Notes under the pieces: model-generated
Told to the model about the DNA's origin: nothing
Database searches by the model: none
What the model saw: only the letters and a program-made list of their open reading frames with translations
Shown: piece by piece, positions 1 to 64,000 of the stretch
Layout: the number at the start of each line of letters is the position of its first letter
Position numbering within the stretch: position 1 is the stretch's first letter
Position numbers and translations under genes: made by a program
DNA from: a virus
Virus record (IMG/VR): IMGVR_UViG_3300045988_181536
Location: 1-64,000 of that record
Direction: 5' to 3' (one strand)
Length of the DNA: 64,000 bases

Positions 1-118
1 ACCTAAACCGCGAGGTTAGGAGAACCCAACTACTTTAGTGCTTGGAGAATGTCAGTTTAAAAAAGTTTAAGAGTTTTTGTACTTGATTTATTTTCAATAT
101 TTCAGAAAATATTGTGTT

Positions 119-481
119 ATGAAAATAAATAATTTTCACAAATTTGCTGATTTTATTTCTGCTACAGATCCGATTTATAATTCTTTAGTTAAGCCTAAGG
201 ATTCTGAAATTGAATACGGTAGAGTTCCTGGAGCTATTAAACCTAAGGCGCAATCTTTTACAAAAGACATGGGTTATCAGTTTGGATATAATCCTTTATT
301 TGATTACGGCGCATCAGGTCTACTAGGTGCAGGTATAGGAGGTCTTTTGGGTAATCGCACCGGAGCTGTAATTGGAGGGTTAGGTGGCGTAGCTTTACCT
401 GCGATTTATAAGTATTTGAAAAATAATCCTGACGCATTAGAGAAGTTTACCAGCTTATTTAGTAACAAAGCTCAAGCTTAA
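119..481 (+). CDS. hypothetical protein with N-terminal NNFHKFAD motif and C-terminal glycine-zipper hydrophobic segment
   Basis: Track ORF 77..481. I chose the internal ATG at 119 (MKINNFHKFAD) because the motif then sits at residues 4-11, as in four other proteins here. The C-terminus GLLGAGIGGLLGNRTGAVIGGLGGVAL is a GxxxG-repeat (glycine zipper). Confidence 0.5.
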   Translation: MKINNFHKFADFISATDPIYNSLVKPKDSEIEYGRVPGAIKPKAQSFTKDMGYQFGYNPLFDYGASGLLGAGIGGLLGNRTGAVIGGLGGVALPAIYKYLKNNPDALEKFTSLFSNKAQA

Positions 482-547
482 TGCCCTCTACGCAACCGTC
501 ACCGCCAATCGCTTTGGATAAAGCGAATAAAATAATGAAAGATTAAT

Positions 548-1555
548 ATGTCTAAAGCTTCACAATGGGCATTAGCCGCATCTGGTCTTTTAGGAGGCGG
601 TTATTTGTTAAAAGAATTAGCTTTTAATCGCAAAAAACCTAAAAGCTTAGGCAAGCTTTTGGGAAAATTAGCTTTATACGGAGGTTTAGGTGCGGGTGCA
701 GGTTATTTGTTAAACAAAGGCTTATCTAATTATATTTATAATAGCGTTAAGCTAAATCCATATTCTTATGAGCCGGAGTATATTTTGTCATCTTTACGTC
801 CTACAGGAGATACCTTACGTGAAAAAACTTCAGATATTTGGAAAAAATTAACTACAACTCCTAATTTAGATGATGTTAAAGCAGTACCTCATCCCTCCAA
901 ATATCATCAGTCTGAATCCACTCCTGAAGTAAACGACCAAGGAGTAATTACAGAAACTTATAAGCAGCCGAATCCGAATATAGGTCAAATTTTAGCAAAG
1001 TATAATTTTGATCCTGAAGAAATAGAAAAGGACAAATCTTTGGCTCCTGGAGAAAAAATTGTATTTAAGGAATACACAAATGGTTTGCCTTATAGAAGGG
1101 AATTGTTAGCAAGATATTTAGGTATTTTTGATCCAAGTAAAGGAAGTTTATTTAAAGAAATTCCCTATAAAGAAGCGGAAAAATCCTATGATAAAACGGG
1201 AATTTTAGCTAAGTTACCAATAGTCAATGATACTGTGTTAGTTCCTAAAGATCATGATAAGTTTTTTGGGAGTATGGTAGGATTGGACAACTTAGATAGA
1301 AATGCAGGTAAAACCGTATTTGGTCATGGTGCTTCACGTCCTGCGTTAGCCCATGTATTATTTGGATTTAATCCTTTATCAAATGCTTTAAATATAGGCG
1401 ATGTATGGGATTTTAGAGTAAATGATGCAACTGACATTAAGGATACCAAACGCATCTACGGAAATAAAAGTTATTGGATGCGTAAATTAATTACATCTTT
1501 ATTTGAAGATAAAGCGCCTATAGTTTTAGGCTTGAAACAATATAAAAATTATTAA
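548..1555 (+). CDS. hypothetical glycine-zipper membrane-associated protein
   Basis: 335-aa ORF with AT-rich phage-like codon usage. N-terminal region ALAASGLLGGGYLL...LYGGLGAGAGYLL contains two GxxxG zipper segments. Confidence 0.5.
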   Translation: MSKASQWALAASGLLGGGYLLKELAFNRKKPKSLGKLLGKLALYGGLGAGAGYLLNKGLSNYIYNSVKLNPYSYEPEYILSSLRPTGDTLREKTSDIWKKLTTTPNLDDVKAVPHPSKYHQSESTPEVNDQGVITETYKQPNPNIGQILAKYNFDPEEIEKDKSLAPGEKIVFKEYTNGLPYRRELLARYLGIFDPSKGSLFKEIPYKEAEKSYDKTGILAKLPIVNDTVLVPKDHDKFFGSMVGLDNLDRNAGKTVFGHGASRPALAHVLFGFNPLSNALNIGDVWDFRVNDATDIKDTKRIYGNKSYWMRKLITSLFEDKAPIVLGLKQYKNY

Positions 1556-1573
1556 AATATACTTTTATTATAT

Positions 1574-2257
1574 ATGGCTAAATTAAATAAATATGAATTA
1601 GAGACTTTATTGCCTACCGAAACTTTTTTTCACGGTCCGGTTGCAGACGTATTAACACAGGGTTGGCCAAGGCAAGGCATCAGATCTGCAATAGCGAATG
1701 CTCTTGCGACTTCAGGTGGCAGCAATTTGTCAGACAGCTTTAGCCTACGAAATCCATTAATTTCCTATTTGGGTTCCAGTGGTATTGGTGGACTTATTGG
1801 AGCAGGGCTTGGCTTAGGTGCAGGAAGTTTAATGGATCAAGGTTCAAACGGTGCGCTTCTTGGAGCTCTGTTAGGAACTATTATAGGCGGAGGCGCAAAC
1901 GCGATTCATCGAAGGAAATTGATTAAAAAGATTAAGAAAGAATTAGAGAATAAAGATTTAGACTTTAATAAGATTCCTGATCGTAAAGCAATGGCATTAT
2001 TAAATCCAGTTGGAGCCATGTATAACGCAGATGAGTTAGCAACTAAAGCTTTGTTGAAAAGTAAAGATGATGGTTCTGCGGATGCTCCGGTTAACGAAGG
2101 CACCTATAATATGATGTATGGTAATGTCCCTGCAGCTCAAGCAATAAATCTAGCTGTTAAATCTGCCCCATTTGTTGGATTATTGGCTGATCCTGGATAT
2201 TTAATTGCGCGAATAGCAGGCAGAAGAGGCAAATACCGTAAAGATTTAGAAGATTAA
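1574..2257 (+). CDS. hypothetical glycine-zipper protein
   Basis: 227-aa ORF. GSSGIGGLIGAGLGLGAGSL...GALLGALLGTIIGGGANAI glycine zippers followed by a basic stretch RRKLIKKIKK. Paralogous in character to 548..1555. Confidence 0.5.
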   Translation: MAKLNKYELETLLPTETFFHGPVADVLTQGWPRQGIRSAIANALATSGGSNLSDSFSLRNPLISYLGSSGIGGLIGAGLGLGAGSLMDQGSNGALLGALLGTIIGGGANAIHRRKLIKKIKKELENKDLDFNKIPDRKAMALLNPVGAMYNADELATKALLKSKDDGSADAPVNEGTYNMMYGNVPAAQAINLAVKSAPFVGLLADPGYLIARIAGRRGKYRKDLED

Positions 2258-2284
2258 ATAACATATTAAACTTGTTTAATTTAA

Positions 2285-2332
2285 AAAATCTGCAAGACTA
2301 GATTTACTATGGATCAAAATCTTGCAGATTTT
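2285..2332 (+). promoter_or_regulatory. 13-bp perfect inverted repeat (aaaatctgcaaga / tcttgcagatttt) whose 22-nt loop contains the ATG of the 2309 ORF, followed by a T-rich run
   Basis: Read directly: left arm 2285..2297, right arm 2320..2332, ATG at 2309..2311 in the loop, then tctttattt. Confidence 0.45.
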
Positions 2333-2860
2333 TCTTTATTTACAGATACTACTACCGCAGTTAGTATTGCTACTTTAATTGTATTCATCTTAGGCGTAAT
2401 TTATATAAGCTTGCCTTGCGTTTCAAAAGATACGCCTATTTATAAATTGATTAAATATATTTTAACTTTTATATGGAACAATGTGTTTTGTAAAATTGTT
2501 CCAGGGTTAAAACCTTACACGCCTGCTTTGGATAATAAACAATCCTTGGCTGAAGAATCTGGAGATTCTTCTATAAAATCCATTTTGGAAGATAAAGCAT
2601 TTATTCTGGAATTGCAGAAAGTTTATAAAGACGACGTTGCCATAAAAGATTTAATTAAATCTAAAATAAGCAATGTTGTTGCAGAATCTATACAAGTAGT
2701 TAGGGAAAATTACGGAGCTATAGCAAAAAAAGTATCAGTGTATTTTGATATTAAAAAAGAATCTGAAACTTCTGTTTATTTTGACTATGACGAAGGAGTT
2801 TTATTTGACAAAGATTCTTTAGGAACAATAAAAATTAAAAACAATGATTCGAATAAATAA
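2309..2860 (+). CDS. hypothetical membrane protein (one N-terminal TM helix)
   Basis: 183-aa ORF. Hydrophobic AVSIATLIVFILGVIYISL near the N-terminus. Its start codon lies in the loop of the hairpin above. Confidence 0.45.
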   Translation: MDQNLADFSLFTDTTTAVSIATLIVFILGVIYISLPCVSKDTPIYKLIKYILTFIWNNVFCKIVPGLKPYTPALDNKQSLAEESGDSSIKSILEDKAFILELQKVYKDDVAIKDLIKSKISNVVAESIQVVRENYGAIAKKVSVYFDIKKESETSVYFDYDEGVLFDKDSLGTIKIKNNDSNK

Positions 2861-3611
2861 CTTTAGAAAATTTGCATCTGCTGCTTCCAAACCTTATACC
2901 TATGCGGATATGGTCAAGGATTTACAGTCTTATGAAGGATGGGGTAAGCGCAATAACGATGAGATTTATATGGATACAAAGGATACCAAGGACAAACATA
3001 TTCCGACAATGCCTGGGGGCGTTAAACTTTATCCATTTGTAGAACAGTATCTTAGGAAGAATTTAAAATATACCGGAGATTTAAAAGTAGGTTCTAAAAT
3101 TCCAAGAAACATTTCAAGGCAGCTGCAAGAATGGTATTTACAGAATCATGTTGGCGTTCGTAATCTGGAAGGTTTTAATAAGTTGTCTGAAAACGCTAAA
3201 AATCATTTATTGCAGTTAGGCTTTAATGCTAATCTTCCCAATTGGCCCAATTTTAGAGAAGCTCTTGCAGCAGGCAATAAGGCGGAAATAATTAAGCATT
3301 TAAGAGACTCTAATGTTTGGAGAAATGAGCAGGAAAGGTTTCAAAAGGGAGAAAAATTTACGCCGAGATGGACGAATACAATTAACGCTTTAGAAAAGGA
3401 ATTTGGATTAGCTCCAGCAACTGTTGCAGTTACGGACAACGATGCAAATAATAAATTATCCAAGCGTCCGTTACCTAATAAAGGCATCGCCGCAAGTCCT
3501 CAACAACAATCCAAAGAAACAAATAGTTGGGTTCATCCGGAAACAGGGGAAATTTGGACGCCCGAAAAACTGACGAACGCAGTAAAATCTGCTCCAGTAA
3601 TAGAGATATGA
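2844..3611 (+). CDS. putative lysozyme-like protein (T4-lysozyme / GH24-like fold) carrying the N-terminal NNFRKFAS motif
   Basis: MIRINNFRKFAS at residues 4-12. YEGWGKRNNDEIYMDTKD has T4L-like E-x8-D-x5-T catalytic spacing. LSENAKNHLLQLGFNANL and ALAAGNKAEIIKHLRDSNVWRNEQERFQ resemble the T4L C-terminal lobe (NMVFQMG ... AAVNLAKSRWYNQTPNRA). Confidence 0.45.
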   Translation: MIRINNFRKFASAASKPYTYADMVKDLQSYEGWGKRNNDEIYMDTKDTKDKHIPTMPGGVKLYPFVEQYLRKNLKYTGDLKVGSKIPRNISRQLQEWYLQNHVGVRNLEGFNKLSENAKNHLLQLGFNANLPNWPNFREALAAGNKAEIIKHLRDSNVWRNEQERFQKGEKFTPRWTNTINALEKEFGLAPATVAVTDNDANNKLSKRPLPNKGIAASPQQQSKETNSWVHPETGEIWTPEKLTNAVKSAPVIEI

Positions 3612-4630
3612 TTAAAAAAATCATTCCATTAAACATAGAAAATTATGGTTTTAATTTAGATGAGGATGATTATTTTTCATCTATACATGAAAACCATAAT
3701 TTAATTGAGGCAGTAAGAAAATTTTTTAAAGAGGTAGAGGATGAAAACCCTGAATATTGGTGGAATGGGTTGCGCTTAGAAAACTTTAATGGCACTTATG
3801 ATCGAATTTACGCTTTATTTTACAAAGGCACATTAATCGGTTATGTAGGCATAACACCAAGATCAGAAATAACGGAATTGTTGCCGTATGAAAGCATACC
3901 TGGAGAATATATTAGCGTAGCTTTATTAAATAAATATAGAGGTAAAGGTATAGCTAAAAAAATGGTTGCCGAGGCAATTAGCGATTTTGAGTCTGAAAGT
4001 GGTTATGGTAAATTAAAAAATCCAGTGTGGACAGTTCATGAAGATAATAAAAAATCGCAAGCGTTATTTAAATCGTTAACATCAGGAAATGAATACTTGA
4101 AGAATTTAGGCATTAGATTAATAATCAAAGATAAATTTAATAATTTTAAGGATATGTCAAAAGATACGAATGCACCTACCACGGTTGAAGAATTTTTAGA
4201 ATTTGCTAAAACAGCTTTTGTGCCTGCTGAAAAAATGGCTGGCGCCGGAGCTCCACCGCCTCCTGAAGCCATGCCCCCGCAAGGAGGAATGCCGCCCATG
4301 GACCCATCCGCTATGCCTCCTCCAGGAGCTATGCCTCCGGATCCCTCAATGATGGGTGGGGCTATGCCGCCTATGGATCCTGGCATGGGTGGAGCTGCTC
4401 CCCAAGGTGGAGATCCGGTAGCTGAAATAATTCCTATGTTGGAGGAATTTGGATCCACAGTTCAAAAACAGGAACAAGACATTAATGCTATGCGTCAAGA
4501 ATTTGCTGATCTTAAGCAATCTTTTATTGATTTGCAGAATAAGTATTCGCAAATCGCAGGTCAGTATTCTACGATTATAAGCATCATGCAAGGCGGGAAA
4601 CTTCCCGAGGCTCCGAAACTCTCTGTATGA
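3608..4630 (+). CDS. GNAT-like acetyltransferase-fold domain, Met/Pro-rich low-complexity linker and C-terminal coiled coil
   Basis: I chose the start at 3608 (ATGA overlap with the stop of the upstream gene) rather than the track start 3527. ISVALLNKYRGKGIAKKMV fits the GNAT motif A (R-x-x-G-x-G/A after a beta strand). Six MPP(x)DP repeats follow, then a heptad-rich tail. Confidence 0.4.
   Translation: MIKKIIPLNIENYGFNLDEDDYFSSIHENHNLIEAVRKFFKEVEDENPEYWWNGLRLENFNGTYDRIYALFYKGTLIGYVGITPRSEITELLPYESIPGEYISVALLNKYRGKGIAKKMVAEAISDFESESGYGKLKNPVWTVHEDNKKSQALFKSLTSGNEYLKNLGIRLIIKDKFNNFKDMSKDTNAPTTVEEFLEFAKTAFVPAEKMAGAGAPPPPEAMPPQGGMPPMDPSAMPPPGAMPPDPSMMGGAMPPMDPGMGGAAPQGGDPVAEIIPMLEEFGSTVQKQEQDINAMRQEFADLKQSFIDLQNKYSQIAGQYSTIISIMQGGKLPEAPKLSV
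4250..4410 (+). repeat. imperfect tandem coding repeat (atgccNcc units) encoding MPPxDP/MPPQGG low-complexity repeats
   Basis: About six consecutive atgcc(t/g/c)cc units, locally GC-rich. This explains the spurious minus-strand ORFs 4036..4458 and 4346..4591. Confidence 0.5.
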
Positions 4631-4881
4631 TTATTAGATTAAGGTCAGCTTTAGACAGACAAGTTATAGAAGTGCCAAAAGACATTTCTTTTGTGGAGTT
4701 ATGCAATGATGAAGGAAAAGTAATGTCCGTGTTGGTTCAAAATAAACTAACAGGCACTTTAGACATGTTTGATTTTCGTGACGTTGATACAGCGAAGCGT
4801 TACGAGAATTTTTTTAAAGTTGAATTTTTAAAAGATGTACGAGTCTTAGATCCTGAAAAATATTCTGAAGAAAGGAAGTAA
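4627..4881 (+). CDS. hypothetical protein
   Basis: 84-aa ORF whose start overlaps the upstream stop (ATGA), in an operon-like context. Confidence 0.4.
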   Translation: MIIRLRSALDRQVIEVPKDISFVELCNDEGKVMSVLVQNKLTGTLDMFDFRDVDTAKRYENFFKVEFLKDVRVLDPEKYSEERK

Positions 4882-4883
4882 AT

Positions 4884-5156
4884 ATGAGCAGCACATCACC
4901 GGAGGGGGATTCAATATATAATTTAAGATTTAAGGTTACGTTAAATAACGAAGATAAATATTATGACATGACGGTTAACTCTGAAAATCTGTCTAGAAAT
5001 AATATATTAGCCAAGTTTAATTTTAACGAAACTACTGATGCTACCGGAGCACAGGAATCTTATACATTAAAGGATAATACCGGAATAGATAGACAAATGT
5101 ATCTCGTAGTAGATACTATAAATGGAGTGTTAACTCCAAAACTTGAGGTGAAATAA
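4884..5156 (+). CDS. hypothetical protein
   Basis: 90-aa ORF. SD-like aaaggaag lies 6 nt upstream. Confidence 0.4.
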   Translation: MSSTSPEGDSIYNLRFKVTLNNEDKYYDMTVNSENLSRNNILAKFNFNETTDATGAQESYTLKDNTGIDRQMYLVVDTINGVLTPKLEVK

Positions 5157-5158
5157 TA

Positions 5159-5449
5159 ATGTTTAAAAAAGTATTTTCCATATTTTTATTGTTTCTTCTT
5201 ACAGCCTGCTCTTACCAGGTAAAGTTATCATTTAAGGATGATATTGAGAAAATACAAGAACAACAAATAGCTTTATACAGGGATGATTGCATTCAAAATT
5301 TATATTTTGACGCGATAAACAATCCTGATCTGTTAAAAAAATCCGACAAAGAATTAGGAGAATTATATTTTAAGTTCTTTTCCGTTCAAGATCAGATAAT
5401 TTATGTTCAACAGGCAAGGAATTTGGTAAAAAATAAGGACGGAGATTAG
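5159..5449 (+). CDS. lipoprotein (signal peptide with lipobox L-T-A-C)
   Basis: MFKKVFSIFLLFLLTACSYQ is a basic n-region, hydrophobic core and LTAC lipobox. SD gaggtga lies 8 nt upstream. Confidence 0.5.
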   Translation: MFKKVFSIFLLFLLTACSYQVKLSFKDDIEKIQEQQIALYRDDCIQNLYFDAINNPDLLKKSDKELGELYFKFFSVQDQIIYVQQARNLVKNKDGD

Positions 5450-5451
5450 CT

Positions 5452-6414
5452 ATGTCAGGCATAAAAACGTTATTTTCGTGGGTTAAAAATAAGTTTAAAA
5501 AGAATCGTAGAAGTGAATCTACGCCTTCTGAGAAGTTAACTGCTTTATTTAAATCAAAATCAGGTTCTTCAAAATTATTGGGTTGTAAACCCGACCTACC
5601 TGATGAGCGTGACCATATCAAACTTGGATCATCTATTTATCAAAATACCGTAGATAGCGTTAAGGATTTTTCTTTAAAAAAGTATGCGCCGCCTGTGCAA
5701 AATCAAAAAAATACATCGGCATGCGGGGGTTTTGCAGCATCTGCGGCTGTTTTTATTTTGCGCAATAAAATGTTAAATATGGTGCAGCCTGGTAATTCGG
5801 ATAAAGATGTAACTGGGAATTTTTTACTCTCACCTTTATATATTTATTATAATGCAAGGTTTGTAGACTTTTTATTTGATGATAAATTTTACGGCAAGGT
5901 TAGTTCTCCGCTTCCGGATTGCGGAGTTACACTTAGAAGCTTAATGAAAGCTTTAAAAAAATACGGTGTAGTTCCGGAAATCGTAATGCCATTTTATAAG
6001 TTTACACCGGATAGCAATCCGCCTGGAGCTATTGATCCTGCAAAGAATTTTAAAATAAAAGAATATTTAAGGATTTCAATGGAAGCTGATCCGGAAGAAA
6101 TCTGTAAAAATGTGTTGGTTGCTGAGCATCTTCCTATTATTGCAGGTTTATATCTTTATAAGGAACAAATGGATAATTTGGATTACTATGGATATTTGGA
6201 ACCTTGTAAGGATATCAAAGATGCTGAATTAATTGGAGGGCATGCGGTTTGTATTACCGGATTTAAACAAAAGAACGGTCAAACCTATTTTGAATTTTTG
6301 AATAGTTGGGGTACATCAACAGGGGATTTTGGATATGGTTATTTTCCTGCTTCGTTTTTGTCGGATAAAAATTATGTAATGGACCTTTGGACCTTTGATA
6401 AAAGTTATTTCTAA
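5452..6414 (+). CDS. papain-family (C1A) cysteine peptidase
   Basis: VQNQKNTSACGGFAASAAVF matches the papain VKNQGSCGSCWAFSAV block, with the oxyanion Gln and the nucleophile Cys at nt 5722..5724. IGGHAVCITGF matches the DHAVAAVGY His block (His at nt 6241..6243). LNSWGTSTGDFGYGYF matches the NSWGTGWGENGY Asn block. SD ggacggag lies upstream. Confidence 0.75.
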   Translation: MSGIKTLFSWVKNKFKKNRRSESTPSEKLTALFKSKSGSSKLLGCKPDLPDERDHIKLGSSIYQNTVDSVKDFSLKKYAPPVQNQKNTSACGGFAASAAVFILRNKMLNMVQPGNSDKDVTGNFLLSPLYIYYNARFVDFLFDDKFYGKVSSPLPDCGVTLRSLMKALKKYGVVPEIVMPFYKFTPDSNPPGAIDPAKNFKIKEYLRISMEADPEEICKNVLVAEHLPIIAGLYLYKEQMDNLDYYGYLEPCKDIKDAELIGGHAVCITGFKQKNGQTYFEFLNSWGTSTGDFGYGYFPASFLSDKNYVMDLWTFDKSYF

Positions 6415-6620
6415 TGCAGATAATTATAGCATCCATTTTAAAAATTATTGAATATATTGCTTCTATTTTTGCTAATAGAGCAAAAGATAACGCTTTAACA
6501 GACAATGAGTTGGCTAAGAAGATCAACCGAGAGTCAGATAAGCATAATGAATTAATAAACAAATCTTTAAAAGGGGATAAAAAAGCTCTCGATGAAATAC
6601 GCAAGAATATTTCTATTTAG
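6414..6620 (+). CDS. small protein with hydrophobic N-terminus and coiled-coil tail (i-spanin-like or holin-like candidate)
   Basis: 68 aa. MQIIIASILKIIEYIASIFA is hydrophobic; heptad-like ELAKKINRESDKHNELINKSLKGDKKALDEIRK follows. Start overlaps the upstream stop (ATGCAGA). Confidence 0.35.
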   Translation: MQIIIASILKIIEYIASIFANRAKDNALTDNELAKKINRESDKHNELINKSLKGDKKALDEIRKNISI

Positions 6621-6960
6621 CATATGCATAGTTGTAGCAGGATGTATGTCTACGACTAATAAGACTCCTGACATTATAGAACGAGATGTAATATCTTATG
6701 ACGAATATGGTGATCAGACAGGGGGTTTAATAGATATTGAAGAAGGAAAATATTTTATAATTACTAAAAAAACAGTTGATTTATATAACGCTTTAGTAGA
6801 TAAATACGGTGATAAAATTGTGCCGCCTTTAAAGAAAAACGAAGGCATCACAAAATGTGAAAATGGAAATAATTATAAAATTTCGCCAAAATACATGAAA
6901 TATTTTATGGATATGGCGGATGCCTACCGTATGGAACTTAACAGAAAGGATAATTTATAA
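6592..6960 (+). CDS. lipoprotein (lipobox V-A-G-C), o-spanin-like candidate overlapping the upstream gene
   Basis: MKYARIFLFSICIVVAGCMSTT is a signal peptide plus lipobox. The 5' end overlaps 6414..6620 by 29 nt in another frame, as in Rz/Rz1-type arrangements. It is larger than a typical o-spanin and not Pro-rich. Confidence 0.4.
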   Translation: MKYARIFLFSICIVVAGCMSTTNKTPDIIERDVISYDEYGDQTGGLIDIEEGKYFIITKKTVDLYNALVDKYGDKIVPPLKKNEGITKCENGNNYKISPKYMKYFMDMADAYRMELNRKDNL

Positions 6961-7212
6961 ATGACGGAAGATCAAAAAGATAAACTTTATGCTTCTAAAG
7001 GAATCACAATTCCCGCTGGAATGTCTGCATTTGGACCAAGCACGGAAGAATGGATGCAAATGAGTGGAATAGGAACTTTATTTCACAATTTTGTAAATCC
7101 TTCAAATGCAAAATCCGAAGAAGCAAATAAAGTAGTGGAAGAGAGAACTGTGAATAATACGGATAATCCTAAACGTAAATTTTTGTTTAATGTAAGACTA
7201 TCTAAAAGTTAG
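6961..7212 (+). CDS. hypothetical protein
   Basis: 83-aa ORF starting 1 nt after the upstream stop. Confidence 0.4.
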   Translation: MTEDQKDKLYASKGITIPAGMSAFGPSTEEWMQMSGIGTLFHNFVNPSNAKSEEANKVVEERTVNNTDNPKRKFLFNVRLSKS

Positions 7213-7221
7213 TTATCGACA

Positions 7222-7246
7222 AGCACACATAAAGTGTGCTAATTTT
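7222..7246 (+). terminator. weak hairpin (agcacac ataaa gtgtgct) followed by aatttt
   Basis: 7-bp stem read directly, located after the 6961..7212 stop. Confidence 0.3.
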
Positions 7247-7254
7247 AAATAATA

Positions 7255-7755
7255 ATGAATCGCCCTGTAGAAATATCAACATCTCCTACGGAATCATTGC
7301 TTAATCACGGAGATGTATTTGAAACCGAGGATCAAATTGCTTTAAAACTTTCTTCAATTGAAGAATTAACTATACCTTCATTTGAAGTCAGTTCTGAGGC
7401 TGAGACAATGATGGAACAAATGGACGATTTAACTCCTAGAGATAGATATGTTTTAACCACCCTGGATCTAATGCGTCAAAAGATGGATTGGATGATTCCC
7501 AGATTAAAAAACATATCTCGAGAAGTTAGGAAAACAAATGGCACATGCATCCAGTTAAAAACTTGGAAGCACAGTGTGGAAAATGATATAGATGAAACTA
7601 TTAAATTTTCCAAAAAACATAAAGCTGATATGGCTAAAGAAGATGCCTTAAAATCCTTTTTTAAAAATACAGCTATATTTTTAATTGGTATTTTAGGCGG
7701 TATTGGAGGTACAATTACAATTGCTTCAGAATTTTTTAGTTTGATCAAGAATTGA
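7255..7755 (+). CDS. hypothetical protein with C-terminal glycine-zipper TM segment
   Basis: 166 aa. The C-terminus is AIFLIGILGGIGGTITIASEFFSL. Confidence 0.45.
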   Translation: MNRPVEISTSPTESLLNHGDVFETEDQIALKLSSIEELTIPSFEVSSEAETMMEQMDDLTPRDRYVLTTLDLMRQKMDWMIPRLKNISREVRKTNGTCIQLKTWKHSVENDIDETIKFSKKHKADMAKEDALKSFFKNTAIFLIGILGGIGGTITIASEFFSLIKN

Positions 7756-7756
7756 T

Positions 7757-8086
7757 ATGTCTTCAAGCGGATCTACAACAACTTTAGCATCCTGTCAAAA
7801 TGACAGGATAGTTTATCCTTCGGGATATATTAAGTCATCTGCGTCTGCGGATGGTCAAATGACATTATCCACAGATGGCAATGGCAACCCGTTAACCAAT
7901 ATTGAACTGTCAGCAACTAACTCAATTAGTTTAAATGGACCTGTAAAGGTGATAAAGATGAATGTGTTTAATTCAAATAAACAAATTGTTGCTAATACAT
8001 TTGTGTATTTAATTTTTGAACAAACAGATGGACTAATTACACCATCTTATTTAACTCAAGAAGAATGGGACGCGTATAATGCATAA
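7757..8086 (+). CDS. hypothetical protein
   Basis: 109-aa ORF adjacent to its neighbours, Ser/Thr-rich. Confidence 0.4.
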   Translation: MSSSGSTTTLASCQNDRIVYPSGYIKSSASADGQMTLSTDGNGNPLTNIELSATNSISLNGPVKVIKMNVFNSNKQIVANTFVYLIFEQTDGLITPSYLTQEEWDAYNA

Positions 8087-8660
8087 ATTTTTATTTGGAT
8101 TATTGATTTCAGGTCTTGCAGCTCTGGCATTATGTGCCACTACTAAGCCTGTAACTTATGACTCGAATACAGGCGTAGTTAATACACCTGCAAATTTTTC
8201 CACGGCTAATAATTTGCCTACATTCTCAAATGTGCAAATATATTCCGGTCCAATGGATGAGTTTACGGACATGGAAATAAAAGTTCTATCCCCGAGTGGC
8301 ACGGAATTGTATTTTTTTACTACAGTAAATTTTAATAGTTCTTGGGTAAAAAATAATAACCCTGCAATTTGTGATACGACTGCAGTGTGCTATTATTTTC
8401 GGTCTGGTCCAGGTGTGACTTGTGCGCATGTTAAAACGAAGTTTTCCAATTTAAATTCTTCCATTGCAAACCAAATATCTTCAAATTTGCGTATTGGAGG
8501 AATTGTCGTGCAGCCGTCTGCTGCCTTTTTATCTGTGTTTAACAACCCTAATAACACAGTTGTAATCTGGAGAATAGGCAGGAGCGGTGCAGATGTAGAT
8601 ACATACGGGGGCAAGATATGGCGTCCCGCTGTGGTACAATTTTTTAAACCTTTAAATTAA
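8079..8660 (+). CDS. secreted protein (signal peptide, ALA|L cleavage or lipoprotein-like)
   Basis: MHKFLFGLLISGLAALALCATT N-terminal signal peptide. Cys-containing, beta-rich body. Confidence 0.45.
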   Translation: MHKFLFGLLISGLAALALCATTKPVTYDSNTGVVNTPANFSTANNLPTFSNVQIYSGPMDEFTDMEIKVLSPSGTELYFFTTVNFNSSWVKNNNPAICDTTAVCYYFRSGPGVTCAHVKTKFSNLNSSIANQISSNLRIGGIVVQPSAAFLSVFNNPNNTVVIWRIGRSGADVDTYGGKIWRPAVVQFFKPLN

Positions 8661-8661
8661 A

Positions 8662-8955
8662 ATGCGAAAACTAAATTTATTTTTAACTATAATTGGAATG
8701 CTTTTTGCTTCCAGTGTAATGGCAGATGACGATAATGATTTAAATATTTGCCAAGATTACTTGGATACTTTAAATCTTTTGACAGAAATAAAAACATTTC
8801 AGTTGCAGCAAGAAATGTCTTTATTTTCTTTAAATACTGCAGTTTCAGCTTACCCGTTTACTCCGGTGTGGTATAAATGGAAAGAATATTATACTGCTGA
8901 AAATAAGATTGAAAAATTTAATATTTTAAAAGAAATTAACAACCTTACTAAATAA
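8662..8955 (+). CDS. secreted protein (signal peptide VMA|DDD)
   Basis: MRKLNLFLTIIGMLFASSVMADDD. Confidence 0.45.
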   Translation: MRKLNLFLTIIGMLFASSVMADDDNDLNICQDYLDTLNLLTEIKTFQLQQEMSLFSLNTAVSAYPFTPVWYKWKEYYTAENKIEKFNILKEINNLTK

Positions 8956-8957
8956 TT

Positions 8958-9698
8958 ATGATAAATAAAATTCTTATCTCTTGTATTGCGGCATGTGCTG
9001 CTTTAATCATTCCTGGCGTTGTAAATGCCAAGAATCTATCCGAGCTGTCTGCTGAGTTTGGAGCTATACATGCAAAAGGAGTGGAGGCAAATAATTATGC
9101 TTATATTAAAGCTAATTTAAAAGATTGTATTGCTGCTTTTGATGAGTGGAAAGTTTCAGAAGAGGCAAAGGGTGTATCATATCCTGAAGCAACTACGAAA
9201 CTTTTTAGCTATTTAATTACTATTGACGACGGTAAGAATTGTCCTGTCTCTGCTTCGCCAGAGATTTTCACGAAATTAAGCGTTTGGAACTTAAAGGAAG
9301 TAACCGAGGTAGAAAATCCCACATTTTATCAAGAGTTAAAATCCAATGATTATAAAATTAATGGCGTTAAATTAAATGATAATCAAATAGTTAATGCTAC
9401 AATACGCTTTAGGGATTGGGACACTTTCAAGTCTATGCTCAATACTGATGCAGGACAAGCTGCTTTAAAATATGATAGATTTACACGTGCCGCATATGTT
9501 AATGCATTAATAACAAAATGGATGACCCTCTCTACAGCTTCAGACATCAGCAAAGCAATATCTGACTGCGCAGAACTGCAAGGCACTTTTGTAATTCTGG
9601 GAGTACAAACGAATGATGAAGCATTTGGCAAGCTTACGCAAATATCCCAGATTCTTTCCCGCAAACTTTTAGCTGCTCAAGCCGGAAATCTAAAATAA
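8958..9698 (+). CDS. secreted protein (signal peptide VNA|KN)
   Basis: MINKILISCIAACAALIIPGVVNAKNL; 246 aa. Confidence 0.45.
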   Translation: MINKILISCIAACAALIIPGVVNAKNLSELSAEFGAIHAKGVEANNYAYIKANLKDCIAAFDEWKVSEEAKGVSYPEATTKLFSYLITIDDGKNCPVSASPEIFTKLSVWNLKEVTEVENPTFYQELKSNDYKINGVKLNDNQIVNATIRFRDWDTFKSMLNTDAGQAALKYDRFTRAAYVNALITKWMTLSTASDISKAISDCAELQGTFVILGVQTNDEAFGKLTQISQILSRKLLAAQAGNLK

Positions 9699-9737
9699 GG
9701 CATAGCAGATAAAGACAAAATCCTAAACTTAGATAAA

Positions 9738-9768
9738 AACCTGCGGTTATCCGCAGGTTTTTATCTTT
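9738..9768 (+). terminator. rho-independent terminator (aacctgcgg ttat ccgcaggtt + tttatcttt)
   Basis: 9-bp GC-containing perfect stem, 4-nt loop and T-run, read directly. It closes the 1-9.7 kb gene block. Confidence 0.6.
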
Positions 9769-9825
9769 ACATTTCTTTAGGTTTAACAGAAAATAAAGCA
9801 TTAACATTTAAAATTTTATTTCAAT

Positions 9826-10431
9826 ATGCCTGGCTCAAATACATACTGCAGGGTAACTGCCAAATTATTCACTGAGTTTGCTTATTATTCTCCCGTTTAT
9901 GCTTCTCCACAAGCAGGATTGGAAGATGAAAAGTATCTGGATTTATCGTTTAATGTTTCAGGGGATGATAATACTATTTATGGATTAGTTACACATCCGA
10001 TTACTACGGTTAATGAGGTTTATGACGGAACTTCGGATGCCACAGGGTTAAAAGCTTCGCTTTATCGTTATACTACAATACAGCAATTAGATGAAGATGG
10101 GAACGTGGCTTCAATTAATACTTGGATGCCCGTGGGCGAAGAAATAGATGTTACTGCAGGCACTCCATTTAAGTTTGAACATTTATTTGCCGCAATTTAT
10201 AAACTAGTCGTTACAGGTACAGCGGAAAATTATGCTGTAAATGTATCGTATCAGTATGAGCCAATGAAGGCTGTTATGCTAAATGAGGTTAAATACACGA
10301 ATCCTCAAAGGTATTACGCAGAGCCGAATTATACAATACAATCCAACTCAATAAACAATATTGGAAATTTTAATACAACAGCTGTTGACAGTGTATCTGG
10401 AAATTCAGTAGATTTTGCGCCGAACGTTTAA
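9826..10431 (+). CDS. hypothetical protein (beta-rich)
   Basis: 201-aa ORF, the first gene after the terminator. No recognisable motif. Confidence 0.45.
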   Translation: MPGSNTYCRVTAKLFTEFAYYSPVYASPQAGLEDEKYLDLSFNVSGDDNTIYGLVTHPITTVNEVYDGTSDATGLKASLYRYTTIQQLDEDGNVASINTWMPVGEEIDVTAGTPFKFEHLFAAIYKLVVTGTAENYAVNVSYQYEPMKAVMLNEVKYTNPQRYYAEPNYTIQSNSINNIGNFNTTAVDSVSGNSVDFAPNV

Positions 10432-10446
10432 CAGCAACGCTTTACT

Positions 10447-12723
10447 GTGAAGGCAATTCAATATCTTATTAACTCCGTATTACCTGAGGATATTAGGGAC
10501 TACACTCGTACATATGACGCCAAGTCTATGAACGAGTTGCAGTCTGCTATAGCTGAAAAATATCCGGAACGTTATAGGGAATTAATGGATAAAATTATGG
10601 ATATTGCGCGTAAGTCTGTTTATTACTCGGGACAGACTTTGCGGCTTTCCGATTTTAAACCTCCGTTTGATAAAGATGTGGCATTAGAAGAAATGCACAA
10701 CGAGGTGCAGTATCTTCGTGACAATATTAAAGACGAAGAAAAAAAGAACAAAGCTATAATGGACGTATATGAAAGGTATGCTACAAAATTGGAAAAGGAT
10801 ACCTTAAATGCGGCTAAAACAAATCGCAATAATTTATACAATTCCGTATCTTCAGGCGCCAGAGGTTCTCCGTTCCAGTTAAAAGCTTTGATAACAACTC
10901 CGGCTTTGTACACTGATTATAAAGGCAGAACAATTCCTTATTTTGTTAAGCATAGTTTTGGAGAAGGTTTATCTATTCCTGAATATTTGGCGAGTACATA
11001 TGGAACACGCGCAGCAACAATTGCCATAAAAAAGAGTACAGCAAAGTTTGGCGGCTGGGGTAAAAGTTTATTTCGCCCGGTATCCAATATGATGATAACC
11101 TCAAAAAAAGATACGTCAAACAACGGTATTGATTTAGATATTGATGACGCATCTTTATATGGCAGAGTATTGGCGCGTCCGGTTGCCGGATATGCTGAAG
11201 GCACAATTGTTGACAGGGATGTATTAAATTCTTTAAAAAGCAAGGGCGTAAAAACTGTTATTGTTCATTCCCCTATTGCTACAGTATCTGCAGAGGGTAT
11301 TTCAGCTGAAGCTTTTGGACTAGATTACAATAAACGTTTGCCAAAGGTTGGAGATTTTCACGCAGGTATTACTGCTGCTACAGCAACTAGTGAACCTGCC
11401 ATTCAAGGTGGTTTGTGTCTACATTACACAACTGAAATTATGTTATGGGATGGAACAAAAAAACAAATTCGAGATATTGTTCCGGGACGTGACATTGTTA
11501 AAAGCTTAGATACAAATGGCAATATAATTGCAGCTAAAGTGCTTAATAAATTTAAGCAAGGTTGCAGGAACGTTTATGAAGTTATATTTGAACACAACGA
11601 TATTGCGTATTCTGTTATTTGTACTCGTAACCATAAATTTAAAATTTATGGGGAAATGTTAGATCTACCTGTAAAAGAAATTTATAAAAAATCTTTATGT
11701 TTTGATGTTCTTGGAGATCCTGCACGTATTCTTGATATAAGATTCTTGGGTAATAGGGTGTGTTTTGACATAGAAGTTGATAGTCCGACACATTTGTTTG
11801 TTTTAGCAAACGGTCTTATATCTCATAATTCGTCTAAGCATGAAGCTGGTGGATTTAAAGGAAAGAAGCGCACATTCTCCGGATTTGATTATATCAATCA
11901 ATTTTTTGAATCTCCTGAGCAGTATAAATCGAAAGCTCCGCTTGCAGAATCAGACGGTAGGGTAGAAAAAATATATGAAGCCCCACAAGGGGGACATTAT
12001 ATTGTTGTAAATGGTGTAGAACACTATGTTGATCCGGATTCTAATATTGAAGTACAAGAAGGTCAAGAGGTTGAACAAGGAGATCAGTTGGCGGATGGAC
12101 TCGTAGATTTAGGAGATGTATTGCGTTTGAGAGGTCTTGGGGAAGGTAGAAAGGCATTTGTAAACATAGGCAAACAGTTATTAGATGACAGTAATGCCAC
12201 CGCACATAAGCGTAATTTAGAGGTGTTGGCCCGAGGCATTGTAGATAAAGTAGAGATTACGGATCCTGATGGCGTGGGAGATTATTTGCCTGGGGATATT
12301 GTATCTTATAATGCATTGGAAGCTTCTTATAAACCCGATAAGGATTCAAAAGAAATAAATATATCCTCTAAAAATAAAGATTTAAAAGGCAAATACTTAC
12401 AGAAACCAGTATTGCATTATACTATCGGTACCAAGTTAACCAATAAAATGATTGATCACATCAGAAATACCGGCATAACGGATTCTGTTCTTGTATCGGA
12501 TAATGAACCTGGATTTACGCCAATTTATGTGAGATTAAGAGAAGCTCCAAACAAGGGTAATAGAAATTTCTTAGAAAGGGCAACAGCCCCTTATCAGGCA
12601 AAGAATTATGTTGAGTCAGCAGTCAGAGGTTATAAAACTAATATCAAAAGTAATTTAGACCCGTTTGTTAGAATGTCCATGCCTGATTTTGCCGAAAACA
12701 CTGATATAACAGGAAGATTTTAA
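10447..12723 (+). CDS. multisubunit RNA polymerase beta-prime subunit, C-terminal fragment (split rpoC-like), interrupted by a mini-intein in the trigger loop
   Basis: GTG start 15 nt after the upstream stop. [81 protein letters not shown] matches the bacterial beta-prime block [82 protein letters not shown][intein]SKHEAGG matches the trigger loop [32 protein letters not shown] matches DILRLRGV. There is no NADFDGD motif, so the N-terminal half must be encoded elsewhere. Confidence 0.8.
   Translation: [758 protein letters not shown]
11416..11829 (+). mobile_element. mini-intein (138 aa, Hint domain only, no homing endonuclease) in the RNAP beta-prime trigger loop
   Basis: Begins with Cys ([13 protein letters not shown], block A). 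It has TRNH (block B T-x-x-H) and ends ...[12 protein letters not shown] followed by Ser as the +1 extein residue. Removing it restores a contiguous trigger-loop sequence. Confidence 0.7.
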
Positions 12724-12725
12724 TT

Positions 12726-13889
12726 ATGTTAATTACGAAAAACTTTCAAAAATTTGCTTCAAATATTGCAGTAAAAAACAGTTCTTTTAAGTTTGCTAAC
12801 TTTAAGAAGTTTGCTTCAAATCCCCAAGTTGCTTCAGAAGTTCGTCAAGGTGTTCGTGACGAATATGGAAAATCTTTTAATGATAATAATCAGTGGACAG
12901 ATTTCAGGCTGGATATGAATAGAGGCACAATGGCCCAGGTAAGGAGATTAGGGGCTTACGCCAAAGGAGCAATTATGGGGCCAACTAACATCCAAAGACA
13001 ACGGAATAACATCCAAGCACAACAGCAACAGTTGAAGCCTCAAAACAACACTACAAATAATAATACCAACAATAATAAACAGGAAAAAGGTTGGTTTGGC
13101 AAACTTTGGGATAAAAGTAAGAATTTTGTTAAAGGTATGCATGAAAGCGGCATGCAAGAAGCGGGTAACTATACCAAAGCCGTAGTTGATAGTGATTTGG
13201 GTTCATTGGATCAAGTTTCTCGAGGTTTGTCAGATCGAGCCGGAGCTGAAGCGGTTAAAGCTCAACAAATCGCAAGAAGTTATATAGCACAAGGAAAACC
13301 GATTCCCAAAGATGTTGCGGATCGCATGGCTAAGGCTCGTGCTTACGATTCTGCTGCAGGTCAAGTGATGAAATCTACATCTTACACTTCACAAGATTTA
13401 GAGAAGAATATGCGTAACGAATTAGAGAGGTATCAAAATGATGTAGAAGAAAATATGTATAACTCTCGAAACACACAGGCGCGTGTATCTCAAACTTTAG
13501 AAGATAAAGCGTATAATGATTTTAAAAATCTTAGTGGATGGGATAAAGTTAAAGTCATATTCCAAAAATTTTTATCAGGTATGGGAGTAAAAATCCCTAA
13601 AGATTGGGCATATAACAATTTTATAAATCGTCAAAGAAATGAGGCGCAAGATTACATAAGAAATAAAAGTAATCTTGGTAATCAAATGTTGGGAGAATAT
13701 GCTGCTGCTTCACAATATGACTTAAATGATCCTCGTCAACGTGCTGAATTTTATCAAATAAACTCTCAACGGATGGATCAACTAAATAATCGTTATAAAA
13801 ATGTTAAAGTAAATCCCGAGGTATCAGCTTACATAGCGCAACAACAAGCAAAACGCAACCCTGTAAATTCTAATGCTCAAGCGGTTTAA
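12726..13889 (+). CDS. hypothetical virion-type protein with three tandem N-terminal NFxKFAS/N motifs and a Q/N-rich low-complexity region
   Basis: MLITKNFQKFASNIAVKNSSFKFANFKKFASNPQ, then NIQRQRNNIQAQQQQLKPQNNTTNNNTNNNKQ. 387 aa. Start is 2 nt after the rpoC-like stop. Confidence 0.5.
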   Translation: MLITKNFQKFASNIAVKNSSFKFANFKKFASNPQVASEVRQGVRDEYGKSFNDNNQWTDFRLDMNRGTMAQVRRLGAYAKGAIMGPTNIQRQRNNIQAQQQQLKPQNNTTNNNTNNNKQEKGWFGKLWDKSKNFVKGMHESGMQEAGNYTKAVVDSDLGSLDQVSRGLSDRAGAEAVKAQQIARSYIAQGKPIPKDVADRMAKARAYDSAAGQVMKSTSYTSQDLEKNMRNELERYQNDVEENMYNSRNTQARVSQTLEDKAYNDFKNLSGWDKVKVIFQKFLSGMGVKIPKDWAYNNFINRQRNEAQDYIRNKSNLGNQMLGEYAAASQYDLNDPRQRAEFYQINSQRMDQLNNRYKNVKVNPEVSAYIAQQQAKRNPVNSNAQAV

Positions 13890-13890
13890 T

Positions 13891-14295
13891 ATGTTTAATA
13901 TATCTAATTTTAAAAAATTTGCTGCCAGCCCTGATTGGATTAAAAACCAATTAACGGAATCAATAACAAATCAAGCAGATCAAACAAATATTGATGAAAA
14001 GGATACCACGGTTAATTCAAGCAACTACGATGCTAACATAACTTCGGAAGATAGGGAATCTGGGGAGTATGATTCTCTAATGAATAACAATAAAGATTTC
14101 TTGAAAAACATATTAAGTGACTATGGAAAGAAAAATAATGTGTTGGAAGATCTAAATAAAAAGGTATCCATATTAGAATCTCAGGGTCAAAAGGGAAAAG
14201 CTAATGCTTTAAGAACAGCTATAGGCAGATCCAGTGACTCTAAATTTACAGAAGATATAGACAGATTTTCAAAAGATATTGCGAACCAACTATAA
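13891..14295 (+). CDS. hypothetical protein with N-terminal NFKKFAAS motif
   Basis: The track gives 13873. I chose the in-frame ATG at 13891, which starts 1 nt after the upstream TAA and yields MFNISNFKKFAAS with the motif placed as in the paralogous N-termini. Confidence 0.45.
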   Translation: MFNISNFKKFAASPDWIKNQLTESITNQADQTNIDEKDTTVNSSNYDANITSEDRESGEYDSLMNNNKDFLKNILSDYGKKNNVLEDLNKKVSILESQGQKGKANALRTAIGRSSDSKFTEDIDRFSKDIANQL

Positions 14296-14359
14296 TTTAA
14301 GATTGATTTAATCTTTGAAAATCCCGTAAAATTGTTTCAATCAAAATTTATTATACACC

Positions 14360-16783
14360 ATGCTTTCACTAAAGAACTATGATTTTAAAAAGGCTGCTTC
14401 CTCAGCTTTAAAAGAAACAGATGCTGAAATAGCTTTTTATAGGGCGTCTTCTACGGTAATGGAAGACAAAGCCTCGCCTTTTTTTACGAATGACTACTAT
14501 TTAGGTTTCGAGATTGTAAAAACGAATGACTCGTTTACAAAAATGGTAGGCATATATGTGTTTAGAGTTAACAAATATATATTTTATGCGCCTGTATTCT
14601 ACGTTAATGGCCAGATAAAAGGCACGGAGTTCTTATATAATGTAGAGGAGAAAAAGTTTGTTTATCTCAGTCCTGAATGGTGTGATTATTTCATAGGTCT
14701 TTATGAAGAGGAGGCTGATGGATTTCCAGTTGATATGGCAGAGGCCAATCAAGGCAGGCAAGATATTGAAATGATGCGTATTGCCACGCCATTATATAAG
14801 ACATCTTCTTTAAAGAAGTTTGCTTCGGATTTAAATCTATCCGCAGACGAAAGAGAGTTTGGTTCTTTTTCGGATATGTACGATAATGTTTTTGAAACAT
14901 TTGTTAATTCCCCTGATTCAGATTACAGCCCGTTGCATGTGTTTTTAAAATCTGCGGGTATAAATGCTTGGAATAAATTATCCGATGCTTTAAAAACAGA
15001 TAGGGAATTTGCTAATAATGTGGTAGGTCTTTGTGACGAGCAGGATTATATTCCTATGGATGTTTTATCCGAGGCAAAACAAAATGTTAAACATGCTGCG
15101 GAGAACCCAAAGAAAGATTTATTAATTTTGCATAAAGGCATATTTAATAAAAATACCGTTAAGACTGCTGCTGAACAAATCGCCAATGGTTATTCATTTG
15201 AGGATAACCGAGATGAAGATCAGCTTAATATGATATATGATGCAGATCCGGATCAGAATTGGGCAGGTATTTCCACCAATGCTCCGTCTGTTTATGATAT
15301 TTTAACTACTGACGGGTCTACGGTTAGGTGTGTTGCTATTGTGGGAAACTCAGATTATGGGAAAACTCCAGCCCTTTTAGTTTCGATAGATCCGGAACGC
15401 AAAGGAATAATTCAGTATTATGACATTAATAGTCCCGAAGAATTATATAATCAAGAGGATGAAAATGTTAAAGCCCCAGGCGTACACGATCCTGTAGTAG
15501 GTAACTTTAGAAATATTTTAGCGATAGAGGAAAAGGATTCGGATAAACGAGAGGAAGATTTAACCAAGGTGTTAAAAGAAAAACCTGAAGTTGGAAAAAT
15601 TTATGGCATTTGGGATCCTGAATATTGTTATATATCTGATGAAGCTTTTTATGTTGGAGAAGTAAAAGCTAATGCTGATGATCCTAAGGGATACACTGTA
15701 AAAGTTTATCCAATTCAAGGTTATGATAAGTTTAAGCCTTGGGAAGCTTTGGTTCAAGGAACGGATGAAATTATTCAAGTAAATCCTTCAGCTCAATATC
15801 CTATGTATGATTTAAAGGTGTTTCAGCCAAGCATACGTTGGATAGAGTTGCCTACTGAAACGATTGATTTGGCTAAAAAGATGAAGGCTGAATTTAAAAT
15901 TGATGATGCTTTTTCATTTAAGAAAAAGGATTATCGCATTGACATAATTCAAGCCGAATGGGTTCCAGGTAACTGGGCAAATCTATATGCTAATACTTTG
16001 GTCAAACATTCCAGCGTAGGACATGGATATGTCAATTACAATGGCGACGGCAGTTATAACTTAAACATAGCAGGATTTAAATTTGCAAACGTAAATGTAA
16101 TGGGTGCTATGGCGTTGCTTATGGGGAATGTAAATATTTCCGAAGAAACTGCCGATTATATAATTAAGCATGCAAATGATAATCAAAGGCGTGGCGAGGA
16201 TTATAAATTCCTATTTAAAAAATTTGCGGATAGAATAATTTTAAATCCTGATCCGGACTTTTTTGAAGGGTTTGATTCCGATTTAAATATACCATATGAA
16301 ATTCCGGAAACTCGCGCTTTGATGACGGATGAAACTTCTTATGCTCCGCCTGCTCCACGATATGGTGATATGATGACGCCAACCATGATGGGGGTAGCAA
16401 AAGCAACCGAAGGAGTATCCAGAGAAGACCCCAATGATTTCTTACAAACAGCCACTCCGAATATGTTGGCAGAGTTTGCGGAACGCAGTGGACAACGCAG
16501 CGTATTTGAGCATGGCATTGTTAGCGTGTTATCCCAGGTTTCAGATGCACAAATGTATATTAACGAATTTTTACCTTCGTTAAGGGATGGCATGGATAAA
16601 CTTGCTAGGCTGTTATTCTTAATAGTAATAAGCCCGCAAAACTTTGTGAAATACTACGGTAGTGATGATATTAAAGGATTGGAAAATTCTGTTTCAGCAT
16701 GCTTTAAACAGCTATCAGAATTAACATTAGATTTAATACAAAAGACTTCCGGTGTATCTACAAATACTACCAATAAAGTTTAA
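14360..16783 (+). CDS. large hypothetical virion-type protein (807 aa) with N-terminal NYDFKKAAS motif and two internal KKFA(S/D) copies
   Basis: MLSLKNYDFKKAAS at the N-terminus. SSLKKFASD is encoded at nt 14808..14834 and FLFKKFADR at nt 16209..16235. No catalytic motif recognised. GNSDYGKT resembles a Walker A but is mid-protein. Confidence 0.5.
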   Translation: MLSLKNYDFKKAASSALKETDAEIAFYRASSTVMEDKASPFFTNDYYLGFEIVKTNDSFTKMVGIYVFRVNKYIFYAPVFYVNGQIKGTEFLYNVEEKKFVYLSPEWCDYFIGLYEEEADGFPVDMAEANQGRQDIEMMRIATPLYKTSSLKKFASDLNLSADEREFGSFSDMYDNVFETFVNSPDSDYSPLHVFLKSAGINAWNKLSDALKTDREFANNVVGLCDEQDYIPMDVLSEAKQNVKHAAENPKKDLLILHKGIFNKNTVKTAAEQIANGYSFEDNRDEDQLNMIYDADPDQNWAGISTNAPSVYDILTTDGSTVRCVAIVGNSDYGKTPALLVSIDPERKGIIQYYDINSPEELYNQEDENVKAPGVHDPVVGNFRNILAIEEKDSDKREEDLTKVLKEKPEVGKIYGIWDPEYCYISDEAFYVGEVKANADDPKGYTVKVYPIQGYDKFKPWEALVQGTDEIIQVNPSAQYPMYDLKVFQPSIRWIELPTETIDLAKKMKAEFKIDDAFSFKKKDYRIDIIQAEWVPGNWANLYANTLVKHSSVGHGYVNYNGDGSYNLNIAGFKFANVNVMGAMALLMGNVNISEETADYIIKHANDNQRRGEDYKFLFKKFADRIILNPDPDFFEGFDSDLNIPYEIPETRALMTDETSYAPPAPRYGDMMTPTMMGVAKATEGVSREDPNDFLQTATPNMLAEFAERSGQRSVFEHGIVSVLSQVSDAQMYINEFLPSLRDGMDKLARLLFLIVISPQNFVKYYGSDDIKGLENSVSACFKQLSELTLDLIQKTSGVSTNTTNKV

Positions 16784-16804
16784 AAATATACACATTTAAG
16801 TTTT

Positions 16805-16840
16805 AAAAGCTTGCCATTTTGTTTGGCAAGCTTTTGTCTT
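16805..16840 (+). terminator. rho-independent terminator/attenuator (aaaagcttgcca ttttgttt ggcaagctttt + gtctt)
   Basis: 11-12 bp perfect stem read directly. The next start is only 10 nt downstream, so it is probably partial. Confidence 0.5.
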
Positions 16841-16850
16841 ATTAGAAACG

Positions 16851-17753
16851 ATGACATTTGAAAGGATTAGAGATTTAATAAGTTATTTGCCGGACACTTC
16901 TTCTTATTTTAGAGAAGTATTAAATTATACACAGCAAGTTACAGCGGTAAATAAATTTATGTGCGCATATAAGGATTTGTCCTTTGGATATAAATTTATT
17001 AAAGCTTTAATTAAAGATAATATTAGATTGCCTGCTACGGTAAATGAACCTTATTTACGGGATTTATATTTTTTTGAAAAGTTTGGGGATGTTAATAATG
17101 ATTCCGTAATATTTGCGCTTGGATTGCATCATCCTTCCAGCAGAAATATGGAAGAAACTATTAAAGCATTTTTGATAACAGATGAATCTTTTAGCAAGAT
17201 TGCAAGCATTACAGGAATCAGCGAAGATGCTTTAAGATGTTATGAGCAATTATTTTACAACATTAAAGACCGCAAGCATGAAGCTTTGTTTATAGCAAAC
17301 CATGTGTATCCTCAAACCCGTATGGTAGAATTACAAGATGACTATGTAAAGACGGAATCCTTTGGGCAATTAATTCTACGCTCAGCATATAATAATGGAA
17401 TTGAGGATGCTGCATATTTTGCAGGATTAAAAATGGCCAATAGCGTATTAAATGAAAAATCTTCAGCGGTTTCAGCCACACAGTTAGAATCTGCAATAAT
17501 GGCTAATGCGCATTTCTTAGTGAAGAATGGTTATATCAACCAGCGTCATAATGGTATTTCTTCGGCTAAAGGACTGCTTATTGCCGCTAAACAGGGCGGA
17601 GCGGAGACTATGGAATCTGATGCTGAGGGATTAAGTTCGCTTGGAGAATCAATATGGGATGCCATAAAGGATATCAAAGGCCCCGAAATTCAACAAAAAT
17701 TGGATGCTATAACGGAAATGGAGATAGCTAAATACGAAAATACTAAAGAATAG
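16851..17753 (+). CDS. hypothetical protein
   Basis: 300-aa ORF, alpha-helical in character. Confidence 0.45.
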   Translation: MTFERIRDLISYLPDTSSYFREVLNYTQQVTAVNKFMCAYKDLSFGYKFIKALIKDNIRLPATVNEPYLRDLYFFEKFGDVNNDSVIFALGLHHPSSRNMEETIKAFLITDESFSKIASITGISEDALRCYEQLFYNIKDRKHEALFIANHVYPQTRMVELQDDYVKTESFGQLILRSAYNNGIEDAAYFAGLKMANSVLNEKSSAVSATQLESAIMANAHFLVKNGYINQRHNGISSAKGLLIAAKQGGAETMESDAEGLSSLGESIWDAIKDIKGPEIQQKLDAITEMEIAKYENTKE

Positions 17754-17828
17754 TTGATTTTTCAGTTGCCTTTGATAAAGTTTCTGCATTGAATATAAGT
17801 TACGATTTTAAAAAATATTTTTTAGTAC

Positions 17829-19682
17829 ATGGACAAGATACTTGATAGGAATAGCGTCATTGAAAGCGTTAAACAATTAATTCCTGCTATGCAACAGTCA
17901 TCGGATCCCGAGGGAGAACTGTTACGATTTGCAAGTGAAAGAAAAATGGCGCCTGAAATGCTTGGTGCTATTGCCAAAGCTATAAATACATTAAAGACAC
18001 AAAGTGTTTATGCGACCGCCAAAGAAGCTTCGGAACGGGGTCGTTCTTTTAGTACGATAGACACGGAAGCTTTGCTTGATAAATACGCCAAGCAATCTAT
18101 GCCGAATATTGTCAACATGTCGGATATCGTCAAAGATAATGACGATTACTTTACCGTGGAAGTGCAGGATATTAAAAAGGTAGCTGCCGATCATTCCGAT
18201 GATATTCAGGAAGGAAATATTTCCGAGTTATTTGAATCGGAATTTAAGCATATCCCAAGCGATGCAGATAAGGCTTTTATAGGTCAAACTGAAATCTTTT
18301 TTGATTCGGAAGTGGCAAATAAGTTTGCCAATAACAAAGAGGAACAATCTTATACTGAGCAGGATTATTTAGATCTTGCTGAGGAATTAGATTTTAATTT
18401 ATCCGGCATTGAACATAAGTTTGCTAAATTCTTTAACCCTTCAAATACCAAAAGGGATAAAGAATTTTATGAAATTGTTCAAGATACTAAAGATTTATAC
18501 AATATATATTCCGAAGATTTTGACAATGCAGCTGTCAAGTTAGCAAACGTTTTACATACAGTTTACGGTTTAGGTGAGTATGTATTACAAAACGACGATA
18601 ATACAAAACAAGTCTGGGGTGCACGCTTTAAAAGAGCCAGCCATTTAGCGCCGGATCATAATTATGATATTTCAGACGATTTATATGATTATTATACCAA
18701 TTGCTTAAATCTCAAAGTGGTAAATGAAGCCATATCGAGAGATTTTTATAAGTCTGCTGCCACAACTGATCCTGGTTCTGGTCCAAAATCTAAACCTACA
18801 CCTAAACCCAAAACTCTTTATGAGAAATGGCTGAATGATAATGGATATATAGACATCGATCAAGATACAGGGCAGATATACCTTGCAACTCCGGAGACTG
18901 GTGATCCTGATTGGGAAGAATTTGTACGTACAGTTCCATATGATGTATTAGAAGAATTATCAAAAAGTGCCGTGGTACCAGATGGTTATGTGAGTGAAAT
19001 TTTAGCTGCGAAAGAAAAAATTTTAAATCAAGAAACAAATGACGGTGCCAACGCTTCTGCAGGTAAAGATGACGAGTATACGCCTAATTTTATTTTAAAT
19101 GGCAAACCTATTAAATCTTATGACGATTCTAAGGAAAAAAAAGATGCTTTTAAAATAAAATATCCTGCAGTATTTAAGCCAAATGACCTGGTTAAGGCAA
19201 AAACTTCCATACCCCAAGACACTACAAGAGGTTCAGCTAAAGTTAATTGGTCAAATTTATCCCCCACAGGTTCTTCAGGAGGTATTAATGTTCCTCCAAT
19301 AGATCTGGCTGAAGCTGCTACAGTAGCTAAGGATATAAGTATGGCTCCTTATAAATTTCTTTATCAGTCTTTGAAAAATAGTAAACCTGTTGTGAATAAG
19401 ACTGAAGGAGCTTTGGTAGATGAAATTAATAAAGTTAAATCAGAAGAATTTTTTAATGATTTAATGACTACTGATCCTGTGTTGTCTAAATTAAATCATC
19501 ATCAACGCAGGGAACTGGCTGACATTTATCAAGCAGCTAAAGACTATTACCCTGATTTGGTAAGAAATAAGACTGTTTTAAAAACTTTCTTACGGCAGGG
19601 AGTCGAAACCGGAGGTATGGATTTAAATACTGTAAGCATCTTAAATAAGATGAAAGTAGACGGTAATAACAATAATAAGTAA
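17829..19682 (+). CDS. hypothetical large head-module protein (617 aa; portal-size candidate)
   Basis: Preceded by a 75-nt spacer. Acidic and helical in the N-terminal half. No diagnostic motif, so assigned by position and size only. Confidence 0.45.
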   Translation: MDKILDRNSVIESVKQLIPAMQQSSDPEGELLRFASERKMAPEMLGAIAKAINTLKTQSVYATAKEASERGRSFSTIDTEALLDKYAKQSMPNIVNMSDIVKDNDDYFTVEVQDIKKVAADHSDDIQEGNISELFESEFKHIPSDADKAFIGQTEIFFDSEVANKFANNKEEQSYTEQDYLDLAEELDFNLSGIEHKFAKFFNPSNTKRDKEFYEIVQDTKDLYNIYSEDFDNAAVKLANVLHTVYGLGEYVLQNDDNTKQVWGARFKRASHLAPDHNYDISDDLYDYYTNCLNLKVVNEAISRDFYKSAATTDPGSGPKSKPTPKPKTLYEKWLNDNGYIDIDQDTGQIYLATPETGDPDWEEFVRTVPYDVLEELSKSAVVPDGYVSEILAAKEKILNQETNDGANASAGKDDEYTPNFILNGKPIKSYDDSKEKKDAFKIKYPAVFKPNDLVKAKTSIPQDTTRGSAKVNWSNLSPTGSSGGINVPPIDLAEAATVAKDISMAPYKFLYQSLKNSKPVVNKTEGALVDEINKVKSEEFFNDLMTTDPVLSKLNHHQRRELADIYQAAKDYYPDLVRNKTVLKTFLRQGVETGGMDLNTVSILNKMKVDGNNNNK

Positions 19683-19685
19683 ATT

Positions 19686-20396
19686 ATGGCTAATTTTATT
19701 GACACTATTACGCAAAATCCTGAGTTAACAACCAATGTTAAGCAGGCTTTGGGAAGATATTTAATTCCTGCCTTAGTAGCAACTTTAGGCACAGGCGGAG
19801 TAGCAGCATATATAGCAGGTAGCAAAAAACGAGTAGGAGAAAGTCCTGCCGCAAGAAGGCGTAGAATTATTCGTGCAACTTTGCTTCCAACGCTTACAGC
19901 TGCACTAGGATCTGCTGGGTTAATTGGAGCCTCAATAATTGGCAAAACATCTCCTGAGTCCTATGTCGCAACAGGCAAGTTATTAGATAAAGGAAAAGAT
20001 ATAACTGGAGAAAAAGTCGAATCTTTAGTAAAAAATTTAAGCAGTCCGTCTTTATCTGAACAAATTTTCAATTGGGGAAATTTTTTTAAAGGTACAAGTA
20101 CTACATTAGGAGGTATGCTTGGATTGAAAGCTAAAGATAAGCTAGAAGATGCGCTCGTGAAAAACTTTAAGTATGAGTACCCTTTTGCAGAAGGTAGCAA
20201 ATTTTTAGAGAATGTACCTAAGATTTCTATATCAAAATCTCCAGCTACAGAAAAAATTGTAAATAGTATTCTTGGAAGAGCAGGCAAGACACTTAATTCT
20301 GCAGTAAAAAGGGCTCCATCTTTGGCCGCATTGGGTATCGGAGGAGCTGCAGGTTACAAAGCAGTGGATTGGGTTTCTGATCTATTTGGAGATTAA
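19686..20396 (+). CDS. hypothetical glycine-zipper membrane-associated protein
   Basis: TLGTGGVAAYIAGSKKR ... LGSAGLIGASIIGK ... AALGIGGAAGYKAV. Same family character as 548 and 1574. Confidence 0.45.
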   Translation: MANFIDTITQNPELTTNVKQALGRYLIPALVATLGTGGVAAYIAGSKKRVGESPAARRRRIIRATLLPTLTAALGSAGLIGASIIGKTSPESYVATGKLLDKGKDITGEKVESLVKNLSSPSLSEQIFNWGNFFKGTSTTLGGMLGLKAKDKLEDALVKNFKYEYPFAEGSKFLENVPKISISKSPATEKIVNSILGRAGKTLNSAVKRAPSLAALGIGGAAGYKAVDWVSDLFGD

Positions 20397-20399
20397 AAA

Positions 20400-22037
20400 A
20401 TGAAAAAACTAATTTATCCAGATTCTAATTCCGAGTTATTTTCCTCATTGGATGGAGTGATGGTATCCGTAATTAGAGATACTAATTTTTACTCTAATAT
20501 TAAAAAGGCTTCTTCAAGTGTCATATCAAGGCAGCTTTTAGAAGATTGTAAGCCGGATAAAGATCATTTTTTAATTCATATAACGGCTATTGGGGACGAT
20601 GAGACTTATGGTTTTAATAAAAACGCAGATGGTTTTCCAAAAAAAGCTAATGAAAAATATTATAAAACTTTTGAAACCAATGCGAATTTATTTAGAGAAC
20701 ATAATTCTTCTTCGCCTAAAAATCGCATAGGTATCATCAAGGCGGCTGCATATAATAAAGATATGCATCGCATTGAGGTCGTAGCATGGGCGAATATTAA
20801 GAAAGCTGCAGCTGAATATGAAGCAGCATTAGCAGGGAAGCCTTTAAGTTCAAGCATGGGCGCAAGCGTCCCTTGTGACAGGGACAATATTTCTGGCAAG
20901 CTTTCCAAGAACCCGTCCGAATATGAACCATGGATGAAAAGATTTCCTGGTAAGTATATAGAAGAATGGAATGGCAAACCGATAAATAAATGGGCTTATG
21001 TTCATAATGATACGCCAACTTTCTTTGATTTATCCATAGTGGCAAAACCTGCGGACCGCATTGCCGACTATTTGGAATACAGATTTAATGATGCAGTTAA
21101 AGACGGCATTTTAAAATCGGCATGTGAAAATGATGCTTGCGTACCTTCCGCATTATTGCCGGAAATGATGGGCTATGACTTATTAAAATTTGGTTCGGAT
21201 ATTATACGCACGAAGGGCGATTTAACTTCATATTTTGCAAGCGAAGATAAAGCTAAAATATTAGAGAAATTAGCCTCAATCGAAAAAGAATTTATAGATA
21301 TTAATTCTTCAAGTGATAAAGCAAACGATCCCAGGGTTGCATACATTAAAAACGCTAAATATGTAAACTTTGACAAAAGTTATACTTTATCTAAAGATGA
21401 TATATCGGAATTGAGGAATTTACGTCCTGAAACTTTATTTTTTGAACTGCAAAAGCGTGCCAGCGTGCTTTCATTTAAACCTTTTGTAGATTTAATTTTT
21501 GAAGGCAATCCTAAGTTTGCTTCGGAAGATCATAAGAATAAAATTGTTAAATATGCGGAAATAGCAATTGTTCCTACAGTATTTTCAGAAGTGAAAAATC
21601 TTATTGAAAGCGGAGATGTCTTACCTTGCGGAGATGGCGTGGATGAATTATTTGAAGCAGGTGATCCCATAGAAGCGATGTATGATCTAAATAATACTGA
21701 TCCTGTGCAAAAAATCATGGACGGAATTGAAGACCAGCTTTCTTATAAAGAGGAGAAAAAGCAACCGAGAATAATTCAAATTACAATAACTCAACATGTT
21801 CCTGATGAAAATATTCAAAAAGAAGATTGCGGAAAGTTTTTTAAAATTAAAACGGCATCGTTTAATCCAAATATAGAGCTTTCAAAAGATGATTTAACAG
21901 TTGCCAAGCAATTAGCATTTACGTATGCATTTTATAAAGTTGCGGCTTTGCATGATATGGCTACATATCATTTTAAAAATAATTTACCGGAGAGTGTTTA
22001 TGTAGACGCAATATCGCAGAATTGTCTTGCGATTTAG
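20400..22037 (+). CDS. hypothetical head-module protein (545 aa)
   Basis: SD ggag lies 9 nt upstream. The position between the portal-size gene and the acidic scaffold-like gene is compatible with a prohead protease or core protein, but no catalytic motif was recognised. Confidence 0.45.
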   Translation: MKKLIYPDSNSELFSSLDGVMVSVIRDTNFYSNIKKASSSVISRQLLEDCKPDKDHFLIHITAIGDDETYGFNKNADGFPKKANEKYYKTFETNANLFREHNSSSPKNRIGIIKAAAYNKDMHRIEVVAWANIKKAAAEYEAALAGKPLSSSMGASVPCDRDNISGKLSKNPSEYEPWMKRFPGKYIEEWNGKPINKWAYVHNDTPTFFDLSIVAKPADRIADYLEYRFNDAVKDGILKSACENDACVPSALLPEMMGYDLLKFGSDIIRTKGDLTSYFASEDKAKILEKLASIEKEFIDINSSSDKANDPRVAYIKNAKYVNFDKSYTLSKDDISELRNLRPETLFFELQKRASVLSFKPFVDLIFEGNPKFASEDHKNKIVKYAEIAIVPTVFSEVKNLIESGDVLPCGDGVDELFEAGDPIEAMYDLNNTDPVQKIMDGIEDQLSYKEEKKQPRIIQITITQHVPDENIQKEDCGKFFKIKTASFNPNIELSKDDLTVAKQLAFTYAFYKVAALHDMATYHFKNNLPESVYVDAISQNCLAI

Positions 22038-22119
22038 CGATTAAATATAAACAATTAAACAAGTTTTATTTTTCTTTTTAATTAAACTTAAAGATTAACA
22101 ATCAAATTAGAATAAACTC

Positions 22120-23649
22120 ATGAGACAAAATTCTATTAAGAGAGAAAATCTCAAAGCACTAATGGACAAGCTTAACCAGGCTTCTAAATTTGCTTCCGAA
22201 TCTAATGAACCAAAAGATCCGGATGAAACTCAGCCTCAAGAACCTTGCCCGAAATCTACAGTTGAGCCTACCGGCGGAGTTAATCCAAAGGAACAACTGG
22301 AGCCAAAGGAAACTAACGCCGCTCAGCCTGCGGAAGTAAAACCGGAAAATGGCGGCACAGGTTTAGAGGAGGAAGAAAAGAACGTAGTTGCAAAGGCGGC
22401 TAATGTGACTAAGAAACTTTTAGATTTTGCAAAGGTTCAACCTAAACAGTCGCAGCCTGCTGAAAAAACTGCGGCTTCTTCCGAAGACGATTTAGTTAAG
22501 AATATAGTTATGAGCTATGACATTATGTCCAAGGTTGCTCATGTACTTACGGAAACTGAGGAAGGACGCATTGCCTTGCAGCATGCCATTGATTCTGAGA
22601 AGGGCAAGCAAATGCAGTTGGCTACGCTTAATGAAATAAAATACGCTTCCGAACAAGTACAGGCTTTAGAAGAACTGAAATTCGCTGCACAGCGTGAAGC
22701 TGAAATGGTTAAGCATGCAAGTTTAGGCATCCTTTCCGCAATACGCAAGCTTCCCGAAAAGGAACAGAAGAAACAATTTAAGATTGCATCAAAGTACCTG
22801 CGTGCGCAAGAAATCCATCGTCAAAATATGGAACAGTTTGGGGATAATGAAGCTCTGAAATACGCTTATGCTCAAGGTGCTGCGGATGCTCAAGCCATTA
22901 ATGATACAGCTGCAGTCGAAGGTGCTGATCCTACCGTGGAAGGTCTTGATGCTTTTGGTACGGCACTTGATGAAATGATTGCCAGTAATGAAATAACGCC
23001 CGAACAAGCACAGATGTTAGCACAAATGGCTGTTCAAGCTGCTCAAACTGACAATAACGAGGAGCTTTCACCTGAAGAAGCGCAAATGTTCCTTGAACAG
23101 GCTATTCAGCAAGGACTGGTTGATCCCAAAGTTGCCGAAGCTATTATGCTTAGCATAATGGGTGGCGAAGGCGGAGCACCTGCCCCTGAAGTTCCGGCTG
23201 CTGCTCCAGTTGCTCCAGCTGCCGTAGCTACACCTACAGACACAGCAGTTGCAGATCAAACAGTTGCTGAACCCGTTGAAAAACAGGCTTCTGAGAAGGT
23301 GCGTTCTGTAGCGGAAAAATACATCAAACTTGCTTATGCTACTAAAGTAGCTGAGGAAGGTTCTGCTGAGGTCATGCTATCACCTGCCGATGTAGCTGCT
23401 GAAATTGATTTAGCTGTTACTGCGGGCGAACTGGATCCGGATCTTGCTGAAAAGATCAAGGCTGTAATTGAAACGGCTGCTGCAGAAAACAGCGCTGATG
23501 TTCCTTGTCAAGAAAAAGAAGTTCAAGTAATTGAAAATAAGGACGACGACAAGGAAGATGATGACGATGACGAAGACGATGATGATGATTTTGATGAAAA
23601 AGAAATCATTGAAGAGTCTATCAAAGAAGCTTCGGAAATTGTAAAGTAA
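22120..23649 (+). CDS. acidic low-complexity protein (scaffold-like or internal head protein candidate)
   Basis: 509 aa. ASKFASE near the N-terminus. PA-rich APAPEVPAAAPVAPAAVATP. C-terminal poly-acidic DDDKEDDDDDEDDDDDFDEKE, with GAY codon repeats around 23530..23600. Confidence 0.45.
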   Translation: MRQNSIKRENLKALMDKLNQASKFASESNEPKDPDETQPQEPCPKSTVEPTGGVNPKEQLEPKETNAAQPAEVKPENGGTGLEEEEKNVVAKAANVTKKLLDFAKVQPKQSQPAEKTAASSEDDLVKNIVMSYDIMSKVAHVLTETEEGRIALQHAIDSEKGKQMQLATLNEIKYASEQVQALEELKFAAQREAEMVKHASLGILSAIRKLPEKEQKKQFKIASKYLRAQEIHRQNMEQFGDNEALKYAYAQGAADAQAINDTAAVEGADPTVEGLDAFGTALDEMIASNEITPEQAQMLAQMAVQAAQTDNNEELSPEEAQMFLEQAIQQGLVDPKVAEAIMLSIMGGEGGAPAPEVPAAAPVAPAAVATPTDTAVADQTVAEPVEKQASEKVRSVAEKYIKLAYATKVAEEGSAEVMLSPADVAAEIDLAVTAGELDPDLAEKIKAVIETAAAENSADVPCQEKEVQVIENKDDDKEDDDDDEDDDDDFDEKEIIEESIKEASEIVK

Positions 23650-23837
23650 GTTTAAATAGAGGACTAACTATTTTAAAACAGTCATCGTCCGGAACAGACG
23701 ATTACAGACATGGAGCTAAAATAAGACTTAATAAATCTAATAATGATTTAAAAAGCATAAGCAATGAAGTGTCTAAAAAGATAGATCATAACGATCTTGA
23801 AGCCATCAGATTTTCAGTCTAATGGTAGTTCACAAAA

Positions 23838-23877
23838 AAATGTGCAAGATATTTAATATTTATCTTGCACATTTTTA
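23838..23877 (+). terminator. rho-independent terminator (aaatgtgcaagat ... atcttgcacattt + ttaaaaaatt)
   Basis: 13-bp perfect stem with 11-nt loop, lying inside a 266-nt non-coding spacer. Confidence 0.45.
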
Positions 23878-23915
23878 AAAAATTAGGTTAATATAAATAC
23901 ATAATTAAAAATTCA

Positions 23916-24416
23916 ATGGACGACATTATCCAAAATAGCAACATTTCTGAATTAACCAAGCTTGCCAGTGAAGCTCAGTCTGCTGTTGTTGATGCTATGA
24001 AACTTGTAGCGACACAAAAGGCTAAAATTCTGGAACTAGAAGAAACAATTAAAAAAGCTAGTGCGGAAAACTTAGATTTAAAATCTCAAATTAATGAGCT
24101 TAATAATTTAAGGAAGCAAGCAAGTCTTGATGTCGATGAAACTTTATTAACGGAAATTGTTAATAAGTTAGCAAAAGCTAACGTAGTTGACGTGGACGAT
24201 GTTGATTCTAACATTGCTGCTTTACGCGCAAATCCTAAGCTTGCGTTTACTGTTTTAAATCAAGTAGCGGATATGCTTCCAACGGAGGATGTTTTAACGA
24301 ACGGTTCTTTCGTTGCTTCTACCAAAACTGCGTCCATTGATACGACAAAGCATTCCAATATTCCCGCTGCAGTGCTAGAGGAAATAGCGGAATTTGAAAG
24401 ACAAAATTTTAGTTAA
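23916..24416 (+). CDS. coiled-coil protein (scaffolding-protein candidate)
   Basis: 166 aa. Heptad-rich KAKILELEETIKKASAENLDLKSQINELNNLRKQ. Immediately upstream of the capsid genes. Confidence 0.4.
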   Translation: MDDIIQNSNISELTKLASEAQSAVVDAMKLVATQKAKILELEETIKKASAENLDLKSQINELNNLRKQASLDVDETLLTEIVNKLAKANVVDVDDVDSNIAALRANPKLAFTVLNQVADMLPTEDVLTNGSFVASTKTASIDTTKHSNIPAAVLEEIAEFERQNFS

Positions 24417-24439
24417 TACTAACACAAGGAATATAAAAT

Positions 24440-25186
24440 ATGGCTGGTAATATCGGCTTCTATAAGCGCACTACGCGCAAGTTAAATGTAAACACCGGCA
24501 GCCGTCTTACAGACGTAAGTAAGCTGACCCGTGCTTTACCAAATGCAGAGGGTGTTTCATATTATAGTGGACAGCCTCTTTGGGTGACTTCGGCTGCTCA
24601 TATGGTTATTGACAATGCTACGGGCACGCCTACTGACACTCAGGTAAATTATACAACTGCACCTGTAGCTCCTGCTAGCTCTGCTAAAGGCACTCTGGTT
24701 GTTGCTGATGGCGGAACTCTGGTTGATGCTGAATGGCGCTGGACTACCACTCCTGTAGCGGGTACTCCTGTGTACTTTGCATTCCAGGATTCCGATGAAT
24801 GGGATGGCTCTGGCAAGAATATGGCGGTTTCCACACTGGATAAATTTGAGCTGCAAACTCCGTTCTATGATGTTACAAAGGTTTATACTTCTGGTATGCC
24901 TTTAACAGTTAAAACAGCTGCAGGTACACAGCCTGTTGGTAATGCTCCAAGAAATGGAGGCACTTATGTTGTTGCTCCTGCTGGGGATGACGAGGACATT
25001 ATCGGTTATGTAACTGCTGGTGTTGTTAATGTTTCTGGCGATAGCTGGCAAAACCCTGTAAAGGTTTCGAATGATCGTGGCTTTGAAGCGATTATTGGTG
25101 GACCTGTGGTTTGGACGGAATCATCTGACACTCGAACCGTTCTTCAGTTTGAGACTGCGTGGAATCATAAGCCATCGGGAGCATAG
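24440..25186 (+). CDS. putative capsid-associated (decoration/head fibre) protein, highly expressed
   Basis: SD aagga. Beta-rich, Thr/Val/Gly-rich. Shares the GC-rich, C-ending codon usage of the adjacent capsid gene. Confidence 0.4.
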   Translation: MAGNIGFYKRTTRKLNVNTGSRLTDVSKLTRALPNAEGVSYYSGQPLWVTSAAHMVIDNATGTPTDTQVNYTTAPVAPASSAKGTLVVADGGTLVDAEWRWTTTPVAGTPVYFAFQDSDEWDGSGKNMAVSTLDKFELQTPFYDVTKVYTSGMPLTVKTAAGTQPVGNAPRNGGTYVVAPAGDDEDIIGYVTAGVVNVSGDSWQNPVKVSNDRGFEAIIGGPVVWTESSDTRTVLQFETAWNHKPSGA

Positions 25187-25217
25187 TTAAACAATCAGAT
25201 AAAAGGATTTAGATTAT

Positions 25218-26249
25218 ATGGACGACTATAAGAATATAGAGTTAAGTTTAAATGGAGTATCCGGAGACGCTTTAAATGACAGGCTTGCTCAAGAGCTTGG
25301 CAGCTGCTCGGAAGGCACTATAAAGATGGCTTCTTCAGCCGGTACTTCGTTCATCCGTAAACAGGTTTTTGAAAAGGGTTGGACCCGTCAGATTTGCCAT
25401 TTTGAAGTTCTTAATGGTTCTGGTGACAAACGTCTTGTCCCAATGTTCAATACCGACTATCCGGTTGCGATGTTCTACATAGAGCCTACAAACTATCCTG
25501 CTGCTGTGCTTCCCTTTGACCAAGGCACGCACACTCAGTACTATAGGGCAGACAAGGCTCCGATGACCTTCTTCAAGATTGCTACACCTGAGTTCCAAAA
25601 GAATCGTGTAACGCTTGATACTTATCCGTTTGATCTTCGTAAGGTTATAATGGATACCGGTCTGAAGAACATGGTTAAGACCGAAGACCTCGTTTGGTAC
25701 AACCTCTCCGACAGTGTTGCCGCTCAGAACAATGGCACATATACGTTTGCTGGCGGTATGGAGCCGTTAGTGATGAATGAAATCACTAATATCTTCACCA
25801 AGCACAGCCTGAATCATGGTGTTAACCTTATCAACAAGGTTACCTTCAGCGCTCTTGTCAACGGTCAGAAGAACAACTTCCAACAGTTCGGCGTTGATCT
25901 TACCAGCAAGGTTTTCGAAGAAGGCGCTAAAGCGTTCGACGGTAAGAATGTTTACGGTATGAAGTGGATCTCCACCTTCAAGACCGACATTGTTCCTGAC
26001 AACGTTATAATGGCCTACACTGAAGAAGACTACCTCGGTAAGTGTGCAGAGCTGTACAAGCCGGTGATGTACGTAAAGCGTGAAAAGGATCGGATATCCT
26101 GCTGCGCTGAGGAAGTTATAGGTATGCTTATTGCCAATACTTCCGGCGTTGCAAAGATTGTGCTGTACAGCGCCCAAGCCACAATGAATGCCTACCCGCA
26201 GATCAGGCCTTATCTCTCGGTTGCTGGAGGTACTAAGACTGGGGGCTAA
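25218..26249 (+). CDS. putative major capsid protein (HK97-fold size class)
   Basis: 343 aa. SD aaagga. Locally about 45-48% GC with C-ending codons in a mid-30s% GC genome, as expected of the most highly expressed gene. A strong terminator follows. Lies upstream of the sheath and tube genes. Confidence 0.45.
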   Translation: MDDYKNIELSLNGVSGDALNDRLAQELGSCSEGTIKMASSAGTSFIRKQVFEKGWTRQICHFEVLNGSGDKRLVPMFNTDYPVAMFYIEPTNYPAAVLPFDQGTHTQYYRADKAPMTFFKIATPEFQKNRVTLDTYPFDLRKVIMDTGLKNMVKTEDLVWYNLSDSVAAQNNGTYTFAGGMEPLVMNEITNIFTKHSLNHGVNLINKVTFSALVNGQKNNFQQFGVDLTSKVFEEGAKAFDGKNVYGMKWISTFKTDIVPDNVIMAYTEEDYLGKCAELYKPVMYVKREKDRISCCAEEVIGMLIANTSGVAKIVLYSAQATMNAYPQIRPYLSVAGGTKTGG

Positions 26250-26278
26250 TCGCTACCGTTACAACGTTCTTTAAACTT

Positions 26279-26317
26279 AAATCCCTGCAAGATAATTCTT
26301 GCGGGGATTTATTTTTT
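26279..26317 (+). terminator. rho-independent terminator after the capsid gene (aaatccctgcaag ataattc ttgcggggattt + attttttat)
   Basis: 12-13 bp stem with one G-U pair, then a T7 run. The track's TTG-start ORF at 26299 begins inside the right arm. Confidence 0.6.
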
Positions 26318-26334
26318 ATGCATTATTAGAAATA

Positions 26335-26844
26335 ATGTCTAACTCTACTGAAAATAATTCACCCAATTGCCCTTGTTCTCCCTGCAGTAAAACTGACGGG
26401 ATAACAACTCCTCCTATTCCATTTACAAATGAAGTTCAGCTGGAAGATATACGACTGATGCTGGCTGACGCAGAACCTACGGATACTGCAATTACAACAG
26501 ATGATTTTTGGTTTTCGGATTTTGATTTAATGGATGCAATGCGTCGTGCTGTAGAAGCTTTTAATGCTTATCCTCCACAGACTATAAAGGTTGATTATAG
26601 AACTATGGGCACATCTTATATGTTTAAGGTAGGCGCTTGTTGGCAAGCATTATTAAGCAAACGCCTTTGGCTTGAACGCAAATATATTAAGTCAAGTGCA
26701 GGCGGAGTGCAGACTGATATATATCAACCTTTAATTGAATTTTCTAAGAATGCTGCAAATGAATTTAAAATTGAATTTATTGAAATGGTAAAAAATTATA
26801 AACGTGCAGCTAATGTTTCAAGAGCTTGGGGAGCTATAGGCTGA
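26335..26844 (+). CDS. hypothetical protein (head completion/connector candidate)
   Basis: I chose the ATG at 26335 (MSNSTENN) instead of the TTG at 26299, which sits in the terminator stem. Contains CPCSPCS. Confidence 0.4.
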   Translation: MSNSTENNSPNCPCSPCSKTDGITTPPIPFTNEVQLEDIRLMLADAEPTDTAITTDDFWFSDFDLMDAMRRAVEAFNAYPPQTIKVDYRTMGTSYMFKVGACWQALLSKRLWLERKYIKSSAGGVQTDIYQPLIEFSKNAANEFKIEFIEMVKNYKRAANVSRAWGAIG

Positions 26845-26847
26845 TCT

Positions 26848-27783
26848 ATGTCATGCAAGTGTGCATTTAAATCTGTGCAAGTTTTGCCAGCTTACGGTAA
26901 AAATATTTGTCGTATTGTTTGGGCTTTATGCGCAGAATACTATGACTTTACAAAATTTGGAATTAATGTTTATAAGTCAAGGGACGGTTATACCGATTGG
27001 TTTAAATTAACGGAGGTTGCAGTCGATCCGGAAACAGGTATGATTACCGATATATCTTCGGGTCAGCCTGTATATTTAAATAGAGATAAGGGAAGCGCTG
27101 TAGTAAACATAAATAATTCCCGTACATCTGTTGATATAAATTTTAAAAATCGAAATCAGACTTTTAATTGGCATTATAAATGCGCTTTATATGATAAATC
27201 TAAGGGCCAAGAAATTGATACATCTCCGCCTGTAGGGATTTACAATACTTTGACATCTGAACAATTTGCATCTTTAAGACAGATGATAAAATCAGATTTA
27301 TTATCTACGGATTATAATGACTTTTATATATGCAGGCCTAAAGGTAATAGAGGAAGAGTGATAAATCCAAACGAGGAAGACATATCCTTAAATATTGATA
27401 TTTTAGGTGGGGATCAATTAGGATTAATAACGGATGATGTGTCTTTGGGAAAATTATATGAAGGCGGATATAGCAATCCCATTAAAACCAAATTGGTTAT
27501 TAACAGTGTAAAGCATGAGCACATTGATGACCAGAATGGCCAAGGGACATTGGATCCTGTAACTGTGAGTATAACGGGAATTTATTATCCGAAATTAATC
27601 GTTGGAGATTTAATTGTGAATAAAACAACCGACGATAGATATTTATTTGAAGGATATACTGAAGAATTTTATTTTATGGGAAAAGTGCCTTATAAATTTA
27701 ATGGGGTAATGCGCCTTGTTCCCAGAAATCAACCGGAATATAAATTTGATATTTCCAATATTAAACCTTGTTTAGACCAGTAA
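26848..27783 (+). CDS. hypothetical structural protein
   Basis: 311-aa ORF between the capsid and sheath genes. Confidence 0.4.
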   Translation: MSCKCAFKSVQVLPAYGKNICRIVWALCAEYYDFTKFGINVYKSRDGYTDWFKLTEVAVDPETGMITDISSGQPVYLNRDKGSAVVNINNSRTSVDINFKNRNQTFNWHYKCALYDKSKGQEIDTSPPVGIYNTLTSEQFASLRQMIKSDLLSTDYNDFYICRPKGNRGRVINPNEEDISLNIDILGGDQLGLITDDVSLGKLYEGGYSNPIKTKLVINSVKHEHIDDQNGQGTLDPVTVSITGIYYPKLIVGDLIVNKTTDDRYLFEGYTEEFYFMGKVPYKFNGVMRLVPRNQPEYKFDISNIKPCLDQ

Positions 27784-27785
27784 TT

Positions 27786-28496
27786 ATGGGAACTCCAAAA
27801 GATAAAACAACATCAACATTTGAATTAGAAGTCTTAAATAAAGAATTAGGATGTTTTCCTAATTTGGATATTTTAAATTTAAGACGAATATTTTTAATGT
27901 TAACAAAAATATTTTTTTCCGATAAAGAGAATTTTAAAACATACCTGGAAGATACTGCCAATAAGTTTGACTATACTTATAGTGACTATGTGCTTGATCC
28001 GGATGGCAAAAATAAAACCATTATTGATATTACTTCGGATTATAATTATTTAGATGATGCGGCTAAACTTGAATATTTAGGCAGTACGCAGAATCCTAAA
28101 ATTATTGTTTCTGTAGGTGACATTAGTTTGTCTGATATTGGAACTCTTGCAAACAGAACTAGAATGTTTGAGGATAACTCCGGTTATATGATGGGGTTAA
28201 ACGCCACAACAACTGTATCATTTTCTTCTTATGCAACGACTTTAGGAGATTGTGCAGTTATGTCCCAATTATGCGCTGCGCATTTTACCGGATTAACGGA
28301 AATTTTATACAATTTATTAAGGCTTAAAAAATATTTGCCTTTAAAAATATCCACTCCCAGGGCTATTAATTCTGAACAAAATAAAAAGATGTTTCGCTCG
28401 GATTTTACTTTGCAATTAAATTGGGAGGCCGCTTGGAGAACAAGAATTGAATCTGCAAGACTTAGAAAGCTTGCTATTGAGCTTAATGCTCACTAA
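27786..28496 (+). CDS. hypothetical structural protein
   Basis: I chose the ATG at 27786, directly after the upstream TAA, over the overlapping track start 27768. Confidence 0.4.
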   Translation: MGTPKDKTTSTFELEVLNKELGCFPNLDILNLRRIFLMLTKIFFSDKENFKTYLEDTANKFDYTYSDYVLDPDGKNKTIIDITSDYNYLDDAAKLEYLGSTQNPKIIVSVGDISLSDIGTLANRTRMFEDNSGYMMGLNATTTVSFSSYATTLGDCAVMSQLCAAHFTGLTEILYNLLRLKKYLPLKISTPRAINSEQNKKMFRSDFTLQLNWEAAWRTRIESARLRKLAIELNAH

Positions 28497-28541
28497 TTAT
28501 TTAACTATTGCTTTTTTAAGAAAATTGCTGTTGAATTTAAA

Positions 28542-28559
28542 TATTAAAAAATAAATAAA
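28542..28559 (+). promoter_or_regulatory. 18-nt perfect palindrome taaataaacgtttattta, 15 nt upstream of the sheath-gene start
   Basis: Read directly. Confidence 0.35.
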
Positions 28560-28573
28560 CGTTTATTTACGCT

Positions 28574-30103
28574 ATGATTCAGAATTATTCAGAACATAAA
28601 CCTCAGATGTTGATTTATAACAACAGAGAGGTAGTCTCGGATGGGACAGCGGATCGTAATTCCGCCTGCTTAGTTGGCGTGTGCAGACCGTCATTTACGA
28701 CTAAAAATTTCCTATCGCAGATGGTTCCCGTTACCGAGTTAACTGTTGCAGAATTAGGTGAAGAGGATGAATCTATTACGCTTCCGTTATCTAATTTTAC
28801 GCCAGTCTCGGATTTCTTACAGCAGTTTGTAGATACAAATCAAATTCAATATGTAGATGCCAATGAGAGTCCCGTTGCACACACTTGGATTACAGCAAGC
28901 AAAGGTACAAATGGCGTTATTAGTTTAACTATAACAAAACTTGGAGAGGAAGAAACTCGTCCTGATGTTTATATTAGTCTGCCTAAACTTGCTTTTAATG
29001 TTAATTTTAATAATCCAAGCAACCCCATTTCCATTCAAGCAATCAATTCACCCTCGGATATTACGACTTATCTCGGGTTAGTAGATAGTGATCCTTCGGA
29101 TGAGGACTTTAATAGTTTAGCGTTTGCAGCAACCTTAGGATATACTGCAGGGGAAGGAAACGGATTTTATGTAGACGCTATTGATAGGACTTTCCAAACT
29201 TTAGACTCCGATGAAGCAGCAGCTGAATTAGCGGCTTACAACGCCTCATTTAATAAATTATCACGAACAGATTTATTTATGAATTTGTGGTGTGATACTG
29301 ATACTTTAAGTGTGCTAAATTCAGCTAAATCTTATGTGATTCAAGCTTCACAGCCTGATGTACAAAGATGGCGCGGCCTTTACGCTTCAACAGCTACTAC
29401 AGATGACCAAGGAGCAGCAGCTATTAGTCGAAGCACCAAATGGGCTTATAATGGTGTAGTAAACGTTTGGTCTCCCGGTGCTTATTATCTAATGACCGCA
29501 GATGACGGTACTACCCAAGAAGTACCTTTGGCAAACAAGTATATTGCCGCCGGTATAGCATGTATGCGAGCTAACCTGCTCCCACAGCAAGGCATGTCAA
29601 GGATGGAAATCTCATGGATTTCTTCGGTGCCTGCAGCGTATGCTTCTTGGACAGATACGCAATTAAACAATGTTGCTGCAAACGGCGTTTGGATTATCGC
29701 TCAAGATGACGATAGAACGGTGCCCTATGTCCGCCATCAGTTAACTACGGATTCGTCTCACGGTGTGTTATACTATGAAGATAACATTCGAGATATTGTC
29801 TATAATGTTAATTATGGTGTAAAAGATTTATTCAGAGATTACCCAGGAAGACGAAACATAACCCGCAGTTTACTGCAGGAACTGGAAAACCGTTTAGGCG
29901 ATTATTTGCTTTCGTTAACCCAGGAAGGTTCTTCGGTGGAGGAACGACGCATTGGTCCAATGCTTGTTGATGTAGATTTGGATTCCATAACTGCGGTACG
30001 AGATAGCCAGTTTGCCGATAGAGTAAATCTTTCCGGAGATTATTATGTTGCAACTTCCTTAAATGTGTTAAAGATTTCTCTTAATACATATTTGGGACTT
30101 TAA
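28574..30103 (+). CDS. putative contractile tail sheath protein
   Basis: 509 aa, immediately followed by a 154-aa tube-size gene. Assigned by size and order only. Confidence 0.45.
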   Translation: MIQNYSEHKPQMLIYNNREVVSDGTADRNSACLVGVCRPSFTTKNFLSQMVPVTELTVAELGEEDESITLPLSNFTPVSDFLQQFVDTNQIQYVDANESPVAHTWITASKGTNGVISLTITKLGEEETRPDVYISLPKLAFNVNFNNPSNPISIQAINSPSDITTYLGLVDSDPSDEDFNSLAFAATLGYTAGEGNGFYVDAIDRTFQTLDSDEAAAELAAYNASFNKLSRTDLFMNLWCDTDTLSVLNSAKSYVIQASQPDVQRWRGLYASTATTDDQGAAAISRSTKWAYNGVVNVWSPGAYYLMTADDGTTQEVPLANKYIAAGIACMRANLLPQQGMSRMEISWISSVPAAYASWTDTQLNNVAANGVWIIAQDDDRTVPYVRHQLTTDSSHGVLYYEDNIRDIVYNVNYGVKDLFRDYPGRRNITRSLLQELENRLGDYLLSLTQEGSSVEERRIGPMLVDVDLDSITAVRDSQFADRVNLSGDYYVATSLNVLKISLNTYLGL

Positions 30104-30118
30104 TTTAGGAGATTTATA

Positions 30119-30583
30119 ATGGCAGTTACAAACGTTTTAGGTTATAATACCAATGTTAAGACCGGCGAAATCATTGCTTCAAGAAATGCTTCGATAGATT
30201 TAGGCAACGGTCACATTGCGCTGGTGCAAAGTTTCCAAGGTTCAACCCAACACCAAGTGCAACCAGTATATGAAGTAGGATCTTCAGCTGTATATTTGGT
30301 TATGGGTAATCCGTCGGCGCAATTTACTTGCACAGCTCTGGTGAGCAAAGAAGGATTTTTCTCGCCCTTTGCTGACATTGCAGCTGGCGCCGCTTGTGGT
30401 ACACTTCGCAATATCAATGTTAATCTTGGCAGCGAACTTGAATGTGATCCGAAGATTACGAGCAGAGCTACGGCTAAGTTTACAGGAGCTATACTACAAA
30501 GTCTTTCCTTCTCTTTACAAGCTGGCCAACTTCAGATAACACAAACAGCAGATTTTATAGCAGGCAGCTTGGATGTTATTTAA
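30119..30583 (+). CDS. putative tail tube protein
   Basis: 154 aa. SD aggag lies 8 nt upstream. The position after the sheath gene and the following terminator indicate high expression. Confidence 0.45.
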   Translation: MAVTNVLGYNTNVKTGEIIASRNASIDLGNGHIALVQSFQGSTQHQVQPVYEVGSSAVYLVMGNPSAQFTCTALVSKEGFFSPFADIAAGAACGTLRNINVNLGSELECDPKITSRATAKFTGAILQSLSFSLQAGQLQITQTADFIAGSLDVI

Positions 30584-30665
30584 AAACATAGGGGTTTTTT
30601 GGGTGTTTCCTCCTTTCTTCCCGTTGTTTTACCCTATGTTTAAATAAAACCTATAAAAAGGTTTG

Positions 30666-30700
30666 CAACCTTTGAGATTTTTCTCAAAGGTTGTTTTGTA
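30666..30700 (+). terminator. rho-independent terminator (caacctttgaga tttt tctcaaaggttg + ttttgtat)
   Basis: 12-bp perfect stem read directly, after the tube gene. Confidence 0.55.
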
Positions 30701-30722
30701 TATATAAATATCCGCTAATTTC

Positions 30723-33128
30723 ATGAGTACACCAGAAAATAGAAGCATTTTTTCCAAACTTTATCCAAATGTACATTTGTTTAATGCTAAAGTACAGGGA
30801 GTGACACCCGAACAAAATACAGTTTATGTTATAGATGACCAAGGAAACACTACGAAAGCTACCATTATTGTGAATATGTTTACTCAAATGATGGGGCTTT
30901 CCGGTATGGCATTTCCTGAAAAAAATACGGAAGTTGTTGTTCTGTCATGTCCGGGTAAAAATAACGTGCAAAATAATTTTGTTATTGGATTTTTACCTTC
31001 TGCAATGCAGAAAATTGATCCAACTTTGTCTGGTACAAATTACATCGGTTCAGATAAATCTTCTTATTCAGGTATAGCATTTGAGCAGCGTGATGAAAAT
31101 AATAAAGAAGGAGTCTTGCGTACTACAGGAACATACCCAACGAATTTAGTTGATGGAGAATCCGCATATGTCACCAAAACAGGCGCAGGGGTGGAATTTT
31201 TATACAATCTTTGCAGACTTAAAGGTTCGGAATTAGCTATGATTGAAGCTTATATTCTGGATGATTTGGTTAGGATTTTAAGTCGAAATTTTGAACACTT
31301 AACTTCTTTTGGTGATTTTAAAATTATTAATTCAGGAGGAGGTTTAAATGTTTTATGGCAGGGAACTTCTAATGAATATGAAGCATTAGGATCAGATGCG
31401 GAAGGCGAACCCCCTGATGGATTTGAAATAGGGGAAAAAGATAATTTAAATGTAGATCCTGATGATGAAAGCAATTTTCTTTGGGACGCTAAATGGAGAT
31501 TTACCAAGTATATAGGCAAAATAGGTAATTTTATACATACCTACATAACTGATCCCGGTAAAAATTTAGTTTCGGAAAATGAAGCTAATCAATTTAAAGC
31601 CGGTCGCTATAATTTTCACGTTAATCAAGACGGATCAGTAGTTATGCAGTCTATCAGCGATATTGTCTTTGAAAAGACTGTGCGTATACCTGTTCCGGTT
31701 GCAAATGATAGACTGGAAGCAATACAGGCGGCTACAAATGAGCAACTAAATGCTTATGAAGTTTGGACGCCTTTGGAAGGAGAAGAATTATATGAAACTT
31801 CTTATAAGCTTGCTGATTATACTAAATGGTTAAGCAATTATTATGCATTAGCAGGTTTTTATGCAGCTAATGTTTTTAATATTCCAAGCGAGGCGGAATC
31901 TCCCGAACCTGATCCTTATTGTAAGGATAGAAATTTCCAAGAGCAAAATGGGGGTGGCAATTATCATACTCAATTTACGAAGATGTTGCAGGCCTATGCA
32001 ACAATACGTATCTTTAAAGACGGTTCGATTGTGTTATATGATGCTTATGGCAGCGCAGTACACATGACTGCAGGCCATGTTAATATTAGCGCTGCACGTT
32101 CAATTAATTTAACTGCTGCGGAAAATGTCAATATAACTGCCGGACGTGATGTTATTGTAAATGCCGGAAATAATATTGAATTGTCCGCTATGTTTAAGGG
32201 TATTTTATTAAAGGCGAGAACTTGGCTTGAAATGTTATGTTCAAAAGGGGCGGTAGTTATCGAATCCGCCATGACCAAAGACCAAGAGCAGCAAGCGCAA
32301 GATAGCGATGACGAAGAATATTTAAAGAGATTAAAAAATGCTAACGGTAATGGGATTATTTTGACAACATCACATGGCGGAAGTAGTAAAAAAGATGGTG
32401 CTGGTATTAGTTTAAGGACTAATGGTACGTTATTTGAAGATGCATATTATTATGCTAATAGGTGTAAGTATGTTTTATTTGATTTGATGGCAGGCATAGG
32501 ACAGTTTGTTATAGGTAATGCTTTAAGTGTAATAAATAGCACATTAAAGTTAAATGCGTTTAAAACTATGGCTAATGTATTTTATGCTAAGTCTATTTAT
32601 ACACAACAACGTAAACCTGCAATTGTAATGGGTTCTGAACAAGAAACGCTGGTTAATTACGATCAAAACGATGCCAATTATCCAAGCGGCACGGGGTTTG
32701 AAACCACAGGGGAGTCAGATACTGCAGATATAAACCAAATGAAAGAATACGTGTATTTCAATCCAACAAACGGTTGGTTTAGCACTTATAACGCTCAGTT
32801 TGAGTACAGAGACACAATGTATTATAATACCCAAATTGATGATAAAAATGATAAGTTATTTGAGCCTTTGACCTATCAAAAAATTAATAATGACAGTTCA
32901 AAAAATTATCAATCTTTCGATATGTCAGATCTTACTGATGATATTTCTGTTGCGACACGCAAGACCCCGTATCCTGGAAAGAATGTCAATGTAAATACTT
33001 ATTCCCCAAGCAATACAGATTTAAATAAACCTTGCGCAAATAAAGGAGAATCTCTATTGACAAATAACAATGAAATTGAGAAAACAAGCTATTCTTTAAA
33101 ACAATATAACCCTGAAAATTTTTTATAA
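30723..33128 (+). CDS. baseplate central spike/hub protein (gpV/gp5/VgrG-like OB-fold N-terminus with beta-helical repeats)
   Basis: MAFPEKNTEVVVLSCPGKNNVQNNFVIGFLPS resembles the gpV/gp5 OB-fold block. HMTAGHVNISAARSINLTAAENVNITAGRDVIVNAGNNIELSA is a beta-helix-like repeat. Confidence 0.5.
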   Translation: MSTPENRSIFSKLYPNVHLFNAKVQGVTPEQNTVYVIDDQGNTTKATIIVNMFTQMMGLSGMAFPEKNTEVVVLSCPGKNNVQNNFVIGFLPSAMQKIDPTLSGTNYIGSDKSSYSGIAFEQRDENNKEGVLRTTGTYPTNLVDGESAYVTKTGAGVEFLYNLCRLKGSELAMIEAYILDDLVRILSRNFEHLTSFGDFKIINSGGGLNVLWQGTSNEYEALGSDAEGEPPDGFEIGEKDNLNVDPDDESNFLWDAKWRFTKYIGKIGNFIHTYITDPGKNLVSENEANQFKAGRYNFHVNQDGSVVMQSISDIVFEKTVRIPVPVANDRLEAIQAATNEQLNAYEVWTPLEGEELYETSYKLADYTKWLSNYYALAGFYAANVFNIPSEAESPEPDPYCKDRNFQEQNGGGNYHTQFTKMLQAYATIRIFKDGSIVLYDAYGSAVHMTAGHVNISAARSINLTAAENVNITAGRDVIVNAGNNIELSAMFKGILLKARTWLEMLCSKGAVVIESAMTKDQEQQAQDSDDEEYLKRLKNANGNGIILTTSHGGSSKKDGAGISLRTNGTLFEDAYYYANRCKYVLFDLMAGIGQFVIGNALSVINSTLKLNAFKTMANVFYAKSIYTQQRKPAIVMGSEQETLVNYDQNDANYPSGTGFETTGESDTADINQMKEYVYFNPTNGWFSTYNAQFEYRDTMYYNTQIDDKNDKLFEPLTYQKINNDSSKNYQSFDMSDLTDDISVATRKTPYPGKNVNVNTYSPSNTDLNKPCANKGESLLTNNNEIEKTSYSLKQYNPENFL

Positions 33129-33130
33129 AA

Positions 33131-33922
33131 ATGGAAAACAATAACGAAACAAATAAGACGGAAACTCCAACAATAACTGATGAGGATGTTATAAATTATA
33201 TCACTCAGCAAAAAGAAGCTTCTAACGAGAAATATAAAGTTACTGAAATTGATGAAAATACAAAGAGTATTCAGTTGGATAAAGAAGTTGCGAAAGACTT
33301 TATTGATACTGTAAAGTTTAATAAAGGTGATATAGCCGCAATCTTAAAAGATGAACAAGACGCGGAATCTCAGACTATTAACAGAGTGAAAGTTGAGCAG
33401 GATGCTGCATTTAATTTTAGTGCTTTGTATTCTGAAAAACTTAAGAAGCAATTAGATAAGGTTACTATAACTGATGCGGAAAAAGATAAGTATATAGCTT
33501 ACATTTTAAGTGAACAACCTATCTTTTTAGACGTAACTTATGCCAAGCTTAAAAATATTTCTTTTACATTTAGGTCGAAGTTTGTTTATGAGCAAGAATA
33601 TATCGCTAAATTTATAAAAGAAACGCTTTTATCAGAAAAAGGCAAATCTATGACTCCTGATGAGATGTGCATTTTTATTTTTAAAACTAATGTAGCAATA
33701 ATTTTACAGCAGGTAAATAATGTTGATTTTTTTAAGAAAAAACTTCCCATAAATTTAACAGATATAATATCTTATGGAGAATTTATTGATATAATTTCTG
33801 CCAGAATTGATCAATTAAGTAGGTTAGGTCAACAATTTTGGTCATTAATAGTAAATGCCGCTTGTGTTTTTGAGAAAAAGGAACAACTTCTAGCGGAATT
33901 TTTTGTTAATGAGGATTTTTAA
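33131..33922 (+). CDS. hypothetical protein (tail assembly chaperone candidate)
   Basis: 263 aa, acidic and helical. Its position upstream of the tape-measure-like gene is the only basis. Confidence 0.35.
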   Translation: MENNNETNKTETPTITDEDVINYITQQKEASNEKYKVTEIDENTKSIQLDKEVAKDFIDTVKFNKGDIAAILKDEQDAESQTINRVKVEQDAAFNFSALYSEKLKKQLDKVTITDAEKDKYIAYILSEQPIFLDVTYAKLKNISFTFRSKFVYEQEYIAKFIKETLLSEKGKSMTPDEMCIFIFKTNVAIILQQVNNVDFFKKKLPINLTDIISYGEFIDIISARIDQLSRLGQQFWSLIVNAACVFEKKEQLLAEFFVNEDF

Positions 33923-33925
33923 AAA

Positions 33926-33972
33926 CCCCTAAATATCGAATTTGGCTTACGCTTTATTTAGGGGGTTATTTT
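33926..33972 (+). terminator. hairpin (cccctaaata ... tatttagggg, 19-nt loop) followed by ttattttaaa
   Basis: 10-bp perfect stem read directly. The large loop lowers confidence. Confidence 0.35.
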
Positions 33973-34062
33973 AAACCGGAGACAATTTGTAGGCATTCAA
34001 ACGTCAGAGATGCAATAATTTTTAAAGCGCTTACAAGGCAATTTAACACTCAGTCTACTCAA

Positions 34063-34329
34063 GTGGGTATTGATATTGATGTACACCACTTGGTTAATAG
34101 TACAGGAGAGTTGCAAGCGAAGCAGAATTTGCTTAATATTAATAAAAAACTTGATACATTATTTAATTTGAAAACACATAATACTGAAGCATTAAAACAA
34201 AATAAGCGTATAGATGCAGTGGCTAAACGTTTAGGATTGACGGGCATTGCAGAAATCGATGAAATGCTTAAACTATACGATGCTTTAGATAAAGCAGGCC
34301 TTGTAAAAATGAGAAAACCAACAGATTAA
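34063..34329 (+). CDS. small hypothetical protein (GTG start)
   Basis: 88-aa ORF ending 1 nt before the next gene. No ATG start is available, so this is tentative. Confidence 0.3.
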   Translation: MGIDIDVHHLVNSTGELQAKQNLLNINKKLDTLFNLKTHNTEALKQNKRIDAVAKRLGLTGIAEIDEMLKLYDALDKAGLVKMRKPTD

Positions 34330-34330
34330 A

Positions 34331-36298
34331 ATGCCTACCTCTTCTTCAGATAATTCTAGCACATCTGCTACATCGGCTTTGGAAAGCTTTGATTTTGATG
34401 GGTTAGTGCGTAATATATTTGGTCTTGTTTCCAACTATTTTAGCGATCCCTCTATTACCACGGGCATTAGTCAAGTAGCTTCCGATGCCATACGTAATGC
34501 GATTAATGGTGCAGTTTCCGACAATTCATCAAGAGGTATGCCTGGGATGTTGGGAAGAATATCAGGGTTATCAAATTCACCAACGTTATCTTCAATTGGC
34601 AATTTAATGTCTATGAATCCGTTTCTTGCAAGATTAACTGGATCTTCAGATGTACGTATTGCACAGGAAGTAGCGGGGGCAATAGGCAGGCGTAATTTCG
34701 GGATGCTTAACTCTCCCATGAGGGAAGTAAATGCCTTAATAGCCGGTGCTAATATACAGGACTTTTGGCAAGGATTTGCAGATAGCAATTCTCCTTTTAA
34801 AAAAGGTATGAATCAATCACATGCGTTTTTGGCGGCCAATTGGCTAAACCAATCCGGCGCCATTGGACAAGCGCAAATTACGGATGCTAAAGGCATGGGC
34901 GGCGAGTCGGAAAAGCTTATGTCGTCTGCCATGGAAATGTTGTCCATAGGAAAAAATATTTTAGGCATGGGAGACGATGTTTATGCTATTTTAAATCAAG
35001 TGTCAGTATTAGGTGGTGGTAAAGGAAAACAATTTGAAGAGGCTGCATCTCGTTTTAAAGATTATATTTCTCAATTAGTTGCAGAAGGATTAGACATGGC
35101 TGAAATTCAATCAGCTATAACTCATGCTAATGGTCAAATCCAAACAATGATGGCTGCAGGTTATGATGCAACAACAGCTGCCGCATATGCACGTCAATCT
35201 ACAGCAGCTGCTTTCTCTGTGGCTAAAGAAATGCAAGGAAAGGGCAAAGAATATAATGCTGGGGCTGAAGCAAATAAAACCAATGCACAAATGGCCGCAG
35301 TAGACGCTCAGTCCGAAGGTATTTCGTTAAATGCTCAAGCTGTGACTTTAAATATGATGAAGTCAAGGGGCTTGATAACTGAAGAGCAATCACAGCGTTT
35401 GAGCGAGCTAATGGCAAGCGGAAACCTTACAGATGATAATTTAAAATCAATTTTAGGTGCCAATTACGCCAAATTTAATCAATTTTATCAAGGTGTTGTT
35501 AAGCACGGTTCACAAGATCCTGCAAAGTTGGCAAGTATGGCGGATAAAGGCTTTTTTGGGGCCGCTGCAAGAGAAGCTAAAGGGGCTATGGTACTATCCC
35601 AAATGGATGAATCTGTGCGTTATTTTGCAGGAGACTTTGGGGAGAAAAATAGACAAGAGATATTGGATGCTTATGAAAGAATTAAATCAGGCAATTATAG
35701 TGAAGCAGACTTAGATTTAATGGAAGCGTCTATGCCTGGAGTTGGCAATAACATTGCAGCATGGGCGCGTCTTAGAACTCAGCAGAAACAAGGGCGTGAA
35801 CGTACGGAAGCTTTAATGAATGCAGTTGGGGCTAAAAAGATTTCTAAAATTGATATTTTATCTTCGGATGATTTTAAAAAGATGCAAGATGCCGTAAAAA
35901 AGCTTAACGGTGGTGAAGGTCAAATTATGACCATGGAGAATTATGATGAAGCTTTGGCAAATACCGGCATGACGCAAGAAAAATTGGATAAGTTATTTGA
36001 ATCAAAAGCTTTAAAAGATAAAGACTATGTAAAGATTACAGGCGAAGATAACAAAGACTATTATATGGATAGGTATGGCAATGCTTGGTCTGTAGATGAA
36101 GAAACAAAAAAGAAATTAGATGAAGAAAAGAATAAGAAAGAGGAAAACCCCATAGTTGCAGTTTTGCAAGAAATAGTGAATCTTATGAAGACTATTTATG
36201 ACGAATTTAAAGGACCAGACTCTCAGCAATCGGAAAATAATTTAGAAGCTAGAAAGAAAGAAGAAGCTGCAGGTAAAAAACCACCTGAACAAAATTAA
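34331..36298 (+). CDS. putative tape measure protein
   Basis: 655 aa. Ala/Gly/Met/Ser-rich, helical and low-complexity. Lies in the tail module upstream of baseplate-type genes. Confidence 0.45.
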   Translation: MPTSSSDNSSTSATSALESFDFDGLVRNIFGLVSNYFSDPSITTGISQVASDAIRNAINGAVSDNSSRGMPGMLGRISGLSNSPTLSSIGNLMSMNPFLARLTGSSDVRIAQEVAGAIGRRNFGMLNSPMREVNALIAGANIQDFWQGFADSNSPFKKGMNQSHAFLAANWLNQSGAIGQAQITDAKGMGGESEKLMSSAMEMLSIGKNILGMGDDVYAILNQVSVLGGGKGKQFEEAASRFKDYISQLVAEGLDMAEIQSAITHANGQIQTMMAAGYDATTAAAYARQSTAAAFSVAKEMQGKGKEYNAGAEANKTNAQMAAVDAQSEGISLNAQAVTLNMMKSRGLITEEQSQRLSELMASGNLTDDNLKSILGANYAKFNQFYQGVVKHGSQDPAKLASMADKGFFGAAAREAKGAMVLSQMDESVRYFAGDFGEKNRQEILDAYERIKSGNYSEADLDLMEASMPGVGNNIAAWARLRTQQKQGRERTEALMNAVGAKKISKIDILSSDDFKKMQDAVKKLNGGEGQIMTMENYDEALANTGMTQEKLDKLFESKALKDKDYVKITGEDNKDYYMDRYGNAWSVDEETKKKLDEEKNKKEENPIVAVLQEIVNLMKTIYDEFKGPDSQQSENNLEARKKEEAAGKKPPEQN

Positions 36299-36306
36299 GT
36301 ATACTT

Positions 36307-36747
36307 ATGGCAACGAGTTTTTTTGGCACTAAAGGATGCTACTATTTAATATATAAAGCTGGAGGAAGCCCCTATTATCAGCTTAATCCTTCTATTTCAG
36401 GGCGAGGATTTTTTATTACCAGAGCTACAACAAACGGCTCTGATAATATTGCATTAAATTTATGTTTTAATGATATTCGCGTGGCATCTGCTACAGGTAA
36501 ATCATTTGGAAGAACTATAGTAGAGGGGATAGCTTTGTTGGGGCCTGTGACTTCACCCGCTTCTTCTGAATCTAGGATTCAAAATTATTATAACACAAAT
36601 CGATTTTCTCAAAGTGGTAAACCGATAACGTTATCGACTATAGGAGGCGGAACACATAAATTTTTATTGCAGAATTATGCTATTCAAGGTGTAGACGATA
36701 AATTTAATATTTTAAGTTTTAGCTTAGATGGTATTAGCCTGGATTAG
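36307..36747 (+). CDS. hypothetical tail/baseplate protein
   Basis: 146 aa. Confidence 0.4.
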   Translation: MATSFFGTKGCYYLIYKAGGSPYYQLNPSISGRGFFITRATTNGSDNIALNLCFNDIRVASATGKSFGRTIVEGIALLGPVTSPASSESRIQNYYNTNRFSQSGKPITLSTIGGGTHKFLLQNYAIQGVDDKFNILSFSLDGISLD

Positions 36748-36752
36748 TTATT

Positions 36753-37196
36753 ATGATTAACGTATTTTTTCACAATATTTCTACAAATGAATTTATGGAT
36801 GATGGAGTTGTTTTAAATAACTCCAAATTGCCTGCAGAAGGTACTGATCTAAGGATTATTTTTGATGGATTGGATTTAAATAATGATTTTTATAATCGGT
36901 TATACATTGCATACATAAATGCATTTCCTTGGATAGAAGAAAAATTGGATCCCTTAAATTGGCAAAATAAAACTTATATTCCATCTTTATTGTCCTTTCC
37001 TTCAAACGGCACTATTAATAATAGCTATAAAACACCCAAACAGATTTTGGATAGTTTAAATTCTAAATCTTTGCATAAGGTTTTATCTGATGTAGGTTAT
37101 TATTCCGATTATATTGCAGCTGATACTTATGAAGAAAAATTATGCTGGCTGCTTTTATCGGTTGCGATGCAAACTAAATTTTATACATCTGATTAG
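36753..37196 (+). CDS. hypothetical tail/baseplate protein
   Basis: 147 aa. Confidence 0.4.
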   Translation: MINVFFHNISTNEFMDDGVVLNNSKLPAEGTDLRIIFDGLDLNNDFYNRLYIAYINAFPWIEEKLDPLNWQNKTYIPSLLSFPSNGTINNSYKTPKQILDSLNSKSLHKVLSDVGYYSDYIAADTYEEKLCWLLLSVAMQTKFYTSD

Positions 37197-37198
37197 TT

Positions 37199-38647
37199 AT
37201 GGCAGACATTCTTCGTAAGCCTACTGTTACCGTAAATGGATATAAATGCGTATCCGCTCAGGTATCTTGTATGTTAAATCGCCCTATTATAGTAAATGCT
37301 ACAGTATGCTCAGGCGACACAGATGGTGGTATTCTTACTACAGATGACATAATGAATTTAGCCAAAGAGATGCAGGCTAAAATCTTTGAAGATCCATCTG
37401 AAGGAGATTTGCAACTAAGTATGTCTGATGGCGAAAGCGGTACTTTAAATTATAACAGGTTAATTATTACGTCTTGTGATGTTGTGGCGGCGACCTCTGG
37501 TGGTTTAATGGCAACTATTACAGCTACAAGTCCAGATATTTTGGCAGATTTGGTAGATCCTTCTGTTTATATGAAGTATGTGGATACAGCGAATGTTATG
37601 TTTAAAACTGCTAGCGATTATAAAGGCTCAAAAGCCCAAGATCATTTTTGGGTATATCAGTTGCAAGATAAAGGCGGAAATAATTTGTCTGTTGCCAATA
37701 AATTATTAAAACTTTTAGAAAACGCCAAAGATAAATATAGATTTAGGGAAGATGGACTGACTGAGGGAACGAAAGCTGCAGTTAATTCACAAAAGGCTAT
37801 TAACAATTCCTTTTTTAAATACGTTCGGCAATTTTTACGGGAAAGCGACGACACCACTCGTGTATTAAACGGTAAGGCAGAAATTAACGACACGGTTAAT
37901 CGGGCAATTTATAATACATTGGCGCATAACATGTTTGAAATTGGGGGTGGTGTATTCTCCAAACTATTAAATTATATTACTTCAGAATTTTTACTTTGGT
38001 ATATTCCCAACCATAAAACTGGAGAAATAGGAATTTTAAAAAATTGGGATTATGAAGGTAACGACATGCAAACCATTTCGGTTCCAATTTCCACCGCAAA
38101 ATTAGCCATAGGACGAGCTTTAGGCAATGATTTGCCTCCAACTTTAGTTGTTGCAGAATCTCCATTGGTATTTACACAACATGAAATTGCGGAAAACTAT
38201 TCCGCATGGATTTCAGGTAGTTATCCGGAAAAAGCGGAAACTAAACTAGGTAAAGTATATAATATTCAAGCGCCACGTTGGTTTTCGGTTGGCCAAGATG
38301 TAAGTCCGAATAAACCTGCAAATAAATTAAATGTCGGAAGAAATCCCAGTCAAACAATTGAAACGGCGGATAAGGCACAAAAACAAATAAGTAAAAATGC
38401 TAAATCAAGCAATCAAGCTTTAACTTATTTAGCCAAACAATCATTTTTTAAATATAAATTTGGTACTTCTGTTGCCGGTATAACTTGCCCATTTCAATCA
38501 AATATTGACGCAAATATCGGCGATTTTGTTCAGGTTAATGCTGAAGGTGGGGGTAAAATCTTACAAGGCATTTTGTCTACTGTAACCCATAACCTTTCTA
38601 CAGGATCTCTTAGCACAGAGTTAGGTTTTACTCGCGTAGAGATTTAG
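37199..38647 (+). CDS. putative baseplate hub/wedge protein
   Basis: 482 aa. Assigned by its position after the TMP-like gene, as for gpD/gp27-class proteins. Confidence 0.4.
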   Translation: MADILRKPTVTVNGYKCVSAQVSCMLNRPIIVNATVCSGDTDGGILTTDDIMNLAKEMQAKIFEDPSEGDLQLSMSDGESGTLNYNRLIITSCDVVAATSGGLMATITATSPDILADLVDPSVYMKYVDTANVMFKTASDYKGSKAQDHFWVYQLQDKGGNNLSVANKLLKLLENAKDKYRFREDGLTEGTKAAVNSQKAINNSFFKYVRQFLRESDDTTRVLNGKAEINDTVNRAIYNTLAHNMFEIGGGVFSKLLNYITSEFLLWYIPNHKTGEIGILKNWDYEGNDMQTISVPISTAKLAIGRALGNDLPPTLVVAESPLVFTQHEIAENYSAWISGSYPEKAETKLGKVYNIQAPRWFSVGQDVSPNKPANKLNVGRNPSQTIETADKAQKQISKNAKSSNQALTYLAKQSFFKYKFGTSVAGITCPFQSNIDANIGDFVQVNAEGGGKILQGILSTVTHNLSTGSLSTELGFTRVEI

Positions 38648-38703
38648 TATTGACATTATCTGTAGGCTGGGTTTGGCTGAATGCTGTTTAATCATTAAAG
38701 TAA

Positions 38704-41112
38704 ATGGCAAGAAGTTTTAACGTAAATCCAGACGGCAATTTAAATAATTCGGATTTAAATTTAAAATCCGAAAATAATAAGCTATTAAAAGGTTTAACGC
38801 CTTTAGCCGGAAGAACGGAAGCGTTAGAAGCTTGCGAAGCGGAAACGCCTACTCCTGCTACATGCATTTATCCAAGGTCTAAAGTTAAAAAAATTATCGA
38901 GGATTTCCGTAAATTACACAAAAACAATTTGTGTAATCCGACCCCGTATGATCCGTGCATATTAGATGATACAGGTCTTGTTGTGCCTGATGCTACGCCT
39001 GAAATAAATATTATCAAAGACGAGATTTATCCGGCTCAAAATTATGAAGTAAGATTAAATTGCGCAGATGTTTATGAGGAATACAGCAACTTATCTGAAA
39101 ATAACGCATACTATACCTTCATAAATAATCCTGATGCGGAAGTTGTTATACCTGAGGGCACATATATACGTACTCTTAGAAATGCTACTGAAGCTCAAAA
39201 AAAGCAGGTTAGACTTGAATTAACTAATTTAGCCAAGACGCAAGCGATATCGCAATTAACCTGTGGTCTATCTAATAAGGAATATACATTAAAGTGTCCC
39301 ACGGAACAACAAGCAGATGGCACAGAAACAGACGTAACGGCGCTAATTGTCAATACAAGAGCTTCCACCGTCATTCAGGATGATATTGTTGTTGATTTTA
39401 ATACTGAAGATGTTGGGGTAAATGCTACAGACGGAAGTATTGTTTTAGTCTCAAATAATTTTGCAAATTATGATACATCATTAAGATCCCAATTATTCTC
39501 CAGGGCGATAAGCGGCCTTTCATGCACTTACGGTAACGAACAGTATACCGTGGTATGCGGAGAAATGCCTGCAAATGTAAACGTGGATAATTTGGTGCAA
39601 AATGTCGATGACGAAATGCAGACCGTGGAGATTGGCAGTTTTATAAAAAATCTTTCCGCGTTTTATAGCCAATTTTATGTTTCTGATACTCGCGCTTGGG
39701 ATTTAGACAATTACGGTAGCACAGATAGTATTAATGAAAAATTAAAAGAATTGGTTGCTGAATTAATTGAGGAGGTTAATTCTCAAGCAGTTGCCATATT
39801 AACAAGTTCTTCCACATGTAATTATGGAAATATAGGGTTAGATATCACATGCCCTACAGGATATAATGCAATGGTAGCTGATGATATTAATTCTACCATT
39901 GATGAAAATATATTTGTTGTATCCGAACCTACCTCGGATATGAATTTAACATCGACAGTCGGTTCCGGTTCACATGCTTATAACTTAAACTTTGATTTAA
40001 CCGATAGCAATGCAACTTTAATTTATAATTCGATTTCCGGACAGGTTGAAAATAGAAAAGATTCTTATACATCCTATAACTGCGGTATTTATAACAACAC
40101 GGTAACGGTTTATTGCGATCGCGCTACAGCAGAAGCTGCTTCGGATAATGCAGGGGATGCAATTATATTTCGCACCACAGATGCAGTTACGGATGAGACG
40201 ACATTTTTTAGGTTTTATATAACAAATCATGCTAATAGTTTATTAGTTGCAAAGGCCGTAAATACAAATGTGCCTACGAAAGATTTAAAATTAGCAATGA
40301 GTGTATCAGATTATTTATCTGATACGGGCCTTACAAATCGGCAAACATACTATCCCGATGGCATTTATCTATGGGAGCATGACTATCCAAGCGATCAAAA
40401 AGTTGGGAATGATCCCACAGTCACAGTTAATAATGATCCATGGCAATGCTATCCTATGGGAGTGGCAAATTATCCCACAGGAGGTACGGGTACAAATGCT
40501 TATGCCTTGTCCGCATGTTCCCATAATGCCGATAGTCCAATATCGTCCAAATATACATTTACTACGACAACCGAAGGCAATTGTGAAATTAATTCCCTTG
40601 TATCCGAAGGCTATCCGTTTACAAACGTGACGGATCCTGAAGCATTGTATCAGCCAATTGAGATAAGACTCGCAGACGAAGGTATGGGAATAACATCTTT
40701 TTCCATTCTTGCTAAATCGTTTATCGAATTATATCAAAACAATGTGGATGACGGCACGCCTTATTCACCGCAAGAACTTCAAGCTATGGTAAATGAACGC
40801 GCGGTAGAACAGGCACGTTCAGGTGTTAGTTGTTTATATGGCAATATATTAATTCATGAGGAAGATTGTTCAATTAAGATAGGATCCTGCACGCCGTTTG
40901 AGAATAATATCCCACCGCCTCAAATTCCGGCAAATACTTATTTTGCAGATACACCTACAAATGCGGATAGACAAGCTGTGACCGCTCATAACGCTATGGC
41001 GTTTTGCTTATGTGCAGACTGGATAGGCGGGGGAGGTTCGTCGCTTTCAATTAATTTAGATGGTTCGTGTAGTGATAATTGCACGGAACAATATTGTGTA
41101 TTTTCTGTATAA
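38704..41112 (+). CDS. cysteine-repeat structural protein (802 aa)
   Basis: At least five copies of a C-x(4-5)-N-x(2)-Y-T-x-x-C module: LTCGLSNKEYTLKC, LSCTYGNEQYTVVC, STCNYGNIGLDITC, YNCGIYNNTVTVYC, VSCLYGNILIHEEDC. Confidence 0.45.
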   Translation: MARSFNVNPDGNLNNSDLNLKSENNKLLKGLTPLAGRTEALEACEAETPTPATCIYPRSKVKKIIEDFRKLHKNNLCNPTPYDPCILDDTGLVVPDATPEINIIKDEIYPAQNYEVRLNCADVYEEYSNLSENNAYYTFINNPDAEVVIPEGTYIRTLRNATEAQKKQVRLELTNLAKTQAISQLTCGLSNKEYTLKCPTEQQADGTETDVTALIVNTRASTVIQDDIVVDFNTEDVGVNATDGSIVLVSNNFANYDTSLRSQLFSRAISGLSCTYGNEQYTVVCGEMPANVNVDNLVQNVDDEMQTVEIGSFIKNLSAFYSQFYVSDTRAWDLDNYGSTDSINEKLKELVAELIEEVNSQAVAILTSSSTCNYGNIGLDITCPTGYNAMVADDINSTIDENIFVVSEPTSDMNLTSTVGSGSHAYNLNFDLTDSNATLIYNSISGQVENRKDSYTSYNCGIYNNTVTVYCDRATAEAASDNAGDAIIFRTTDAVTDETTFFRFYITNHANSLLVAKAVNTNVPTKDLKLAMSVSDYLSDTGLTNRQTYYPDGIYLWEHDYPSDQKVGNDPTVTVNNDPWQCYPMGVANYPTGGTGTNAYALSACSHNADSPISSKYTFTTTTEGNCEINSLVSEGYPFTNVTDPEALYQPIEIRLADEGMGITSFSILAKSFIELYQNNVDDGTPYSPQELQAMVNERAVEQARSGVSCLYGNILIHEEDCSIKIGSCTPFENNIPPPQIPANTYFADTPTNADRQAVTAHNAMAFCLCADWIGGGGSSLSINLDGSCSDNCTEQYCVFSV

Positions 41113-41118
41113 TAAATT

Positions 41119-44064
41119 ATGGCTTGCCTTACTTGGTCAGAATATTGCAACAAATTTGCGGATTCGGGAATTTTTGATCCGGAAAATTATGCGCCGGCAA
41201 GTAGTGGTGAACCCTCGAATGTGTATTTAAAAGACTCTCCTGCATATCTTGGATATAAAAATGAGTTAGCTCCTATTCAATTAGATCAAAATGATGTGAT
41301 ATACATGGCACGGGATATTGTTAGCGGAGATTTTTTTCTTGGCTTGCCGGATGATTTAATTAACGGAAATAAAGGAGGAAATTACGCTCAATATTTAGAA
41401 AATATGTTAAGGCTGTGCAAGCCTATAACAATAACTTCTGATGTATCCGGTTGCAAATGTTTCACCATGACAGCTGTGCCTGCGCCATCAATAACTCCAA
41501 TAACTTTTACGGATTATTTTTATACAAAAGAACAAGTGTTTAGCAATATACCTAATATCGGCATATTATTATATTATAACGGCAGAGAATATGATACCTA
41601 TGTAGATATATTGGCTAAGTCTCCAACCGGAGACGACTACACATGGCATGATCGCATAACTATGGTTTCACAAAGCGATTTGTCTAATATTCCAAATAAT
41701 TATTATGACATTTTGCCTAATTATTGGCTTAGGATGTTTTCATTTGATTCGGAAATTGATAGGCTTATACCTGAAGATAACACACGAAGATTAAATAGCA
41801 ATATAGTACGAGCACCTATAAATGCCAATATGGTAAAAGCTCGCATGATGGGAGACGGTTTAAACTTCAATTTACAATTTGAAACAACTGGAATAAATGC
41901 GCAATATGGCGCAGCATCTCCCATGATGAATGCGGCTTTGGCCAATTTCTCTGAATCCTTTGATGCAGGGCAACAAAGAATGGCAGCGGCATTTAAGAAT
42001 TTAGAGTCGGTAACAAACAATTTTAAATCTGCACAAGGAGATCCTTGTTCAAATGATTTATTTATGGTTGCAAGACACGTTGAACCAGATGAGGATCAGG
42101 CTGTTAGATTTATCTGCGGAGTTTCTGCATTCCGGGGGCCGTTAACTATTTCCTTTGGTCCGTCACGTGCAGATTTAACTATGGTCAAGAACACCTTTGA
42201 CTGGATATATAGCACATTAAAAGCTGATTGTAATGGATCAAGTGATTTAAATATTTTAACTTTAACGGATCCCACCGATATGTGTTACTTTTATCAAGAC
42301 AGTGATACAGTACCATGTTGTCAGGAAGTCGATATGTATATGTCTCCTTCAGGAAGCACCACAGGCTGGAATGATAGTGAACTTTGGTCTGCATACAGCA
42401 AGTTTGATATTGAAGGATGGACGCCTCCTGCCGATTGGGATTATGATGGTTTAGTAGTATTTCGAAAGTCTTATGTGCATCGAGTTTTAAGTTCAGATAT
42501 ACTACTCCGTAGATTAGTTGTCAGTGACAATTTATTTTCTGCAATTGAGGAATGTTTTCAAAATTTAGTTAATGATTATTGCGAAGGAGAAAAACCTTCT
42601 CCTGGAGGGGGAGGGGAAGAAGAGCAATGTCCTACAAGAGATTATTCTTATGTTTGGTCAGGATGTAATGTAAATATTAATGATCCAATAACATTTGTAA
42701 ATTCAGAATATGGTGCTCTGGCGAAGATACCCGCTGCAGCGCAAGCTTTAATTAATTGTCAAAGTTTACCGGAATCTGTAAGCACCTGTAGTGGATTATC
42801 GGAAATAGAAGAATATCAAGGTTTAATTATTGCTCGTGATTTAACCTCATACAATATTGAAGCAACTTGCAATTGTCCTGAAGGACAATCTTGTGATTGC
42901 GGCATGCAGGGATCAGCTTATACTTTGGATGAATGTTGTTATGAGGGTGGTGTAACGGGTGGGCAGACTTGGGATCCAGATACAGGTACCTGTGTGTCTG
43001 GGGGAGGAGTTCCATGGAATGAGTATACTCCTTGCGACGTTATGCAATACTCGCAATCTCCATACTGCCAAATAAATGTTACAACAGAACATATTTATGA
43101 TGTAGTTAAACAATTTTATCAAGAAAATTATCCGCCTCATCCAAGTAAATGTCTTTATTCCACTATTGCTTCAGGAGGATCATTTGGAGCAAGTTATGAA
43201 ATACCATTTTTAAATTATAGATGGGATGAGGAGTTAAATAATTATTTATACTCAACAAGTTCTACGGATTACGGTGATATAGAATTTGATCCAAATAAAG
43301 ATCCGACCCAAAATCCCAACGATGATGGATCTGGAAATGGTGGTGAATCTCATCCTCAAAAAGGCGGTGGTGGCGGAGGATCTGGTGGATCGGATTATCC
43401 ACGAACACCAGGAGTATATCATCGATCAGCCTTGATGGGAACATCCTACGAGCAAGAACCCCCTGGTCCAGATGGTACTCCTGGCAGATTGATTAAAGTT
43501 ACTAAGCAAGTAGGTTGGAAATCTTGGAATAAATGCGCACAACTTGGTTGGGCACGATGGTCATTTGGGAGTAATATTACAAATCCCCCAGAGATGAGCG
43601 TGGCATATTGCGACCACATAAATGGGCAAGATTCTTATCAACCTGGTCGTGATTACGCATGGGATCCAGGCTTAAGTTTTAGAAGTAAACCTATTTTATG
43701 TTGTTTACCTCCAGGGGGTTCAGCAGTTTGTGGCCCTGGAGAAACTTATCAATTACACTTAACCCAAGATCCAAATAATCCTTACAACGAAGTTGATACA
43801 AGCACTTGGCAATTGTCGGGTTCTTTTCAACTTTCATCTGATTTAACTTATGCCTACATTCATGGCAGTGCTGTTTTGGGCATACCTTCTCTCCATGGTA
43901 CGGTTACTTATCAAGACACATCGGGCGGGTATTTTATGGCACCGGATGGTAGCGGTATGGTTTCTGTAGACGTAAGGGATTGTCAAAATGGAACATGTGG
44001 CTCGGTATCTTGTGTAATTAATGTTCAGCCAAGTTATAATCTACGAAATGTGTATCCTACTTAA
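41119..44064 (+). CDS. cysteine-rich, Gly-rich structural protein (981 aa)
   Basis: CNCPEGQSCDCGMQGSAYTLDECCYEGG..TCVSGGG, a Gly run KGGGGGGSGGSD, and CNKFAD at the N-terminus. Confidence 0.45.
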   Translation: MACLTWSEYCNKFADSGIFDPENYAPASSGEPSNVYLKDSPAYLGYKNELAPIQLDQNDVIYMARDIVSGDFFLGLPDDLINGNKGGNYAQYLENMLRLCKPITITSDVSGCKCFTMTAVPAPSITPITFTDYFYTKEQVFSNIPNIGILLYYNGREYDTYVDILAKSPTGDDYTWHDRITMVSQSDLSNIPNNYYDILPNYWLRMFSFDSEIDRLIPEDNTRRLNSNIVRAPINANMVKARMMGDGLNFNLQFETTGINAQYGAASPMMNAALANFSESFDAGQQRMAAAFKNLESVTNNFKSAQGDPCSNDLFMVARHVEPDEDQAVRFICGVSAFRGPLTISFGPSRADLTMVKNTFDWIYSTLKADCNGSSDLNILTLTDPTDMCYFYQDSDTVPCCQEVDMYMSPSGSTTGWNDSELWSAYSKFDIEGWTPPADWDYDGLVVFRKSYVHRVLSSDILLRRLVVSDNLFSAIEECFQNLVNDYCEGEKPSPGGGGEEEQCPTRDYSYVWSGCNVNINDPITFVNSEYGALAKIPAAAQALINCQSLPESVSTCSGLSEIEEYQGLIIARDLTSYNIEATCNCPEGQSCDCGMQGSAYTLDECCYEGGVTGGQTWDPDTGTCVSGGGVPWNEYTPCDVMQYSQSPYCQINVTTEHIYDVVKQFYQENYPPHPSKCLYSTIASGGSFGASYEIPFLNYRWDEELNNYLYSTSSTDYGDIEFDPNKDPTQNPNDDGSGNGGESHPQKGGGGGGSGGSDYPRTPGVYHRSALMGTSYEQEPPGPDGTPGRLIKVTKQVGWKSWNKCAQLGWARWSFGSNITNPPEMSVAYCDHINGQDSYQPGRDYAWDPGLSFRSKPILCCLPPGGSAVCGPGETYQLHLTQDPNNPYNEVDTSTWQLSGSFQLSSDLTYAYIHGSAVLGIPSLHGTVTYQDTSGGYFMAPDGSGMVSVDVRDCQNGTCGSVSCVINVQPSYNLRNVYPT

Positions 44065-44078
44065 CTATTTAGATAGAT

Positions 44079-44882
44079 ATGAATAATGCGACAACATTTT
44101 TAGAGACTCATTCACCGTTAAATTTTTTAGCGTATACTAAACCTATTGGAATTGAGGATAGCGTGTTTTACTTAAACCCTCAATTATCTTTTTATGATGC
44201 AAGTTTGATTTTAAGTAATTTAGTATTTCGTGATCCTAATTTTTTAAAATTAGAAGAGATAATAGAAAGAATTTTACCTGATATAAAAATTAAGTCTTTA
44301 GTATTTAATTTTCAAAAAGATAAAACAAACGAACTTTCTTATTTATTCTTTTTAAATCATATATTTTTTGGAGATAATTTAGGCTTTCCGTTATGTCCTC
44401 AACCTGTTGTACAACAGATTCAATCAGTTTATGAATCTTTAATTGATTCTTTAAAAATAGCTACGGTAACCAAGCGCATGTGTTTGTTGTCTTTGAATTT
44501 TAACTTAGGTAAAAAAGATCAAATCTTAGATTATTATTATACTCAAGCTAAAGATATTTGCAAAAGTTATTGGAGTTTAAATGAGGAGAAAACAATTGAA
44601 TCTATTTCATTAGAGCAATTAGCTAAACATTATGTTGCTATTTTAGCTGATAAGATATTTTATAACCCAATATATCGAAATATTTTATCCGGCATAGCAA
44701 TAGTAAATGGAGAAGCAGCAGAGGTATCTCAGACTTTTCAATATCCAGCCTTAATGACGTTATTTAATTGGATGTCTAAATTATCTCGCAGAGGTATGCA
44801 AAAATTATTGCAAGACATGGACAATAAATATCATTTAGAAGTAAAGGATGAAAATGCAGATAAAATTATATTTAAACAATAA
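44079..44882 (+). CDS. hypothetical protein (AT-rich island)
   Basis: 267 aa, in markedly AT-richer sequence. Confidence 0.4.
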   Translation: MNNATTFLETHSPLNFLAYTKPIGIEDSVFYLNPQLSFYDASLILSNLVFRDPNFLKLEEIIERILPDIKIKSLVFNFQKDKTNELSYLFFLNHIFFGDNLGFPLCPQPVVQQIQSVYESLIDSLKIATVTKRMCLLSLNFNLGKKDQILDYYYTQAKDICKSYWSLNEEKTIESISLEQLAKHYVAILADKIFYNPIYRNILSGIAIVNGEAAEVSQTFQYPALMTLFNWMSKLSRRGMQKLLQDMDNKYHLEVKDENADKIIFKQ

Positions 44883-45519
44883 AGAAATTTCTGATAATTT
44901 AGTTGTAACATTCTTCGATGTTAAGTCAGATACTTTAAAAATTAATTTAAAAAAGGAAATTTCCAGTTTATTAGAAAATAAAACAGAAAGTTTGTTTAAA
45001 TTTATAACACCTGAGCAAGTTGAGTTTTCTAAAGTTTGGAATTTGGATATTCGTAAGTTTTTACCGATATCTTTAGCGGAAAGCTTAGAAAAAGTTTTAA
45101 ATGTCATTATTAATAACGATGAAAGTTCAATAGATAAATCTTTAGAAACTTTACTAACACAATTTAAAAAATTTATTTCCGCAGAAGATATATTGCGCCT
45201 TAAATCCATTTTTGTTAATAAACCTGAATTGTTAAAGACAGAATTAAGACAAAAGTTTTTAAGAAATTTAGTAGATAATGATTTGCGTTTAAAAAATTAT
45301 ATTTCTGCATTGTTGACAGATTTTTTAAATTTTAGATCAATTAAAACTGCAGAAGATTTGGTAAGACTCCATTCAAAGCCTATCAAAGATCTTGCTATAT
45401 TAATGTTGGAAGAGAAAGACGAAATGAAAAATCGCAAAGGATGTACAAGTTGCATGCTTAATACGATTACGAAAAAATATATGACGCTTTTAATTGAACT
45501 AAAAACCTACGCAAATTAA
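44848..45519 (+). CDS. hypothetical protein with C-terminal GCTSC motif (paralogue of 45988..46764)
   Basis: KNRKGCTSCMLNTITKKYMTLLIELK at the C-terminus. Internal QFKKFISAED resembles the NFxKFAS motif. Confidence 0.4.
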   Translation: MKMQIKLYLNNKEISDNLVVTFFDVKSDTLKINLKKEISSLLENKTESLFKFITPEQVEFSKVWNLDIRKFLPISLAESLEKVLNVIINNDESSIDKSLETLLTQFKKFISAEDILRLKSIFVNKPELLKTELRQKFLRNLVDNDLRLKNYISALLTDFLNFRSIKTAEDLVRLHSKPIKDLAILMLEEKDEMKNRKGCTSCMLNTITKKYMTLLIELKTYAN

Positions 45520-45533
45520 GAAAGGAAAATATA

Positions 45534-45995
45534 ATGGAATTATTTGTTTTATTTATTTTAACATGGTTAATTGCCACATCATTACTTTTTACTTGGTTTA
45601 AAAGCAGTATGCCTTCGTTGGTTTTTGCTTTTTTAAAAAAATTGGGATGGAAAAGAAAAGATCCAAATTTCTGGAAAACACCCTCAGATGAATACATGTC
45701 CCCAAACAGTGAAGCAAGATCTCCACTTACATGGTCTCGCATGGACTGGGAAGGTTCAGATAAAGGCTACGAAGGATGGGCACAGACACGTTTAGGAAAT
45801 TTTTTTGGGGAACTATTAACATGTAGATATTGTTTATGTTATCATGTAGTTTTTTGGACTAATCTTTTGGTATTTATTTTTACTGGAATGATAATAACAT
45901 CTTGGAATTGGATGCTGATATTTATTTTTGCGCAACCCATCCTAGTTCATGTAATATTTAATATAGTGGAGTTTTTGGAGGGTAAACATGACTAA
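45534..45995 (+). CDS. integral membrane protein (2-3 TM helices)
   Basis: ELFVLFILTWLIATSLLFTWF and HVVFWTNLLVFIFTGMIITSWNWMLIFIFAQPILVHVIF. SD aaggaaa. Confidence 0.45.
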   Translation: MELFVLFILTWLIATSLLFTWFKSSMPSLVFAFLKKLGWKRKDPNFWKTPSDEYMSPNSEARSPLTWSRMDWEGSDKGYEGWAQTRLGNFFGELLTCRYCLCYHVVFWTNLLVFIFTGMIITSWNWMLIFIFAQPILVHVIFNIVEFLEGKHD

Positions 45996-46764
45996 AAGTT
46001 TGGAATTATGTGTACAATTATTGTCTACAAAAGAGCAAATACCTTTTAAAGCTGTATTTGCTAACAATAAAATTATTATTCTCGTAGATGACACGGCTTT
46101 AAATATAGCTAAAGTTGCTGAAGTCGAAATGCCCAAAGGTACACAGATGCCTTCTGTTGTTTTGCCGGATGTAAAAAATAACATGGACACATCTGATGCA
46201 GTTGCCAGTACATATTCGGTTATAGCAGAGTTTCCTCCAATGCTTATAGCTCATTTGGATAAAACAATATTTAGTCTTCTATCTGATGCAGAAACTTTAT
46301 CCTGGGAACAACTAAGTGCAAAATATCCTAAACCTATTGCGGATATATTAAGCAAACGTTCGGAAAAATTACAAAAAGCCATTGAGCAATGGAAACAACA
46401 ACATCCAAATCAAAATGAATGTCCTTCTTGTATCTCAGGATCAATTAATAGGCGTTTGATTCTACAACTGTTGCCTTTTTATTACAAAAACGACTTTACG
46501 ATTATAATAGAACTAATTGATATTTTACTTAACTATGTAAATAAAGGCATAACCAAAAAAGATGTATATCAAAGCATAAAATTATCTGTAAAACATTCTT
46601 CGGATATTGCTATAAATATATTAGATAATTATCTAACAGAAATAAACAATCTAAAGTCCGGATGTACTTCTTGCGCTAAAAATGCTGTAAAGCGAAAATA
46701 TAATAATATTATTGTTGCGCAATTAAAAGAAATTTTAAAAAATCCTTCTTATGTCGAAACTTAG
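45988..46764 (+). CDS. hypothetical protein with two C(P/T)SC motifs (paralogue of 44848..45519)
   Basis: NQNECPSCISGSINRRLILQLL and NNLKSGCTSCAKNAVKRKYNNIIVAQLKEILK. Confidence 0.45.
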   Translation: MTKSLELCVQLLSTKEQIPFKAVFANNKIIILVDDTALNIAKVAEVEMPKGTQMPSVVLPDVKNNMDTSDAVASTYSVIAEFPPMLIAHLDKTIFSLLSDAETLSWEQLSAKYPKPIADILSKRSEKLQKAIEQWKQQHPNQNECPSCISGSINRRLILQLLPFYYKNDFTIIIELIDILLNYVNKGITKKDVYQSIKLSVKHSSDIAINILDNYLTEINNLKSGCTSCAKNAVKRKYNNIIVAQLKEILKNPSYVET

Positions 46765-46987
46765 TCAAAAATATCAACCTAAATTTGCGTTTGATGCATC
46801 TAAAGGCGCCTTTGTGCCAACAGAAGTTAAAGCTGCAATATCTACTATTGCCGAACATTCTTTATTTGCAAAACCTAAAACATTAATGGATAAGCCTAAA
46901 ACTGCGGCTGCATTTAAATCAAAATGGGCAAAATCTACAAAACATAGCACTTGGGGAGGAAGCAGCCGCAGATGTTGTGGCAAATAG
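46751..46987 (+). CDS. small hypothetical protein
   Basis: 78-aa ORF overlapping the upstream stop. Weak support. Confidence 0.3.
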   Translation: MSKLSQKYQPKFAFDASKGAFVPTEVKAAISTIAEHSLFAKPKTLMDKPKTAAAFKSKWAKSTKHSTWGGSSRRCCGK

Positions 46988-47045
46988 TTCTTTAAAAGGC
47001 TTGCTTTTTGCTTAAATTTTTGCTTGGGTTTTAGTTAAAAGTTCA

Positions 47046-47987
47046 ATGCCTAAAGACACTTCATATTTTGAAACAGCAGGAACCCGTCCGGTATGGGATC
47101 CTGATTTTTCGTCTTCGGAAACAGCCAGATACAATGATTATGATCAAGACAATGTAAAGGTTATTAACGAAGATCTAAATGACGATATGGAACTTTTATC
47201 CGAGATGGATAAAAATCCGGATTCGTTCATAAACGATAATCAAAAATTAACGTATGAAGAGGCTTATAGGAACTATCGTCAAAATCCAAATGTATCTAAT
47301 TTAAATAAAGTTATACATAGTTTGGGAGATACGATAAATTATTCTTTGGCTTCAAACAACGCCAGCGGGGATCCTTTGTTGGAGGCTAAGGCTAAACTAA
47401 TTACTGCAAAAGCAGTTAAGGAATTTGACCCTGGGTATAAAGTCAGTTTGCCCACCTATGTCTCTTCACAACTTCGCAAGATGACCCGCCTTGCCAGAGA
47501 TTTAAGAAATCCAATTAAGATTCCGGAAAGATATATCTATGAATCGCAAAATCTGCAACAAGCGGAAAAGGACTTTATTGAAGAGCATGGAAGAGAACCG
47601 GATTTAACGGAACTTTCTGATGAGACCGGAATGTCTATTAAAAAAATTTTAGATATTCGCAAGAAATCTTTAAAACAAGTAAGTGAGCAGCAGGGTTTTA
47701 CCAATGTTAATAATGAGGATGACTCAGCGTCATCCATTGACGAAACAGCTGTTGCAGGACCGGATTTCTTGGAAGAGGCGCAAACTTACGTATATTATGG
47801 ATTGGATCATCGCCAAAAAAAGGTTTTTGAACACTTAACGGGTTTTGGCGGTGCAAAGGTTTTATCTCCTGCACAAATTTCCCAGAAATATAAGGTATCA
47901 TTGCCTACGATATCCCGCATGGCAAAAAGATTTGCAAAAGAAATAAGTGAAAACTACGACGCATTAGAAAGTGTATACGCCTCATGA
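47046..47987 (+). CDS. sigma-70 family RNA polymerase sigma factor (regions 2 and 4) with acidic N-terminal extension
   Basis: AVKEFDPGYKVSLPTYVSSQLRKMTR matches region 2.2-2.3 (AVEKFD..GYKFSTYATWWIRQAITR). DLRNPIKIPER matches region 2.4 (ARTIRIPVHM). LDHRQKKVFEHLTGFGGAKVLSPAQISQKYKVSLPTISRMAKRFAKEI matches the region 4 HTH pattern. Confidence 0.75.
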   Translation: MPKDTSYFETAGTRPVWDPDFSSSETARYNDYDQDNVKVINEDLNDDMELLSEMDKNPDSFINDNQKLTYEEAYRNYRQNPNVSNLNKVIHSLGDTINYSLASNNASGDPLLEAKAKLITAKAVKEFDPGYKVSLPTYVSSQLRKMTRLARDLRNPIKIPERYIYESQNLQQAEKDFIEEHGREPDLTELSDETGMSIKKILDIRKKSLKQVSEQQGFTNVNNEDDSASSIDETAVAGPDFLEEAQTYVYYGLDHRQKKVFEHLTGFGGAKVLSPAQISQKYKVSLPTISRMAKRFAKEISENYDALESVYAS

Positions 47988-48310
47988 AAATAGACGATTT
48001 TGCAAAAGCAACAATTGAAAACGTTTTAGATTTTATACAGGGAAAACCTTATAAATCTTTAAGCGAAATTGTTTCCGGAGATAATGACATTACATCTGCA
48101 GTAATGTTATTGCGAGCGGAGGCTGAAGGACTGGAAACATCTAAAGATCCTATTGAATATCAATTTGCTTTTGCATTAAAGCGAGATACCGTAAGCAGAT
48201 ATGCTTCTCGCAAACTTTTGTATAAAGCCGGATTGGACAAGAAGTTATATAATGCCAATTTAATGCAGGCTACATCGTTAATCAATAAAAAAATGAATGG
48301 AACTAATTAA
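47984..48310 (+). CDS. hypothetical protein coupled (ATGA overlap) to the sigma factor gene
   Basis: 108 aa, helical. Possible co-factor or regulator of the sigma factor, inferred from position only. Confidence 0.4.
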   Translation: MKIDDFAKATIENVLDFIQGKPYKSLSEIVSGDNDITSAVMLLRAEAEGLETSKDPIEYQFAFALKRDTVSRYASRKLLYKAGLDKKLYNANLMQATSLINKKMNGTN

Positions 48311-48315
48311 TAATA

Positions 48316-48879
48316 ATGAGTGCTATACAACAATTTAAATATCTTTGCGATGTTCCAAACCCTGCAGAATCAAGCTCCCCTGTATTTAATGGGGGAGTTA
48401 AATTAAATTTTGCCAGTGCGGTTAAGCCTAATATAACCGAAGATATCACTTTTGATTTTGATAATTTGGTTTATGGTAAAGACGCTACCATCCAAGATGC
48501 GATGGTTAATATAGGAACACGGCAAGGGAGCAATCCGTTGAACGAAGATGAAGGTACAACCTTGCAAGAAGATACTTTGAATTATGCGTTAGTTAGCTCA
48601 AATTATTTAACGCATACTTGCAATTTTGCAGGATCGGATACGAAGTTTTTTGAAAATCAATCCATAGGTTCCCTGAATAATATATTAGCCGATTACTTTA
48701 ATTCCCAACAAACAACAGTGCAATCTACGGTTGAAGCAAATACGACTTATGTAAATTCTATCACGGACTTAGTAGTAACACCGTATAAATTTACCTATGA
48801 TAAAGCTATATTAACGTTGCAGTTTACGTTTGACGACCAAACCATAATCGGTGAAATTGAATTAAACGCAGAATTTTAA
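48316..48879 (+). CDS. hypothetical baseplate-module protein
   Basis: 187 aa. Confidence 0.4.
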   Translation: MSAIQQFKYLCDVPNPAESSSPVFNGGVKLNFASAVKPNITEDITFDFDNLVYGKDATIQDAMVNIGTRQGSNPLNEDEGTTLQEDTLNYALVSSNYLTHTCNFAGSDTKFFENQSIGSLNNILADYFNSQQTTVQSTVEANTTYVNSITDLVVTPYKFTYDKAILTLQFTFDDQTIIGEIELNAEF

Positions 48880-48882
48880 AAA

Positions 48883-50859
48883 ATGAATTTAACAGATTAC
48901 ATATCTTCCAATACCCCAGTAGATGCTACTAAACTTCGTGAATGCGAAGATAGAATGCGTATCTTGTTAATACGCGAATTTCCGGATACCGGATTTTCGC
49001 CAAACTCCGTAGTGGGGAAATTTTTAATTGAGCGCTTTGGCAAAATTGTAGCGCAAATTGAAACGGCCTTGGAATGTGTATTGTCGGATATGGATTTATT
49101 AAATGTTATCAATGGATCTGTATGTGACTGTGATTTTGTTACGGAATTTTTACGAGGTTTGGGTGTTGACAGTTTGGTTAACGCCAACACCACCGGCACC
49201 GCACGACTATCTTTTATAAACAATGGTCCTGAGAATACCGGCACAAATCCTTATGTTATGGATAAGGGTGAGTTGCTGCAATTTAATGATAATTATATCT
49301 TTAATTATGTAACTCCTAAAAATGCCAGTATTAAAATTTATCCTTATGGTTATACCGGAGCAGTTGATACCGACAGCAATTATTTCTTTTTATCGGTATC
49401 AAATGTAGCAAACGTAGGAGAATCGGATAACAATTTTCAACCGAATTTATACTTTGTAGACATTCCGATTGTCGGTCCATCAAATGCGGAAGTTAATGCA
49501 GGTGATGAAGCGGGGATTAATGAACATTTATCTTTCTTTGATGAAGTTGAATCGGTTGTTGCTGCATATGATATTGCGCCTTATGAATCTCCTACGAATC
49601 TTGCCGAGTTAATAGCTATATTTCAAAAAATTCAACCTTCGGCTAATTTTGCTACGCGCAATAATGTAGTGTCTTTTGTTGAGCAAAAATATCCAGGAAT
49701 TGCAGGAGTGTCTCCTACAAAAGTAGGGGATATCGAAATGGTTCGTACGGATAATAATCCGTTTTATGCATATTCCCCCGCTATTGACATTTGGGTTAAG
49801 GGAGATACTACGCTTCCAACTTGCTCGGAATATTTTAAATGCTACGTGTCAACGGATGAAAACGGCGTTAATACTTTTTACGGCACAACGAAACCTAGCG
49901 ATTTAAATCCCGCAGGGGATGCCAGCAACTTGCCCACAACAGCGCAAAAAACATTTATAAGATTAAATCACTATCCCATTGCTAGCGTTAATTTAAATAT
50001 TGCGGGCGAAGATGACGATGCGTTTTCAACTTCTACGACCATTGATACTTCCACGCTAAGCGTCAAGTTAAATCAGTGTACCGCACGTAAAAGTTATACA
50101 ACCTATCCTGCTACGGTTGAATGGGTTGTTGGAAGTGGTACTACTGACAGAGAAACAGTGCATGACTATGTACCGTATCAATTTTATAATTTTTCGGATA
50201 AATATTTTACCATGGCATTTAATTTTGCAGGGTGGAAAACAGGCACTTCAGGTGTTCAAACCTATTTTAATTTTCCTGCATCATTTATAAATGCAGATTT
50301 AAGCGATTATATAACAACTGAAACCGATCCTGAAACATCCACATCTAATAGCTATATTTGGATGCGCTACGACTATCAGTATGATCCGGTAATGGAATCA
50401 TTGGATTCTTTTGTCAAAAGCCCTGCTTGCGATCCTGCAATTTCAACTGAAGTTAAGGCTTGTTACTATTATTATATTACGGATTTTACGGTCAATTACT
50501 CTAAAGAAACAAATAAATTCTTTGATAGGCAAGCAGCTATTGAACGTATTTATGACTTAATGAATAGCTTAATATATCCATTAAGTTATTCAGATGCATA
50601 TATTTCTGACATAATGGTGTCTATGGGAGCATCAGGAGTGCAAAGCATAACGCCCACTGCAACACTCATGTTGGGATGCAGTAAGGATTATTTTGATTCT
50701 TCGGGGAATAAAATTGACGGAGATACAACCACTCAAGCTGTGACAACCTTTGATCCTGCAAATATAGATTTTCGTTTAAAACTTTATGGAGCAGGGCCCA
50801 GAACAATTTCAATGATTCTGCCAAGAGAGAATATTAACCTTGTTGAAAAACTTGTTTAA
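48883..50859 (+). CDS. putative baseplate wedge protein
   Basis: 658 aa. Assigned by size and position. Confidence 0.4.
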   Translation: MNLTDYISSNTPVDATKLRECEDRMRILLIREFPDTGFSPNSVVGKFLIERFGKIVAQIETALECVLSDMDLLNVINGSVCDCDFVTEFLRGLGVDSLVNANTTGTARLSFINNGPENTGTNPYVMDKGELLQFNDNYIFNYVTPKNASIKIYPYGYTGAVDTDSNYFFLSVSNVANVGESDNNFQPNLYFVDIPIVGPSNAEVNAGDEAGINEHLSFFDEVESVVAAYDIAPYESPTNLAELIAIFQKIQPSANFATRNNVVSFVEQKYPGIAGVSPTKVGDIEMVRTDNNPFYAYSPAIDIWVKGDTTLPTCSEYFKCYVSTDENGVNTFYGTTKPSDLNPAGDASNLPTTAQKTFIRLNHYPIASVNLNIAGEDDDAFSTSTTIDTSTLSVKLNQCTARKSYTTYPATVEWVVGSGTTDRETVHDYVPYQFYNFSDKYFTMAFNFAGWKTGTSGVQTYFNFPASFINADLSDYITTETDPETSTSNSYIWMRYDYQYDPVMESLDSFVKSPACDPAISTEVKACYYYYITDFTVNYSKETNKFFDRQAAIERIYDLMNSLIYPLSYSDAYISDIMVSMGASGVQSITPTATLMLGCSKDYFDSSGNKIDGDTTTQAVTTFDPANIDFRLKLYGAGPRTISMILPRENINLVEKLV

Positions 50860-52685
50860 TGGACGGAGACAATACAACACAAGCATACTTTGCAAGAAAT
50901 TCCGCAGTTAATACTGATATAAACTTTGCGGAATGCGGTAGTTTTTGGCATCAGCTGTTAAAAGGCAAAACAAGGCAAGCGGCCAAAACAATGTCGAAAA
51001 TGCCTATGTTGTCATCCGCATTTACAGATGTAAACAACAGTTGGGCTAATATTTATAATGATGATAAAAATTTATATCTGACGAATAGGGAATATTTCTT
51101 TAAGTTGTCAGATGTAAAATTTTTAATCTGTGACAATGCTGACTCGGTTGATTTAAATACTGCTTTAAATGCAGAAACTTCTAAAGTATATAACTTTAAT
51201 GTAGATTCATTAACTCTTTATTTAAGCGAATCTACGCAATTTTCTGATAATCAATCTATTGTATTATTAATTCCTTTTGATTCCAGCGACGATGAGTCCG
51301 AATTAAAAGATTTGGAATTATTCAGCATTCAATCCTGGGATCAGACTGAAAATACAAGCAATACAACGTTTCTAAATGTTTTTTATGCTGGAGTGCATTT
51401 TCGCCAATCTGAAAAATATGTCGGATTTTTATTGCCATTATCTGCGGGTTTAACGCTATCGGACTTTACCGACACCTCTAAAACTAAATCTGAAAGAGCA
51501 AATCTGCTTTGGGATTTCTTTTTAACGCATTTTAAATATGACGGGATTAATGGCAGTTTTATTTATAATGCTAAAGTTAGAGGGCAAAACAAATATCGCA
51601 AATCTATTTATAATGCGATAATTGGTTTAAGCAATATACCTATAGGCATTGAAGCTCTGCAGGCTAGCAATTATGTAAAAGGTTCCGACCAAAGCGTAGT
51701 AAACTTTGGAAAAACATTAAATGCCATGTTTGGAGGAACTGCGGTAGATTTTCAATGCGACTTAACTGCAGAAAATATTGCAAATGCTTATTATTTAGGG
51801 AATGGATTTTATGCTTATAAGCTTGTTAACAAAGTAGTGGGTGTGCCACCCTTTGCCGCAGAAGATTTGGTGATGCGCACATCTCAAAATCCTAATTCTT
51901 TAAACACTGTTTATTTTAAAATTTCCGTAAATGAAGATGCGCAAAATCCGCAAATTGAGTTTTTACAAGCTGAAGTTTTAAAGCGTACGCAACAATATAC
52001 GATAATTACAAAAGGCAAAACCAATATTTCACAAGATACTACCTTATATCCTGGAGATTATCTTGTTAATCCTATTAATGTATACTACAATAACGGTAAA
52101 GATTATTGGTGGGATCCTTCGCGTACAAATAATACTCCGGGAGCTTGTTGGACAACGGAAAACATTGAAGGAAATCCTTACTCAATAGGATTGCCTTTTG
52201 ATACACTTAGTTCTTCTTGGAAAATATTATGGGATAGAAATCGATATACTATTGATTACAAGGCTACGGGTTATGTAACTTATAATGATAGGAAAATATT
52301 AACCGATACACTAGAAAATTATAATTACTTTTATATAGACGGCGCATCTACATTTAATTCCAGCAGGTTTATAACATATGCTTTAGCCTTACGCTACGGA
52401 GTTAACTGGAAAGATGGAAAATTGAAGTATCTATTAAATGACTATACTTCGACGACTCAACTTGATTGGTTTTTTAAATATATTATTTCTAATGCGGTAA
52501 TTATAGAAATAAATATTGAGGTTTTAAAATCATTATATGATAATATATCTAAAATTTTAAATGCCATTCAACAAGCTGGAGTTTCATTATGCCCTATTGG
52601 TATGATTCCGATATTTAAAATAAATAAAGGAAATAAAGGAAATTATCAATGGGTTGATCCCAGATGGTATACACCTGATAGCTAA
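50859..52685 (+). CDS. putative baseplate wedge protein
   Basis: 608 aa. ATGG overlap with the upstream stop. Confidence 0.4.
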   Translation: MDGDNTTQAYFARNSAVNTDINFAECGSFWHQLLKGKTRQAAKTMSKMPMLSSAFTDVNNSWANIYNDDKNLYLTNREYFFKLSDVKFLICDNADSVDLNTALNAETSKVYNFNVDSLTLYLSESTQFSDNQSIVLLIPFDSSDDESELKDLELFSIQSWDQTENTSNTTFLNVFYAGVHFRQSEKYVGFLLPLSAGLTLSDFTDTSKTKSERANLLWDFFLTHFKYDGINGSFIYNAKVRGQNKYRKSIYNAIIGLSNIPIGIEALQASNYVKGSDQSVVNFGKTLNAMFGGTAVDFQCDLTAENIANAYYLGNGFYAYKLVNKVVGVPPFAAEDLVMRTSQNPNSLNTVYFKISVNEDAQNPQIEFLQAEVLKRTQQYTIITKGKTNISQDTTLYPGDYLVNPINVYYNNGKDYWWDPSRTNNTPGACWTTENIEGNPYSIGLPFDTLSSSWKILWDRNRYTIDYKATGYVTYNDRKILTDTLENYNYFYIDGASTFNSSRFITYALALRYGVNWKDGKLKYLLNDYTSTTQLDWFFKYIISNAVIIEINIEVLKSLYDNISKILNAIQQAGVSLCPIGMIPIFKINKGNKGNYQWVDPRWYTPDS

Positions 52686-52688
52686 AAA

Positions 52689-53135
52689 ATGAGCGCCCCA
52701 TCAAATAATACCAGTGTTACGTTAACCAAGTCTGATACGACCAAGACCGACTTGTCTTGGATTGCCAATATAAGCGGTTTTCCTGTAAAAGTAACTGCTA
52801 CTGGAACAGGAATGCTTGAAGGAGGTTATGTATTTGTCAAACAATTGACGGGAACAGGTTTAGATCCTAACCAAGGCGATATGTTTAATAGAATTGCATC
52901 CGTGCCTGATATAACGGATTTGCCTACTATTGAAACTATAGAAAGTATGAATGAATCCGATATTCAAGGATTAATTACGCCGTTTTATAGGGATAACACA
53001 ATAGAACTATTTTTTGAAACTCCGGAACTTGCAGAAAGAGGTTGGCAAATAATTAAATCCGATACACAATTATTGGTAGATAATTTAAAATTAATAGATG
53101 TTATTCAACCCTCTGAAACTATAACCATTTCTTGA
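52689..53135 (+). CDS. hypothetical tail protein
   Basis: 148 aa. Confidence 0.4.
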   Translation: MSAPSNNTSVTLTKSDTTKTDLSWIANISGFPVKVTATGTGMLEGGYVFVKQLTGTGLDPNQGDMFNRIASVPDITDLPTIETIESMNESDIQGLITPFYRDNTIELFFETPELAERGWQIIKSDTQLLVDNLKLIDVIQPSETITIS

Positions 53136-53138
53136 CGT

Positions 53139-53858
53139 ATGAGTAGCGGCAGTGACGAAATTTGTTATGTAACAGCATTACCTGGCATTATGGATCCTTC
53201 TACATCCGAGGTTGGATCATCGTCTAAAAATTCTGCCAATAAGGAGTACACAGATCCTAACGGGGATTTAAATATTTTCATAGACGGTCCTTATAATGCA
53301 GCTGAAACGGATTTTGACAGTTTGCGATTTAAGGTTTTTATATCCAAAGAAGATGCCAGAAACAAATGTGTTGTTTTAGATAAAACTTCAGCGGCGGCAT
53401 CGAGTGACGACGAGTCAATTGATCCTACGGAAGTAATTATTTATTACGAAACGGATGACAGTAATGCTGATTACGAAAATTTATATTTAAGAATCAAACA
53501 TCAACAATTAATGTTGGCACGCGGCACATATGTAGTTCGTGTATTTAAAAAAGTTCTGGAAGATGCTAATGAGGAAGATGATACCACGGATGGTTATGAA
53601 CAAATCCGTGTGTTTACCTTAACTGTAAGGTCAAATCCCATTCAAGGAAACTGTGTTAACAACAAATATTTATCTACTGCGTTTCAAGGAGGCAATTTAA
53701 TCAATCGGGGCGACGGGTGGAATGACTATAATAAATCTTGCGGTTGCGGCAGCATTTCTGTTGCAAAACAATTAATGGCTTTAGGTTATTGTAAAATAAG
53801 CCAAGAATTGGATGAAATAAATGGCGAGCAACCTAACGATCAGGAGACCAATCCTTAA
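53139..53858 (+). CDS. hypothetical acidic tail protein
   Basis: 239 aa with acidic runs. Confidence 0.4.
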   Translation: MSSGSDEICYVTALPGIMDPSTSEVGSSSKNSANKEYTDPNGDLNIFIDGPYNAAETDFDSLRFKVFISKEDARNKCVVLDKTSAAASSDDESIDPTEVIIYYETDDSNADYENLYLRIKHQQLMLARGTYVVRVFKKVLEDANEEDDTTDGYEQIRVFTLTVRSNPIQGNCVNNKYLSTAFQGGNLINRGDGWNDYNKSCGCGSISVAKQLMALGYCKISQELDEINGEQPNDQETNP

Positions 53859-55498
53859 TGTCCGAATGTTTAACTCCAACAAATTGTAAAGCAAAGTCTT
53901 TAGTAACAAAATGCGGTAGCGTATCTGAAAAGTTTGCATATCTGATGCAGACTAAAGATTTAATGCGTAAAATGTTAATTTCCAAAGGTCAAGATGTGCC
54001 TAAGGACTTGCCTTTTCGCGATTATATAGAAAAGATTGCTGCTTTAGTTCCTACCACGGATGTCGTTACTTCTATAATTGATTATAAAGGCGACACCCAT
54101 AAAGGCGATGTAACTGTAGATAAAAACTTTATTAATTTATCTAATGTAGACAATACTGCCGATATTGATAAACCGATTTCGACGGCAACGCAGGAAGCTT
54201 TAGATTTAAAGCAAAATATTACTGACGATAGTCTGGAGACTGAGGCTAAAACAATTGTCGGCGCTATTAACGAATTAGACGGTGAAGTTGCAACTAACAC
54301 TGCAAACATAGGAACACTGCAAACCACTGTCGGTAATGCAGAATCCGGTCTCGTAAAAGACGTTGCTGATAACACTAAGGCAATTGGAACCTTACAAACC
54401 TCACTTGCAGGCAAGCAAGATGCCATGATATCGGTTAACATTCAAGGCGAAGCTAAAACGACAATCCCTGATGCTTTAACTTCCTTAGATACAGCTCTTA
54501 CCGCAGTTAAAACAACTGCTGATGGCGCCGCTAAGGTTGATGCGTCCAATATCGTACCGGCTACGTGGAAAGGCGTTTTAGGTTATCAGTCAGCCAGTGA
54601 TGTAAGCGCAGCTGTCATTGCGGGTGTTACAACCAATACCTATGATGACAATCTGGATACCACGGCCAAGACAATTGTCGGTGCCATTAATGAAATCAAT
54701 ACCAGTAATTCTGGAAAACAAGACAGCAGCATTTCTATAGAGGGTATAACTGCTGACACTGTTGAAGGTGCTTTGACTGAACTTGATACGGATATATCTG
54801 CGTTGCAAAATAAGACGCAGAATATAAGTCAAGCTTCATCCGGATCTACTCAGTTTACTGGAACAGTCCAAGCTGATACGTTTTCGGGCACCACGATTAG
54901 TGGACAAACGATCACAGCAGGTACCCAGTTAACTGTTAATGGCTCAGTAACGGGTTCTGCCATTCAGACCACACTAAGCGCTTCTTCGACGGATCAACAG
55001 CTGCCTTCTGCGAAAGCTGTATACGACGGCTTGGCTGCAAAGCAAGATGCACTGACATACTATGAAGAAAGTACAGCTAGCGGTGGTTCCGTAACCGTAG
55101 GCGCTACCACACAAGCTGAAACTCCTCCGAGTGCTGTAACAGTAGCTAATGCTAATATAAGCGTACAGCTAACCACCTCAACGTTAGATACAATTAACAC
55201 AAATGGTGGCATAGTAAATCGTGAAACTGCTTTTAAATCGACGAGTCAAACAGGGTCGATTACCATACCATCAAATGTTAGTAGCTTGGCCGGATACAAA
55301 GTCGTATTTGACACCATAGCGTCAGAGGGTGGCGCCAAGTCCCGTACGGTCTTTGAATATGATGCAACTAATAACGTTTGGTATCGTGAAGTAATATTTG
55401 GAACAGGCACTTCAATTACTTCGATGAGTGGTGGCACTGTAAACTATGATTTAGGTGTTGCTGTTAGCAGCGCTAATATTGTGGTTTCCATGCTTTAA
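53858..55498 (+). CDS. tail fibre protein with KTIVGAINEL-type repeats
   Basis: ETEAKTIVGAINELDGEVATNTANIGTLQ and TTAKTIVGAINEINTSNSGKQD. Ser/Thr/Ala-rich fibrous composition. A terminator follows. Confidence 0.55.
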   Translation: MSECLTPTNCKAKSLVTKCGSVSEKFAYLMQTKDLMRKMLISKGQDVPKDLPFRDYIEKIAALVPTTDVVTSIIDYKGDTHKGDVTVDKNFINLSNVDNTADIDKPISTATQEALDLKQNITDDSLETEAKTIVGAINELDGEVATNTANIGTLQTTVGNAESGLVKDVADNTKAIGTLQTSLAGKQDAMISVNIQGEAKTTIPDALTSLDTALTAVKTTADGAAKVDASNIVPATWKGVLGYQSASDVSAAVIAGVTTNTYDDNLDTTAKTIVGAINEINTSNSGKQDSSISIEGITADTVEGALTELDTDISALQNKTQNISQASSGSTQFTGTVQADTFSGTTISGQTITAGTQLTVNGSVTGSAIQTTLSASSTDQQLPSAKAVYDGLAAKQDALTYYEESTASGGSVTVGATTQAETPPSAVTVANANISVQLTTSTLDTINTNGGIVNRETAFKSTSQTGSITIPSNVSSLAGYKVVFDTIASEGGAKSRTVFEYDATNNVWYREVIFGTGTSITSMSGGTVNYDLGVAVSSANIVVSML

Positions 55499-55521
55499 AC
55501 GTAAATCATATTATTTCTTAC

Positions 55522-55554
55522 AACTCCGAGAGGTTTCTCTCGGAGTTTTTTGTT
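55522..55554 (+). terminator. rho-independent terminator (aactccgagag gttt ctctcggagtt + ttttgttg)
   Basis: 11-bp perfect stem read directly. Confidence 0.65.
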
Positions 55555-55605
55555 GCATTCTGATTACGCCTATGGCAAGCTAAACATAAATTCCATTAAA
55601 ACTAA

Positions 55606-58600
55606 ATGAGTACTCCTGTTACCACTTACGATAAACGACCTGTAATTGTTTCTCCCACTGCTCCAACATCTTTGGAACAATTAAGATATTTATGGTTAGA
55701 TATTTCTGAAACGACTCCTGTATTAAGATACTATAATAGTACCGGAATATGGGAAGCTATAAATGGTATCGATACCAGTAGTTTCTTAACAACCAATGGC
55801 GTTCAAACAATTACCGGAGCTAAGACCTTTAATACAGGAACCATTACAGTAGCGGATATTACTGTAAACGATGTTACTATAGAAGGTATCGATACCATTA
55901 AACTTACAGATGACGATACACATGTTCCGACATCTAAATTAGTAGAAGATACCTTGGTTAGTGCTATTTCCGGTTTAGAAACTTCTATTGATGGAAAATT
56001 AGCAACAAAAGCAAATACTGCTGACGTAGTATTAAAGACTGATATATCCACATCTATCCCAAGCGCAGGTGCAGTTGACACTAAGGTTGCTTCAGAAAAA
56101 GCTGTTGCAGATAGCTTAACAGCAAAGCAGAATACTCTTAAGTATTATTCTGAAGGAACTAATACTGTAACAATTGAGACACCAATTTACCCAAATACTA
56201 ATGTGTCCATCAAAGCCGGTGCTACTGGTTTAGAAATGGGGCATGGTTCCTCGGGTACCTCAACAACAGTGAAGCTTGGTGTTTTCAGCGCGGACACAGT
56301 ATCCCAGGGACTCACTGTCGCAGGGGGAGACGTAGATATTGTAGGTGACTTCCATATAAATGGATCTAGCCCCGACGTTACTACAATTGTTGATAGCATA
56401 AACATGGAAGGTGGTGGGGAAAATGCATTACCTACTGCAAACGCCGTGCGTGTTGCTGTTAACCAAATAAAGACCGACTTAGGATCAGCATTAACCTATA
56501 AGGGCAGTGTTGATACCTATGATCAACTCCCAGAAGAAGCTGCAGTAGGTGACACATGGAATGTTGCACAAGCATATCAAACATACCCCGCAGGTACAAA
56601 CTATGCGTGGACTGGCACCGCTTGGGACGCACTTGGTGGCTCGGTAGACCTCAGTGGATATCAAACAAAGTCAGATGATACACTTGCCACTTCTGCTAAA
56701 ACTGTGGTGGGTGCTATCAATGAAGTTAATACTACATTATCAAACAAACAAAATAAATTACTTTATTATTCTGAAACACCAGGAGATGCTCCTTCTGCTA
56801 CTATTTCTGTAACGAATATTAATCTTAGAGGTAGTGTTGCTGAAGGTTATAGTACAACCGCTTCAGGTCTATATTCTCATGCTGAAGGAAGTGGGACTGA
56901 AGCATCTGGAAATTATTCGCACTCTGAAGGATATAATACAAAAGCGAGTGCTAATTTTCAACATGTTTTAGGATTTTATAATATTGAAGATACTAATATT
57001 ACGCCATATATACCTGAAACAGCAAATCCTGTAGATACTAAAGGAATATATGCAACTATCATAGGTAATGGTCATTCAATTGATGAAAGAAGTAATGCTC
57101 AAACTGTATCTTGGACAGGTATTACTTGGTCTCAAACAGACGTAAGAGCTGGGGGAACCGATCAGGATTCAGCTACACATTCTTTAGCAGCTAAACAAAA
57201 TGCTACAGATAATTCACTTGAAACTACAGACAAAACTATTGTAGGAGCTATCAATGAATTAAAAACAGACAAACAGAACACATTAAAATATTATAGTGAG
57301 TCAGACTCTTCCACAGATCCATCCAGTAATAATGCGCAGGTTTCCATATCGGTAGGTTCTGATTATGAAGGAACTTTGAACTTAGGATCAGACTCTAGTA
57401 ATGGGATTCAAACTATTAATATTGGAGGTAGCGCAAACACTCGAAATATAAATATCGGTACAAAAGTTTGTGGAGAGAATAATACCGTTACAATTGGAAA
57501 TACCTCGGATGGTGTGTCCCTTACTATTAATGCACAGAGATCTCTTACATTAAATACTTCAGAAAACAGTGACCTACAGGGAACTGGAATTGCTAGAGAA
57601 GTAGCAGAAGCACCTACTAACAGAAAGCTTACCACAGAAAAAGCGGTTGCCTATAACACAAGCTTTAAAAAGGAAATAAATAAAATATATTTTAATAGTG
57701 GTAAGATTAATAATGACGTATTTCAACTTCCAAAGTTTCCTTTTACTATATGTGTAACGTGCAAGGTAGATAGTTGGTATTTTGATGTGTCAGAGAATGG
57801 ACAGCCTCTATTTCAGTTTGGAAATGGTTATAGAGTGACTACTTCCCCATGGGGGGGATTATATTTCCGTGATAATACTGATAGCCCTAAGGTTGCACTT
57901 GCTATCAGTGGAAGTACCACGGGAAACGAAACATACTTGTCAGAATATTTTGCGAGTTTAGGTAATATCGACGATTTTCTTGGAAAAAAACATACTATAG
58001 TTGCCATTGCAAGAGATCCAGGTGATAATCCCACGCGTCCGAATTGGAATATCTATTTAGACGGAGTAGAGGTTACAACTATCGCAGGTGCATCCAATAA
58101 GTTTAACGAAAACGCCACACCTCTTAATGTTCCTACACATTTTGTGGTAAATACAAGCAATCTAAACTTCTGGAATCAGCCAGCTTCAGACAATCCCCTT
58201 GAAATTTATGATATTAGTCTTTTTGATTTTGATTTGTCTGAAGAAGGAAGTGCATATAGTGTTTTAGATTACGCAAATGGCAAACTTATACCGCCAGAGT
58301 TATATGTAGAAGACATAACGTCTACATCTAATAAGCTTTGGTTTAAAGTTGATCCACAAATTTATGAATTTGGTGGAAAAAGAATATTAAAAGATCTTTC
58401 ACTGCATGGATTCGACTGCTATGTGTCCACAGCAGATAACACTGTGGCTACAGATGCAGATGCATCATATGACACTTTAATGAGTAAGGTGGATGACCAT
58501 CTTCTACCAAGCTGGATAGATAAAAAGGCTTCGCCTCAGCTTTATCTAGAACGCGGGGTTCTAAGTGTGCCAGAACTTGCCAATTATCCATTTAAATGGC

Positions 58601-60372
58601 CATTAACCTTAGCAATAGAATATGAGTTAGAATCTCTCACCGTAGGAAATGCTACAAATCAAAATTGTGTTTTCTTTAACTACTGGGATATTGAATGGAG
58701 TGACCCTGCACAACTCAAAGGATTTCGTTTAGAACTGATAGATAATGGAAGGCTATATTTATATTTAGGACATCCAAATGAGATAATATCTACAGAGCAA
58801 TTTGTAGCGTATACAACCAACGGAGGTAAAGGCATACCTACTGGAAAGCATACGATTGTGGTATGCATAGGTGGAGAAGTTGTAAATGGAGGCCCAGAGT
58901 ATCTTAAGATGTATCTAGATGGAAATGAACTAGATACTACTGTGGTAACGAAAACATTAAGTGGAAATAATCTTGCAGGAACAAGACCCCTGAGCATATG
59001 CAGTACTTGGAACTACTCTAATCCATCAACAACAGGAGGCGTATTAGTACCAATTAACATAGCAAGACCTTATATTTTTAACTTTAGAATAGATGACAAC
59101 TATACTCCATACACTCTTGAGGATTATGTTAAAGGTGTATGCTTGCCCGCAGAGATAACTCTCGGAAATCCAAATTTTACGTTTGGATCTATTTATGGTA
59201 ATGGTTGGTCAACAACAGACAACGGAACAAAAATAACTGTAACAAGTGCAAATACAACTTGGCCTGCTTTGTTTGCTAATGTGATTCCAAGGGGTTACTG
59301 CTGGAAATCCATATTAGACGTGAATCTAACATTTTCTGGAAACGCGGTGTTTGAAATATACACCCAATGCAAAAAAACTTACATTGAAGTTTATAATTAT
59401 TCCACCGGGGTAACAACCTTGTTTAGCTCCACAGGAAGAGAAGGAGGATGGGGCGGAGGAAATCCCTTTGGATTAAGCAGCTCTGGTCATTATAAAATAA
59501 CAATTTATGGTCACTATTCTACTGGTAAAAATACTGCAAATTTTGCAATAGGTCCTTTATCAAGTGGCACAATAACACGCACTGAAGTTAATCTGCAGTA
59601 CACAATTTTAGCCCCAGAGTCTTATACCATAACGGAGTATGACCAAGTAGATATAGCTTCACCATCTACATATAGTAATATGCAGATACGCTCAGTTGCA
59701 AGCAAGGTTTCAACTTCGATAAGCGGCGATGAAATAAAAATTACTGTAAATGAAGATTTGTCAGGTAATGCTTTGGCAATTTACTTCCCTGGATATGCGG
59801 AAATCGGAACCGAAAGATCATTATCCAGTGTCATAACCAGTCTAAGTGATTCTATTAAATCTATATATATTAGAGCTGCTCAAAATCAAAACTCAGATTT
59901 TGGTAGCCCATCTATGGTATTAACCTCTGACGTTCCGCAAAGAAGTATGACATTTTCTGAAGCAACTTCCATTAGCGGTATAGGGGTTACAATTTTATAT
60001 AACGGGTCAAATATATCTTCTGGTACTGTATTTACAATTAAAGGGCTACAAGTATCTGCAGACACACGTAAGATTATACCGGATTCTTCTGGAAATAATT
60101 ATACGGTGCTTGCTGTTGAATCTGGAAATATTAGTGGCACCAATGAGTATTGGACTGGTATAGTACGGGGTACTTCTGACAATGCACTATCTGTAACTGA
60201 GACTGCATTAAAAAAGAAACCACTAACATCTTTACAATTTAATGTGTATGGTACGGACAAAAAAATAATACCAGGAAAATATATGCGCTTAATATTTTCA
60301 CAAGATAGCAATGGCAATGTAACTCCAACATATATTTCTGAAGAAGAATGGAATGACGTTTATGACGTATAG
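55606..60372 (+). CDS. large tail fibre / receptor-binding protein (1588 aa)
   Basis: Same repeat family as the upstream fibre: TSAKTVVGAINEVNTTLSNKQNKLLYYSE, TTDKTIVGAINELKTDKQNTLKYYSE, LTAKQNTLKYYSEGT. The long C-terminal beta-rich region is consistent with receptor-binding domains. Confidence 0.55.
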   Translation: MSTPVTTYDKRPVIVSPTAPTSLEQLRYLWLDISETTPVLRYYNSTGIWEAINGIDTSSFLTTNGVQTITGAKTFNTGTITVADITVNDVTIEGIDTIKLTDDDTHVPTSKLVEDTLVSAISGLETSIDGKLATKANTADVVLKTDISTSIPSAGAVDTKVASEKAVADSLTAKQNTLKYYSEGTNTVTIETPIYPNTNVSIKAGATGLEMGHGSSGTSTTVKLGVFSADTVSQGLTVAGGDVDIVGDFHINGSSPDVTTIVDSINMEGGGENALPTANAVRVAVNQIKTDLGSALTYKGSVDTYDQLPEEAAVGDTWNVAQAYQTYPAGTNYAWTGTAWDALGGSVDLSGYQTKSDDTLATSAKTVVGAINEVNTTLSNKQNKLLYYSETPGDAPSATISVTNINLRGSVAEGYSTTASGLYSHAEGSGTEASGNYSHSEGYNTKASANFQHVLGFYNIEDTNITPYIPETANPVDTKGIYATIIGNGHSIDERSNAQTVSWTGITWSQTDVRAGGTDQDSATHSLAAKQNATDNSLETTDKTIVGAINELKTDKQNTLKYYSESDSSTDPSSNNAQVSISVGSDYEGTLNLGSDSSNGIQTINIGGSANTRNINIGTKVCGENNTVTIGNTSDGVSLTINAQRSLTLNTSENSDLQGTGIAREVAEAPTNRKLTTEKAVAYNTSFKKEINKIYFNSGKINNDVFQLPKFPFTICVTCKVDSWYFDVSENGQPLFQFGNGYRVTTSPWGGLYFRDNTDSPKVALAISGSTTGNETYLSEYFASLGNIDDFLGKKHTIVAIARDPGDNPTRPNWNIYLDGVEVTTIAGASNKFNENATPLNVPTHFVVNTSNLNFWNQPASDNPLEIYDISLFDFDLSEEGSAYSVLDYANGKLIPPELYVEDITSTSNKLWFKVDPQIYEFGGKRILKDLSLHGFDCYVSTADNTVATDADASYDTLMSKVDDHLLPSWIDKKASPQLYLERGVLSVPELANYPFKWPLTLAIEYELESLTVGNATNQNCVFFNYWDIEWSDPAQLKGFRLELIDNGRLYLYLGHPNEIISTEQFVAYTTNGGKGIPTGKHTIVVCIGGEVVNGGPEYLKMYLDGNELDTTVVTKTLSGNNLAGTRPLSICSTWNYSNPSTTGGVLVPINIARPYIFNFRIDDNYTPYTLEDYVKGVCLPAEITLGNPNFTFGSIYGNGWSTTDNGTKITVTSANTTWPALFANVIPRGYCWKSILDVNLTFSGNAVFEIYTQCKKTYIEVYNYSTGVTTLFSSTGREGGWGGGNPFGLSSSGHYKITIYGHYSTGKNTANFAIGPLSSGTITRTEVNLQYTILAPESYTITEYDQVDIASPSTYSNMQIRSVASKVSTSISGDEIKITVNEDLSGNALAIYFPGYAEIGTERSLSSVITSLSDSIKSIYIRAAQNQNSDFGSPSMVLTSDVPQRSMTFSEATSISGIGVTILYNGSNISSGTVFTIKGLQVSADTRKIIPDSSGNNYTVLAVESGNISGTNEYWTGIVRGTSDNALSVTETALKKKPLTSLQFNVYGTDKKIIPGKYMRLIFSQDSNGNVTPTYISEEEWNDVYDV

Positions 60373-60381
60373 ATAAAACAA

Positions 60382-60403
60382 GCCCACGCTTTAAAGCGTG
60401 GGC
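60382..60403 (+). terminator. GC-rich palindromic hairpin (gcccacgc tttaaa gcgtgggc) without a clean U-tract
   Basis: Read directly, after the large fibre gene. Confidence 0.35.
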
Positions 60404-60426
60404 AAATTTGAAATAAATAAAAAGAA

Positions 60427-63400
60427 ATGAGAATAAAAACTATTGAGAATATAATTGATAGCGTTGATCCTTATTTTATCTTAAAGGATCTGGGATTTTC
60501 CATTGGTCAGAAGCCCGCAAAACAAATTATTGATTATACACTGCGTAATTGCTCGGCTAATAATTATGGCGATACCGGAGCTGAAGAAGCGGATTTAATT
60601 TTAAAAGAATCTACATTAGAAGATTTGCCGGTTGATTCAGCTGATGCTATGGAGGCATATTACGCAAAGATCAACGGCAATTTATTACGCGTGTTGCCAT
60701 TTGGGTATTTGAATATAGACACATTATTTCAATTATCTAATACGCAAGAATTTTTGCCATTGGAAAAACTGGAAGATAAGATGTTTGTCGCAGGCACTTC
60801 CATAGACATGCTGGCGTATTATATGCGGGGGGACTATACAAAAGCCTTTAAAATCTTTTTTAAATATTATGGCGTGCAACTTAAAAGCAAACTTTTGCAT
60901 GAGCCAGCATACGTAGAAAAAGCATTAAAGCATATCCTTATTAAACGCAGAAACGTTTTAAATATAATTGTAGCATCTTTATTCGCCCAACCATCCGAAT
61001 TGTCTCATCAATTTGTTGAAACAAAAAAATGGATGCATCGCGGCAATATCCGAAGCATCAAAGGCATAGGTTTTCCGATAGATTCAGTGCATTTGTTTTA
61101 TATGCTGAAATTTATTGCCGACAATAACGTGCTGTCTTATGCGCCGGAAATTATTTCTTTGGATCAGCAAGATTTAAAAGTTAAAGAAGACAATAGCAGT
61201 TTTGCGTCTTTTATAAATGGCAAGCTGTTTAAAGAAAGCAACGAATGGATCGTTGTGCCTTATTTTGCGGACTATCACATCATTAATAGTTTAAAATTTA
61301 TTAATCCCAGAAATAACAGCTGTTATCAGGTTTATTTAAACAACTATAAAAATTCTTTTGCAGGCATTTATGCTTTAGATCCGCATATTGATTTTAACAA
61401 TACCAAAGTACGCGTATTAGAAAATGTATATGAAGCTATCGTGTTGCATAATTATGCCAAGGAATGCTTGGAATTAGAAGCAAACAACCAGTGTTATATC
61501 GCTGTAGATTTAAATACAAATGAACCGAATAATCTTCGTTCAAATCTAAGCGCATTTAGAAAACTGATATTTTTAAATGATTATAACAGCAGTTTGCAAA
61601 CAATCAAATCTTTGCATGACTCTTTATTGTTAAAAGACAGCACTGATGCAGATTTGTATATCTGCGATTATCACGGGTATAAAGAAGACAATTATTTATA
61701 TACCTATAACGCTTTTGTTGAAAACAAATATAAAACCTTAATTATTAATGCAGCAAGAACCACGGCTACGGGTGTTTCGTCGGAACTGCAATATTTGATG
61801 AATATTTTTGACGTTAATCAGCTGCCATTTAAACGCCGACTATTTGAATGGATAAAAGAAAATAATTATACAACTGTGTTGCAAAAACTTAACGCCATGT
61901 CCAGGGAGATGGTAGAGTTTAACAATTTTGTTATTTGGGAAACATCGGACGGATATATTGTCGAACCTAAAGACGACCCTTCCAATACCCAAATTCTTTC
62001 TAACTTTATTATAAAAGTTGATCAAAATATTATCTTTAAGGATTCAGAGGAGATAATACATAAAGGTCGTTTAATTATGGGCGGCGATCAAGAATACGCT
62101 ATTGCCTTTAGCAAAAAAGATTTATTAAAAAAATCAGCCATCGAAGATCTGGCTTTAAAGGCTTATACAAGATTTACCGTAACAAACTTAATTGAAGACG
62201 ATGAAAATATTAAGTTAAATTTGCCAACTTTATTTGAAGGAAGCGACAGTCCTTTTTATAAAAATTTAATCAGCGTTATCAGGCATAATATCAATAAAGC
62301 GCCCTGTAAATATGGAACGCTTTCTCTTGGATGGGATCGAGCAAATGGCGTGTATACTGCATTAGCATGGCAGGCGACTGCATTAAAGTTTAACTTAAAA
62401 AGCCAAAATGTGTTTTCGTTTTTATCCAGCCAAAGTAATGACACTGTAGAATGCATGAGCAAGGATTTAAAACTATGTTTTTCGTCCGACGTGCCCGTGC
62501 GCATGAGCTATAAAAAATACGCAAAGTTCTTAAATTCGGGGGTTAGGGATATCATAAGTTATATCATATCCGTATTTTATAGGCAATTTTTAGGATATAA
62601 TACAAAACCTTTATACGTTTATGACTCTGTAAACGCACGCAATTTAATTAAGTTTATATTTTTAGCATTAGGCCAGATTGCGCCATTTAATGTGCCGACA
62701 AACGACAGATTTATTAAATCTAAAAAATTGTTTAATGGATTAAACGAATATCCCGTTTATTTGCGTTGTAAAAATATGGCGCTTTTATCTGAAACATATC
62801 CCGAGTATCCTTATGTAATATTTGTTACACAAGATAATGTAACTGAGGATAATGAAAAGGAAATTTATAACGTTAATTACGGCTTAACCGCGCAAGCGTA
62901 TAAACAAGTAACTAAATTTGCATTGGATTCGTTAAGCAGATTTTTTAAATGGATGTTTAGCGTTAATGTTGAAGAATTTGCTTTAGATGATCAGATTGCC
63001 AGCAATGGATTACAGCTGATTGAAGAGGGCAATTTAATTTTTAATTATCTGTGGTGGGATAACGTTTTGGTTGCTTGTCAGTCGGAGATTAATCCTACGG
63101 CGGCATTAAGGGATTTATTAATGTCCATGACGCTTAGGCAGGTAATGGGACATTTATCTTATTATCCAAAAGGCGCCAATGGCAATGGGCAATATGTATT
63201 TAGAAAGGCTATGTTGCCGGAGGGATTAACAGCGAAAGCCCATACCCTTGTATATAATTGTCGTAAACATAAACTGGGGGCATATATTAAGCAACAAAGT
63301 AATGAATCATGGTGTAGCGTTTATTACGCTATGAATAAAGAATTTGTCGAAGATGTTCTGCAAGATGTAATGACCAAAGACGGTTATCCTATCAGACCCG

Positions 63401-63513
63401 AAGAATTAAAAATATTTGTGGAATCGGGAGTGGTATTGCAACTTACCGAATGGAAAAAGCCCGCACGTGTTGTTGATCGTGAAGTATTTGAGTCTGCGCA
63501 ACGAACAAGTTGA
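60427..63513 (+). CDS. large hypothetical protein (1028 aa)
   Basis: Flanked by hairpins. No Walker, PD-(D/E)xK or polymerase motifs recognised. Confidence 0.45.
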   Translation: MRIKTIENIIDSVDPYFILKDLGFSIGQKPAKQIIDYTLRNCSANNYGDTGAEEADLILKESTLEDLPVDSADAMEAYYAKINGNLLRVLPFGYLNIDTLFQLSNTQEFLPLEKLEDKMFVAGTSIDMLAYYMRGDYTKAFKIFFKYYGVQLKSKLLHEPAYVEKALKHILIKRRNVLNIIVASLFAQPSELSHQFVETKKWMHRGNIRSIKGIGFPIDSVHLFYMLKFIADNNVLSYAPEIISLDQQDLKVKEDNSSFASFINGKLFKESNEWIVVPYFADYHIINSLKFINPRNNSCYQVYLNNYKNSFAGIYALDPHIDFNNTKVRVLENVYEAIVLHNYAKECLELEANNQCYIAVDLNTNEPNNLRSNLSAFRKLIFLNDYNSSLQTIKSLHDSLLLKDSTDADLYICDYHGYKEDNYLYTYNAFVENKYKTLIINAARTTATGVSSELQYLMNIFDVNQLPFKRRLFEWIKENNYTTVLQKLNAMSREMVEFNNFVIWETSDGYIVEPKDDPSNTQILSNFIIKVDQNIIFKDSEEIIHKGRLIMGGDQEYAIAFSKKDLLKKSAIEDLALKAYTRFTVTNLIEDDENIKLNLPTLFEGSDSPFYKNLISVIRHNINKAPCKYGTLSLGWDRANGVYTALAWQATALKFNLKSQNVFSFLSSQSNDTVECMSKDLKLCFSSDVPVRMSYKKYAKFLNSGVRDIISYIISVFYRQFLGYNTKPLYVYDSVNARNLIKFIFLALGQIAPFNVPTNDRFIKSKKLFNGLNEYPVYLRCKNMALLSETYPEYPYVIFVTQDNVTEDNEKEIYNVNYGLTAQAYKQVTKFALDSLSRFFKWMFSVNVEEFALDDQIASNGLQLIEEGNLIFNYLWWDNVLVACQSEINPTAALRDLLMSMTLRQVMGHLSYYPKGANGNGQYVFRKAMLPEGLTAKAHTLVYNCRKHKLGAYIKQQSNESWCSVYYAMNKEFVEDVLQDVMTKDGYPIRPEELKIFVESGVVLQLTEWKKPARVVDREVFESAQRTS

Positions 63514-63623
63514 AAAACTTTAAATAATTATGGTATATATACCTAGAAAGGACATGTTAACTTTGACATACACTTTAAATAAACTGTTTAAAGTGGGAAA
63601 TACGTAAAGTTAGCATAAAAAAT

Positions 63624-64000
63624 TATGAACAATTGGAAAAAATATATTATAGAGTTTATTGCAGTAGTTATGGTTATTATAACTACTGGTTTTATCTCCT
63701 TGCATGTTAGAGAGTGGATAGCAAAATCTAAAACAAATACATCTCGGCTATTCAATTCTAAAAAATTCCTTGAGGAGCTGCCTCTTCATTATGACAATAA
63801 GCTACCCGCTGAGACAATTATATGCGACGATGAAATCTCGTTAACTCGCAGGGACAAACGAGCTATTTTGTTTGATGCTTTGTCGGATTATGTTGCAGCC
63901 AAAACATCTTATATGTTGTCCAACTGGCACAGCGATAATAAGACCATTGTCGTTAACTCTAGCCTTAAAGAAATTGCTGTGGAGCTGATGCGCAAAGATG
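63624..64000 (+). CDS. partial CDS (N-terminal TM helix), running off the window end
   Basis: ATG at 63624. MNNWKKYIIEFIAVVMVIITTGFISL. Open to the end of the window, so it is absent from the ORF track. Confidence 0.35.

Follow-up and report, generated by a model that had tools for sequence, protein, structure and literature searches.

A short N-terminal peptide shared by unrelated proteins of an uncultured phage: a putative propeptide for a gp21-like head protease

We analysed a window of 64,000 nt from the genome (approximately 173 kb) of an uncultured phage. Several unrelated proteins of this phage begin with a common peptide of about ten residues, N-F-x-K-F-A↓S, where the arrow marks the putative cut. 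The tagged genes and two genes of interest beside them are the following.

128-151, plus strand: tag NNFHKFAD, residues 4-11 of ORF 119-481 (sequence scan, codon view)
2856-2879, plus strand: tag NNFRKFAS, residues 5-12 of ORF 2844-3611, 255 aa (sequence scan, codon view, alignment)
5452-6414, plus strand: C1A papain-family peptidase (PF00112, E 2e-7), a less likely candidate for the processing enzyme
10447-12723, plus strand: RNAP beta'-like subunit, C-terminal part, a context gene that lacks the tag (homology to Arash gp216)
12738-12818, plus strand: tandem tags of ORF 12726-13889, namely KNFQKFAS (12738-12761), the partial SSFKFAN (12780-12800) and ANFKKFAS (12795-12818) (scan, codon view)
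13903-13926, plus strand: tag SNFKKFAA, residues 5-12 of ORF 13891-14295, 134 aa, acidic (scan, codon view)
14372-14401, plus strand: variant tag KNYDFKKAAS, residues 5-14 of ORF 14360-16783, 807 aa (scan, orthologue alignment)
14807-14830, plus strand: internal site SLKKFASD, residues 150-157 of ORF 14360 (scan, orthologue alignment)
15086-15103, plus strand: internal site VKHAAE of ORF 14360, K244 invariant in 8 orthologues (orthologue alignment)
16211-16234, plus strand: internal site LFKKFADR, residues 618-625 of ORF 14360, A623 invariant in 8 orthologues (scan, orthologue alignment)

All copies of the strict tag, N-F-x-K-F-A-[S/D/A], are in frame and lie within residues 1-31 of four ORFs (119, 2844, 12726, which has two, and 13891), as revealed by a six-frame scan and by the codon view. 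The pattern NF.KFA was observed 5 times, against 0.012 expected from 2000 within-protein shuffles. At the DNA level, AAYTTYNNNAARTTYGC gave 5 matches where 0.09 were expected, every one of them on the plus strand, in frame and at the start of an ORF; neither the six-frame scan nor the DNA pattern search found it out of frame, on the opposite strand or between genes. The copies differ in their synonymous and x-position codons. In relatives the tag is unchanged though the adjoining residues differ, both in the alignment of ORF 2844 homologues and among 59 homologues of ORF 12726. These results indirectly support a tag that acts at the peptide level and is common to non-homologous proteins. An earlier note on this DNA had described a shared N-terminal signature conserved as peptide and not as DNA, and had named the comparison with a shuffled proteome; the signature is real on all these counts, with ORF 14360 carrying a variant. 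Two of its internal KKFAS/D copies, in ORF 14360, and the ASKFASE of ORF 22120 were retrieved, but its QFKKFISAED (45166-45180), in which the Ala is missing, does not qualify. Of the three copies it counted in ORF 12726, two are full and one is partial. About 4.5 kb before the first nucleotide of the window there is a sixth tagged ORF (L013 4981-5337; MYFANFKKFAV), and a looser version of the motif is present in many further ORFs.

The tagged genes are lineage-specific. ORF 119 encodes 120 aa with a glycine-zipper segment at the C-terminus, and its 90%-identical orthologue in L013 retains the tag. Among 11 homologues of ORF 2844, M1, I2, N6, F7, K9, F10 and A11 are invariant. The top matches of a low-confidence structure model of this protein are all T4 lysozyme or the gp5 lysozyme domain, making it plausibly lysozyme-like, as the earlier note had called it. 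The orthologue of ORF 13891 in L003 reads MSFKILNFKKFAAS. Orthologues of ORF 14360 retain a site at the extreme N-terminus (NWKKYAE, AWKKQAAS, DFNKIAS or MIKKLAAT in place of the variant tag) plus the internal positions. The homologue of ORF 14360 in Salmonella phage Arash, gp218, is abundant in the virion preparation (1149 spectra). RNAP beta/beta' are the top proteins in Arash virion mass spectrometry, and gp216, homologue of the RNAP beta'-like gene, is among the most abundant; this indirectly bears out the earlier description of that neighbour as virion-RNAP-like. The RNAP beta'-like protein is presumably packaged and lacks the tag, which counts against a leader that marks cargo.

ORF 12726 has its full tags at residues 5-12 and 24-31. 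Its cargo part is hypervariable: the protein shows 35% identity between genomes that share 93-99.7% identity elsewhere. The DNA match to L002 breaks off exactly after the third tag, a mosaic junction that resembles those at T4 internal-protein loci. The tags are intact in 36%-identical homologues (P0146/P0147), one natural deletion variant (P0138) has a single tag, and other lineages encode non-homologous tagged ORFs at the same position.

The strict tag is the sharpest form of a broader rule, hydrophobic-x-K-x-A↓S/A/G, whose core is found near the N-terminus of most head-module proteins and twice in the gene for a candidate prohead protease.

17919-17939, plus strand: site LLRFAS↓E, residues 31-37 of head-module ORF 17829-19682 (orthologue comparison)
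20400-22037, plus strand: candidate prohead maturation protease, 545 aa (gp21/assemblin-fold domain)
20496-20516, plus strand: N-terminal site NIKKA↓SS, residues 33-39 of the protease (family alignment)
21108-21128, plus strand: site ILKSA↓CE after the catalytic domain of the protease, K239 and A241 invariant (family alignment, model)
22180-22200, plus strand: site ASKFA↓SE, residues 21-27 of the scaffold-like acidic ORF 22120-23649 (sequence scan)
23952-23972, plus strand: site LTKLA↓SE, residues 13-19 of the coiled-coil ORF 23916-24416 (sequence scan)
24045-24065, plus strand: second site, TIKKA↓SA, of ORF 23916-24416 (sequence scan)
25317-25337, plus strand: site TIKMA↓SS, residues 34-40 of the major capsid protein, ORF 25218-26249 (orthologue alignment)

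Within the first 45 residues the looser core was observed 11 times against 2.1 expected. With the upstream hydrophobic residue it occurs in 9 of the 31 genes in nt 1-26249 (10 with the ASKFAS of ORF 22120) and in 1/29 genes of the tail and other modules. Ten related loci, including those of Arash and Vibrio phage D181, each show a 3-8-fold N-terminal enrichment of the motif. Orthologues of ORF 17829 have LLKYAH, LLKFAK, LIKYAS or MLKCAR at the LLRFAS site. In the major capsid protein the site lies directly upstream of the conserved mature N-terminus in eight orthologues (24-40% identity), where it aligns with CKFA↓S, AFA↓S and KKA↓S, and with KEA↓G in Arash and D181.

The gp21/assemblin-fold domain of ORF 20400 spans approximately residues 50-220, with invariant H101 and S152, and a helical C-terminal part follows. 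Membership of the gp21 family is not demonstrable from the sequence: ORF 20400 has no Pfam match, and hhalign against that family gave E 0.19. Both flanks of the domain carry the motif. At the N-terminal site, P4 is I/V/L in 31/31 family members, P3 is K in 29/31, P2 is variable, P1 is A in 29/31, P1' is S/A in 31/31 and P2' is S in 31/31. At the second site K and A are each conserved in 31/31; it lies inside a disordered linker (pLDDT <50 for residues 221-244), and 95 of 96 further representatives of the family have K-x-A-[SAG] at residues 200-290. The tag core K-x-A↓S recurs across the clade at putative maturation sites of the capsid protein, other head-module proteins and the protease itself, which lends indirect support to the tag as a cleavable leader.

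The earlier note had put forward another processing enzyme, the C1A peptidase of ORF 5452, for which the tags would be substrates clipped at K-F-A↓S with Phe read at P2. Papain-type enzymes favour a bulky hydrophobic P2, and Phe is found there in every strict tag. ORF 5452 truly belongs to the C1 family, and one other lineage has a homologue within its head module (L015 5766-6617). Yet when homologous sites are compared across the clade, P2 proves free (S, K, T, E, Q, A, V and others) whereas K at P3 and A at P1 are fixed, and the clade-wide motif therefore misfits a P2-driven enzyme. Homologues of the peptidase were found only in the phage's own lineage and in L015/L016, and the motif is retained where the 20-35 kb surrounding the head genes yielded no C1 gene (L014, L025-L029, Arash, D181). 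ORF 20400, by comparison, is universally present and has the motif on both of its flanks, and it is the better candidate, which the earlier note had not recognised; processing of the tags by the C1A peptidase is quite unlikely. It is also unlikely that the tag stays uncleaved and only resembles a protease motif, acting as a docking peptide that stays in place or as an amphipathic helix, for instance to bind scaffold, portal or membrane. The additional conserved Asn and Phe and the tandem copies of ORF 12726 would fit a binding motif, residues 4-9 are helical in the low-confidence model of ORF 2844, and the leader of the 80alpha scaffold is required for assembly while its cleavage is dispensable (PMC5744158). 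Against this, the tag holds the complete K-x-A↓S core seen at the capsid-protein maturation position and the protease flanks, the single-tag variant shows that extra copies are dispensable, and the conserved positions of the internal copies in ORF 14360 suit cutting rather than docking.

The tag also bears a close likeness to the leader of long ribosomal protein L27, MLxx(D/N)LQ(F/L)F↓A(S/H)KK, which the cysteine protease Prp of host or phage cuts at F↓A: compare MLITKNFQKFASN here with MLKLNLQFF↓ASKK in Staphylococcus aureus (PMC9405229), or N-F-Q-K-F-A-S with (D/N)-L-Q-F-F-A-S. In 80alpha, on capsid and scaffold proteins, and in other Firmicute phages, this leader of 9-15 residues is likewise found at the N-terminus of non-homologous proteins (PMC5744158). 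However, the invariant Lys of the tag stands where the L27 motif has F/L, and no KK follows. The Prp cut at F↓A is made by a host cysteine protease (C108), while the fixed K at P3 and A at P1 go with a family of serine proteases encoded by phages and are retained in proteobacterial phages: the K-x-A core is kept in phages of Salmonella and Vibrio and in a Desulfovibrio locus, and long L27 is absent from Proteobacteria such as E. coli (PMC9405229). The genes of the window are poor in Shine-Dalgarno sequences (14/60 with even a 4-mer), unlike those of typical Firmicute phages, and the nearest genome-bin relative is labelled Bacteroidales. A regular-expression search found no Prp-like motif in the window or the loci, and Pfam none in the 30 window ORFs scanned. 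Mimicry of L27 is thus highly improbable. Conservation at the level of the nucleic acid, as an AU-rich region that helps translation start in a host poor in Shine-Dalgarno sequences or as a recombination site, is scarcely credible. The tag codons are AU-rich (AAY TTT NNN AAA TTT GCN) and directly follow start codons, and a mosaic junction falls at the tag end. But the pattern is confined to one reading frame, its codons vary, copies lie far from start codons (residues 19-31, 150-157 and 618-625) and distant relatives retain the peptide core with different codons. Any recombination at a shared leader would follow from the peptide itself and so be no alternative to a peptide-level role.

The observed motif, its non-random placement and conservation and the fold of the protease lead us to propose, with a probability of roughly 0.6, that the tag is a cleavable propeptide for ORF 20400, a serine-protease-like enzyme with the fold of T4 gp21 and herpesvirus assemblin, and that the tag designates the cargo of the head and probably has a part in loading it as well. 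The core, hydrophobic (P5 or P4)-x-K (P3)-x-A (P1)↓S/A/G/D (P1'), would be the recognition and cleavage signature of the protease. The carriers of N-terminal leaders (ORFs 119, 2844, 12726, 13891, 14360 and the one upstream of the window) would be internal head cargo or ejection proteins, among them the lysozyme-like and the glycine-zipper protein. They would enter the prohead along with core and scaffold proteins, and during maturation the protease would clip off the leader of about 10-30 residues, cut ORF 14360 internally, trim the capsid protein after residue 38 and free itself by one cut on either side of its catalytic domain. Two observations count against parts of this scheme. The Arash table gives 100% coverage for the head-module proteins gp221, gp223 and gp224, which at face value includes peptides on the N-terminal side of the predicted sites. 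A tail-module protein, ORF 41119, also has K-F-A-D (residues 12-15), a copy that a capsid-confined protease leaves unexplained.

Comparable leaders and motifs exist in other viruses. The maturational sites of herpesvirus assemblin are (V/L/I)-x-A↓S; they share with ours a fixed P3, a free P2, Ala at P1, Ser at P1' and, putatively, self-release at flanking sites, but P3 is aliphatic there and Lys here, in a bacterial virus. The group of phiKZ, 201phi2-1 and SPN3US (gp175/gp245 protease) likewise comprises large myoviruses that have a virion-associated multisubunit RNAP and use a gp21-like protease to process many of their head and ejection proteins. However, their motif is S/A/G-x-E↓ and most of their propeptides exceed 100 residues, whereas the leaders here have about ten and sit on non-paralogous proteins. 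No sequence relationship of phiKZ-type giant phages to this clade was detectable. The SPN3US paralogues gp53/gp54 share an identical 15-residue N-terminus, termed CTS-like by the authors (PMC5694885).

Close parallels exist with the capsid targeting sequences (CTS) of T4. Their type is MKTYQEFIAE, and the gp21 cut follows the Glu of L/I-x-E; the tag, x-N-F-x-K-F-A with a putative cut after Ala and before Ser, is unrelated in sequence. It also belongs to another phage clade, of approximately 173 kb and with multisubunit RNAP genes, and targeting and cleavage are proven experimentally in T4 and inferred here. In T4, propeptides of 10-20 residues on diverse internal proteins (IPI/II/III, Alt and others) are removed by gp21 (PMC3012670; PMC5694885), and the cargo genes are highly diverse with a conserved leader (PMC3012670). 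Here too a short leader is common to otherwise unrelated proteins, probably of the head interior, the cargo diverges while the leader is kept, and the leader appears to end at the motif that a protease of the phage itself would cleave, an enzyme which may also cut core, scaffold and capsid proteins of the head module. The earlier reading of a sorting signal or propeptide thus holds in that the tag has the properties of a CTS-like leader or head propeptide, with its core at putative maturation sites, and fails in its choice of the C1A peptidase. Asn at P6 and Phe at P2 fall outside the clade-wide consensus, leaving room for a second recognition partner. Because these residues and Phe at P5 are specific to the tag, and because the tag keeps a fixed position and is retained on fast-changing cargo, our analysis suggests that the leader may double as a loading signal, as the capsid targeting sequence does in T4.

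The peptide N-F-x-K-F-A-[S/D/A] lies at residues 4-12 of ORFs 119, 2844, 12726 and 13891 (ORFs are named by their start), and ORF 14360 begins with the variant KNYDFKKAAS, the tags of these five ORFs all falling within residues 4-14. ORF 12726 carries a further tag at residues 24-31 and a partial copy at 19-25. The strict motif was seen five times against 0.012 expected in shuffled proteins, and the DNA-level pattern five times against 0.09. The tag is a real, strongly non-random peptide, and the earlier note's claim of an N-terminal tag shared by five proteins holds, ORF 14360 with a variant. All strict copies are in frame, on the + strand and inside genes, and from copy to copy the codons vary both synonymously and at the x position. 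This frame and strand specificity, together with the codon variation, confirms that conservation acts on the peptide and not on the DNA, and rules out a DNA-level repeat or nucleic-acid element. Another proposed copy, QFKKFISAED in ORF 44848, lacks the Ala and is not an instance. The regular-expression search suggested by the earlier note covered ~94 kb of a genome of ~173 kb. Two stretches of 10 kb added upstream of the window gave a single sixth tagged ORF, MYFANFKKFAV (from the related contig L013), and the second stretch held none. Since no mutual homology was detected among the five tagged ORFs beyond the tag, simple paralogy was rejected. A Sec or lipoprotein signal was also rejected, because the tags have no hydrophobic core.

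All called genes of the window are on the + strand, GC is ~35%, and few genes are recognisable. None of the tagged proteins matched Pfam or PHROGs, and almost none of the other ORFs scanned did.

Recognisable genes of the window
3608-4630, + strand, GNAT protein
5452-6414, + strand, C1 papain-family peptidase
10447-12723, + strand, RNAP beta'-like subunit
25218-26249, + strand, major capsid protein
28574-30103, + strand, tail sheath

A megablast search with nt 1-20000 gave no DNA-level match to GenBank phages, and the close relatives are IMG/VR contigs of at most 173 kb, all from a single metagenome. The phage itself is known from metagenomic sequence only. Salmonella phage Arash and Vibrio phages D181, D148 and D69 are distant relatives at the protein level: the RNAP beta' and capsid proteins are 23-31% identical to theirs, with a common gene order. 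Arash, D181 and eight metagenomic lineages keep the head genes in synteny, in the order 14360 ... 20400 - 22120 (acidic) - 23916 (coiled coil) - 25218 (capsid protein). The most abundant proteins of an Arash virion preparation (PMC10585845) included both RNAP subunits, beta and beta', as well as gp218. ORF 14360, to which gp218 is homologous, gave only non-significant matches in a sequence search of PDB. The ~10 kb downstream of the window hold non-structural genes, and the window has no tRNA genes. Shine-Dalgarno-like matches, even of 4 nt, precede 14 of its 60 genes; with a nearest genome-bin relative labelled Bacteroidales, this hints at a Bacteroidota-type host.

The tag is one form of a broader pattern. 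Within the first 45 residues of proteins, the density of K-[FLM]-A-[SD] is about nine times that elsewhere, and K-x-A-[SD] occurs 11 times against 2.1 expected. If the Lys must also be preceded by a hydrophobic residue, at a distance of one or two positions, 9 of the 31 genes as far as the capsid gene have N-terminal matches (10 if ASKFAS of ORF 22120 is counted), against only 1 of the 29 genes of the tail and later modules. We write the core as hydrophobic-x-K-x-A|S/A/G, with Lys at P3, Ala at P1 and the bar at the predicted cut. Beyond this core, the strict N-terminal tags have Asn at P6 and Phe at both P5 and P2, and they lie a few residues from the initiator Met; cleavage would remove ~10 residues per tag, and ~30 in ORF 12726.

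Carriers of the core in the head module
ORF 17829, LLRFA|S
ORF 20400, NIKKA|S
ORF 22120, SKFA|S
ORF 23916, LTKLA|S
Capsid protein, TIKMA|S

In eight orthologues of the capsid protein (24-40% identity), the site directly precedes a conserved block, the would-be mature N-terminus (TIKMA|SSAGTSFIR, CKFA|SESGTSYIR, KKA|SDLSSAYIR, and KEA|GAAMS.FVR in Arash and D181). In the orthologues of ORF 14360 a site persists right at the N-terminus (NWKKYA|E, AWKKQA|A, DFNKIA|S, MIKKLA|A). Internal sites persist as well: K244 and A623 are invariant, so the internal KKFAS/D copies listed in the earlier note are conserved sites and not chance matches. In each of ten related loci, including bins labelled Bacteroidales and Oscillospiraceae, K-x-A-[SAG] is 3-8-fold enriched in the first 45 residues, a count reached in at most 9 of 1000 shuffles. 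Separately from these loci, a protease homologue on a Desulfovibrio piger scaffold keeps the site. This scaffold belongs to an isolate genome, ATCC 29098; the homologue (L049 9935-11965) has SLIKSAS|Q close to the N-terminus and suggests that a cultured bacterium harbours a prophage, or a remnant, with a protease of this family.

Two further occurrences lie outside the head module. ORF 41119-44064 (981 aa), in the tail/baseplate region, begins MACLTWSEYCNKFADSG and has K-F-A-D at residues 12-15 (41146-41166); its only relative is 95% identical, and the motif is unexplained, being outside what a capsid-confined protease accounts for. About 19 kb past the window end, an ORF of a related contig (L020 22678-23084) starts MDQNSDSNFAALEVLKK...ESFTKMAS|TLYADREF, with K-x-A-S at about residue 37. 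It may be another processed virion protein.

The enzyme that would cut the tags is likely the product of ORF 20400-22037, encoded in the head module upstream of the genes for the scaffold-like and major capsid proteins. A model from 31 homologues (mean pLDDT 81) predicts the characteristic gp21/assemblin fold; Foldseek matched it to T4 prohead protease gp21 with probability 1.00, and the candidate catalytic residues H101 and S152 are invariant in the 31 sequences. Sequence methods missed the relationship. No Pfam match (Peptidase_S77 or similar) was found at E<=0.1 and no PHROG match, and both sequence and profile searches of PDB came back empty. With hhalign, only the NKNADGFPK / NRNKRLYPK stretch aligned to gp21, at E 0.19. 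Membership is therefore at the level of the fold and not of the sequence family. The family of ORF 20400 gave 73 matches in an indexed search and 4151 cluster representatives in an exhaustive one.

The K-x-A motif stands on both flanks of the catalytic domain. At the N-terminal site of the 31 homologues (32-82% identity), P4 is Ile, Val or Leu and P1' is Ser or Ala in all 31, P3 is Lys in 29 and P1 is Ala in 29, while P2 varies. The post-domain site, in a linker with pLDDT below 50, has Lys and Ala in 31/31 and Ser in 26/31, and 95 of 96 further representatives of the family have K-x-A-[SAG] at residues 200-290. These sites match the assemblin layout (V/L/I)-x-A|S, with P3 and P1 fixed and P2 free. 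Proteases of the gp21 type and assemblins typically release themselves at flanking sites; for SPN3US and phiKZ, autoprocessing of the protease at its C-terminus is reported in the SPN3US paper (PMC5694885). Inteins are frequent in this clade: in many of the protease homologues an intein/LAGLIDADG insert occurs near position 152, and in some near position 69. An RNAP beta' piece upstream of the window (L013 20-1967), ending ...GADFDGDCQW and followed by a 518-aa ORF, also appears to be intein-split.

We favour, with a probability of about 0.6, the reading that the tag is a cleavable leader read by this gp21/assemblin-fold prohead protease and marking head cargo. The earlier note had instead proposed the phage C1A peptidase, ORF 5452-6414, as a candidate processing enzyme. 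Papain-type enzymes read mainly P2, and the Phe of the strict tags at this position fits, but across the clade P2 is variable. A site constant at P3 and P1 but free at P2 argues against a papain-type enzyme, and of the lineages compared just this one and another were seen to have the gene; the proposal was not borne out, and we regard it as quite unlikely. That the tag is an uncleaved docking peptide is unlikely. The Arash virion coverage figures are unfavourable to the predicted cleavage for some proteins, without being decisive.

The tag also looks strikingly similar to the leader of the L27/Prp type, whose motif is MLxx(D/N)LQ(F/L)F|A(S/H)KK (PMC9405229). That motif is not matched: the tags have Lys in place of F/L before the Phe, no KK after A-S, and Gln in one tag only. 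The fixed Lys is foreign to it, the K-x-A core is kept in phages of Proteobacteria (Salmonella, Vibrio), the genes are Shine-Dalgarno-poor, and no Prp-like sequence was found in the window, loci or ORFs scanned, which makes a leader of this type very improbable.

The closest parallel to a prohead-protease leader is in T4, where diverse internal proteins have only the capsid targeting sequence (CTS) in common (PMC3012670, PMC5694885). As with the CTS, a short N-terminal leader (10-20 residues in T4) sits on otherwise unrelated proteins and ends in the putative maturation motif of the phage's gp21-type protease, the sites here being deduced from conservation. As in T4, too, the leader is kept while the cargo genes are diverse or hypervariable (ORF 12726, with a junction at the tag end). 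The motifs differ: T4 has its own consensus with cleavage after Glu (L/I-x-E) and phiKZ-like giant phages have S/A/G-x-E, whereas we found no Glu-type motif but N-F-x-K-F-A-S/D/A and K-x-A|S/A/G. Judged from the sequence, the tag is an analogue of the T4 CTS and not a sequence member. The leader would follow the known CTS/propeptide principle, and the protease family is large (~4000 clusters at 50% identity across the clade) and unannotated. No description of the tag motif was found in the limited literature examined.

The tagged genes are not part of the conserved head module but stand among fragments of RNAP genes, and they are lineage-specific: no homologues were detected in more distant lineages, where non-homologous ORFs at the same position have analogous leaders (YVKKFAS, NWLKKQAA, MFTKKAAP, AMRKVAS). 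Between the window and a sister genome, ORF 12726 is 35% identical, its neighbours 99% and nearly all other genes 93-99.7%; the DNA identity spans the third tag copy and ends right after it. Tags are intact in homologues of ORF 12726 at only 36% identity, and a natural variant, P0138, has a clean 19-residue deletion that leaves a single tag. A second hypervariable cassette lies at 8079-9698: ORFs 8079, 8662 and 8958, small proteins of signal-peptide or lipoprotein look, are 24-33% identical to their sister-genome counterparts, and neighbouring genes 96-99%.

ORF 2844 had no Pfam and no PDB sequence match. None of its homologues is below 64% identity, and so its structure model is weak (pLDDT 56 overall, 70-89 for residues 60-190). 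The top Foldseek matches of this model are all T4 lysozyme or the gp5 lysozyme domain (probability 0.9-0.97, E ~0.05), and the protein is plausibly T4-lysozyme-like. ORF 119 has a glycine-zipper segment, and both proteins would fit ejected proteins. Glycine-zipper, transmembrane-like segments occur in ORFs 119, 548, 1574 (weak PF05433 match) and 19686 (548-2257, 19686-20396), and similar small proteins of D181 and Arash have K-x-A-S leaders (e.g. MFKSAS|TKV in D181). Directly downstream of the lysozyme-like gene, 3608-4630 encodes a GNAT acetyltransferase domain fused to a low-complexity linker rich in Pro and Met and to a coiled coil; new Ala/Ser N-termini are substrates of some GNATs, and any tie to the A|S sites is purely speculative. 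Upstream of the window, L013 5551-6750 and 8268-9539 encode paralogous proteins of ~400 aa with HExxH motifs (HEVGHAKD, HELGHAVD), which may be metallopeptidases; the C-terminus of the second is tag-like (...YANFKKFKSFCT).

The leader plausibly doubles as a loading signal, at somewhat less than even odds. Any leader-fused protein would then enter the prohead, be freed by the gp21-like protease and be injected along with the DNA, and the leader would be the handle by which fast-evolving injected cargo is exchanged among genomes: perhaps anti-defence or host-takeover proteins, a lysozyme, and glycine-zipper proteins that act on membranes. Tentatively, a large clade of mostly uncultured phages may thus have in this leader a portable signal for capsid loading and a recombination handle for swaps of injected cargo; the T4 CTS principle would then have been invented independently here, or have diverged very deeply, with assemblin-like A|S specificity.

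If correct, this would give a simple rule for a large and essentially uncharacterised clade that includes the cultured Arash and D181. The pattern hydrophobic-x-K-x-A|S/A/G would predict mature N-termini, and also which 'hypothetical' proteins are head-packaged and probably injected. The T4 CTS serves to load foreign proteins into capsids, and a ~10-residue tag might do so here. The Ala|Ser specificity deduced for the phage protease matches that of herpesvirus assemblins and would be an evolutionary link. Finally, the fast-evolving tagged cargo would be candidates for early-acting or anti-defence functions.

Follow-up and report, generated by a model that had tools for sequence, protein, structure and literature searches.

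A xylellain-type papain-family peptidase paired with an upstream lipoprotein gene in gut phages, and its possible role at the host envelope

What use does a phage make of a papain-family peptidase whose gene lies among genes for lipoproteins and a small membrane protein? We addressed this question in the first 64,000 nt of the IMG/VR virus record IMGVR_UViG_3300045988_181536 (hereafter, the window). A sequence-only reading of the locus had seen there an enzyme rare in phages, set in an arrangement resembling a lysis cassette. The peptidase could then be an unconventional endolysin beside an i-spanin/o-spanin-like gene pair or, alternatively, the protease that matures proteins carrying an NFxKFAS tag. 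The features on which our argument draws are collected in Table 1.

Table 1. Features of the peptidase locus and of the head-maturation protease candidate in the window
Feature	Position	Strand	Remarks
Gap-free string of ten genes	2309-7212	+	Intergenic gaps ≤3 nt; presumed late operon
Tagged lysozyme-like protein	2844-3611	+	Gene string member
GNAT + Pro/Met-rich coiled coil	3608-4630	+	Gene string member
Lipoprotein-1, 96 aa	5159-5449	+	Small, fast-evolving; the peptidase's conserved upstream partner
Lipoprotein-1 lipobox L-T-A-C, Cys17	5207-5209	+	Read from sequence
Peptidase ORF, 320 aa	5452-6414	+	Xylellain-type C1A (papain-family) cysteine peptidase, no signal peptide
N-terminal extension of the peptidase, ~residues 1-43	5452-5580	+	Not in bacterial homologues
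Gln85 codon	5704-5706	+	Catalytic residue
Cys91 codon	5722-5724	+	Catalytic residue
His264 codon	6241-6243	+	Catalytic residue; GGH264AV at 6235-6249
Asn284 codon	6301-6303	+	Catalytic residue; N284-S-W-G at 6301-6312
Trp286 codon	6307-6309	+	Catalytic-set residue
Small bitopic membrane protein, 68 aa	6414-6620	+	N-terminal TM segment, then 48 charged helical residues
Lipoprotein-2, 122 aa	6592-6960	+	Lipobox V-A-G-C; overlaps the 6414 gene by 29 nt
Lipoprotein-2 lipobox Cys18	6643-6645	+	Read from sequence
Conserved 83-aa protein	6961-7212	+	Last of the gap-free string; orthologues in L004, L005, L093, L094
Candidate canonical head-maturation protease, 545 aa	20400-22037	+	Outside the peptidase cluster

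The ORF read as a peptidase is a bona fide C1A papain-family enzyme of the xylellain type. It matches Pfam PF00112 (Peptidase_C1) at 31.8 bits (E=2e-7), above the gathering cut-off of 20.7 bits, and the same domain is present in 23 of its 23 database homologues. Its best sequence match in the PDB is xylellain from Xylella fastidiosa (3OIS; phmmer, E=2.2e-13). The AlphaFold (AF2) model is confident (pLDDT 86.4, pTM 0.84), and a Foldseek search of the PDB with this model again placed 3OIS first (E=1.9e-18, TM 0.78), with Der p 1 and procathepsins K and B next, in keeping with a two-lobe papain fold. The codons of the catalytic set were verified and stand in papain order (Gln-x5-Cys, His, Asn-x-Trp). 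Q85, C91 and H264 are invariant across 22 homologues, and N284 and W286 are kept in at least 90% of them. The papain architecture, the conservation expected of a catalytic Cys, His and Asn, and the four plus-strand ORFs of the sequence-only reading are all confirmed, and this cysteine endopeptidase is probably catalytically active.

Like xylellain, the phage enzyme has a single catalytic domain (Pfam found no other in the ORF, and no I29 prodomain), lacks a signal peptide, carries the same Gln/Cys/His/Asn/Trp set and has a short N-terminal region ahead of a conserved G-[W/C]-x-P-D...RD start. However, identity to xylellain is about 25%, the Trp of the 'YGWKPD' motif is replaced in the phage clade by Cys, Leu or Ile, and the clade adds a cationic amphipathic helix and a lipoprotein gene that is always upstream. 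The Trp replacement, the helix and the upstream lipoprotein gene have not been described for xylellain-type enzymes. The amphipathic helix (IKTLFSWVKNKFKK; hydrophobic moment 0.55, net charge +9) is followed by a second helix within the N-terminal extension. AF2 models the two at residues 3-18 and 25-35 with lower confidence, and comparable amphipathic helices occur in 10 of 13 phage-clade homologues. In Foldseek, the peptidase model aligns with C1A zymogens over about 290-320 columns. We infer a membrane-binding and/or pro-region role for the extension: the phage-specific N-terminal 45-70 residues would combine the amphipathic helix with a pro-region-like segment and might hold the enzyme latent and close to the membrane, much as xylellain's own N-terminal pro-region does. 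No signal peptide was found in the polar, basic N-terminus, and the peptidase is therefore made in the cytoplasm. A possible internal lipobox ('KLLGC', residues 41-45) was considered and rejected, in that no hydrophobic segment precedes it, homologues have Trp, Leu, Ile or Tyr in place of its Cys, and in P0005 just 8 residues precede the equivalent position.

The supposed rarity of such enzymes in phages did not hold. One single-pattern scan of IMG/VR yielded 400 confirmed viral loci with relatives of the peptidase, including giant-virus bins and 200-600-kb phages, and BFVD contains many Caudovirales C1 models. Xylellain-type C1A genes, of the 'short bacterial' kind, have already been reported in Myoviridae and Siphoviridae (Caudoviricetes), and viruses acquired them horizontally and repeatedly, with no role assigned (Kordis & Turk 2023, PMC10380794). 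The relatives at the 400 loci are signal-less and occupy varied contexts, often of nucleotide metabolism; distant viral C1A homologues adjoin CTP synthase and ribonucleotide reductase, a deaminase-like protein, or a DNA methylase, and exported neighbors were seen in 3 cases, not above the 8% background. Given these unrelated contexts and the lack of an exported-neighbor excess, the family as a whole has no obligatory link to the envelope. A search of GTDB genomes for the host gave one 2-kb Bacteroidales MAG contig only (29% identity), hits in the phage collection include Lak/Prevotella phages, and a DNA-level search of that collection found no annotated relatives of the cluster. The Bacteroidales and Lak/Prevotella matches give a weak hint as to the host.

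These observations could point to a purely cytoplasmic accessory protease that breaks down or processes proteins of the host or the phage, serving for example host takeover, anti-defense or amino-acid scavenging, as may be the case for the xylellain-type peptidases of many large DNA viruses. Such a role would fit the missing signal peptide, the signal-less relatives in varied contexts, the lack of enrichment of exported neighbors beyond this clade, and the repeated viral acquisition of these genes with no assigned role (PMC10380794). The adjacent lipoprotein gene would then reflect the shared ancestry of a mobile gene pair with no joint function at the envelope. Yet a cytoplasmic role leaves unexplained both the cationic amphipathic helix and the strict retention of lipoprotein-1 through divergence and relocation described below, and we consider it possible but doubtful.

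Lipoprotein-1 begins MFKKVFSIFLLFLLTAC, is predicted to be mostly helical and carries the conserved motifs Q..YF and, at its C terminus, L...N.DG[DE]. It has no family match in Pfam, PHROG or NCBIfam and resembles no known inhibitor family in Pfam. A sensitive search recovered only three homologues, all near-identical, and orthologues were identified by synteny. They lie immediately 5' of the peptidase gene in L001, L004, L005, L006, L091-L094 and L007-L012, and the spacing is 2-8 nt in the window and in L001, L004, L005, L006 and L091-L094. Across these spaced loci, identity falls to 38-41% for the peptidase and to about 20% for lipoprotein-1, with the lipobox Cys invariant, and the adjacency is retained in 9 of 9 diverged relatives with an uninterrupted upstream flank. 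In L006 the pair is flanked by a portal-like gene and by a conserved gene for a 300-aa protein, whereas in L001 it follows the 300-aa gene; from these different positions it follows that the two genes move as a unit. The pair has thus stayed together while the sequences diverged by about 60% and the genes relocated at least twice. The peptidase gene is translationally coupled to the lipoprotein-1 gene directly upstream. Fusion of the two products by frameshift or read-through was rejected because the frame relationship varies among loci.

We asked whether this pair belongs to a larger cassette. The gap-free string encodes, in order, a TM protein, the tagged lysozyme-like protein, the GNAT and coiled-coil protein, an 84-aa and a 90-aa protein, lipoprotein-1, the peptidase, the small TM protein, lipoprotein-2 and the 83-aa protein, the last of which has no match in Pfam, PHROG or NCBIfam. 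A terminator-like hairpin was located at 7222-7240, with a second, strong hairpin at 9731-9766; a scan for sigma-70 promoters showed no excess over shuffles. The cluster is embedded in a block of structural (head and ejection-protein) genes with no recognized lysis gene alongside. The same order of genes, overlap included, is found in relatives with peptidases only 49-66% identical. Given this recurrence, and catalytic residues that vary little or not at all across 22 homologues, the arrangement goes beyond chance. Even so, the proposed four-gene lysis cassette resolves into two independent two-gene units, lipoprotein-1 with the peptidase and the TM protein with lipoprotein-2. The adjacent TM-then-lipoprotein-2 pair is kept in L004, L005, L093, L094, L104 and L105 and the gene overlap in L004, L005, L093, L094 and L104, and L104 and L105 encode both proteins with neither the peptidase nor lipoprotein-1 nearby. 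In L001 and L006 neither gene adjoins the peptidase; L001 has the TM protein elsewhere, with no lipoprotein 3' of its gene.

The neighbors had been correctly read as lipobox lipoproteins (LTAC, VAGC) and a small membrane protein with a TM segment, and the i-spanin/o-spanin comparison is sound as far as geometry goes: the overlap is real, conserved and self-contained, and, as in lambda Rz/Rz1, the gene for an N-anchored membrane protein is overlapped by a lipoprotein gene in another frame. The products, in contrast, differ from spanins. The small membrane protein ends in LDEIRK. In every orthologue, no positive charge precedes the TM segment and basic residues (NRAK, KRK, KNKS) flank it on the C-terminal side; the positive-inside rule, a heuristic, therefore predicts a cytoplasmic coil (C-in). 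This topology is opposite to that of Rz, and the protein is far shorter, with 48 extramembrane residues where a type II i-spanin has a long periplasmic coil. The o-spanin expected is short, Pro-rich and unstructured, whereas mature lipoprotein-2 is large and Pro-poor (105 residues, 4 Pro, 3.8%), and its conserved motifs (TN.TPD, ISYDEYG) and 27 invariant columns suggest a folded domain. No spanin, holin or endolysin family was detected in the cluster with Pfam, PHROG or NCBIfam, nor was a recognized holin or endolysin found among the window ORFs tested. The spanin reading fits the gene geometry and the lipobox only; topology, size, composition and homology do not.

Nor is the peptidase a peptidoglycan endolysin in any demonstrable sense. 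C1A is its sole domain, and we found no peptidoglycan-cleaving catalytic domain, cell-wall-binding module or SAR signal in it and no peptidoglycan-binding domain in eight scanned homologues, the longest included. A literature search for a C1 endolysin returned nothing relevant. No C1A peptidase is known to act on peptidoglycan or to have a part in lysis. The idea of a lysis cassette, with the peptidase as unconventional endolysin and the downstream genes as a spanin pair, can draw on the conserved two-gene overlap, on the lipobox of lipoprotein-2, and on the overlap of the peptidase stop with the ATG of a small, holin-like membrane protein gene (TAATG). It can also draw on C1-like-fold phage proteins in BFVD, putative fusions whose UniProt names refer to peptidoglycan-binding or muramidase domains. 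With the predicted cytoplasmic coil, the character of lipoprotein-2, the lack of family matches and wall-binding domains, and the L001 and L006 peptidases that stand apart from the downstream module all against it, we judge this explanation improbable.

An envelope-directed or lysis-associated role nevertheless remains our leading guess, and the functional part of this proposal is drawn from gene context only. Tentatively, we favor a signal-less, probably latent peptidase that would attack the envelope when infection is well advanced and would have lipoprotein-1 for its periplasmic partner. Once the inner membrane is permeabilized, the peptidase would enter the periplasm and could cut protein components of the envelope, and lipoprotein-1 might serve as a docking factor or as a compartment-specific inhibitor or immunity protein of the kind found beside clan-CA proteases. 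In favor of this proposal are the conserved partnership, the amphipathic helix in most members of the clade, and a neighborhood rich in membrane and exported proteins: within 4 kb are two lipoproteins, the small TM protein, a tail-anchored protein and three signal-peptide proteins. The same gene string also encodes a lysozyme-like protein, which aligns with the N-terminal domain of the L091 LysM-GNAT protein (E=3e-13), and L003 has a lysozyme-LysM-GNAT protein and a C92 amidase 2-3 kb from its peptidase. Against the proposal, enzyme and lipoprotein-1 occupy different predicted compartments until the membrane is breached, the cluster lies in a structural block in which holin, endolysin and spanin families went undetected, the distant viral homologues sit in unrelated contexts with exported neighbors at background, and lipoprotein-1 matches no known inhibitor family.

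Bacterial protease/inhibitor pairs offer the closest precedent for the partnership. Genes for clan-CA proteases share transcripts with those of small inhibitors dedicated to them, and in Bacteroides some of the inhibitors are predicted to be lipoproteins; in the Bacteroides fragilis Bfp-Bfi system these are Bfi1B and Bfi4, and one bfp gene lies on a prophage (PMC2873492). As in staphopain-staphostatin, SpeB-Spi and Bfp-Bfi, the phage locus couples a papain-fold protease gene tightly, and in the same orientation, to a small partner ORF, and Bfp-Bfi shares with it the possibility of a lipoprotein partner and an association with mobile elements or phages of gut bacteria. However, the phage enzyme belongs to C1A, not to C10 or C47, and its partner is encoded upstream, is predicted to be mostly helical and shows no homology to an inhibitor family. 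The phage protease also lacks an export signal, so the partner is in another compartment. An enzyme and a partner held in separate compartments resemble type VI amidase effectors and their periplasmic immunity proteins.

The same neighborhood could instead serve superinfection exclusion or envelope remodeling. The lipoproteins and small membrane proteins would then alter the envelope of the infected cell so that further phages are kept out, and the peptidase would process a membrane protein of the host on its cytoplasmic side. The region 5159-9698 is dense in exported and membrane proteins, exclusion by phage lipoproteins has classic examples in T5 Llp and Cor, and through its amphipathic helix the peptidase could be kept at the inner leaflet, next to the tail of the small membrane protein that is predicted to be cytoplasmic. 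Exclusion genes, however, are usually expressed early or in lysogeny and not from within a late structural gene string, and searches of Pfam, PHROG and NCBIfam gave no homology to known exclusion proteins. We think this explanation quite improbable.

The position of the peptidase in a structural block raises the other possibility put forward by the sequence-only reading, that it is the protease, or a second protease, by which head and ejection proteins lose their N-terminal NFxKFAS tags or K-Φ-A-S propeptides. The window encodes a better candidate. The head-maturation protease candidate of Table 1 has an N-terminal protease domain of roughly 220 aa and a long C-terminal extension, and its putative catalytic residues lie in the conserved motifs LFREH (His101) and LSSSMG (Ser150-152). 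By tblastn it matches Salmonella phage Arash gp222 (6e-18), Vibrio phage D181 (7e-16) and Gordonia phage Stormageddon gp13, a 'capsid maturation protease' (E=9e-3), and its homologues match phrog_18299, 'head maturation protease' (E=5e-7 to 1e-20). The identification is solely transitive, through homologues in Arash and in Vibrio, Gordonia and Mycobacterium phages: no window ORF matched a prohead protease directly in Pfam, PHROGs, NCBIfam or the PDB, and the AF2 model of the protease domain was poor (pLDDT 50) and its Foldseek search uninformative.

The distribution of the cleavage motif agrees with this assignment. In head-side proteins, K-Φ-A-[S/A/D] was counted 20 times where 3.5 copies were expected. 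Among these proteins are the capsid protein, where it (as TIKMAS) precedes the mature part, and the protease candidate, which carries four copies, with two located in the C-terminal extension. The C1 peptidase has neither a K-Φ-A-[SAD] motif nor a tag, and the ORFs of 3608-9698 contain no copy of the motif. Arash, too, has the protease homologue and is enriched in the motif (9 versus 2.3 expected), and our search of the phage collection that includes Arash found no C1 relative there; by that search, C1 relatives and the motif do not co-occur in Arash. T4 gp21 and phiKZ gp175 offer the parallel for the window's canonical enzyme, in which a motif is repeated in the head proteins and in the protease itself, and the C1 peptidase, in contrast, is unrelated to them in fold and motif-free. 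The T4 (L/I-x-E) and phiKZ (S/A/G-x-E) cleavage motifs differ from K-Φ-A-[S/A/D]. We conclude that the NFxKFAS 'tags' belong to a prohead-protease system and that the canonical protease most likely removes the K-Φ-A-S tags, whereas the C1 peptidase probably does not.

Some evidence does favor the C1 peptidase as a tag-removing enzyme. Its gene lies within the structural block and, in L006, directly after the portal-like gene and before head genes; its gene string encodes tagged proteins; and papain-family S2 pockets prefer Phe or Leu at P2, which fits cleavage at K-F-A|S. A prohead protease gene is expected between the portal and major capsid genes; in the window, the peptidase gene precedes the portal-like gene by about 8 kb. 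Against this stand the canonical protease homologue, with motifs of its own as in self-processing prohead proteases, the motif ahead of the mature capsid protein, the Arash comparison, the motif-free C1 peptidase itself, and a papain rather than an assemblin fold, the prohead homologue being a different ORF. A literature search found no papain-fold prohead protease in any phage, and we hold a head-maturation role for the C1 peptidase to be very improbable.

Separating the peptidase from the tag system clarifies head maturation in these phages, which would employ a protease of the canonical kind that cuts at a new consensus. For the peptidase itself, an unlikely extension of our favored envelope-directed reading is that enzyme and periplasmic lipoprotein form an undescribed phage enzyme/partner system acting on proteins of the diderm envelope. 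In one version, the protease may cut the tethers between outer membrane and wall at lysis, with lipoprotein-1 as its dock, and may be the proteinaceous equivalent of LysB in mycobacteriophages, or of spanins. In another, lipoprotein-1 may be a periplasmic immunity protein, comparable to T4 spackle or to the immunity partner of a type VI effector. If the role is cytoplasmic, the peptidase is an ordinary accessory gene. This clade, with a peptidase locked to a lipoprotein and a membrane-seeking N-terminal helix, provides a handle on function, and it points to an envelope-directed function that can be tested in a group of gut phages that encode an RNA polymerase and measure roughly 175 kb. If that role is true, it would add a class of protease to the envelope-disruption or immunity functions of phages.

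The sequence-only reading had described a papain-family peptidase within an arrangement of lipoprotein, peptidase, transmembrane (TM) protein and overlapping lipoprotein, and we recovered all four ORFs exactly as it gave them (see the table of features). The peptidase matches Peptidase_C1 in Pfam at 31.8 bits, against a curated threshold of 20.7, and its closest solved relative by sequence is xylellain (3OIS; E=2.2e-13). Gln85, Cys91 and His264 are invariant in 22 homologues, while Asn284 and Trp286 are kept in at least 90% of them, with the codons confirmed. A confident AlphaFold2 model built on the 22-homologue alignment (pLDDT 86, pTM 0.84) retrieved xylellain as the top Foldseek match (E=1.9e-18, TM 0.78), with Der p 1 and procathepsins K and B ranking next. 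The catalytic set of the enzyme is complete. It carries no export signal, and its N-terminal extension is specific to its clade: the first helix is strongly amphipathic and basic in 10 of 13 clade members (moment 0.5-0.7, net charge +5 to +10), and the remainder aligns structurally with zymogen pro-regions in Foldseek. The Peptidase_C92 of the related locus L003 has an N-terminus (MFKKIFTFCLDLYKNWYSYW) that resembles this amphipathic helix.

Such peptidases had been thought rare in phages, a view that does not survive database comparison. One degenerate-pattern scan of IMG/VR yielded 400 confirmed loci, including giant-virus bins and phage contigs of up to 600 kb, and most of these relatives are signal-less proteins of ~250 aa that start with YGW[RK]PDLPDHRD. 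BFVD holds numerous C1 models from Caudovirales, PHROGs contains a "peptidase" family that matches the window peptidase, and short xylellain-type C1A peptidases were gained independently by Mimiviridae and by Myoviridae and Siphoviridae (Kordis & Turk, PMC10380794). As for the host, the distant peptidase relatives give hints only through Prevotella Lak phages and a single Bacteroidales MAG contig. The C1 homologue of phage Lak-B5 appears as a truncated ORF under table 11, in keeping with reports that Lak phages use an alternative genetic code, and its neighbors include no envelope genes.

Our comparison of the peptidase locus covers nine diverged relatives, in which peptidase identity ranges between 66% and 38%. 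Wherever the upstream flank is intact (L001, L004, L005, L006, L091, L092, L093 and L094, plus the near-identical L007-L012), a lipoprotein of 90-105 aa is encoded 2-8 nt upstream of the peptidase. Orthologues of this lipoprotein-1 share ~20-50% identity, and their constant features are the lipobox Cys, Q..YF and a C-terminal L...N.DG[DE]. Only L003 departs from this gene order, having an IS605-type TnpB gene directly upstream of the peptidase. Inserted genes of this Cas12f-like type occur in both L003 and L106, and the L003 copy occupies the place expected for lipoprotein-1. In L006 the lipoprotein-1/peptidase pair is flanked by a portal-like gene of 825 aa and a conserved gene of 300 aa, and in L001 it stands immediately 3' of the latter; because these places differ, we conclude that the pair relocates as one unit. 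Lipoprotein-1 is a strictly conserved, translationally coupled partner of the peptidase.

Both flanking lipoproteins have the canonical n-region, h-region and lipobox (LTAC and VAGC), and the lipobox Cys is invariant in all orthologues. The proposed overlap between the 3' end of the TM gene and the lipoprotein-2 gene is also present and measures 29 nt, and the TM gene start overlaps the peptidase stop (TAATG). The four genes do not, however, form a single cassette. Only the closer relatives (L004, L005 and L092-L094) have the TM protein and lipoprotein-2 behind the peptidase. The TM protein of L001 is encoded 800 nt from the peptidase with no lipoprotein behind it, and L104 and L105 retain the TM/lipoprotein-2 pair and its overlap with neither peptidase nor lipoprotein-1 nearby, beside an SprT-like gene in L104 and beside a portal-like gene and terminase in L105. 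Since each two-gene unit occurs apart from the other (L001, L006, L104 and L105), the arrangement consists of two independent units set side by side.

The geometry of the TM/lipoprotein-2 genes and the lipobox do resemble spanins, although topology, size, composition and homology speak against this identity. The TM protein has one hydrophobic segment, at its N-terminus, and 48 charged residues outside the membrane, very short for spanning the periplasm. Across its orthologues, positive charge is absent ahead of the segment and a basic flank always comes after it; by the positive-inside rule the charged helix would therefore be cytoplasmic, the reverse of an i-spanin. Lipoprotein-2, with 105 mature residues, 3.8% Pro and 27 invariant columns, differs from the short, Pro-rich o-spanins, and neither protein matched a PHROG or NCBIfam family. 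As a small protein with one TM segment and a charged C-terminal tail, the TM protein fits a loose, non-diagnostic description of a holin. Nor does the peptidase look like an endolysin: C1A is its sole domain, with no wall-binding module or SAR-like segment, and peptidoglycan-binding domains are absent from the eight homologues scanned, the longest ones included. Two BFVD matches have UniProt names that mention peptidoglycan-binding or muramidase domains, by name only. To our knowledge, C1A enzymes have no documented peptidoglycan activity, and our literature search found nothing on the subject. We consider it unlikely that the locus as a whole is a lysis cassette with spanins.

The peptidase gene belongs to a ten-gene, gap-free string that ends at a terminator-like hairpin and also encodes a tagged, lysozyme-like protein. 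This protein is homologous to the N-terminal domain of the L091 LysM-GNAT protein (E=3e-13) and aligns weakly with the L003 lysozyme-LysM-GNAT protein (E=0.013), and it had no match itself in Pfam or PDB. Since it bears the N-terminal tag, this protein probably travels in the head and is ejected at entry as a peptidoglycan hydrolase, rather than serving as an endolysin. The next gene of the window, like its L005 counterpart, joins a GNAT acetyltransferase and a Pro/Met-rich coiled coil (MPPMDPSM repeats) in one protein; other relatives encode the two parts in separate, adjacent genes. Where the parts meet, the motif K-x-A-F-[VI]-[PA]-[AS] is conserved and may represent a variant protease site.

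Could the peptidase instead mature the tagged proteins, as had been suggested? Head-side proteins contain 20 copies of the motif K-[FMLIAV]-A-[SAD] where 3.5 are expected (about 6-fold; 0/500 shuffles reach 20), and with a slightly narrower pattern the tail half has 4 where 2.8 are expected. Small Gly-zipper proteins carry the motif at their very N-terminus, the major capsid protein has it at residue 36 (TIKMAS), and it is also present in scaffold-like proteins and the portal-like protein; ORFs 3608-9698, peptidase included, have zero copies. A better candidate protease has four motif copies and a long C-terminal extension. Its N-terminal domain is related to gp222 of Salmonella phage Arash (E=6e-18), a Vibrio phage protein (7e-16) and gp13 of Gordonia phage Stormageddon (9e-3), annotated as a capsid maturation protease, and these homologues match phrog_18299 "head maturation protease" (E=5e-7 to 1e-20). 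Arash gp222 is a virion protein (PMC10585845). The Arash head module is likewise enriched (9 motifs against 2.3 expected; 0/500 shuffles), and no C1 relative turned up in Arash when we searched the phage collection. On these homologies, the Arash enrichment and the outcome of that search, the tags most probably belong to a conventional prohead-protease system, whose cleavage consensus, K-[FMLIAV]-A-[S/A/D], is apparently new. Papain prefers Phe at P2, which is compatible with K-F-A-S cut between A and S but adds little, and we regard tag removal by the peptidase as very improbable.

Coordinates of features in the window and in related loci
Locus	Coordinates	Feature
Window	119-2257	three proteins with glycine-zipper, membrane-like segments, possibly ejected channel-forming head proteins; first has N-terminal NNFHKFAD tag
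Window	119-481; 12726-13889; 14360-16783; 22120-23649	motif-bearing ORFs
Window	1574-2257	weak Gly-zipper 2TM match (Pfam)
Window	2309-7212	ten-gene string
Window	2844-3611	lysozyme-like protein, 255 aa, motif-bearing
Window	3608-4630	GNAT/coiled-coil fusion
Window	5159-5449	lipoprotein-1
Window	5452-6414	peptidase, 320 aa
Window	6414-6620	TM protein, 68 aa
Window	6592-6960	lipoprotein-2
Window	7255-9698	envelope-type run: 166-aa tail-anchored protein (kept in relatives), then signal-peptide proteins 8079, 8662, 8958
Window	9731-9766	strong terminator-like hairpin, 16-bp stem
Window	10447-12723	RNA polymerase beta'-like fragment
Window	20400-22037	candidate head-maturation protease
Window	25218-26249	major head (capsid) protein
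Window	28574-30103	tail sheath
Window	47046-47987	possible sigma-like factor, 313 aa
L003	6705-7958	TnpB
L003	11156-11776	Peptidase_C92 (permuted papain-like amidase), adjoining lysozyme-LysM-GNAT gene
L003	11780-13309	lysozyme-LysM-GNAT protein (Pfam-recognised)
L004	6138-7092	separate GNAT and coiled-coil genes
L005	13151-15427	compare window 10447-12723
L091	1729-3297	LysM-GNAT protein
L092	3830-4751	separate GNAT and coiled-coil genes
L093	207-1213	separate GNAT and coiled-coil genes
L097 (Lak-B5)	2687-3031	C1 homologue
L106	1-3090	compare window 10447-12723
L106	5806-7005	TnpB

All 59 sizeable genes of the window lie on the + strand, at a G+C of ~35%. Given weak but consistent PHROG matches for the head and sheath proteins, weak Rpb1 domain 4/5 matches, a large RNA polymerase beta/beta'-like protein encoded just upstream on a near-identical 174-kb contig, and relatives borne on contigs of 164-175 kb, we read the window as the structural part of a myovirus genome of ~175 kb, with a multisubunit RNA polymerase of its own encoded among the structural genes. 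The beta'-like fragment also has a Hint (intein-like) signal. The head genes show distant kinship to Arash. Between the tail and baseplate genes, one product gives HTH signals and a near-threshold Sigma-70 region 3 match (23.8 vs 25.3 bits), and Arash has an annotated virion sigma factor. The hairpin closing the envelope-type run lies in the region's only sizeable intergenic gap.

When a clan-CA protease is closely coupled to a small dedicated ORF, the two are usually an enzyme/inhibitor or enzyme/adaptor pair, as in staphopain-staphostatin, SpeB-Spi and Bacteroides Bfp-Bfi, where some Bfi are predicted lipoproteins (PMC2873492). The window pair differs from these in that the partner is exported and the enzyme lacks an export signal. 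The simplest reading of this asymmetry, which we offer tentatively, is that the peptidase would gain the envelope compartment once the membrane is permeabilised and act there, with lipoprotein-1 serving as its dock or as an inhibitor/immunity protein. A purely cytoplasmic role, which we rate as only slightly less likely, would agree with the varied contexts of distant viral homologues, whose exported neighbors are no commoner than background; a role in superinfection exclusion seems improbable. The peptidase adds a member to a family that was already on record from phages. While they do not by themselves fix a function, its obligatory lipoprotein partner, its amphipathic N-terminal extension and the TM/lipoprotein pair as an independent mobile module are, as far as the searched literature shows, new.

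Follow-up and report, generated by a model that had tools for sequence, protein, structure and literature searches.

The DNA analysed here, a window of 64,000 nucleotides (positions 1 to 64,000 of the IMG/VR virus record IMGVR_UViG_3300045988_181536), contains a gene that appears to encode one half of beta-prime, the catalytic subunit of a multisubunit RNA polymerase (RNAP). This raises the questions of what kind of polymerase the half-subunit belongs to, where its partners are encoded, and whether the enzyme is carried in the virion. The explanation in which we have good confidence is that the gene encodes the C-terminal half of beta-prime of a bacterial-type phage RNAP, of the family represented by Salmonella phage Arash and Vibrio phage D181, with a trigger-loop intein that would remove itself, with partner subunits encoded upstream, and with the polymerase probably packaged.

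Gene structure and start codon

Coordinates of the gene and of related features are listed in Table 1. The GTG start codon follows the stop of the preceding ORF, at 10431, by 15 nt, as an earlier note made from the letters alone had stated. The consensus N-terminus of the protein family is MKAIQ..., with K2 and A3 at least 90% conserved and L12 and P13 invariant, and the GTG is taken as the true start of the 758-aa ORF because its N-terminus fits this consensus. Gene callers differ at this point (731 versus 758 aa), and the JGI gene call of 731 aa, beginning at M28, is too short when judged by the family N-terminus. An upstream ORF of 201 aa (9826-10431) lies in the same frame, with a single TAA between the two. 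Readthrough from it into the beta-prime ORF was rejected because the family N-terminus begins precisely at the GTG.

The precursor comprises a mature extein of 620 aa and an intein of 138 aa. Its first residues correspond to positions ~572-576 of E. coli beta-prime (residue 5 equals Acinetobacter 574, Acinetobacter numbering being that of E. coli minus 2), and not to the vicinity of residue 650, where the earlier note had placed them. The record 'Acinetobacter phage MD-2021a' is a mislabelled bacterial contig with rplKAJL-rpoBC and was kept for residue numbering only.

Table 1. Features of the beta-prime gene and of neighbouring genes in the window
Feature	Residues	Coordinates	Strand	Remarks
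Beta-prime C-half ORF with intein		10447..12723	+	GTG start, stop 12721-12723, 758-aa precursor
N-extein	1-323	10447..11415	+	E. coli beta-prime ~572 to M932
SGARGS	136-141	10852..10869	+	E. coli beta-prime ~728-733
Bridge helix	174-208	10966..11070	+	alignment to bacterial bridge helices
Trigger loop, N-terminal arm		11365..11415	+	ends at L323, the M932 equivalent
Class-1 mini-intein, 138 aa		11416..11829	+	no endonuclease domain; Cys1 (CLHYTT), blocks B/F/G, +1 Ser
Intein block B, TRNH	393-396	11623-11634	+	motif
Trigger loop, second half		11830..11853	+	motif scan
C-extein	462-758	11830..12720	+	starts SSKHEAGG; rest of trigger loop, DVLRLRG, C-terminal clamp region
DVLRLRG	557-563	12115..12135	+	equivalent of E. 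coli DILRLRG
Two ORFs with N-terminal NFxKFA(S), 387 and 140 aa		12726..14295 (12726-13889, 13873-14295)	+	
Major capsid protein		25218..26249	+	same co-directional gene block; tblastn to Arash gp226 3e-21; weak phrog_2522 (major head protein)
Tail sheath		28574-30103		structural module downstream; weak match (E 3e-4)
VgrG-like protein		30723-33128		structural module downstream

Homology to bacterial beta-prime

The SGARGS/bridge-proximal block, the trigger loop and the DILRLRG-like block reported earlier were all located in the ORF; S136, G137, A138 and G140 of SGARGS are invariant across the phage beta-prime C family. When the spliced sequence was searched against the PDB with phmmer, extein residues 7-488 matched residues 666-1170 of Streptomyces beta-prime (8dy7_D) with an E-value of 2.3e-31, and both the SGARGS and the trigger-loop blocks aligned, which bears out the kinship with RpoC first read from the motifs. 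The alignment continues without a break across the splice junction (atsepaiqgglsskheagg against sigepgtqltmrtfh-tgg of bacterial beta-prime). Splicing in silico gives EPAIQGGLSSKHEAGG, aligning to EPGTQLTMRTFH.GG, and leaves the trigger loop intact with its catalytic His; H465 of the precursor is the equivalent of E. coli H936, while the R933 position is Ser or Asn throughout the phage family. Identity to any bacterial beta-prime is about 23-25%.

The AlphaFold2 (AF2) model of the protein has a pLDDT of 84 and contains a long helix at residues 177-212, in the bridge-helix region. In a Foldseek search of the PDB with this model, every one of the best 50 matches is a bacterial beta-prime (E 1e-25 to 1e-22, TMq 0.51-0.58). 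In Pfam the precursor stays below the gathering thresholds (Rpb1_4 20.4 against 24.8 bits, Rpb1_5 19.6 against 28.5 bits) because the intein interrupts it, and precomputed PF04998 matches are present on intein-less homologues. Four zinc-site cysteines of the family consensus are lost in the 758-aa protein. The predicted product is thus the stand-alone C-terminal half of a multisubunit RNAP beta-prime subunit.

Partner subunits and a candidate split intein

The ORF had been described as lacking the NADFDGD half, with the other subunits outside the window, and neither a NADFDGD motif, nor a beta motif, nor a second copy of beta-prime was found anywhere in the 64 kb. Pfam and PHROGs searches of the upstream ORFs (8958-9698, 9826-10431 and others) and of all large ORFs of the window revealed no polymerase domains; consequently no contiguous full-length rpoC spans the upstream region. 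The missing parts that the earlier note expected elsewhere in the genome were found in part on the source contig, where a 1126-aa protein, whose gene lies some 7 kb before the start of the window, fuses the C-part of beta to the N-part of beta-prime (Rpb2_6 + Rpb1_1 + Rpb1_2). This fusion carries a mini-intein of its own and the GDK...GNK and DFDGD active-site motifs. Its domain content can be compared with that of Arash gp206 (Rpb2_2/3/6 + Rpb1_1/2).

The 1126-aa protein ends 12 residues after DFDGD (...GADFDGD/CQWGHVFLLIKS, then stop). Relatives have 87-91 aa after DFDGD, which matches a missing segment of 85 residues. A separate ORF of 322 aa encodes an intein-fold domain, followed by ...VVLSN/TMNVHVP... 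and 85 aa, and the best 50 Foldseek matches of the AF2 model of this domain are all inteins. Since the 322-aa ORF carries both an intein fold and the missing 85 residues, it is a candidate natural split intein. The same split arrangement occurs in a relative that is 75% identical. The candidate has TDxD in block B instead of TxxH, and its terminus is SN instead of HN, features that are invariant in 36 family members; the cis copies of this HINT element that other phages have at the DFDGD site even have Q, E, D or G as first residue. The element may represent a distinct HINT family (QI.TDxDPRA ... GYDLTVPGYETF..LSN/T), resident at this site either in cis or as a split form throughout a very large RNAP family of uncultured phages. 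Some family proteins of 2000-2100 aa were considered as complete beta-beta-prime fusions. This was rejected for those bearing a HINT element, since a cis copy starting after DFDGD and extending over ~440-630 aa explains their length; the others continue with normal beta-prime sequence.

The N-part of beta was sought by tblastn and with an HMM of the D181/Arash type in six-frame ORFs of the window and of loci L004 and L008-L014 (~27 kb flanks), where nothing matched except the overlap with the first part of the 1126-aa protein. Over 5 kb beyond the downstream end of the window there are small ORFs only and no beta N-part. A word-indexed homologue search with D181_0263 returned D181-like phages only, a degenerate-pattern scan of IMG/VR gave 72 environmental loci with none from the gut phage studied here, and among the best 150 matches of an exhaustive profile search none could be attributed to this phage.

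The phage polymerase family

Relatives of the beta-prime half are stand-alone proteins of ~610-625 aa, forming at least 454 clusters, mostly on phage contigs of 140-220 kb, with 47 invariant positions and conserved length and N-terminus. The beta N-part profile search yielded 1979 representatives after clustering at 50%, and for 893 of these E was <1e-30. Among 50,697 phage records searched by tblastn, the only cultured matches were Arash and three Vibrio phages; Arash gp216 (606 aa) is 28% identical and D181 VPHD181_0271 (609 aa) 31% identical. By homology the predicted enzyme belongs to the family of Arash gp206/gp216 and D181, widespread in uncultured phages of 140-220 kb. No description of this polymerase family was found in the literature within the searched library.

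The beta-prime C proteins of Arash (gp216, with gp206) and D181 (0271, with 0263/0267) start at the same position, with the above identity extending over the whole extein. According to tblastn of the window ORFs, the genes keep the same order as far as the capsid gene, and the partner likewise fuses beta to the N-part of beta-prime. Several features set the present phage apart. The beta-prime C gene of Arash and D181 has no intein, and their beta::beta-prime-N protein runs 87-90 residues past DYDGD, whereas here it stops after 12 and the remainder is on another ORF. The Arash beta subunit is a single protein of 1525 aa, whereas here the beta N-part is separate from the 1126-aa protein. Here the polymerase genes also lie 17 kb apart, unlike in Arash/D181, and the interval holds TnpB, Mom-like and other genes.

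Membership of the crAss-like Zeta group was judged unlikely, because the tail-sheath match is weak and because the crAss-like phages are podoviruses whose polymerase is of another type. The Zeta group comprises intein-rich gut phages of 145-192 kb (PMC7886860).

Genomic context and virion location

The gene adjoins virion-type genes, as had been recognised from the letters, since a structural module with capsid, sheath and VgrG-like genes lies just downstream. The 387-aa and 140-aa ORFs that follow it have no Pfam or PHROG family; their N-terminal NFxKFA(S) motif is also present in ORF 2844-3611, with looser variants in larger structural proteins, and is probably what the earlier note called a candidate packaging motif. 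The neighbours do share it, but the beta-prime protein itself does not have it. In the particle proteome of Arash, gp206 and the 28%-identical homologue gp216 rank near the top in abundance, with spectral counts of 3516 (the highest of all) and 1210, against 1333 for the capsid protein (PMC10585845). These particles were purified by sucrose gradient only, and the 116 proteins detected include metabolic enzymes (PMC10585845).

Alternatively, the gene product could be a genuine phage RNAP subunit that is not packaged; as with a non-virion RNAP, the enzyme would then be produced after infection and transcribe middle or late genes. This reading is possible, if rather unlikely. It agrees with the lack of NFxKFA(S) at the N-terminus of the beta-prime protein, and with the remark of the Arash authors that abundant intracellular enzymes may contaminate the particle preparation. 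On the other hand, the spectral count of gp206 exceeds that of the capsid protein; in Arash and D181, the only neighbourhoods read, the polymerase genes lie between the portal and the head/tail genes, and the beta-prime C gene here likewise heads the structural block. Taken with the proteome of Arash particles, the place of the gene ahead of the structural genes points indirectly to a polymerase that is probably packaged, and packaging in the virion of this phage is plausible.

A mini-intein in the trigger loop

The earlier note used the word 'extein', its only hint of an intein, and left the 138-aa insert in the ORF unstated. By its anatomy and its empty-site relatives this insert is a class-1 mini-intein; at the tip of the trigger loop it separates the residues that correspond to E. 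coli M932 and R933. The set of class-1 catalytic residues is complete: C324, TxxH, the block-F Asp and His, HN, and +1 Ser462. The fused Npu DnaE intein matches the insert end to end (phmmer, 8.8e-11), while the Pfam Hint match is weak; the AF2 model of the region is beta-rich, and its BFVD matches to intein-bearing terminases extend over ~150 columns with an rmsd of 2.4-4 A. An empty-site homologue (P0003, 619 aa, 79% identical) has the identical junction GGL/SSKH. The intein has a GC content of 31%, compared with 38-39% for the exteins.

Inteins occur in 22 of the 120 best family clusters, most of them in the trigger loop and others at the bridge helix. Those in the trigger loop occupy at least four neighbouring insertion points and include both mini forms and forms with LAGLIDADG domains. 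Most of the family has no intein, with flanks at the site the same as here. Within the searched library, the literature contained no description of a trigger-loop intein or of an intein in a phage-encoded multisubunit RNAP.

From these features we infer that the intein splices. It could instead be inactive or conditional, so that the precursor persists and the insert acts as an off-switch or permanently disrupts the trigger loop instead of being a neutral parasite that is excised immediately, an alternative that we consider improbable. The insert does sit at the catalytic trigger-loop tip, and from the known function of the loop the unspliced protein should be catalytically crippled; moreover, the intein diverges much faster than its host, with 52% identity to the homologue P0002 as against 85-89% for the exteins. 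However, the canonical catalytic residues are all retained, and a 192-member cluster from many gut samples is fixed for this allele, which is hard to square with a dead polymerase.

Relation to phiKZ/AR9-type polymerases

The earlier note assigned the gene to the phiKZ/AR9 type of split beta-prime. The stand-alone C-half and the split site stood up, since query residue 19 aligns to residue 10 of cyanobacterial RpoC2, the same site as the rpoC1/rpoC2 split, and the cyanobacterial split site is that of the phiKZ virion and non-virion RNAPs, vRNAP and nvRNAP (PMC7598289). The assignment to type did not, because in both sequence and fold the protein resembles bacterial beta-prime far more strongly (E 1e-31 and 1e-25, against ~1e-5 for the fold of phiKZ-like subunits) and the partner is fused. 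A subunit of a phiKZ/AR9-type virion RNAP, from the family of jumbo phages in which beta and beta-prime are divided into four or five fragments and virion and non-virion enzymes are paired, is accordingly very improbable. Besides the split site, its location among structural genes and the presence of beta-prime C subunits of phiKZ-like Erwinia phages among the BFVD fold matches speak for such an origin. These Erwinia matches are weak (E ~1e-5, TM 0.2, 12% identity), whereas bacterial beta-prime reaches 1e-25, and tblastn against the 50,697 phage records found no phiKZ- or AR9-like phage at E <1e-5 although it did find real bacterial rpoC. A beta::beta-prime-N fusion is not reported for phiKZ-like phages in the review PMC7598289. 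In phiKZ-like phages all beta and beta-prime pieces are separate polypeptides and there are two enzyme sets; here only one beta-prime C copy was seen in the window and its ~27 kb flanks.

That the gene is a captured and decaying host rpoC fragment without function, as half a gene with lost zinc-site cysteines might suggest, is effectively refuted by the conservation of the family (length, N-terminus and 47 invariant positions over at least 454 clusters), by the matching partner genes, and by an identity of only ~23% to any bacterial beta-prime.

Proposed maturation and assembly

In the bacterial-type polymerase that we favour, the 758-aa precursor would undergo an acyl shift at Cys324, attack by Ser462 and cyclisation of Asn461, releasing a 620-aa product with an intact loop (...EPAIQGGL-SSKHEAGG...). 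We infer that this mature C-half assembles with partners whose genes lie beyond the window, 7-17 kb upstream: the 1126-aa beta-C::beta-prime-N fusion, probably the 85-residue beta-prime segment delivered by the split intein, and a separate beta N-part. The polymerase would probably be packaged and injected, transcribing early genes. It is an even chance that this lineage builds its RNAP only through splicing at three catalytic hot spots, namely in cis within GDKM/...GNK, in cis at the trigger-loop tip, and in split form after DFDGD, with a split-intein N-fragment of 12-13 residues and a distinct resident HINT family.

To our knowledge, work on phage multisubunit RNAPs has been confined almost entirely to jumbo phages of the phiKZ/AR9 kind. 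The locus represents a second phage polymerase lineage, far nearer to the bacterial enzymes, barely studied and very common in metagenomes, with its subunits divided in another way (beta and beta-prime N in one fusion, beta-prime C as a separate protein) and colonised by inteins exactly at catalytic elements. Insertion in the trigger loop would make a natural all-or-none switch on polymerase activity and, if all three hot spots are spliced, cis- and trans-splicing would together control that activity. Because its N-fragment is peptide-sized, the candidate split intein after DFDGD could, if active, be put to direct use in protein engineering, as a ready-made means of ligating peptides to proteins. 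For annotation, it matters that an intein can push a precursor under Pfam thresholds and that gene callers disagree on the start.

Comparison with known systems

Bacterial beta-prime (Streptomyces 8dy7_D, E. coli RpoC) is colinear with the phage protein from about E. coli residue 572 and provides its best sequence and fold matches. The phage protein differs in comprising the C-terminal half only, in having no SI3, in Ser at R933, in the loss of the zinc cysteines and in the inserted intein. Cyanobacterial and plastid RpoC2 and the phiKZ/AR9 beta-prime C subunits share the same split after the beta-prime double-psi beta-barrel, but RpoC2, with ~1320-1350 aa, is much longer than the 620-aa phage extein.

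The trigger-loop intein has the common HINT fold, Cys1, TxxH, HN and +1 Ser of class-1 mini-inteins such as Npu and Ssp DnaE. Inteins have been recorded in RNA polymerases of archaea and of algal chloroplasts (PMC4760082). As in the archaeal ones, a conserved catalytic site is occupied, and relatives have mini and endonuclease-bearing forms at the same site; unlike in the recorded cases, the host is a phage beta-prime and the site is the trigger-loop tip.

The listed natural atypical split inteins have N-fragments of at least 25 aa, while engineered S1 splits of 11 aa work (reviews PMC11766414, PMC2677866). The candidate resembles AceL-TerL (N-fragment 25 aa) and GOS-TerL (37 aa) in that the N-extein ORF ends in a short Cys-initiated fragment and, as in natural split inteins, the second ORF begins with an intein domain whose terminal Asn is followed by Thr and the missing extein. 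As in 'fractured genes', the two halves are separated by unrelated or mobile genes. It differs from AceL-TerL and GOS-TerL in its N-fragment of 12-13 aa, in TDxD, in the SN terminus and in its host site, an RNAP active-site loop. We know of no shorter natural split-intein fragment than this N-fragment (CQWGHVF...) of 12-13 residues would be.

Beta-prime C-terminal subunit and its translation start

The gene at 10447-12723 encodes the beta-prime C-terminal subunit of a phage multisubunit RNA polymerase, with a mini-intein in its trigger loop. Its motifs are included in the table of features, and its C-terminus is likewise beta-prime-like; no DFDGD motif, beta motif or second beta-prime copy was found anywhere in the 64-kb window. 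The beta-prime identity itself is not new, since the protein is already annotated as such in nr.

Coordinates of the features discussed (L numbers denote loci outside the window, that of L009 belonging to a relative; a slash within a sequence marks an insertion or splice junction)
Feature	Position	Strand	Remarks
Beta-prime C ORF	10447..12723	+	GTG start, 758 aa
SGARGS	residues 136-141 of beta-prime ORF		seen by eye and by tool
Bridge helix	residues 174-208 of beta-prime ORF		by eye and by tool
Trigger-loop arm	in beta-prime ORF		by eye and by tool
DVLRLRG	residues 557-563 of beta-prime ORF		by eye and by tool
Intein	residues 324-461 = window 11416-11829	+	CLHYTT...TRNH..., then Ser
Capsid gene	window 25218-26249
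Sheath-like gene	window 28574-30103
VgrG-like gene	window 30723-33128
Cis mini-intein in 1126-aa ORF	L011:10775-11257, within L011:9710-13090		161 aa, C...SGN/S
Candidate split-intein N-fragment	L004:3052-3087		12-13 aa, CQWGHVF...
Spacer genes, 5.4 kb between split halves	L004:3122-7005		DUF559 gene, DNA-ligase adenylation fragment
322-aa ORF	L004:8455-9423		stops 31 nt short of the window
Split arrangement of relative	L009:13079-13117 (N-fragment) and L009:14148-15122 (HINT ORF)

Between the TAA that closes the preceding ORF and this GTG lie 15 nt. The observation of the earlier note is upheld apart from one number. The note had placed this start near beta-prime residue 650; alignment moves it to near E. 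coli residues 572-576, because residue 5 of the ORF lies opposite residue 574 of Acinetobacter beta-prime, whose map (NADFDGD at 456, MRTFH at 930) equals the E. coli numbering minus 2. In an alignment of 91 family members the consensus N-terminus is MKAIQLLVNSxLPEDLRDY, with K2 and A3 at least 90% conserved and L12 and P13 invariant. The GTG is the true start, and the 731-aa JGI call from the first ATG is therefore too short. Even when tested leniently, only 10 of 45 window genes have a Shine-Dalgarno-like leader, so that the lack of one here is uninformative. Four cysteines equivalent to the bacterial beta-prime zinc site are retained in the family consensus (DCG...C..A..G.C..C.G); the window protein has none of the four, at residues about 219-225 and 275-292 (KKDTSNNG...).

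The trigger-loop mini-intein

In-silico removal of the intein leaves 620 aa, whose alignment to bacterial beta-prime is uninterrupted (E 2.3e-31), spliced residues 7-488 lying opposite Streptomyces residues 666-1170. The junction ...EPAIQGGL/SSKHEAGG stands opposite ...EPGTQLTM RTFH.GG of bacterial beta-prime. The E. coli end points of the alignment (query 98-330 against 691-939), taken with the Acinetobacter map, place the intein between the equivalents of M932 and R933, three residues ahead of the equivalent of the catalytic H936. Functional assignments in this loop follow the literature on E. coli.

Over its full length the 138-aa insert aligns to the fused Npu DnaE mini-intein (E 8.8e-11), with the block-B Thr/His, the block-F Asp/His and the terminal Asn aligned between the two. 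The whole precursor was modelled with AlphaFold (pLDDT 84, pTM 0.70); its best 50 matches in a PDB fold search were all bacterial beta-prime (E 1e-25 to 1e-22), and the modelled insert resembles intein-bearing phage terminases over ~150 columns at 2.4-4 A. The GC content of the intein is 31% against 38-39% for the exteins, and its identity to the homologue P0002 is 52% against 85-89%, indicating faster divergence of the intein. The ORF encodes a precursor that is predicted to splice, and its intein is a mini-intein that has lost the endonuclease.

A family search with the spliced sequence returned no fewer than 454 protein clusters, almost always of 610-625 aa, from contigs of up to 220 kb; several are already named beta-prime by JGI. 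The closest intein-less relative (P0003, 619 aa) is 79% identical and has the same GGL/SSKH junction. Insertions are present in 22 of the top 120 clusters, most of them in the trigger loop at no fewer than four neighbouring points (after Q320, L323, N/S324 and H/T), which marks this loop as an intein hot spot. The trigger-loop inserts are of two kinds, mini and ~290-400 aa with LAGLIDADG and Hom_end_hint domains; the remaining insertions lie at the bridge helix (about residue 195-203) or, in one case, near residue 266.

Clear relatives in the phage collection were limited to proteins of Vibrio phages D181, D148 and D69 (31% identity) and gp216 of Salmonella phage Arash (28%). The matches also included genuine bacterial rpoC on mislabelled records. 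Record CAKLQF020000005.1, 'Acinetobacter phage MD-2021a', is a mislabelled bacterial chromosome fragment that carries rplA-rplJ-rplL-rpoB-rpoC.

The partner gene and a candidate split intein

The source contig, of 174 kb, is from a human-gut phage. At a distance of some 7 kb upstream of the window it encodes a 1126-aa protein with Rpb2_6, Rpb1_1 and Rpb1_2 domains, matching Arash gp206 residues 493-1439. The catalytic half is therefore present as a beta-C::beta-prime-N fusion, and the core reading of the earlier note, a split beta-prime whose catalytic half lies elsewhere and which may be a virion enzyme, holds in its broad lines. The beta N-part was not located in the window and about 27 kb of flanks, nor among the hits of a pattern scan of IMG/VR or the 150 top hits of a profile search.

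Two catalytic-site motifs of the partner are affected. Its cis mini-intein sits inside the beta motif, GDKM/(A/S)..GNK; in two sister contigs (L012, L013) this position is occupied by a larger LAGLIDADG-bearing insert, and additional insertions are present in L014. The C-terminus of the protein is ...GADFDGD/CQWGHVFLLIKS followed by a stop, 12 residues past the Mg-binding motif; all D181/Arash-like relatives run 87-91 residues beyond DFDGD (ALSMYLPMTPEA...). The 322-aa ORF reads ...GYDLTVPGYETFINYSGVVLSN/TMNVHVPALPEAQAEIKEKLLPSKQ..., and the 85 residues after its Asn are the missing beta-prime piece. Trans-ligation of the two products would give the junction ...GADFDGD-TMNVHVPALPEAQ....

The first 237 residues of the 322-aa ORF form a HINT domain (AF2 pLDDT 83) whose top 50 matches in a PDB fold search were all inteins; its block B has Asp instead of His (TDxD), and its penultimate residue is Ser. 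The CQWGHVF sequence is kept in five N-fragment variants, and a 75%-identical relative has the same split arrangement with a different spacer (1 kb versus 5.4 kb). Stand-alone HINT ORFs comprise 36 clusters, down to 31% identity, with QI.(T/S)DxDPRA, GYDLTV and SN/T invariant; in other genomes they lie >8 kb from any DFDGD-bearing ORF. Among homologues from a beta N-part profile search (P0252-P0390), many are ~1900-2900-aa fusions with the HINT element directly after DFDGD. These cis copies, of about 440-630 aa, have C or S as first residue in some cases and elsewhere Q, E, D, G, A, F or Y, and one subgroup ends in Asp, not Asn. Natural split-intein N-fragments listed in a recent review are of 25 and 37 aa, and engineered S1 splits of 11 aa work (PMC11766414). 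The sequences and the modelled fold fit a candidate naturally split intein of an atypical kind.

The spacer also encodes a 478-aa Mom-like protein (DUF7487) and, in the opposite orientation, an OrfB/TnpB of the IS605 type; further TnpB copies lie upstream (L011:826-2085 and L011:7050-7856).

Virion location and a shared N-terminal motif

In the proteome of Arash particles no protein exceeded gp206 in spectral count (3516); gp216 reached 1210 and the capsid protein 1333. These particles were purified by sucrose gradient only and yielded 116 proteins, ribonucleotide reductases and RNA ligases among them; possible carry-over into the preparation is pointed out by the authors. Packaging of the polymerase in the virion appears somewhat likely.

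The motif NFxKFA(S), probably the 'packaging motif' of the earlier note, is absent from the beta-prime protein. It starts ORFs 12726-13889 and 13873-14295, just downstream of the beta-prime ORF, and 2844-3611. Its fuller form, (N/S)NFxKFA(S), occurs twice in ORF 12726-13889 (387 aa) and also in a small ORF within 71-478. Less strict variants of the type K(F/M)AS are found close to the N-termini of larger structural proteins (14360-16783, 20400-22037, 22120-23649 and the capsid protein). The motif could be a propeptide, a protease site or a targeting signal. A 320-aa ORF upstream of the polymerase gene (5452-6414) has weak signals of a papain-like peptidase (Peptidase_C1, and a PHROG 'peptidase' match at 6.5e-5), and could be a candidate protease for maturation of the proteins that bear the motif. 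In a distant relative, too, a Peptidase_C1 ORF (L089:1457-2308) lies close to the HINT ORF.

All 45 of the larger window ORFs are on the + strand. This, the few Shine-Dalgarno leaders, 35% GC and the human-gut source hint at a Bacteroidota-type host.

Relationship to known phage polymerases

According to Pfam, Arash gp206 (1525 aa) joins beta (Rpb2_2, _3, _6) and beta-prime N (Rpb1_1, _2) in one protein, and its counterpart in D181 is cut in two by a homing-endonuclease gene. The window phage, Arash and D181 share the gene order beta-prime C, structural genes, capsid gene. The beta N-part profile search gave 1979 representatives at 50% clustering, mostly proteins of 1450-2600 aa (893 with E below 1e-30), and the polymerase family is therefore very large. 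No description of it beyond the Arash annotation was found in the literature; the novelty here lies in the architecture, in the number of inteins at catalytic sites and in the candidate split intein.

The beta-prime split point is cyanobacterial, query residue 19 lying opposite RpoC2 residue 10, and the phiKZ virion and non-virion enzymes share the split site of cyanobacterial beta-prime (PMC7598289). A tblastn search of the phage collection found no phage of the phiKZ/AR9 type at E below 1e-5, and phiKZ-like Erwinia phage subunits appeared among the fold matches only at E about 1e-5 and TM 0.2. In phiKZ-like phages the beta and beta-prime fragments are separate proteins, whereas the window phage has the beta-C::beta-prime-N fusion. 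Apart from the split site, the phiKZ/AR9 affiliation put forward earlier therefore fails: this is a bacterial-like enzyme of the Arash/D181 type, with a beta::beta-prime-N fusion partner.
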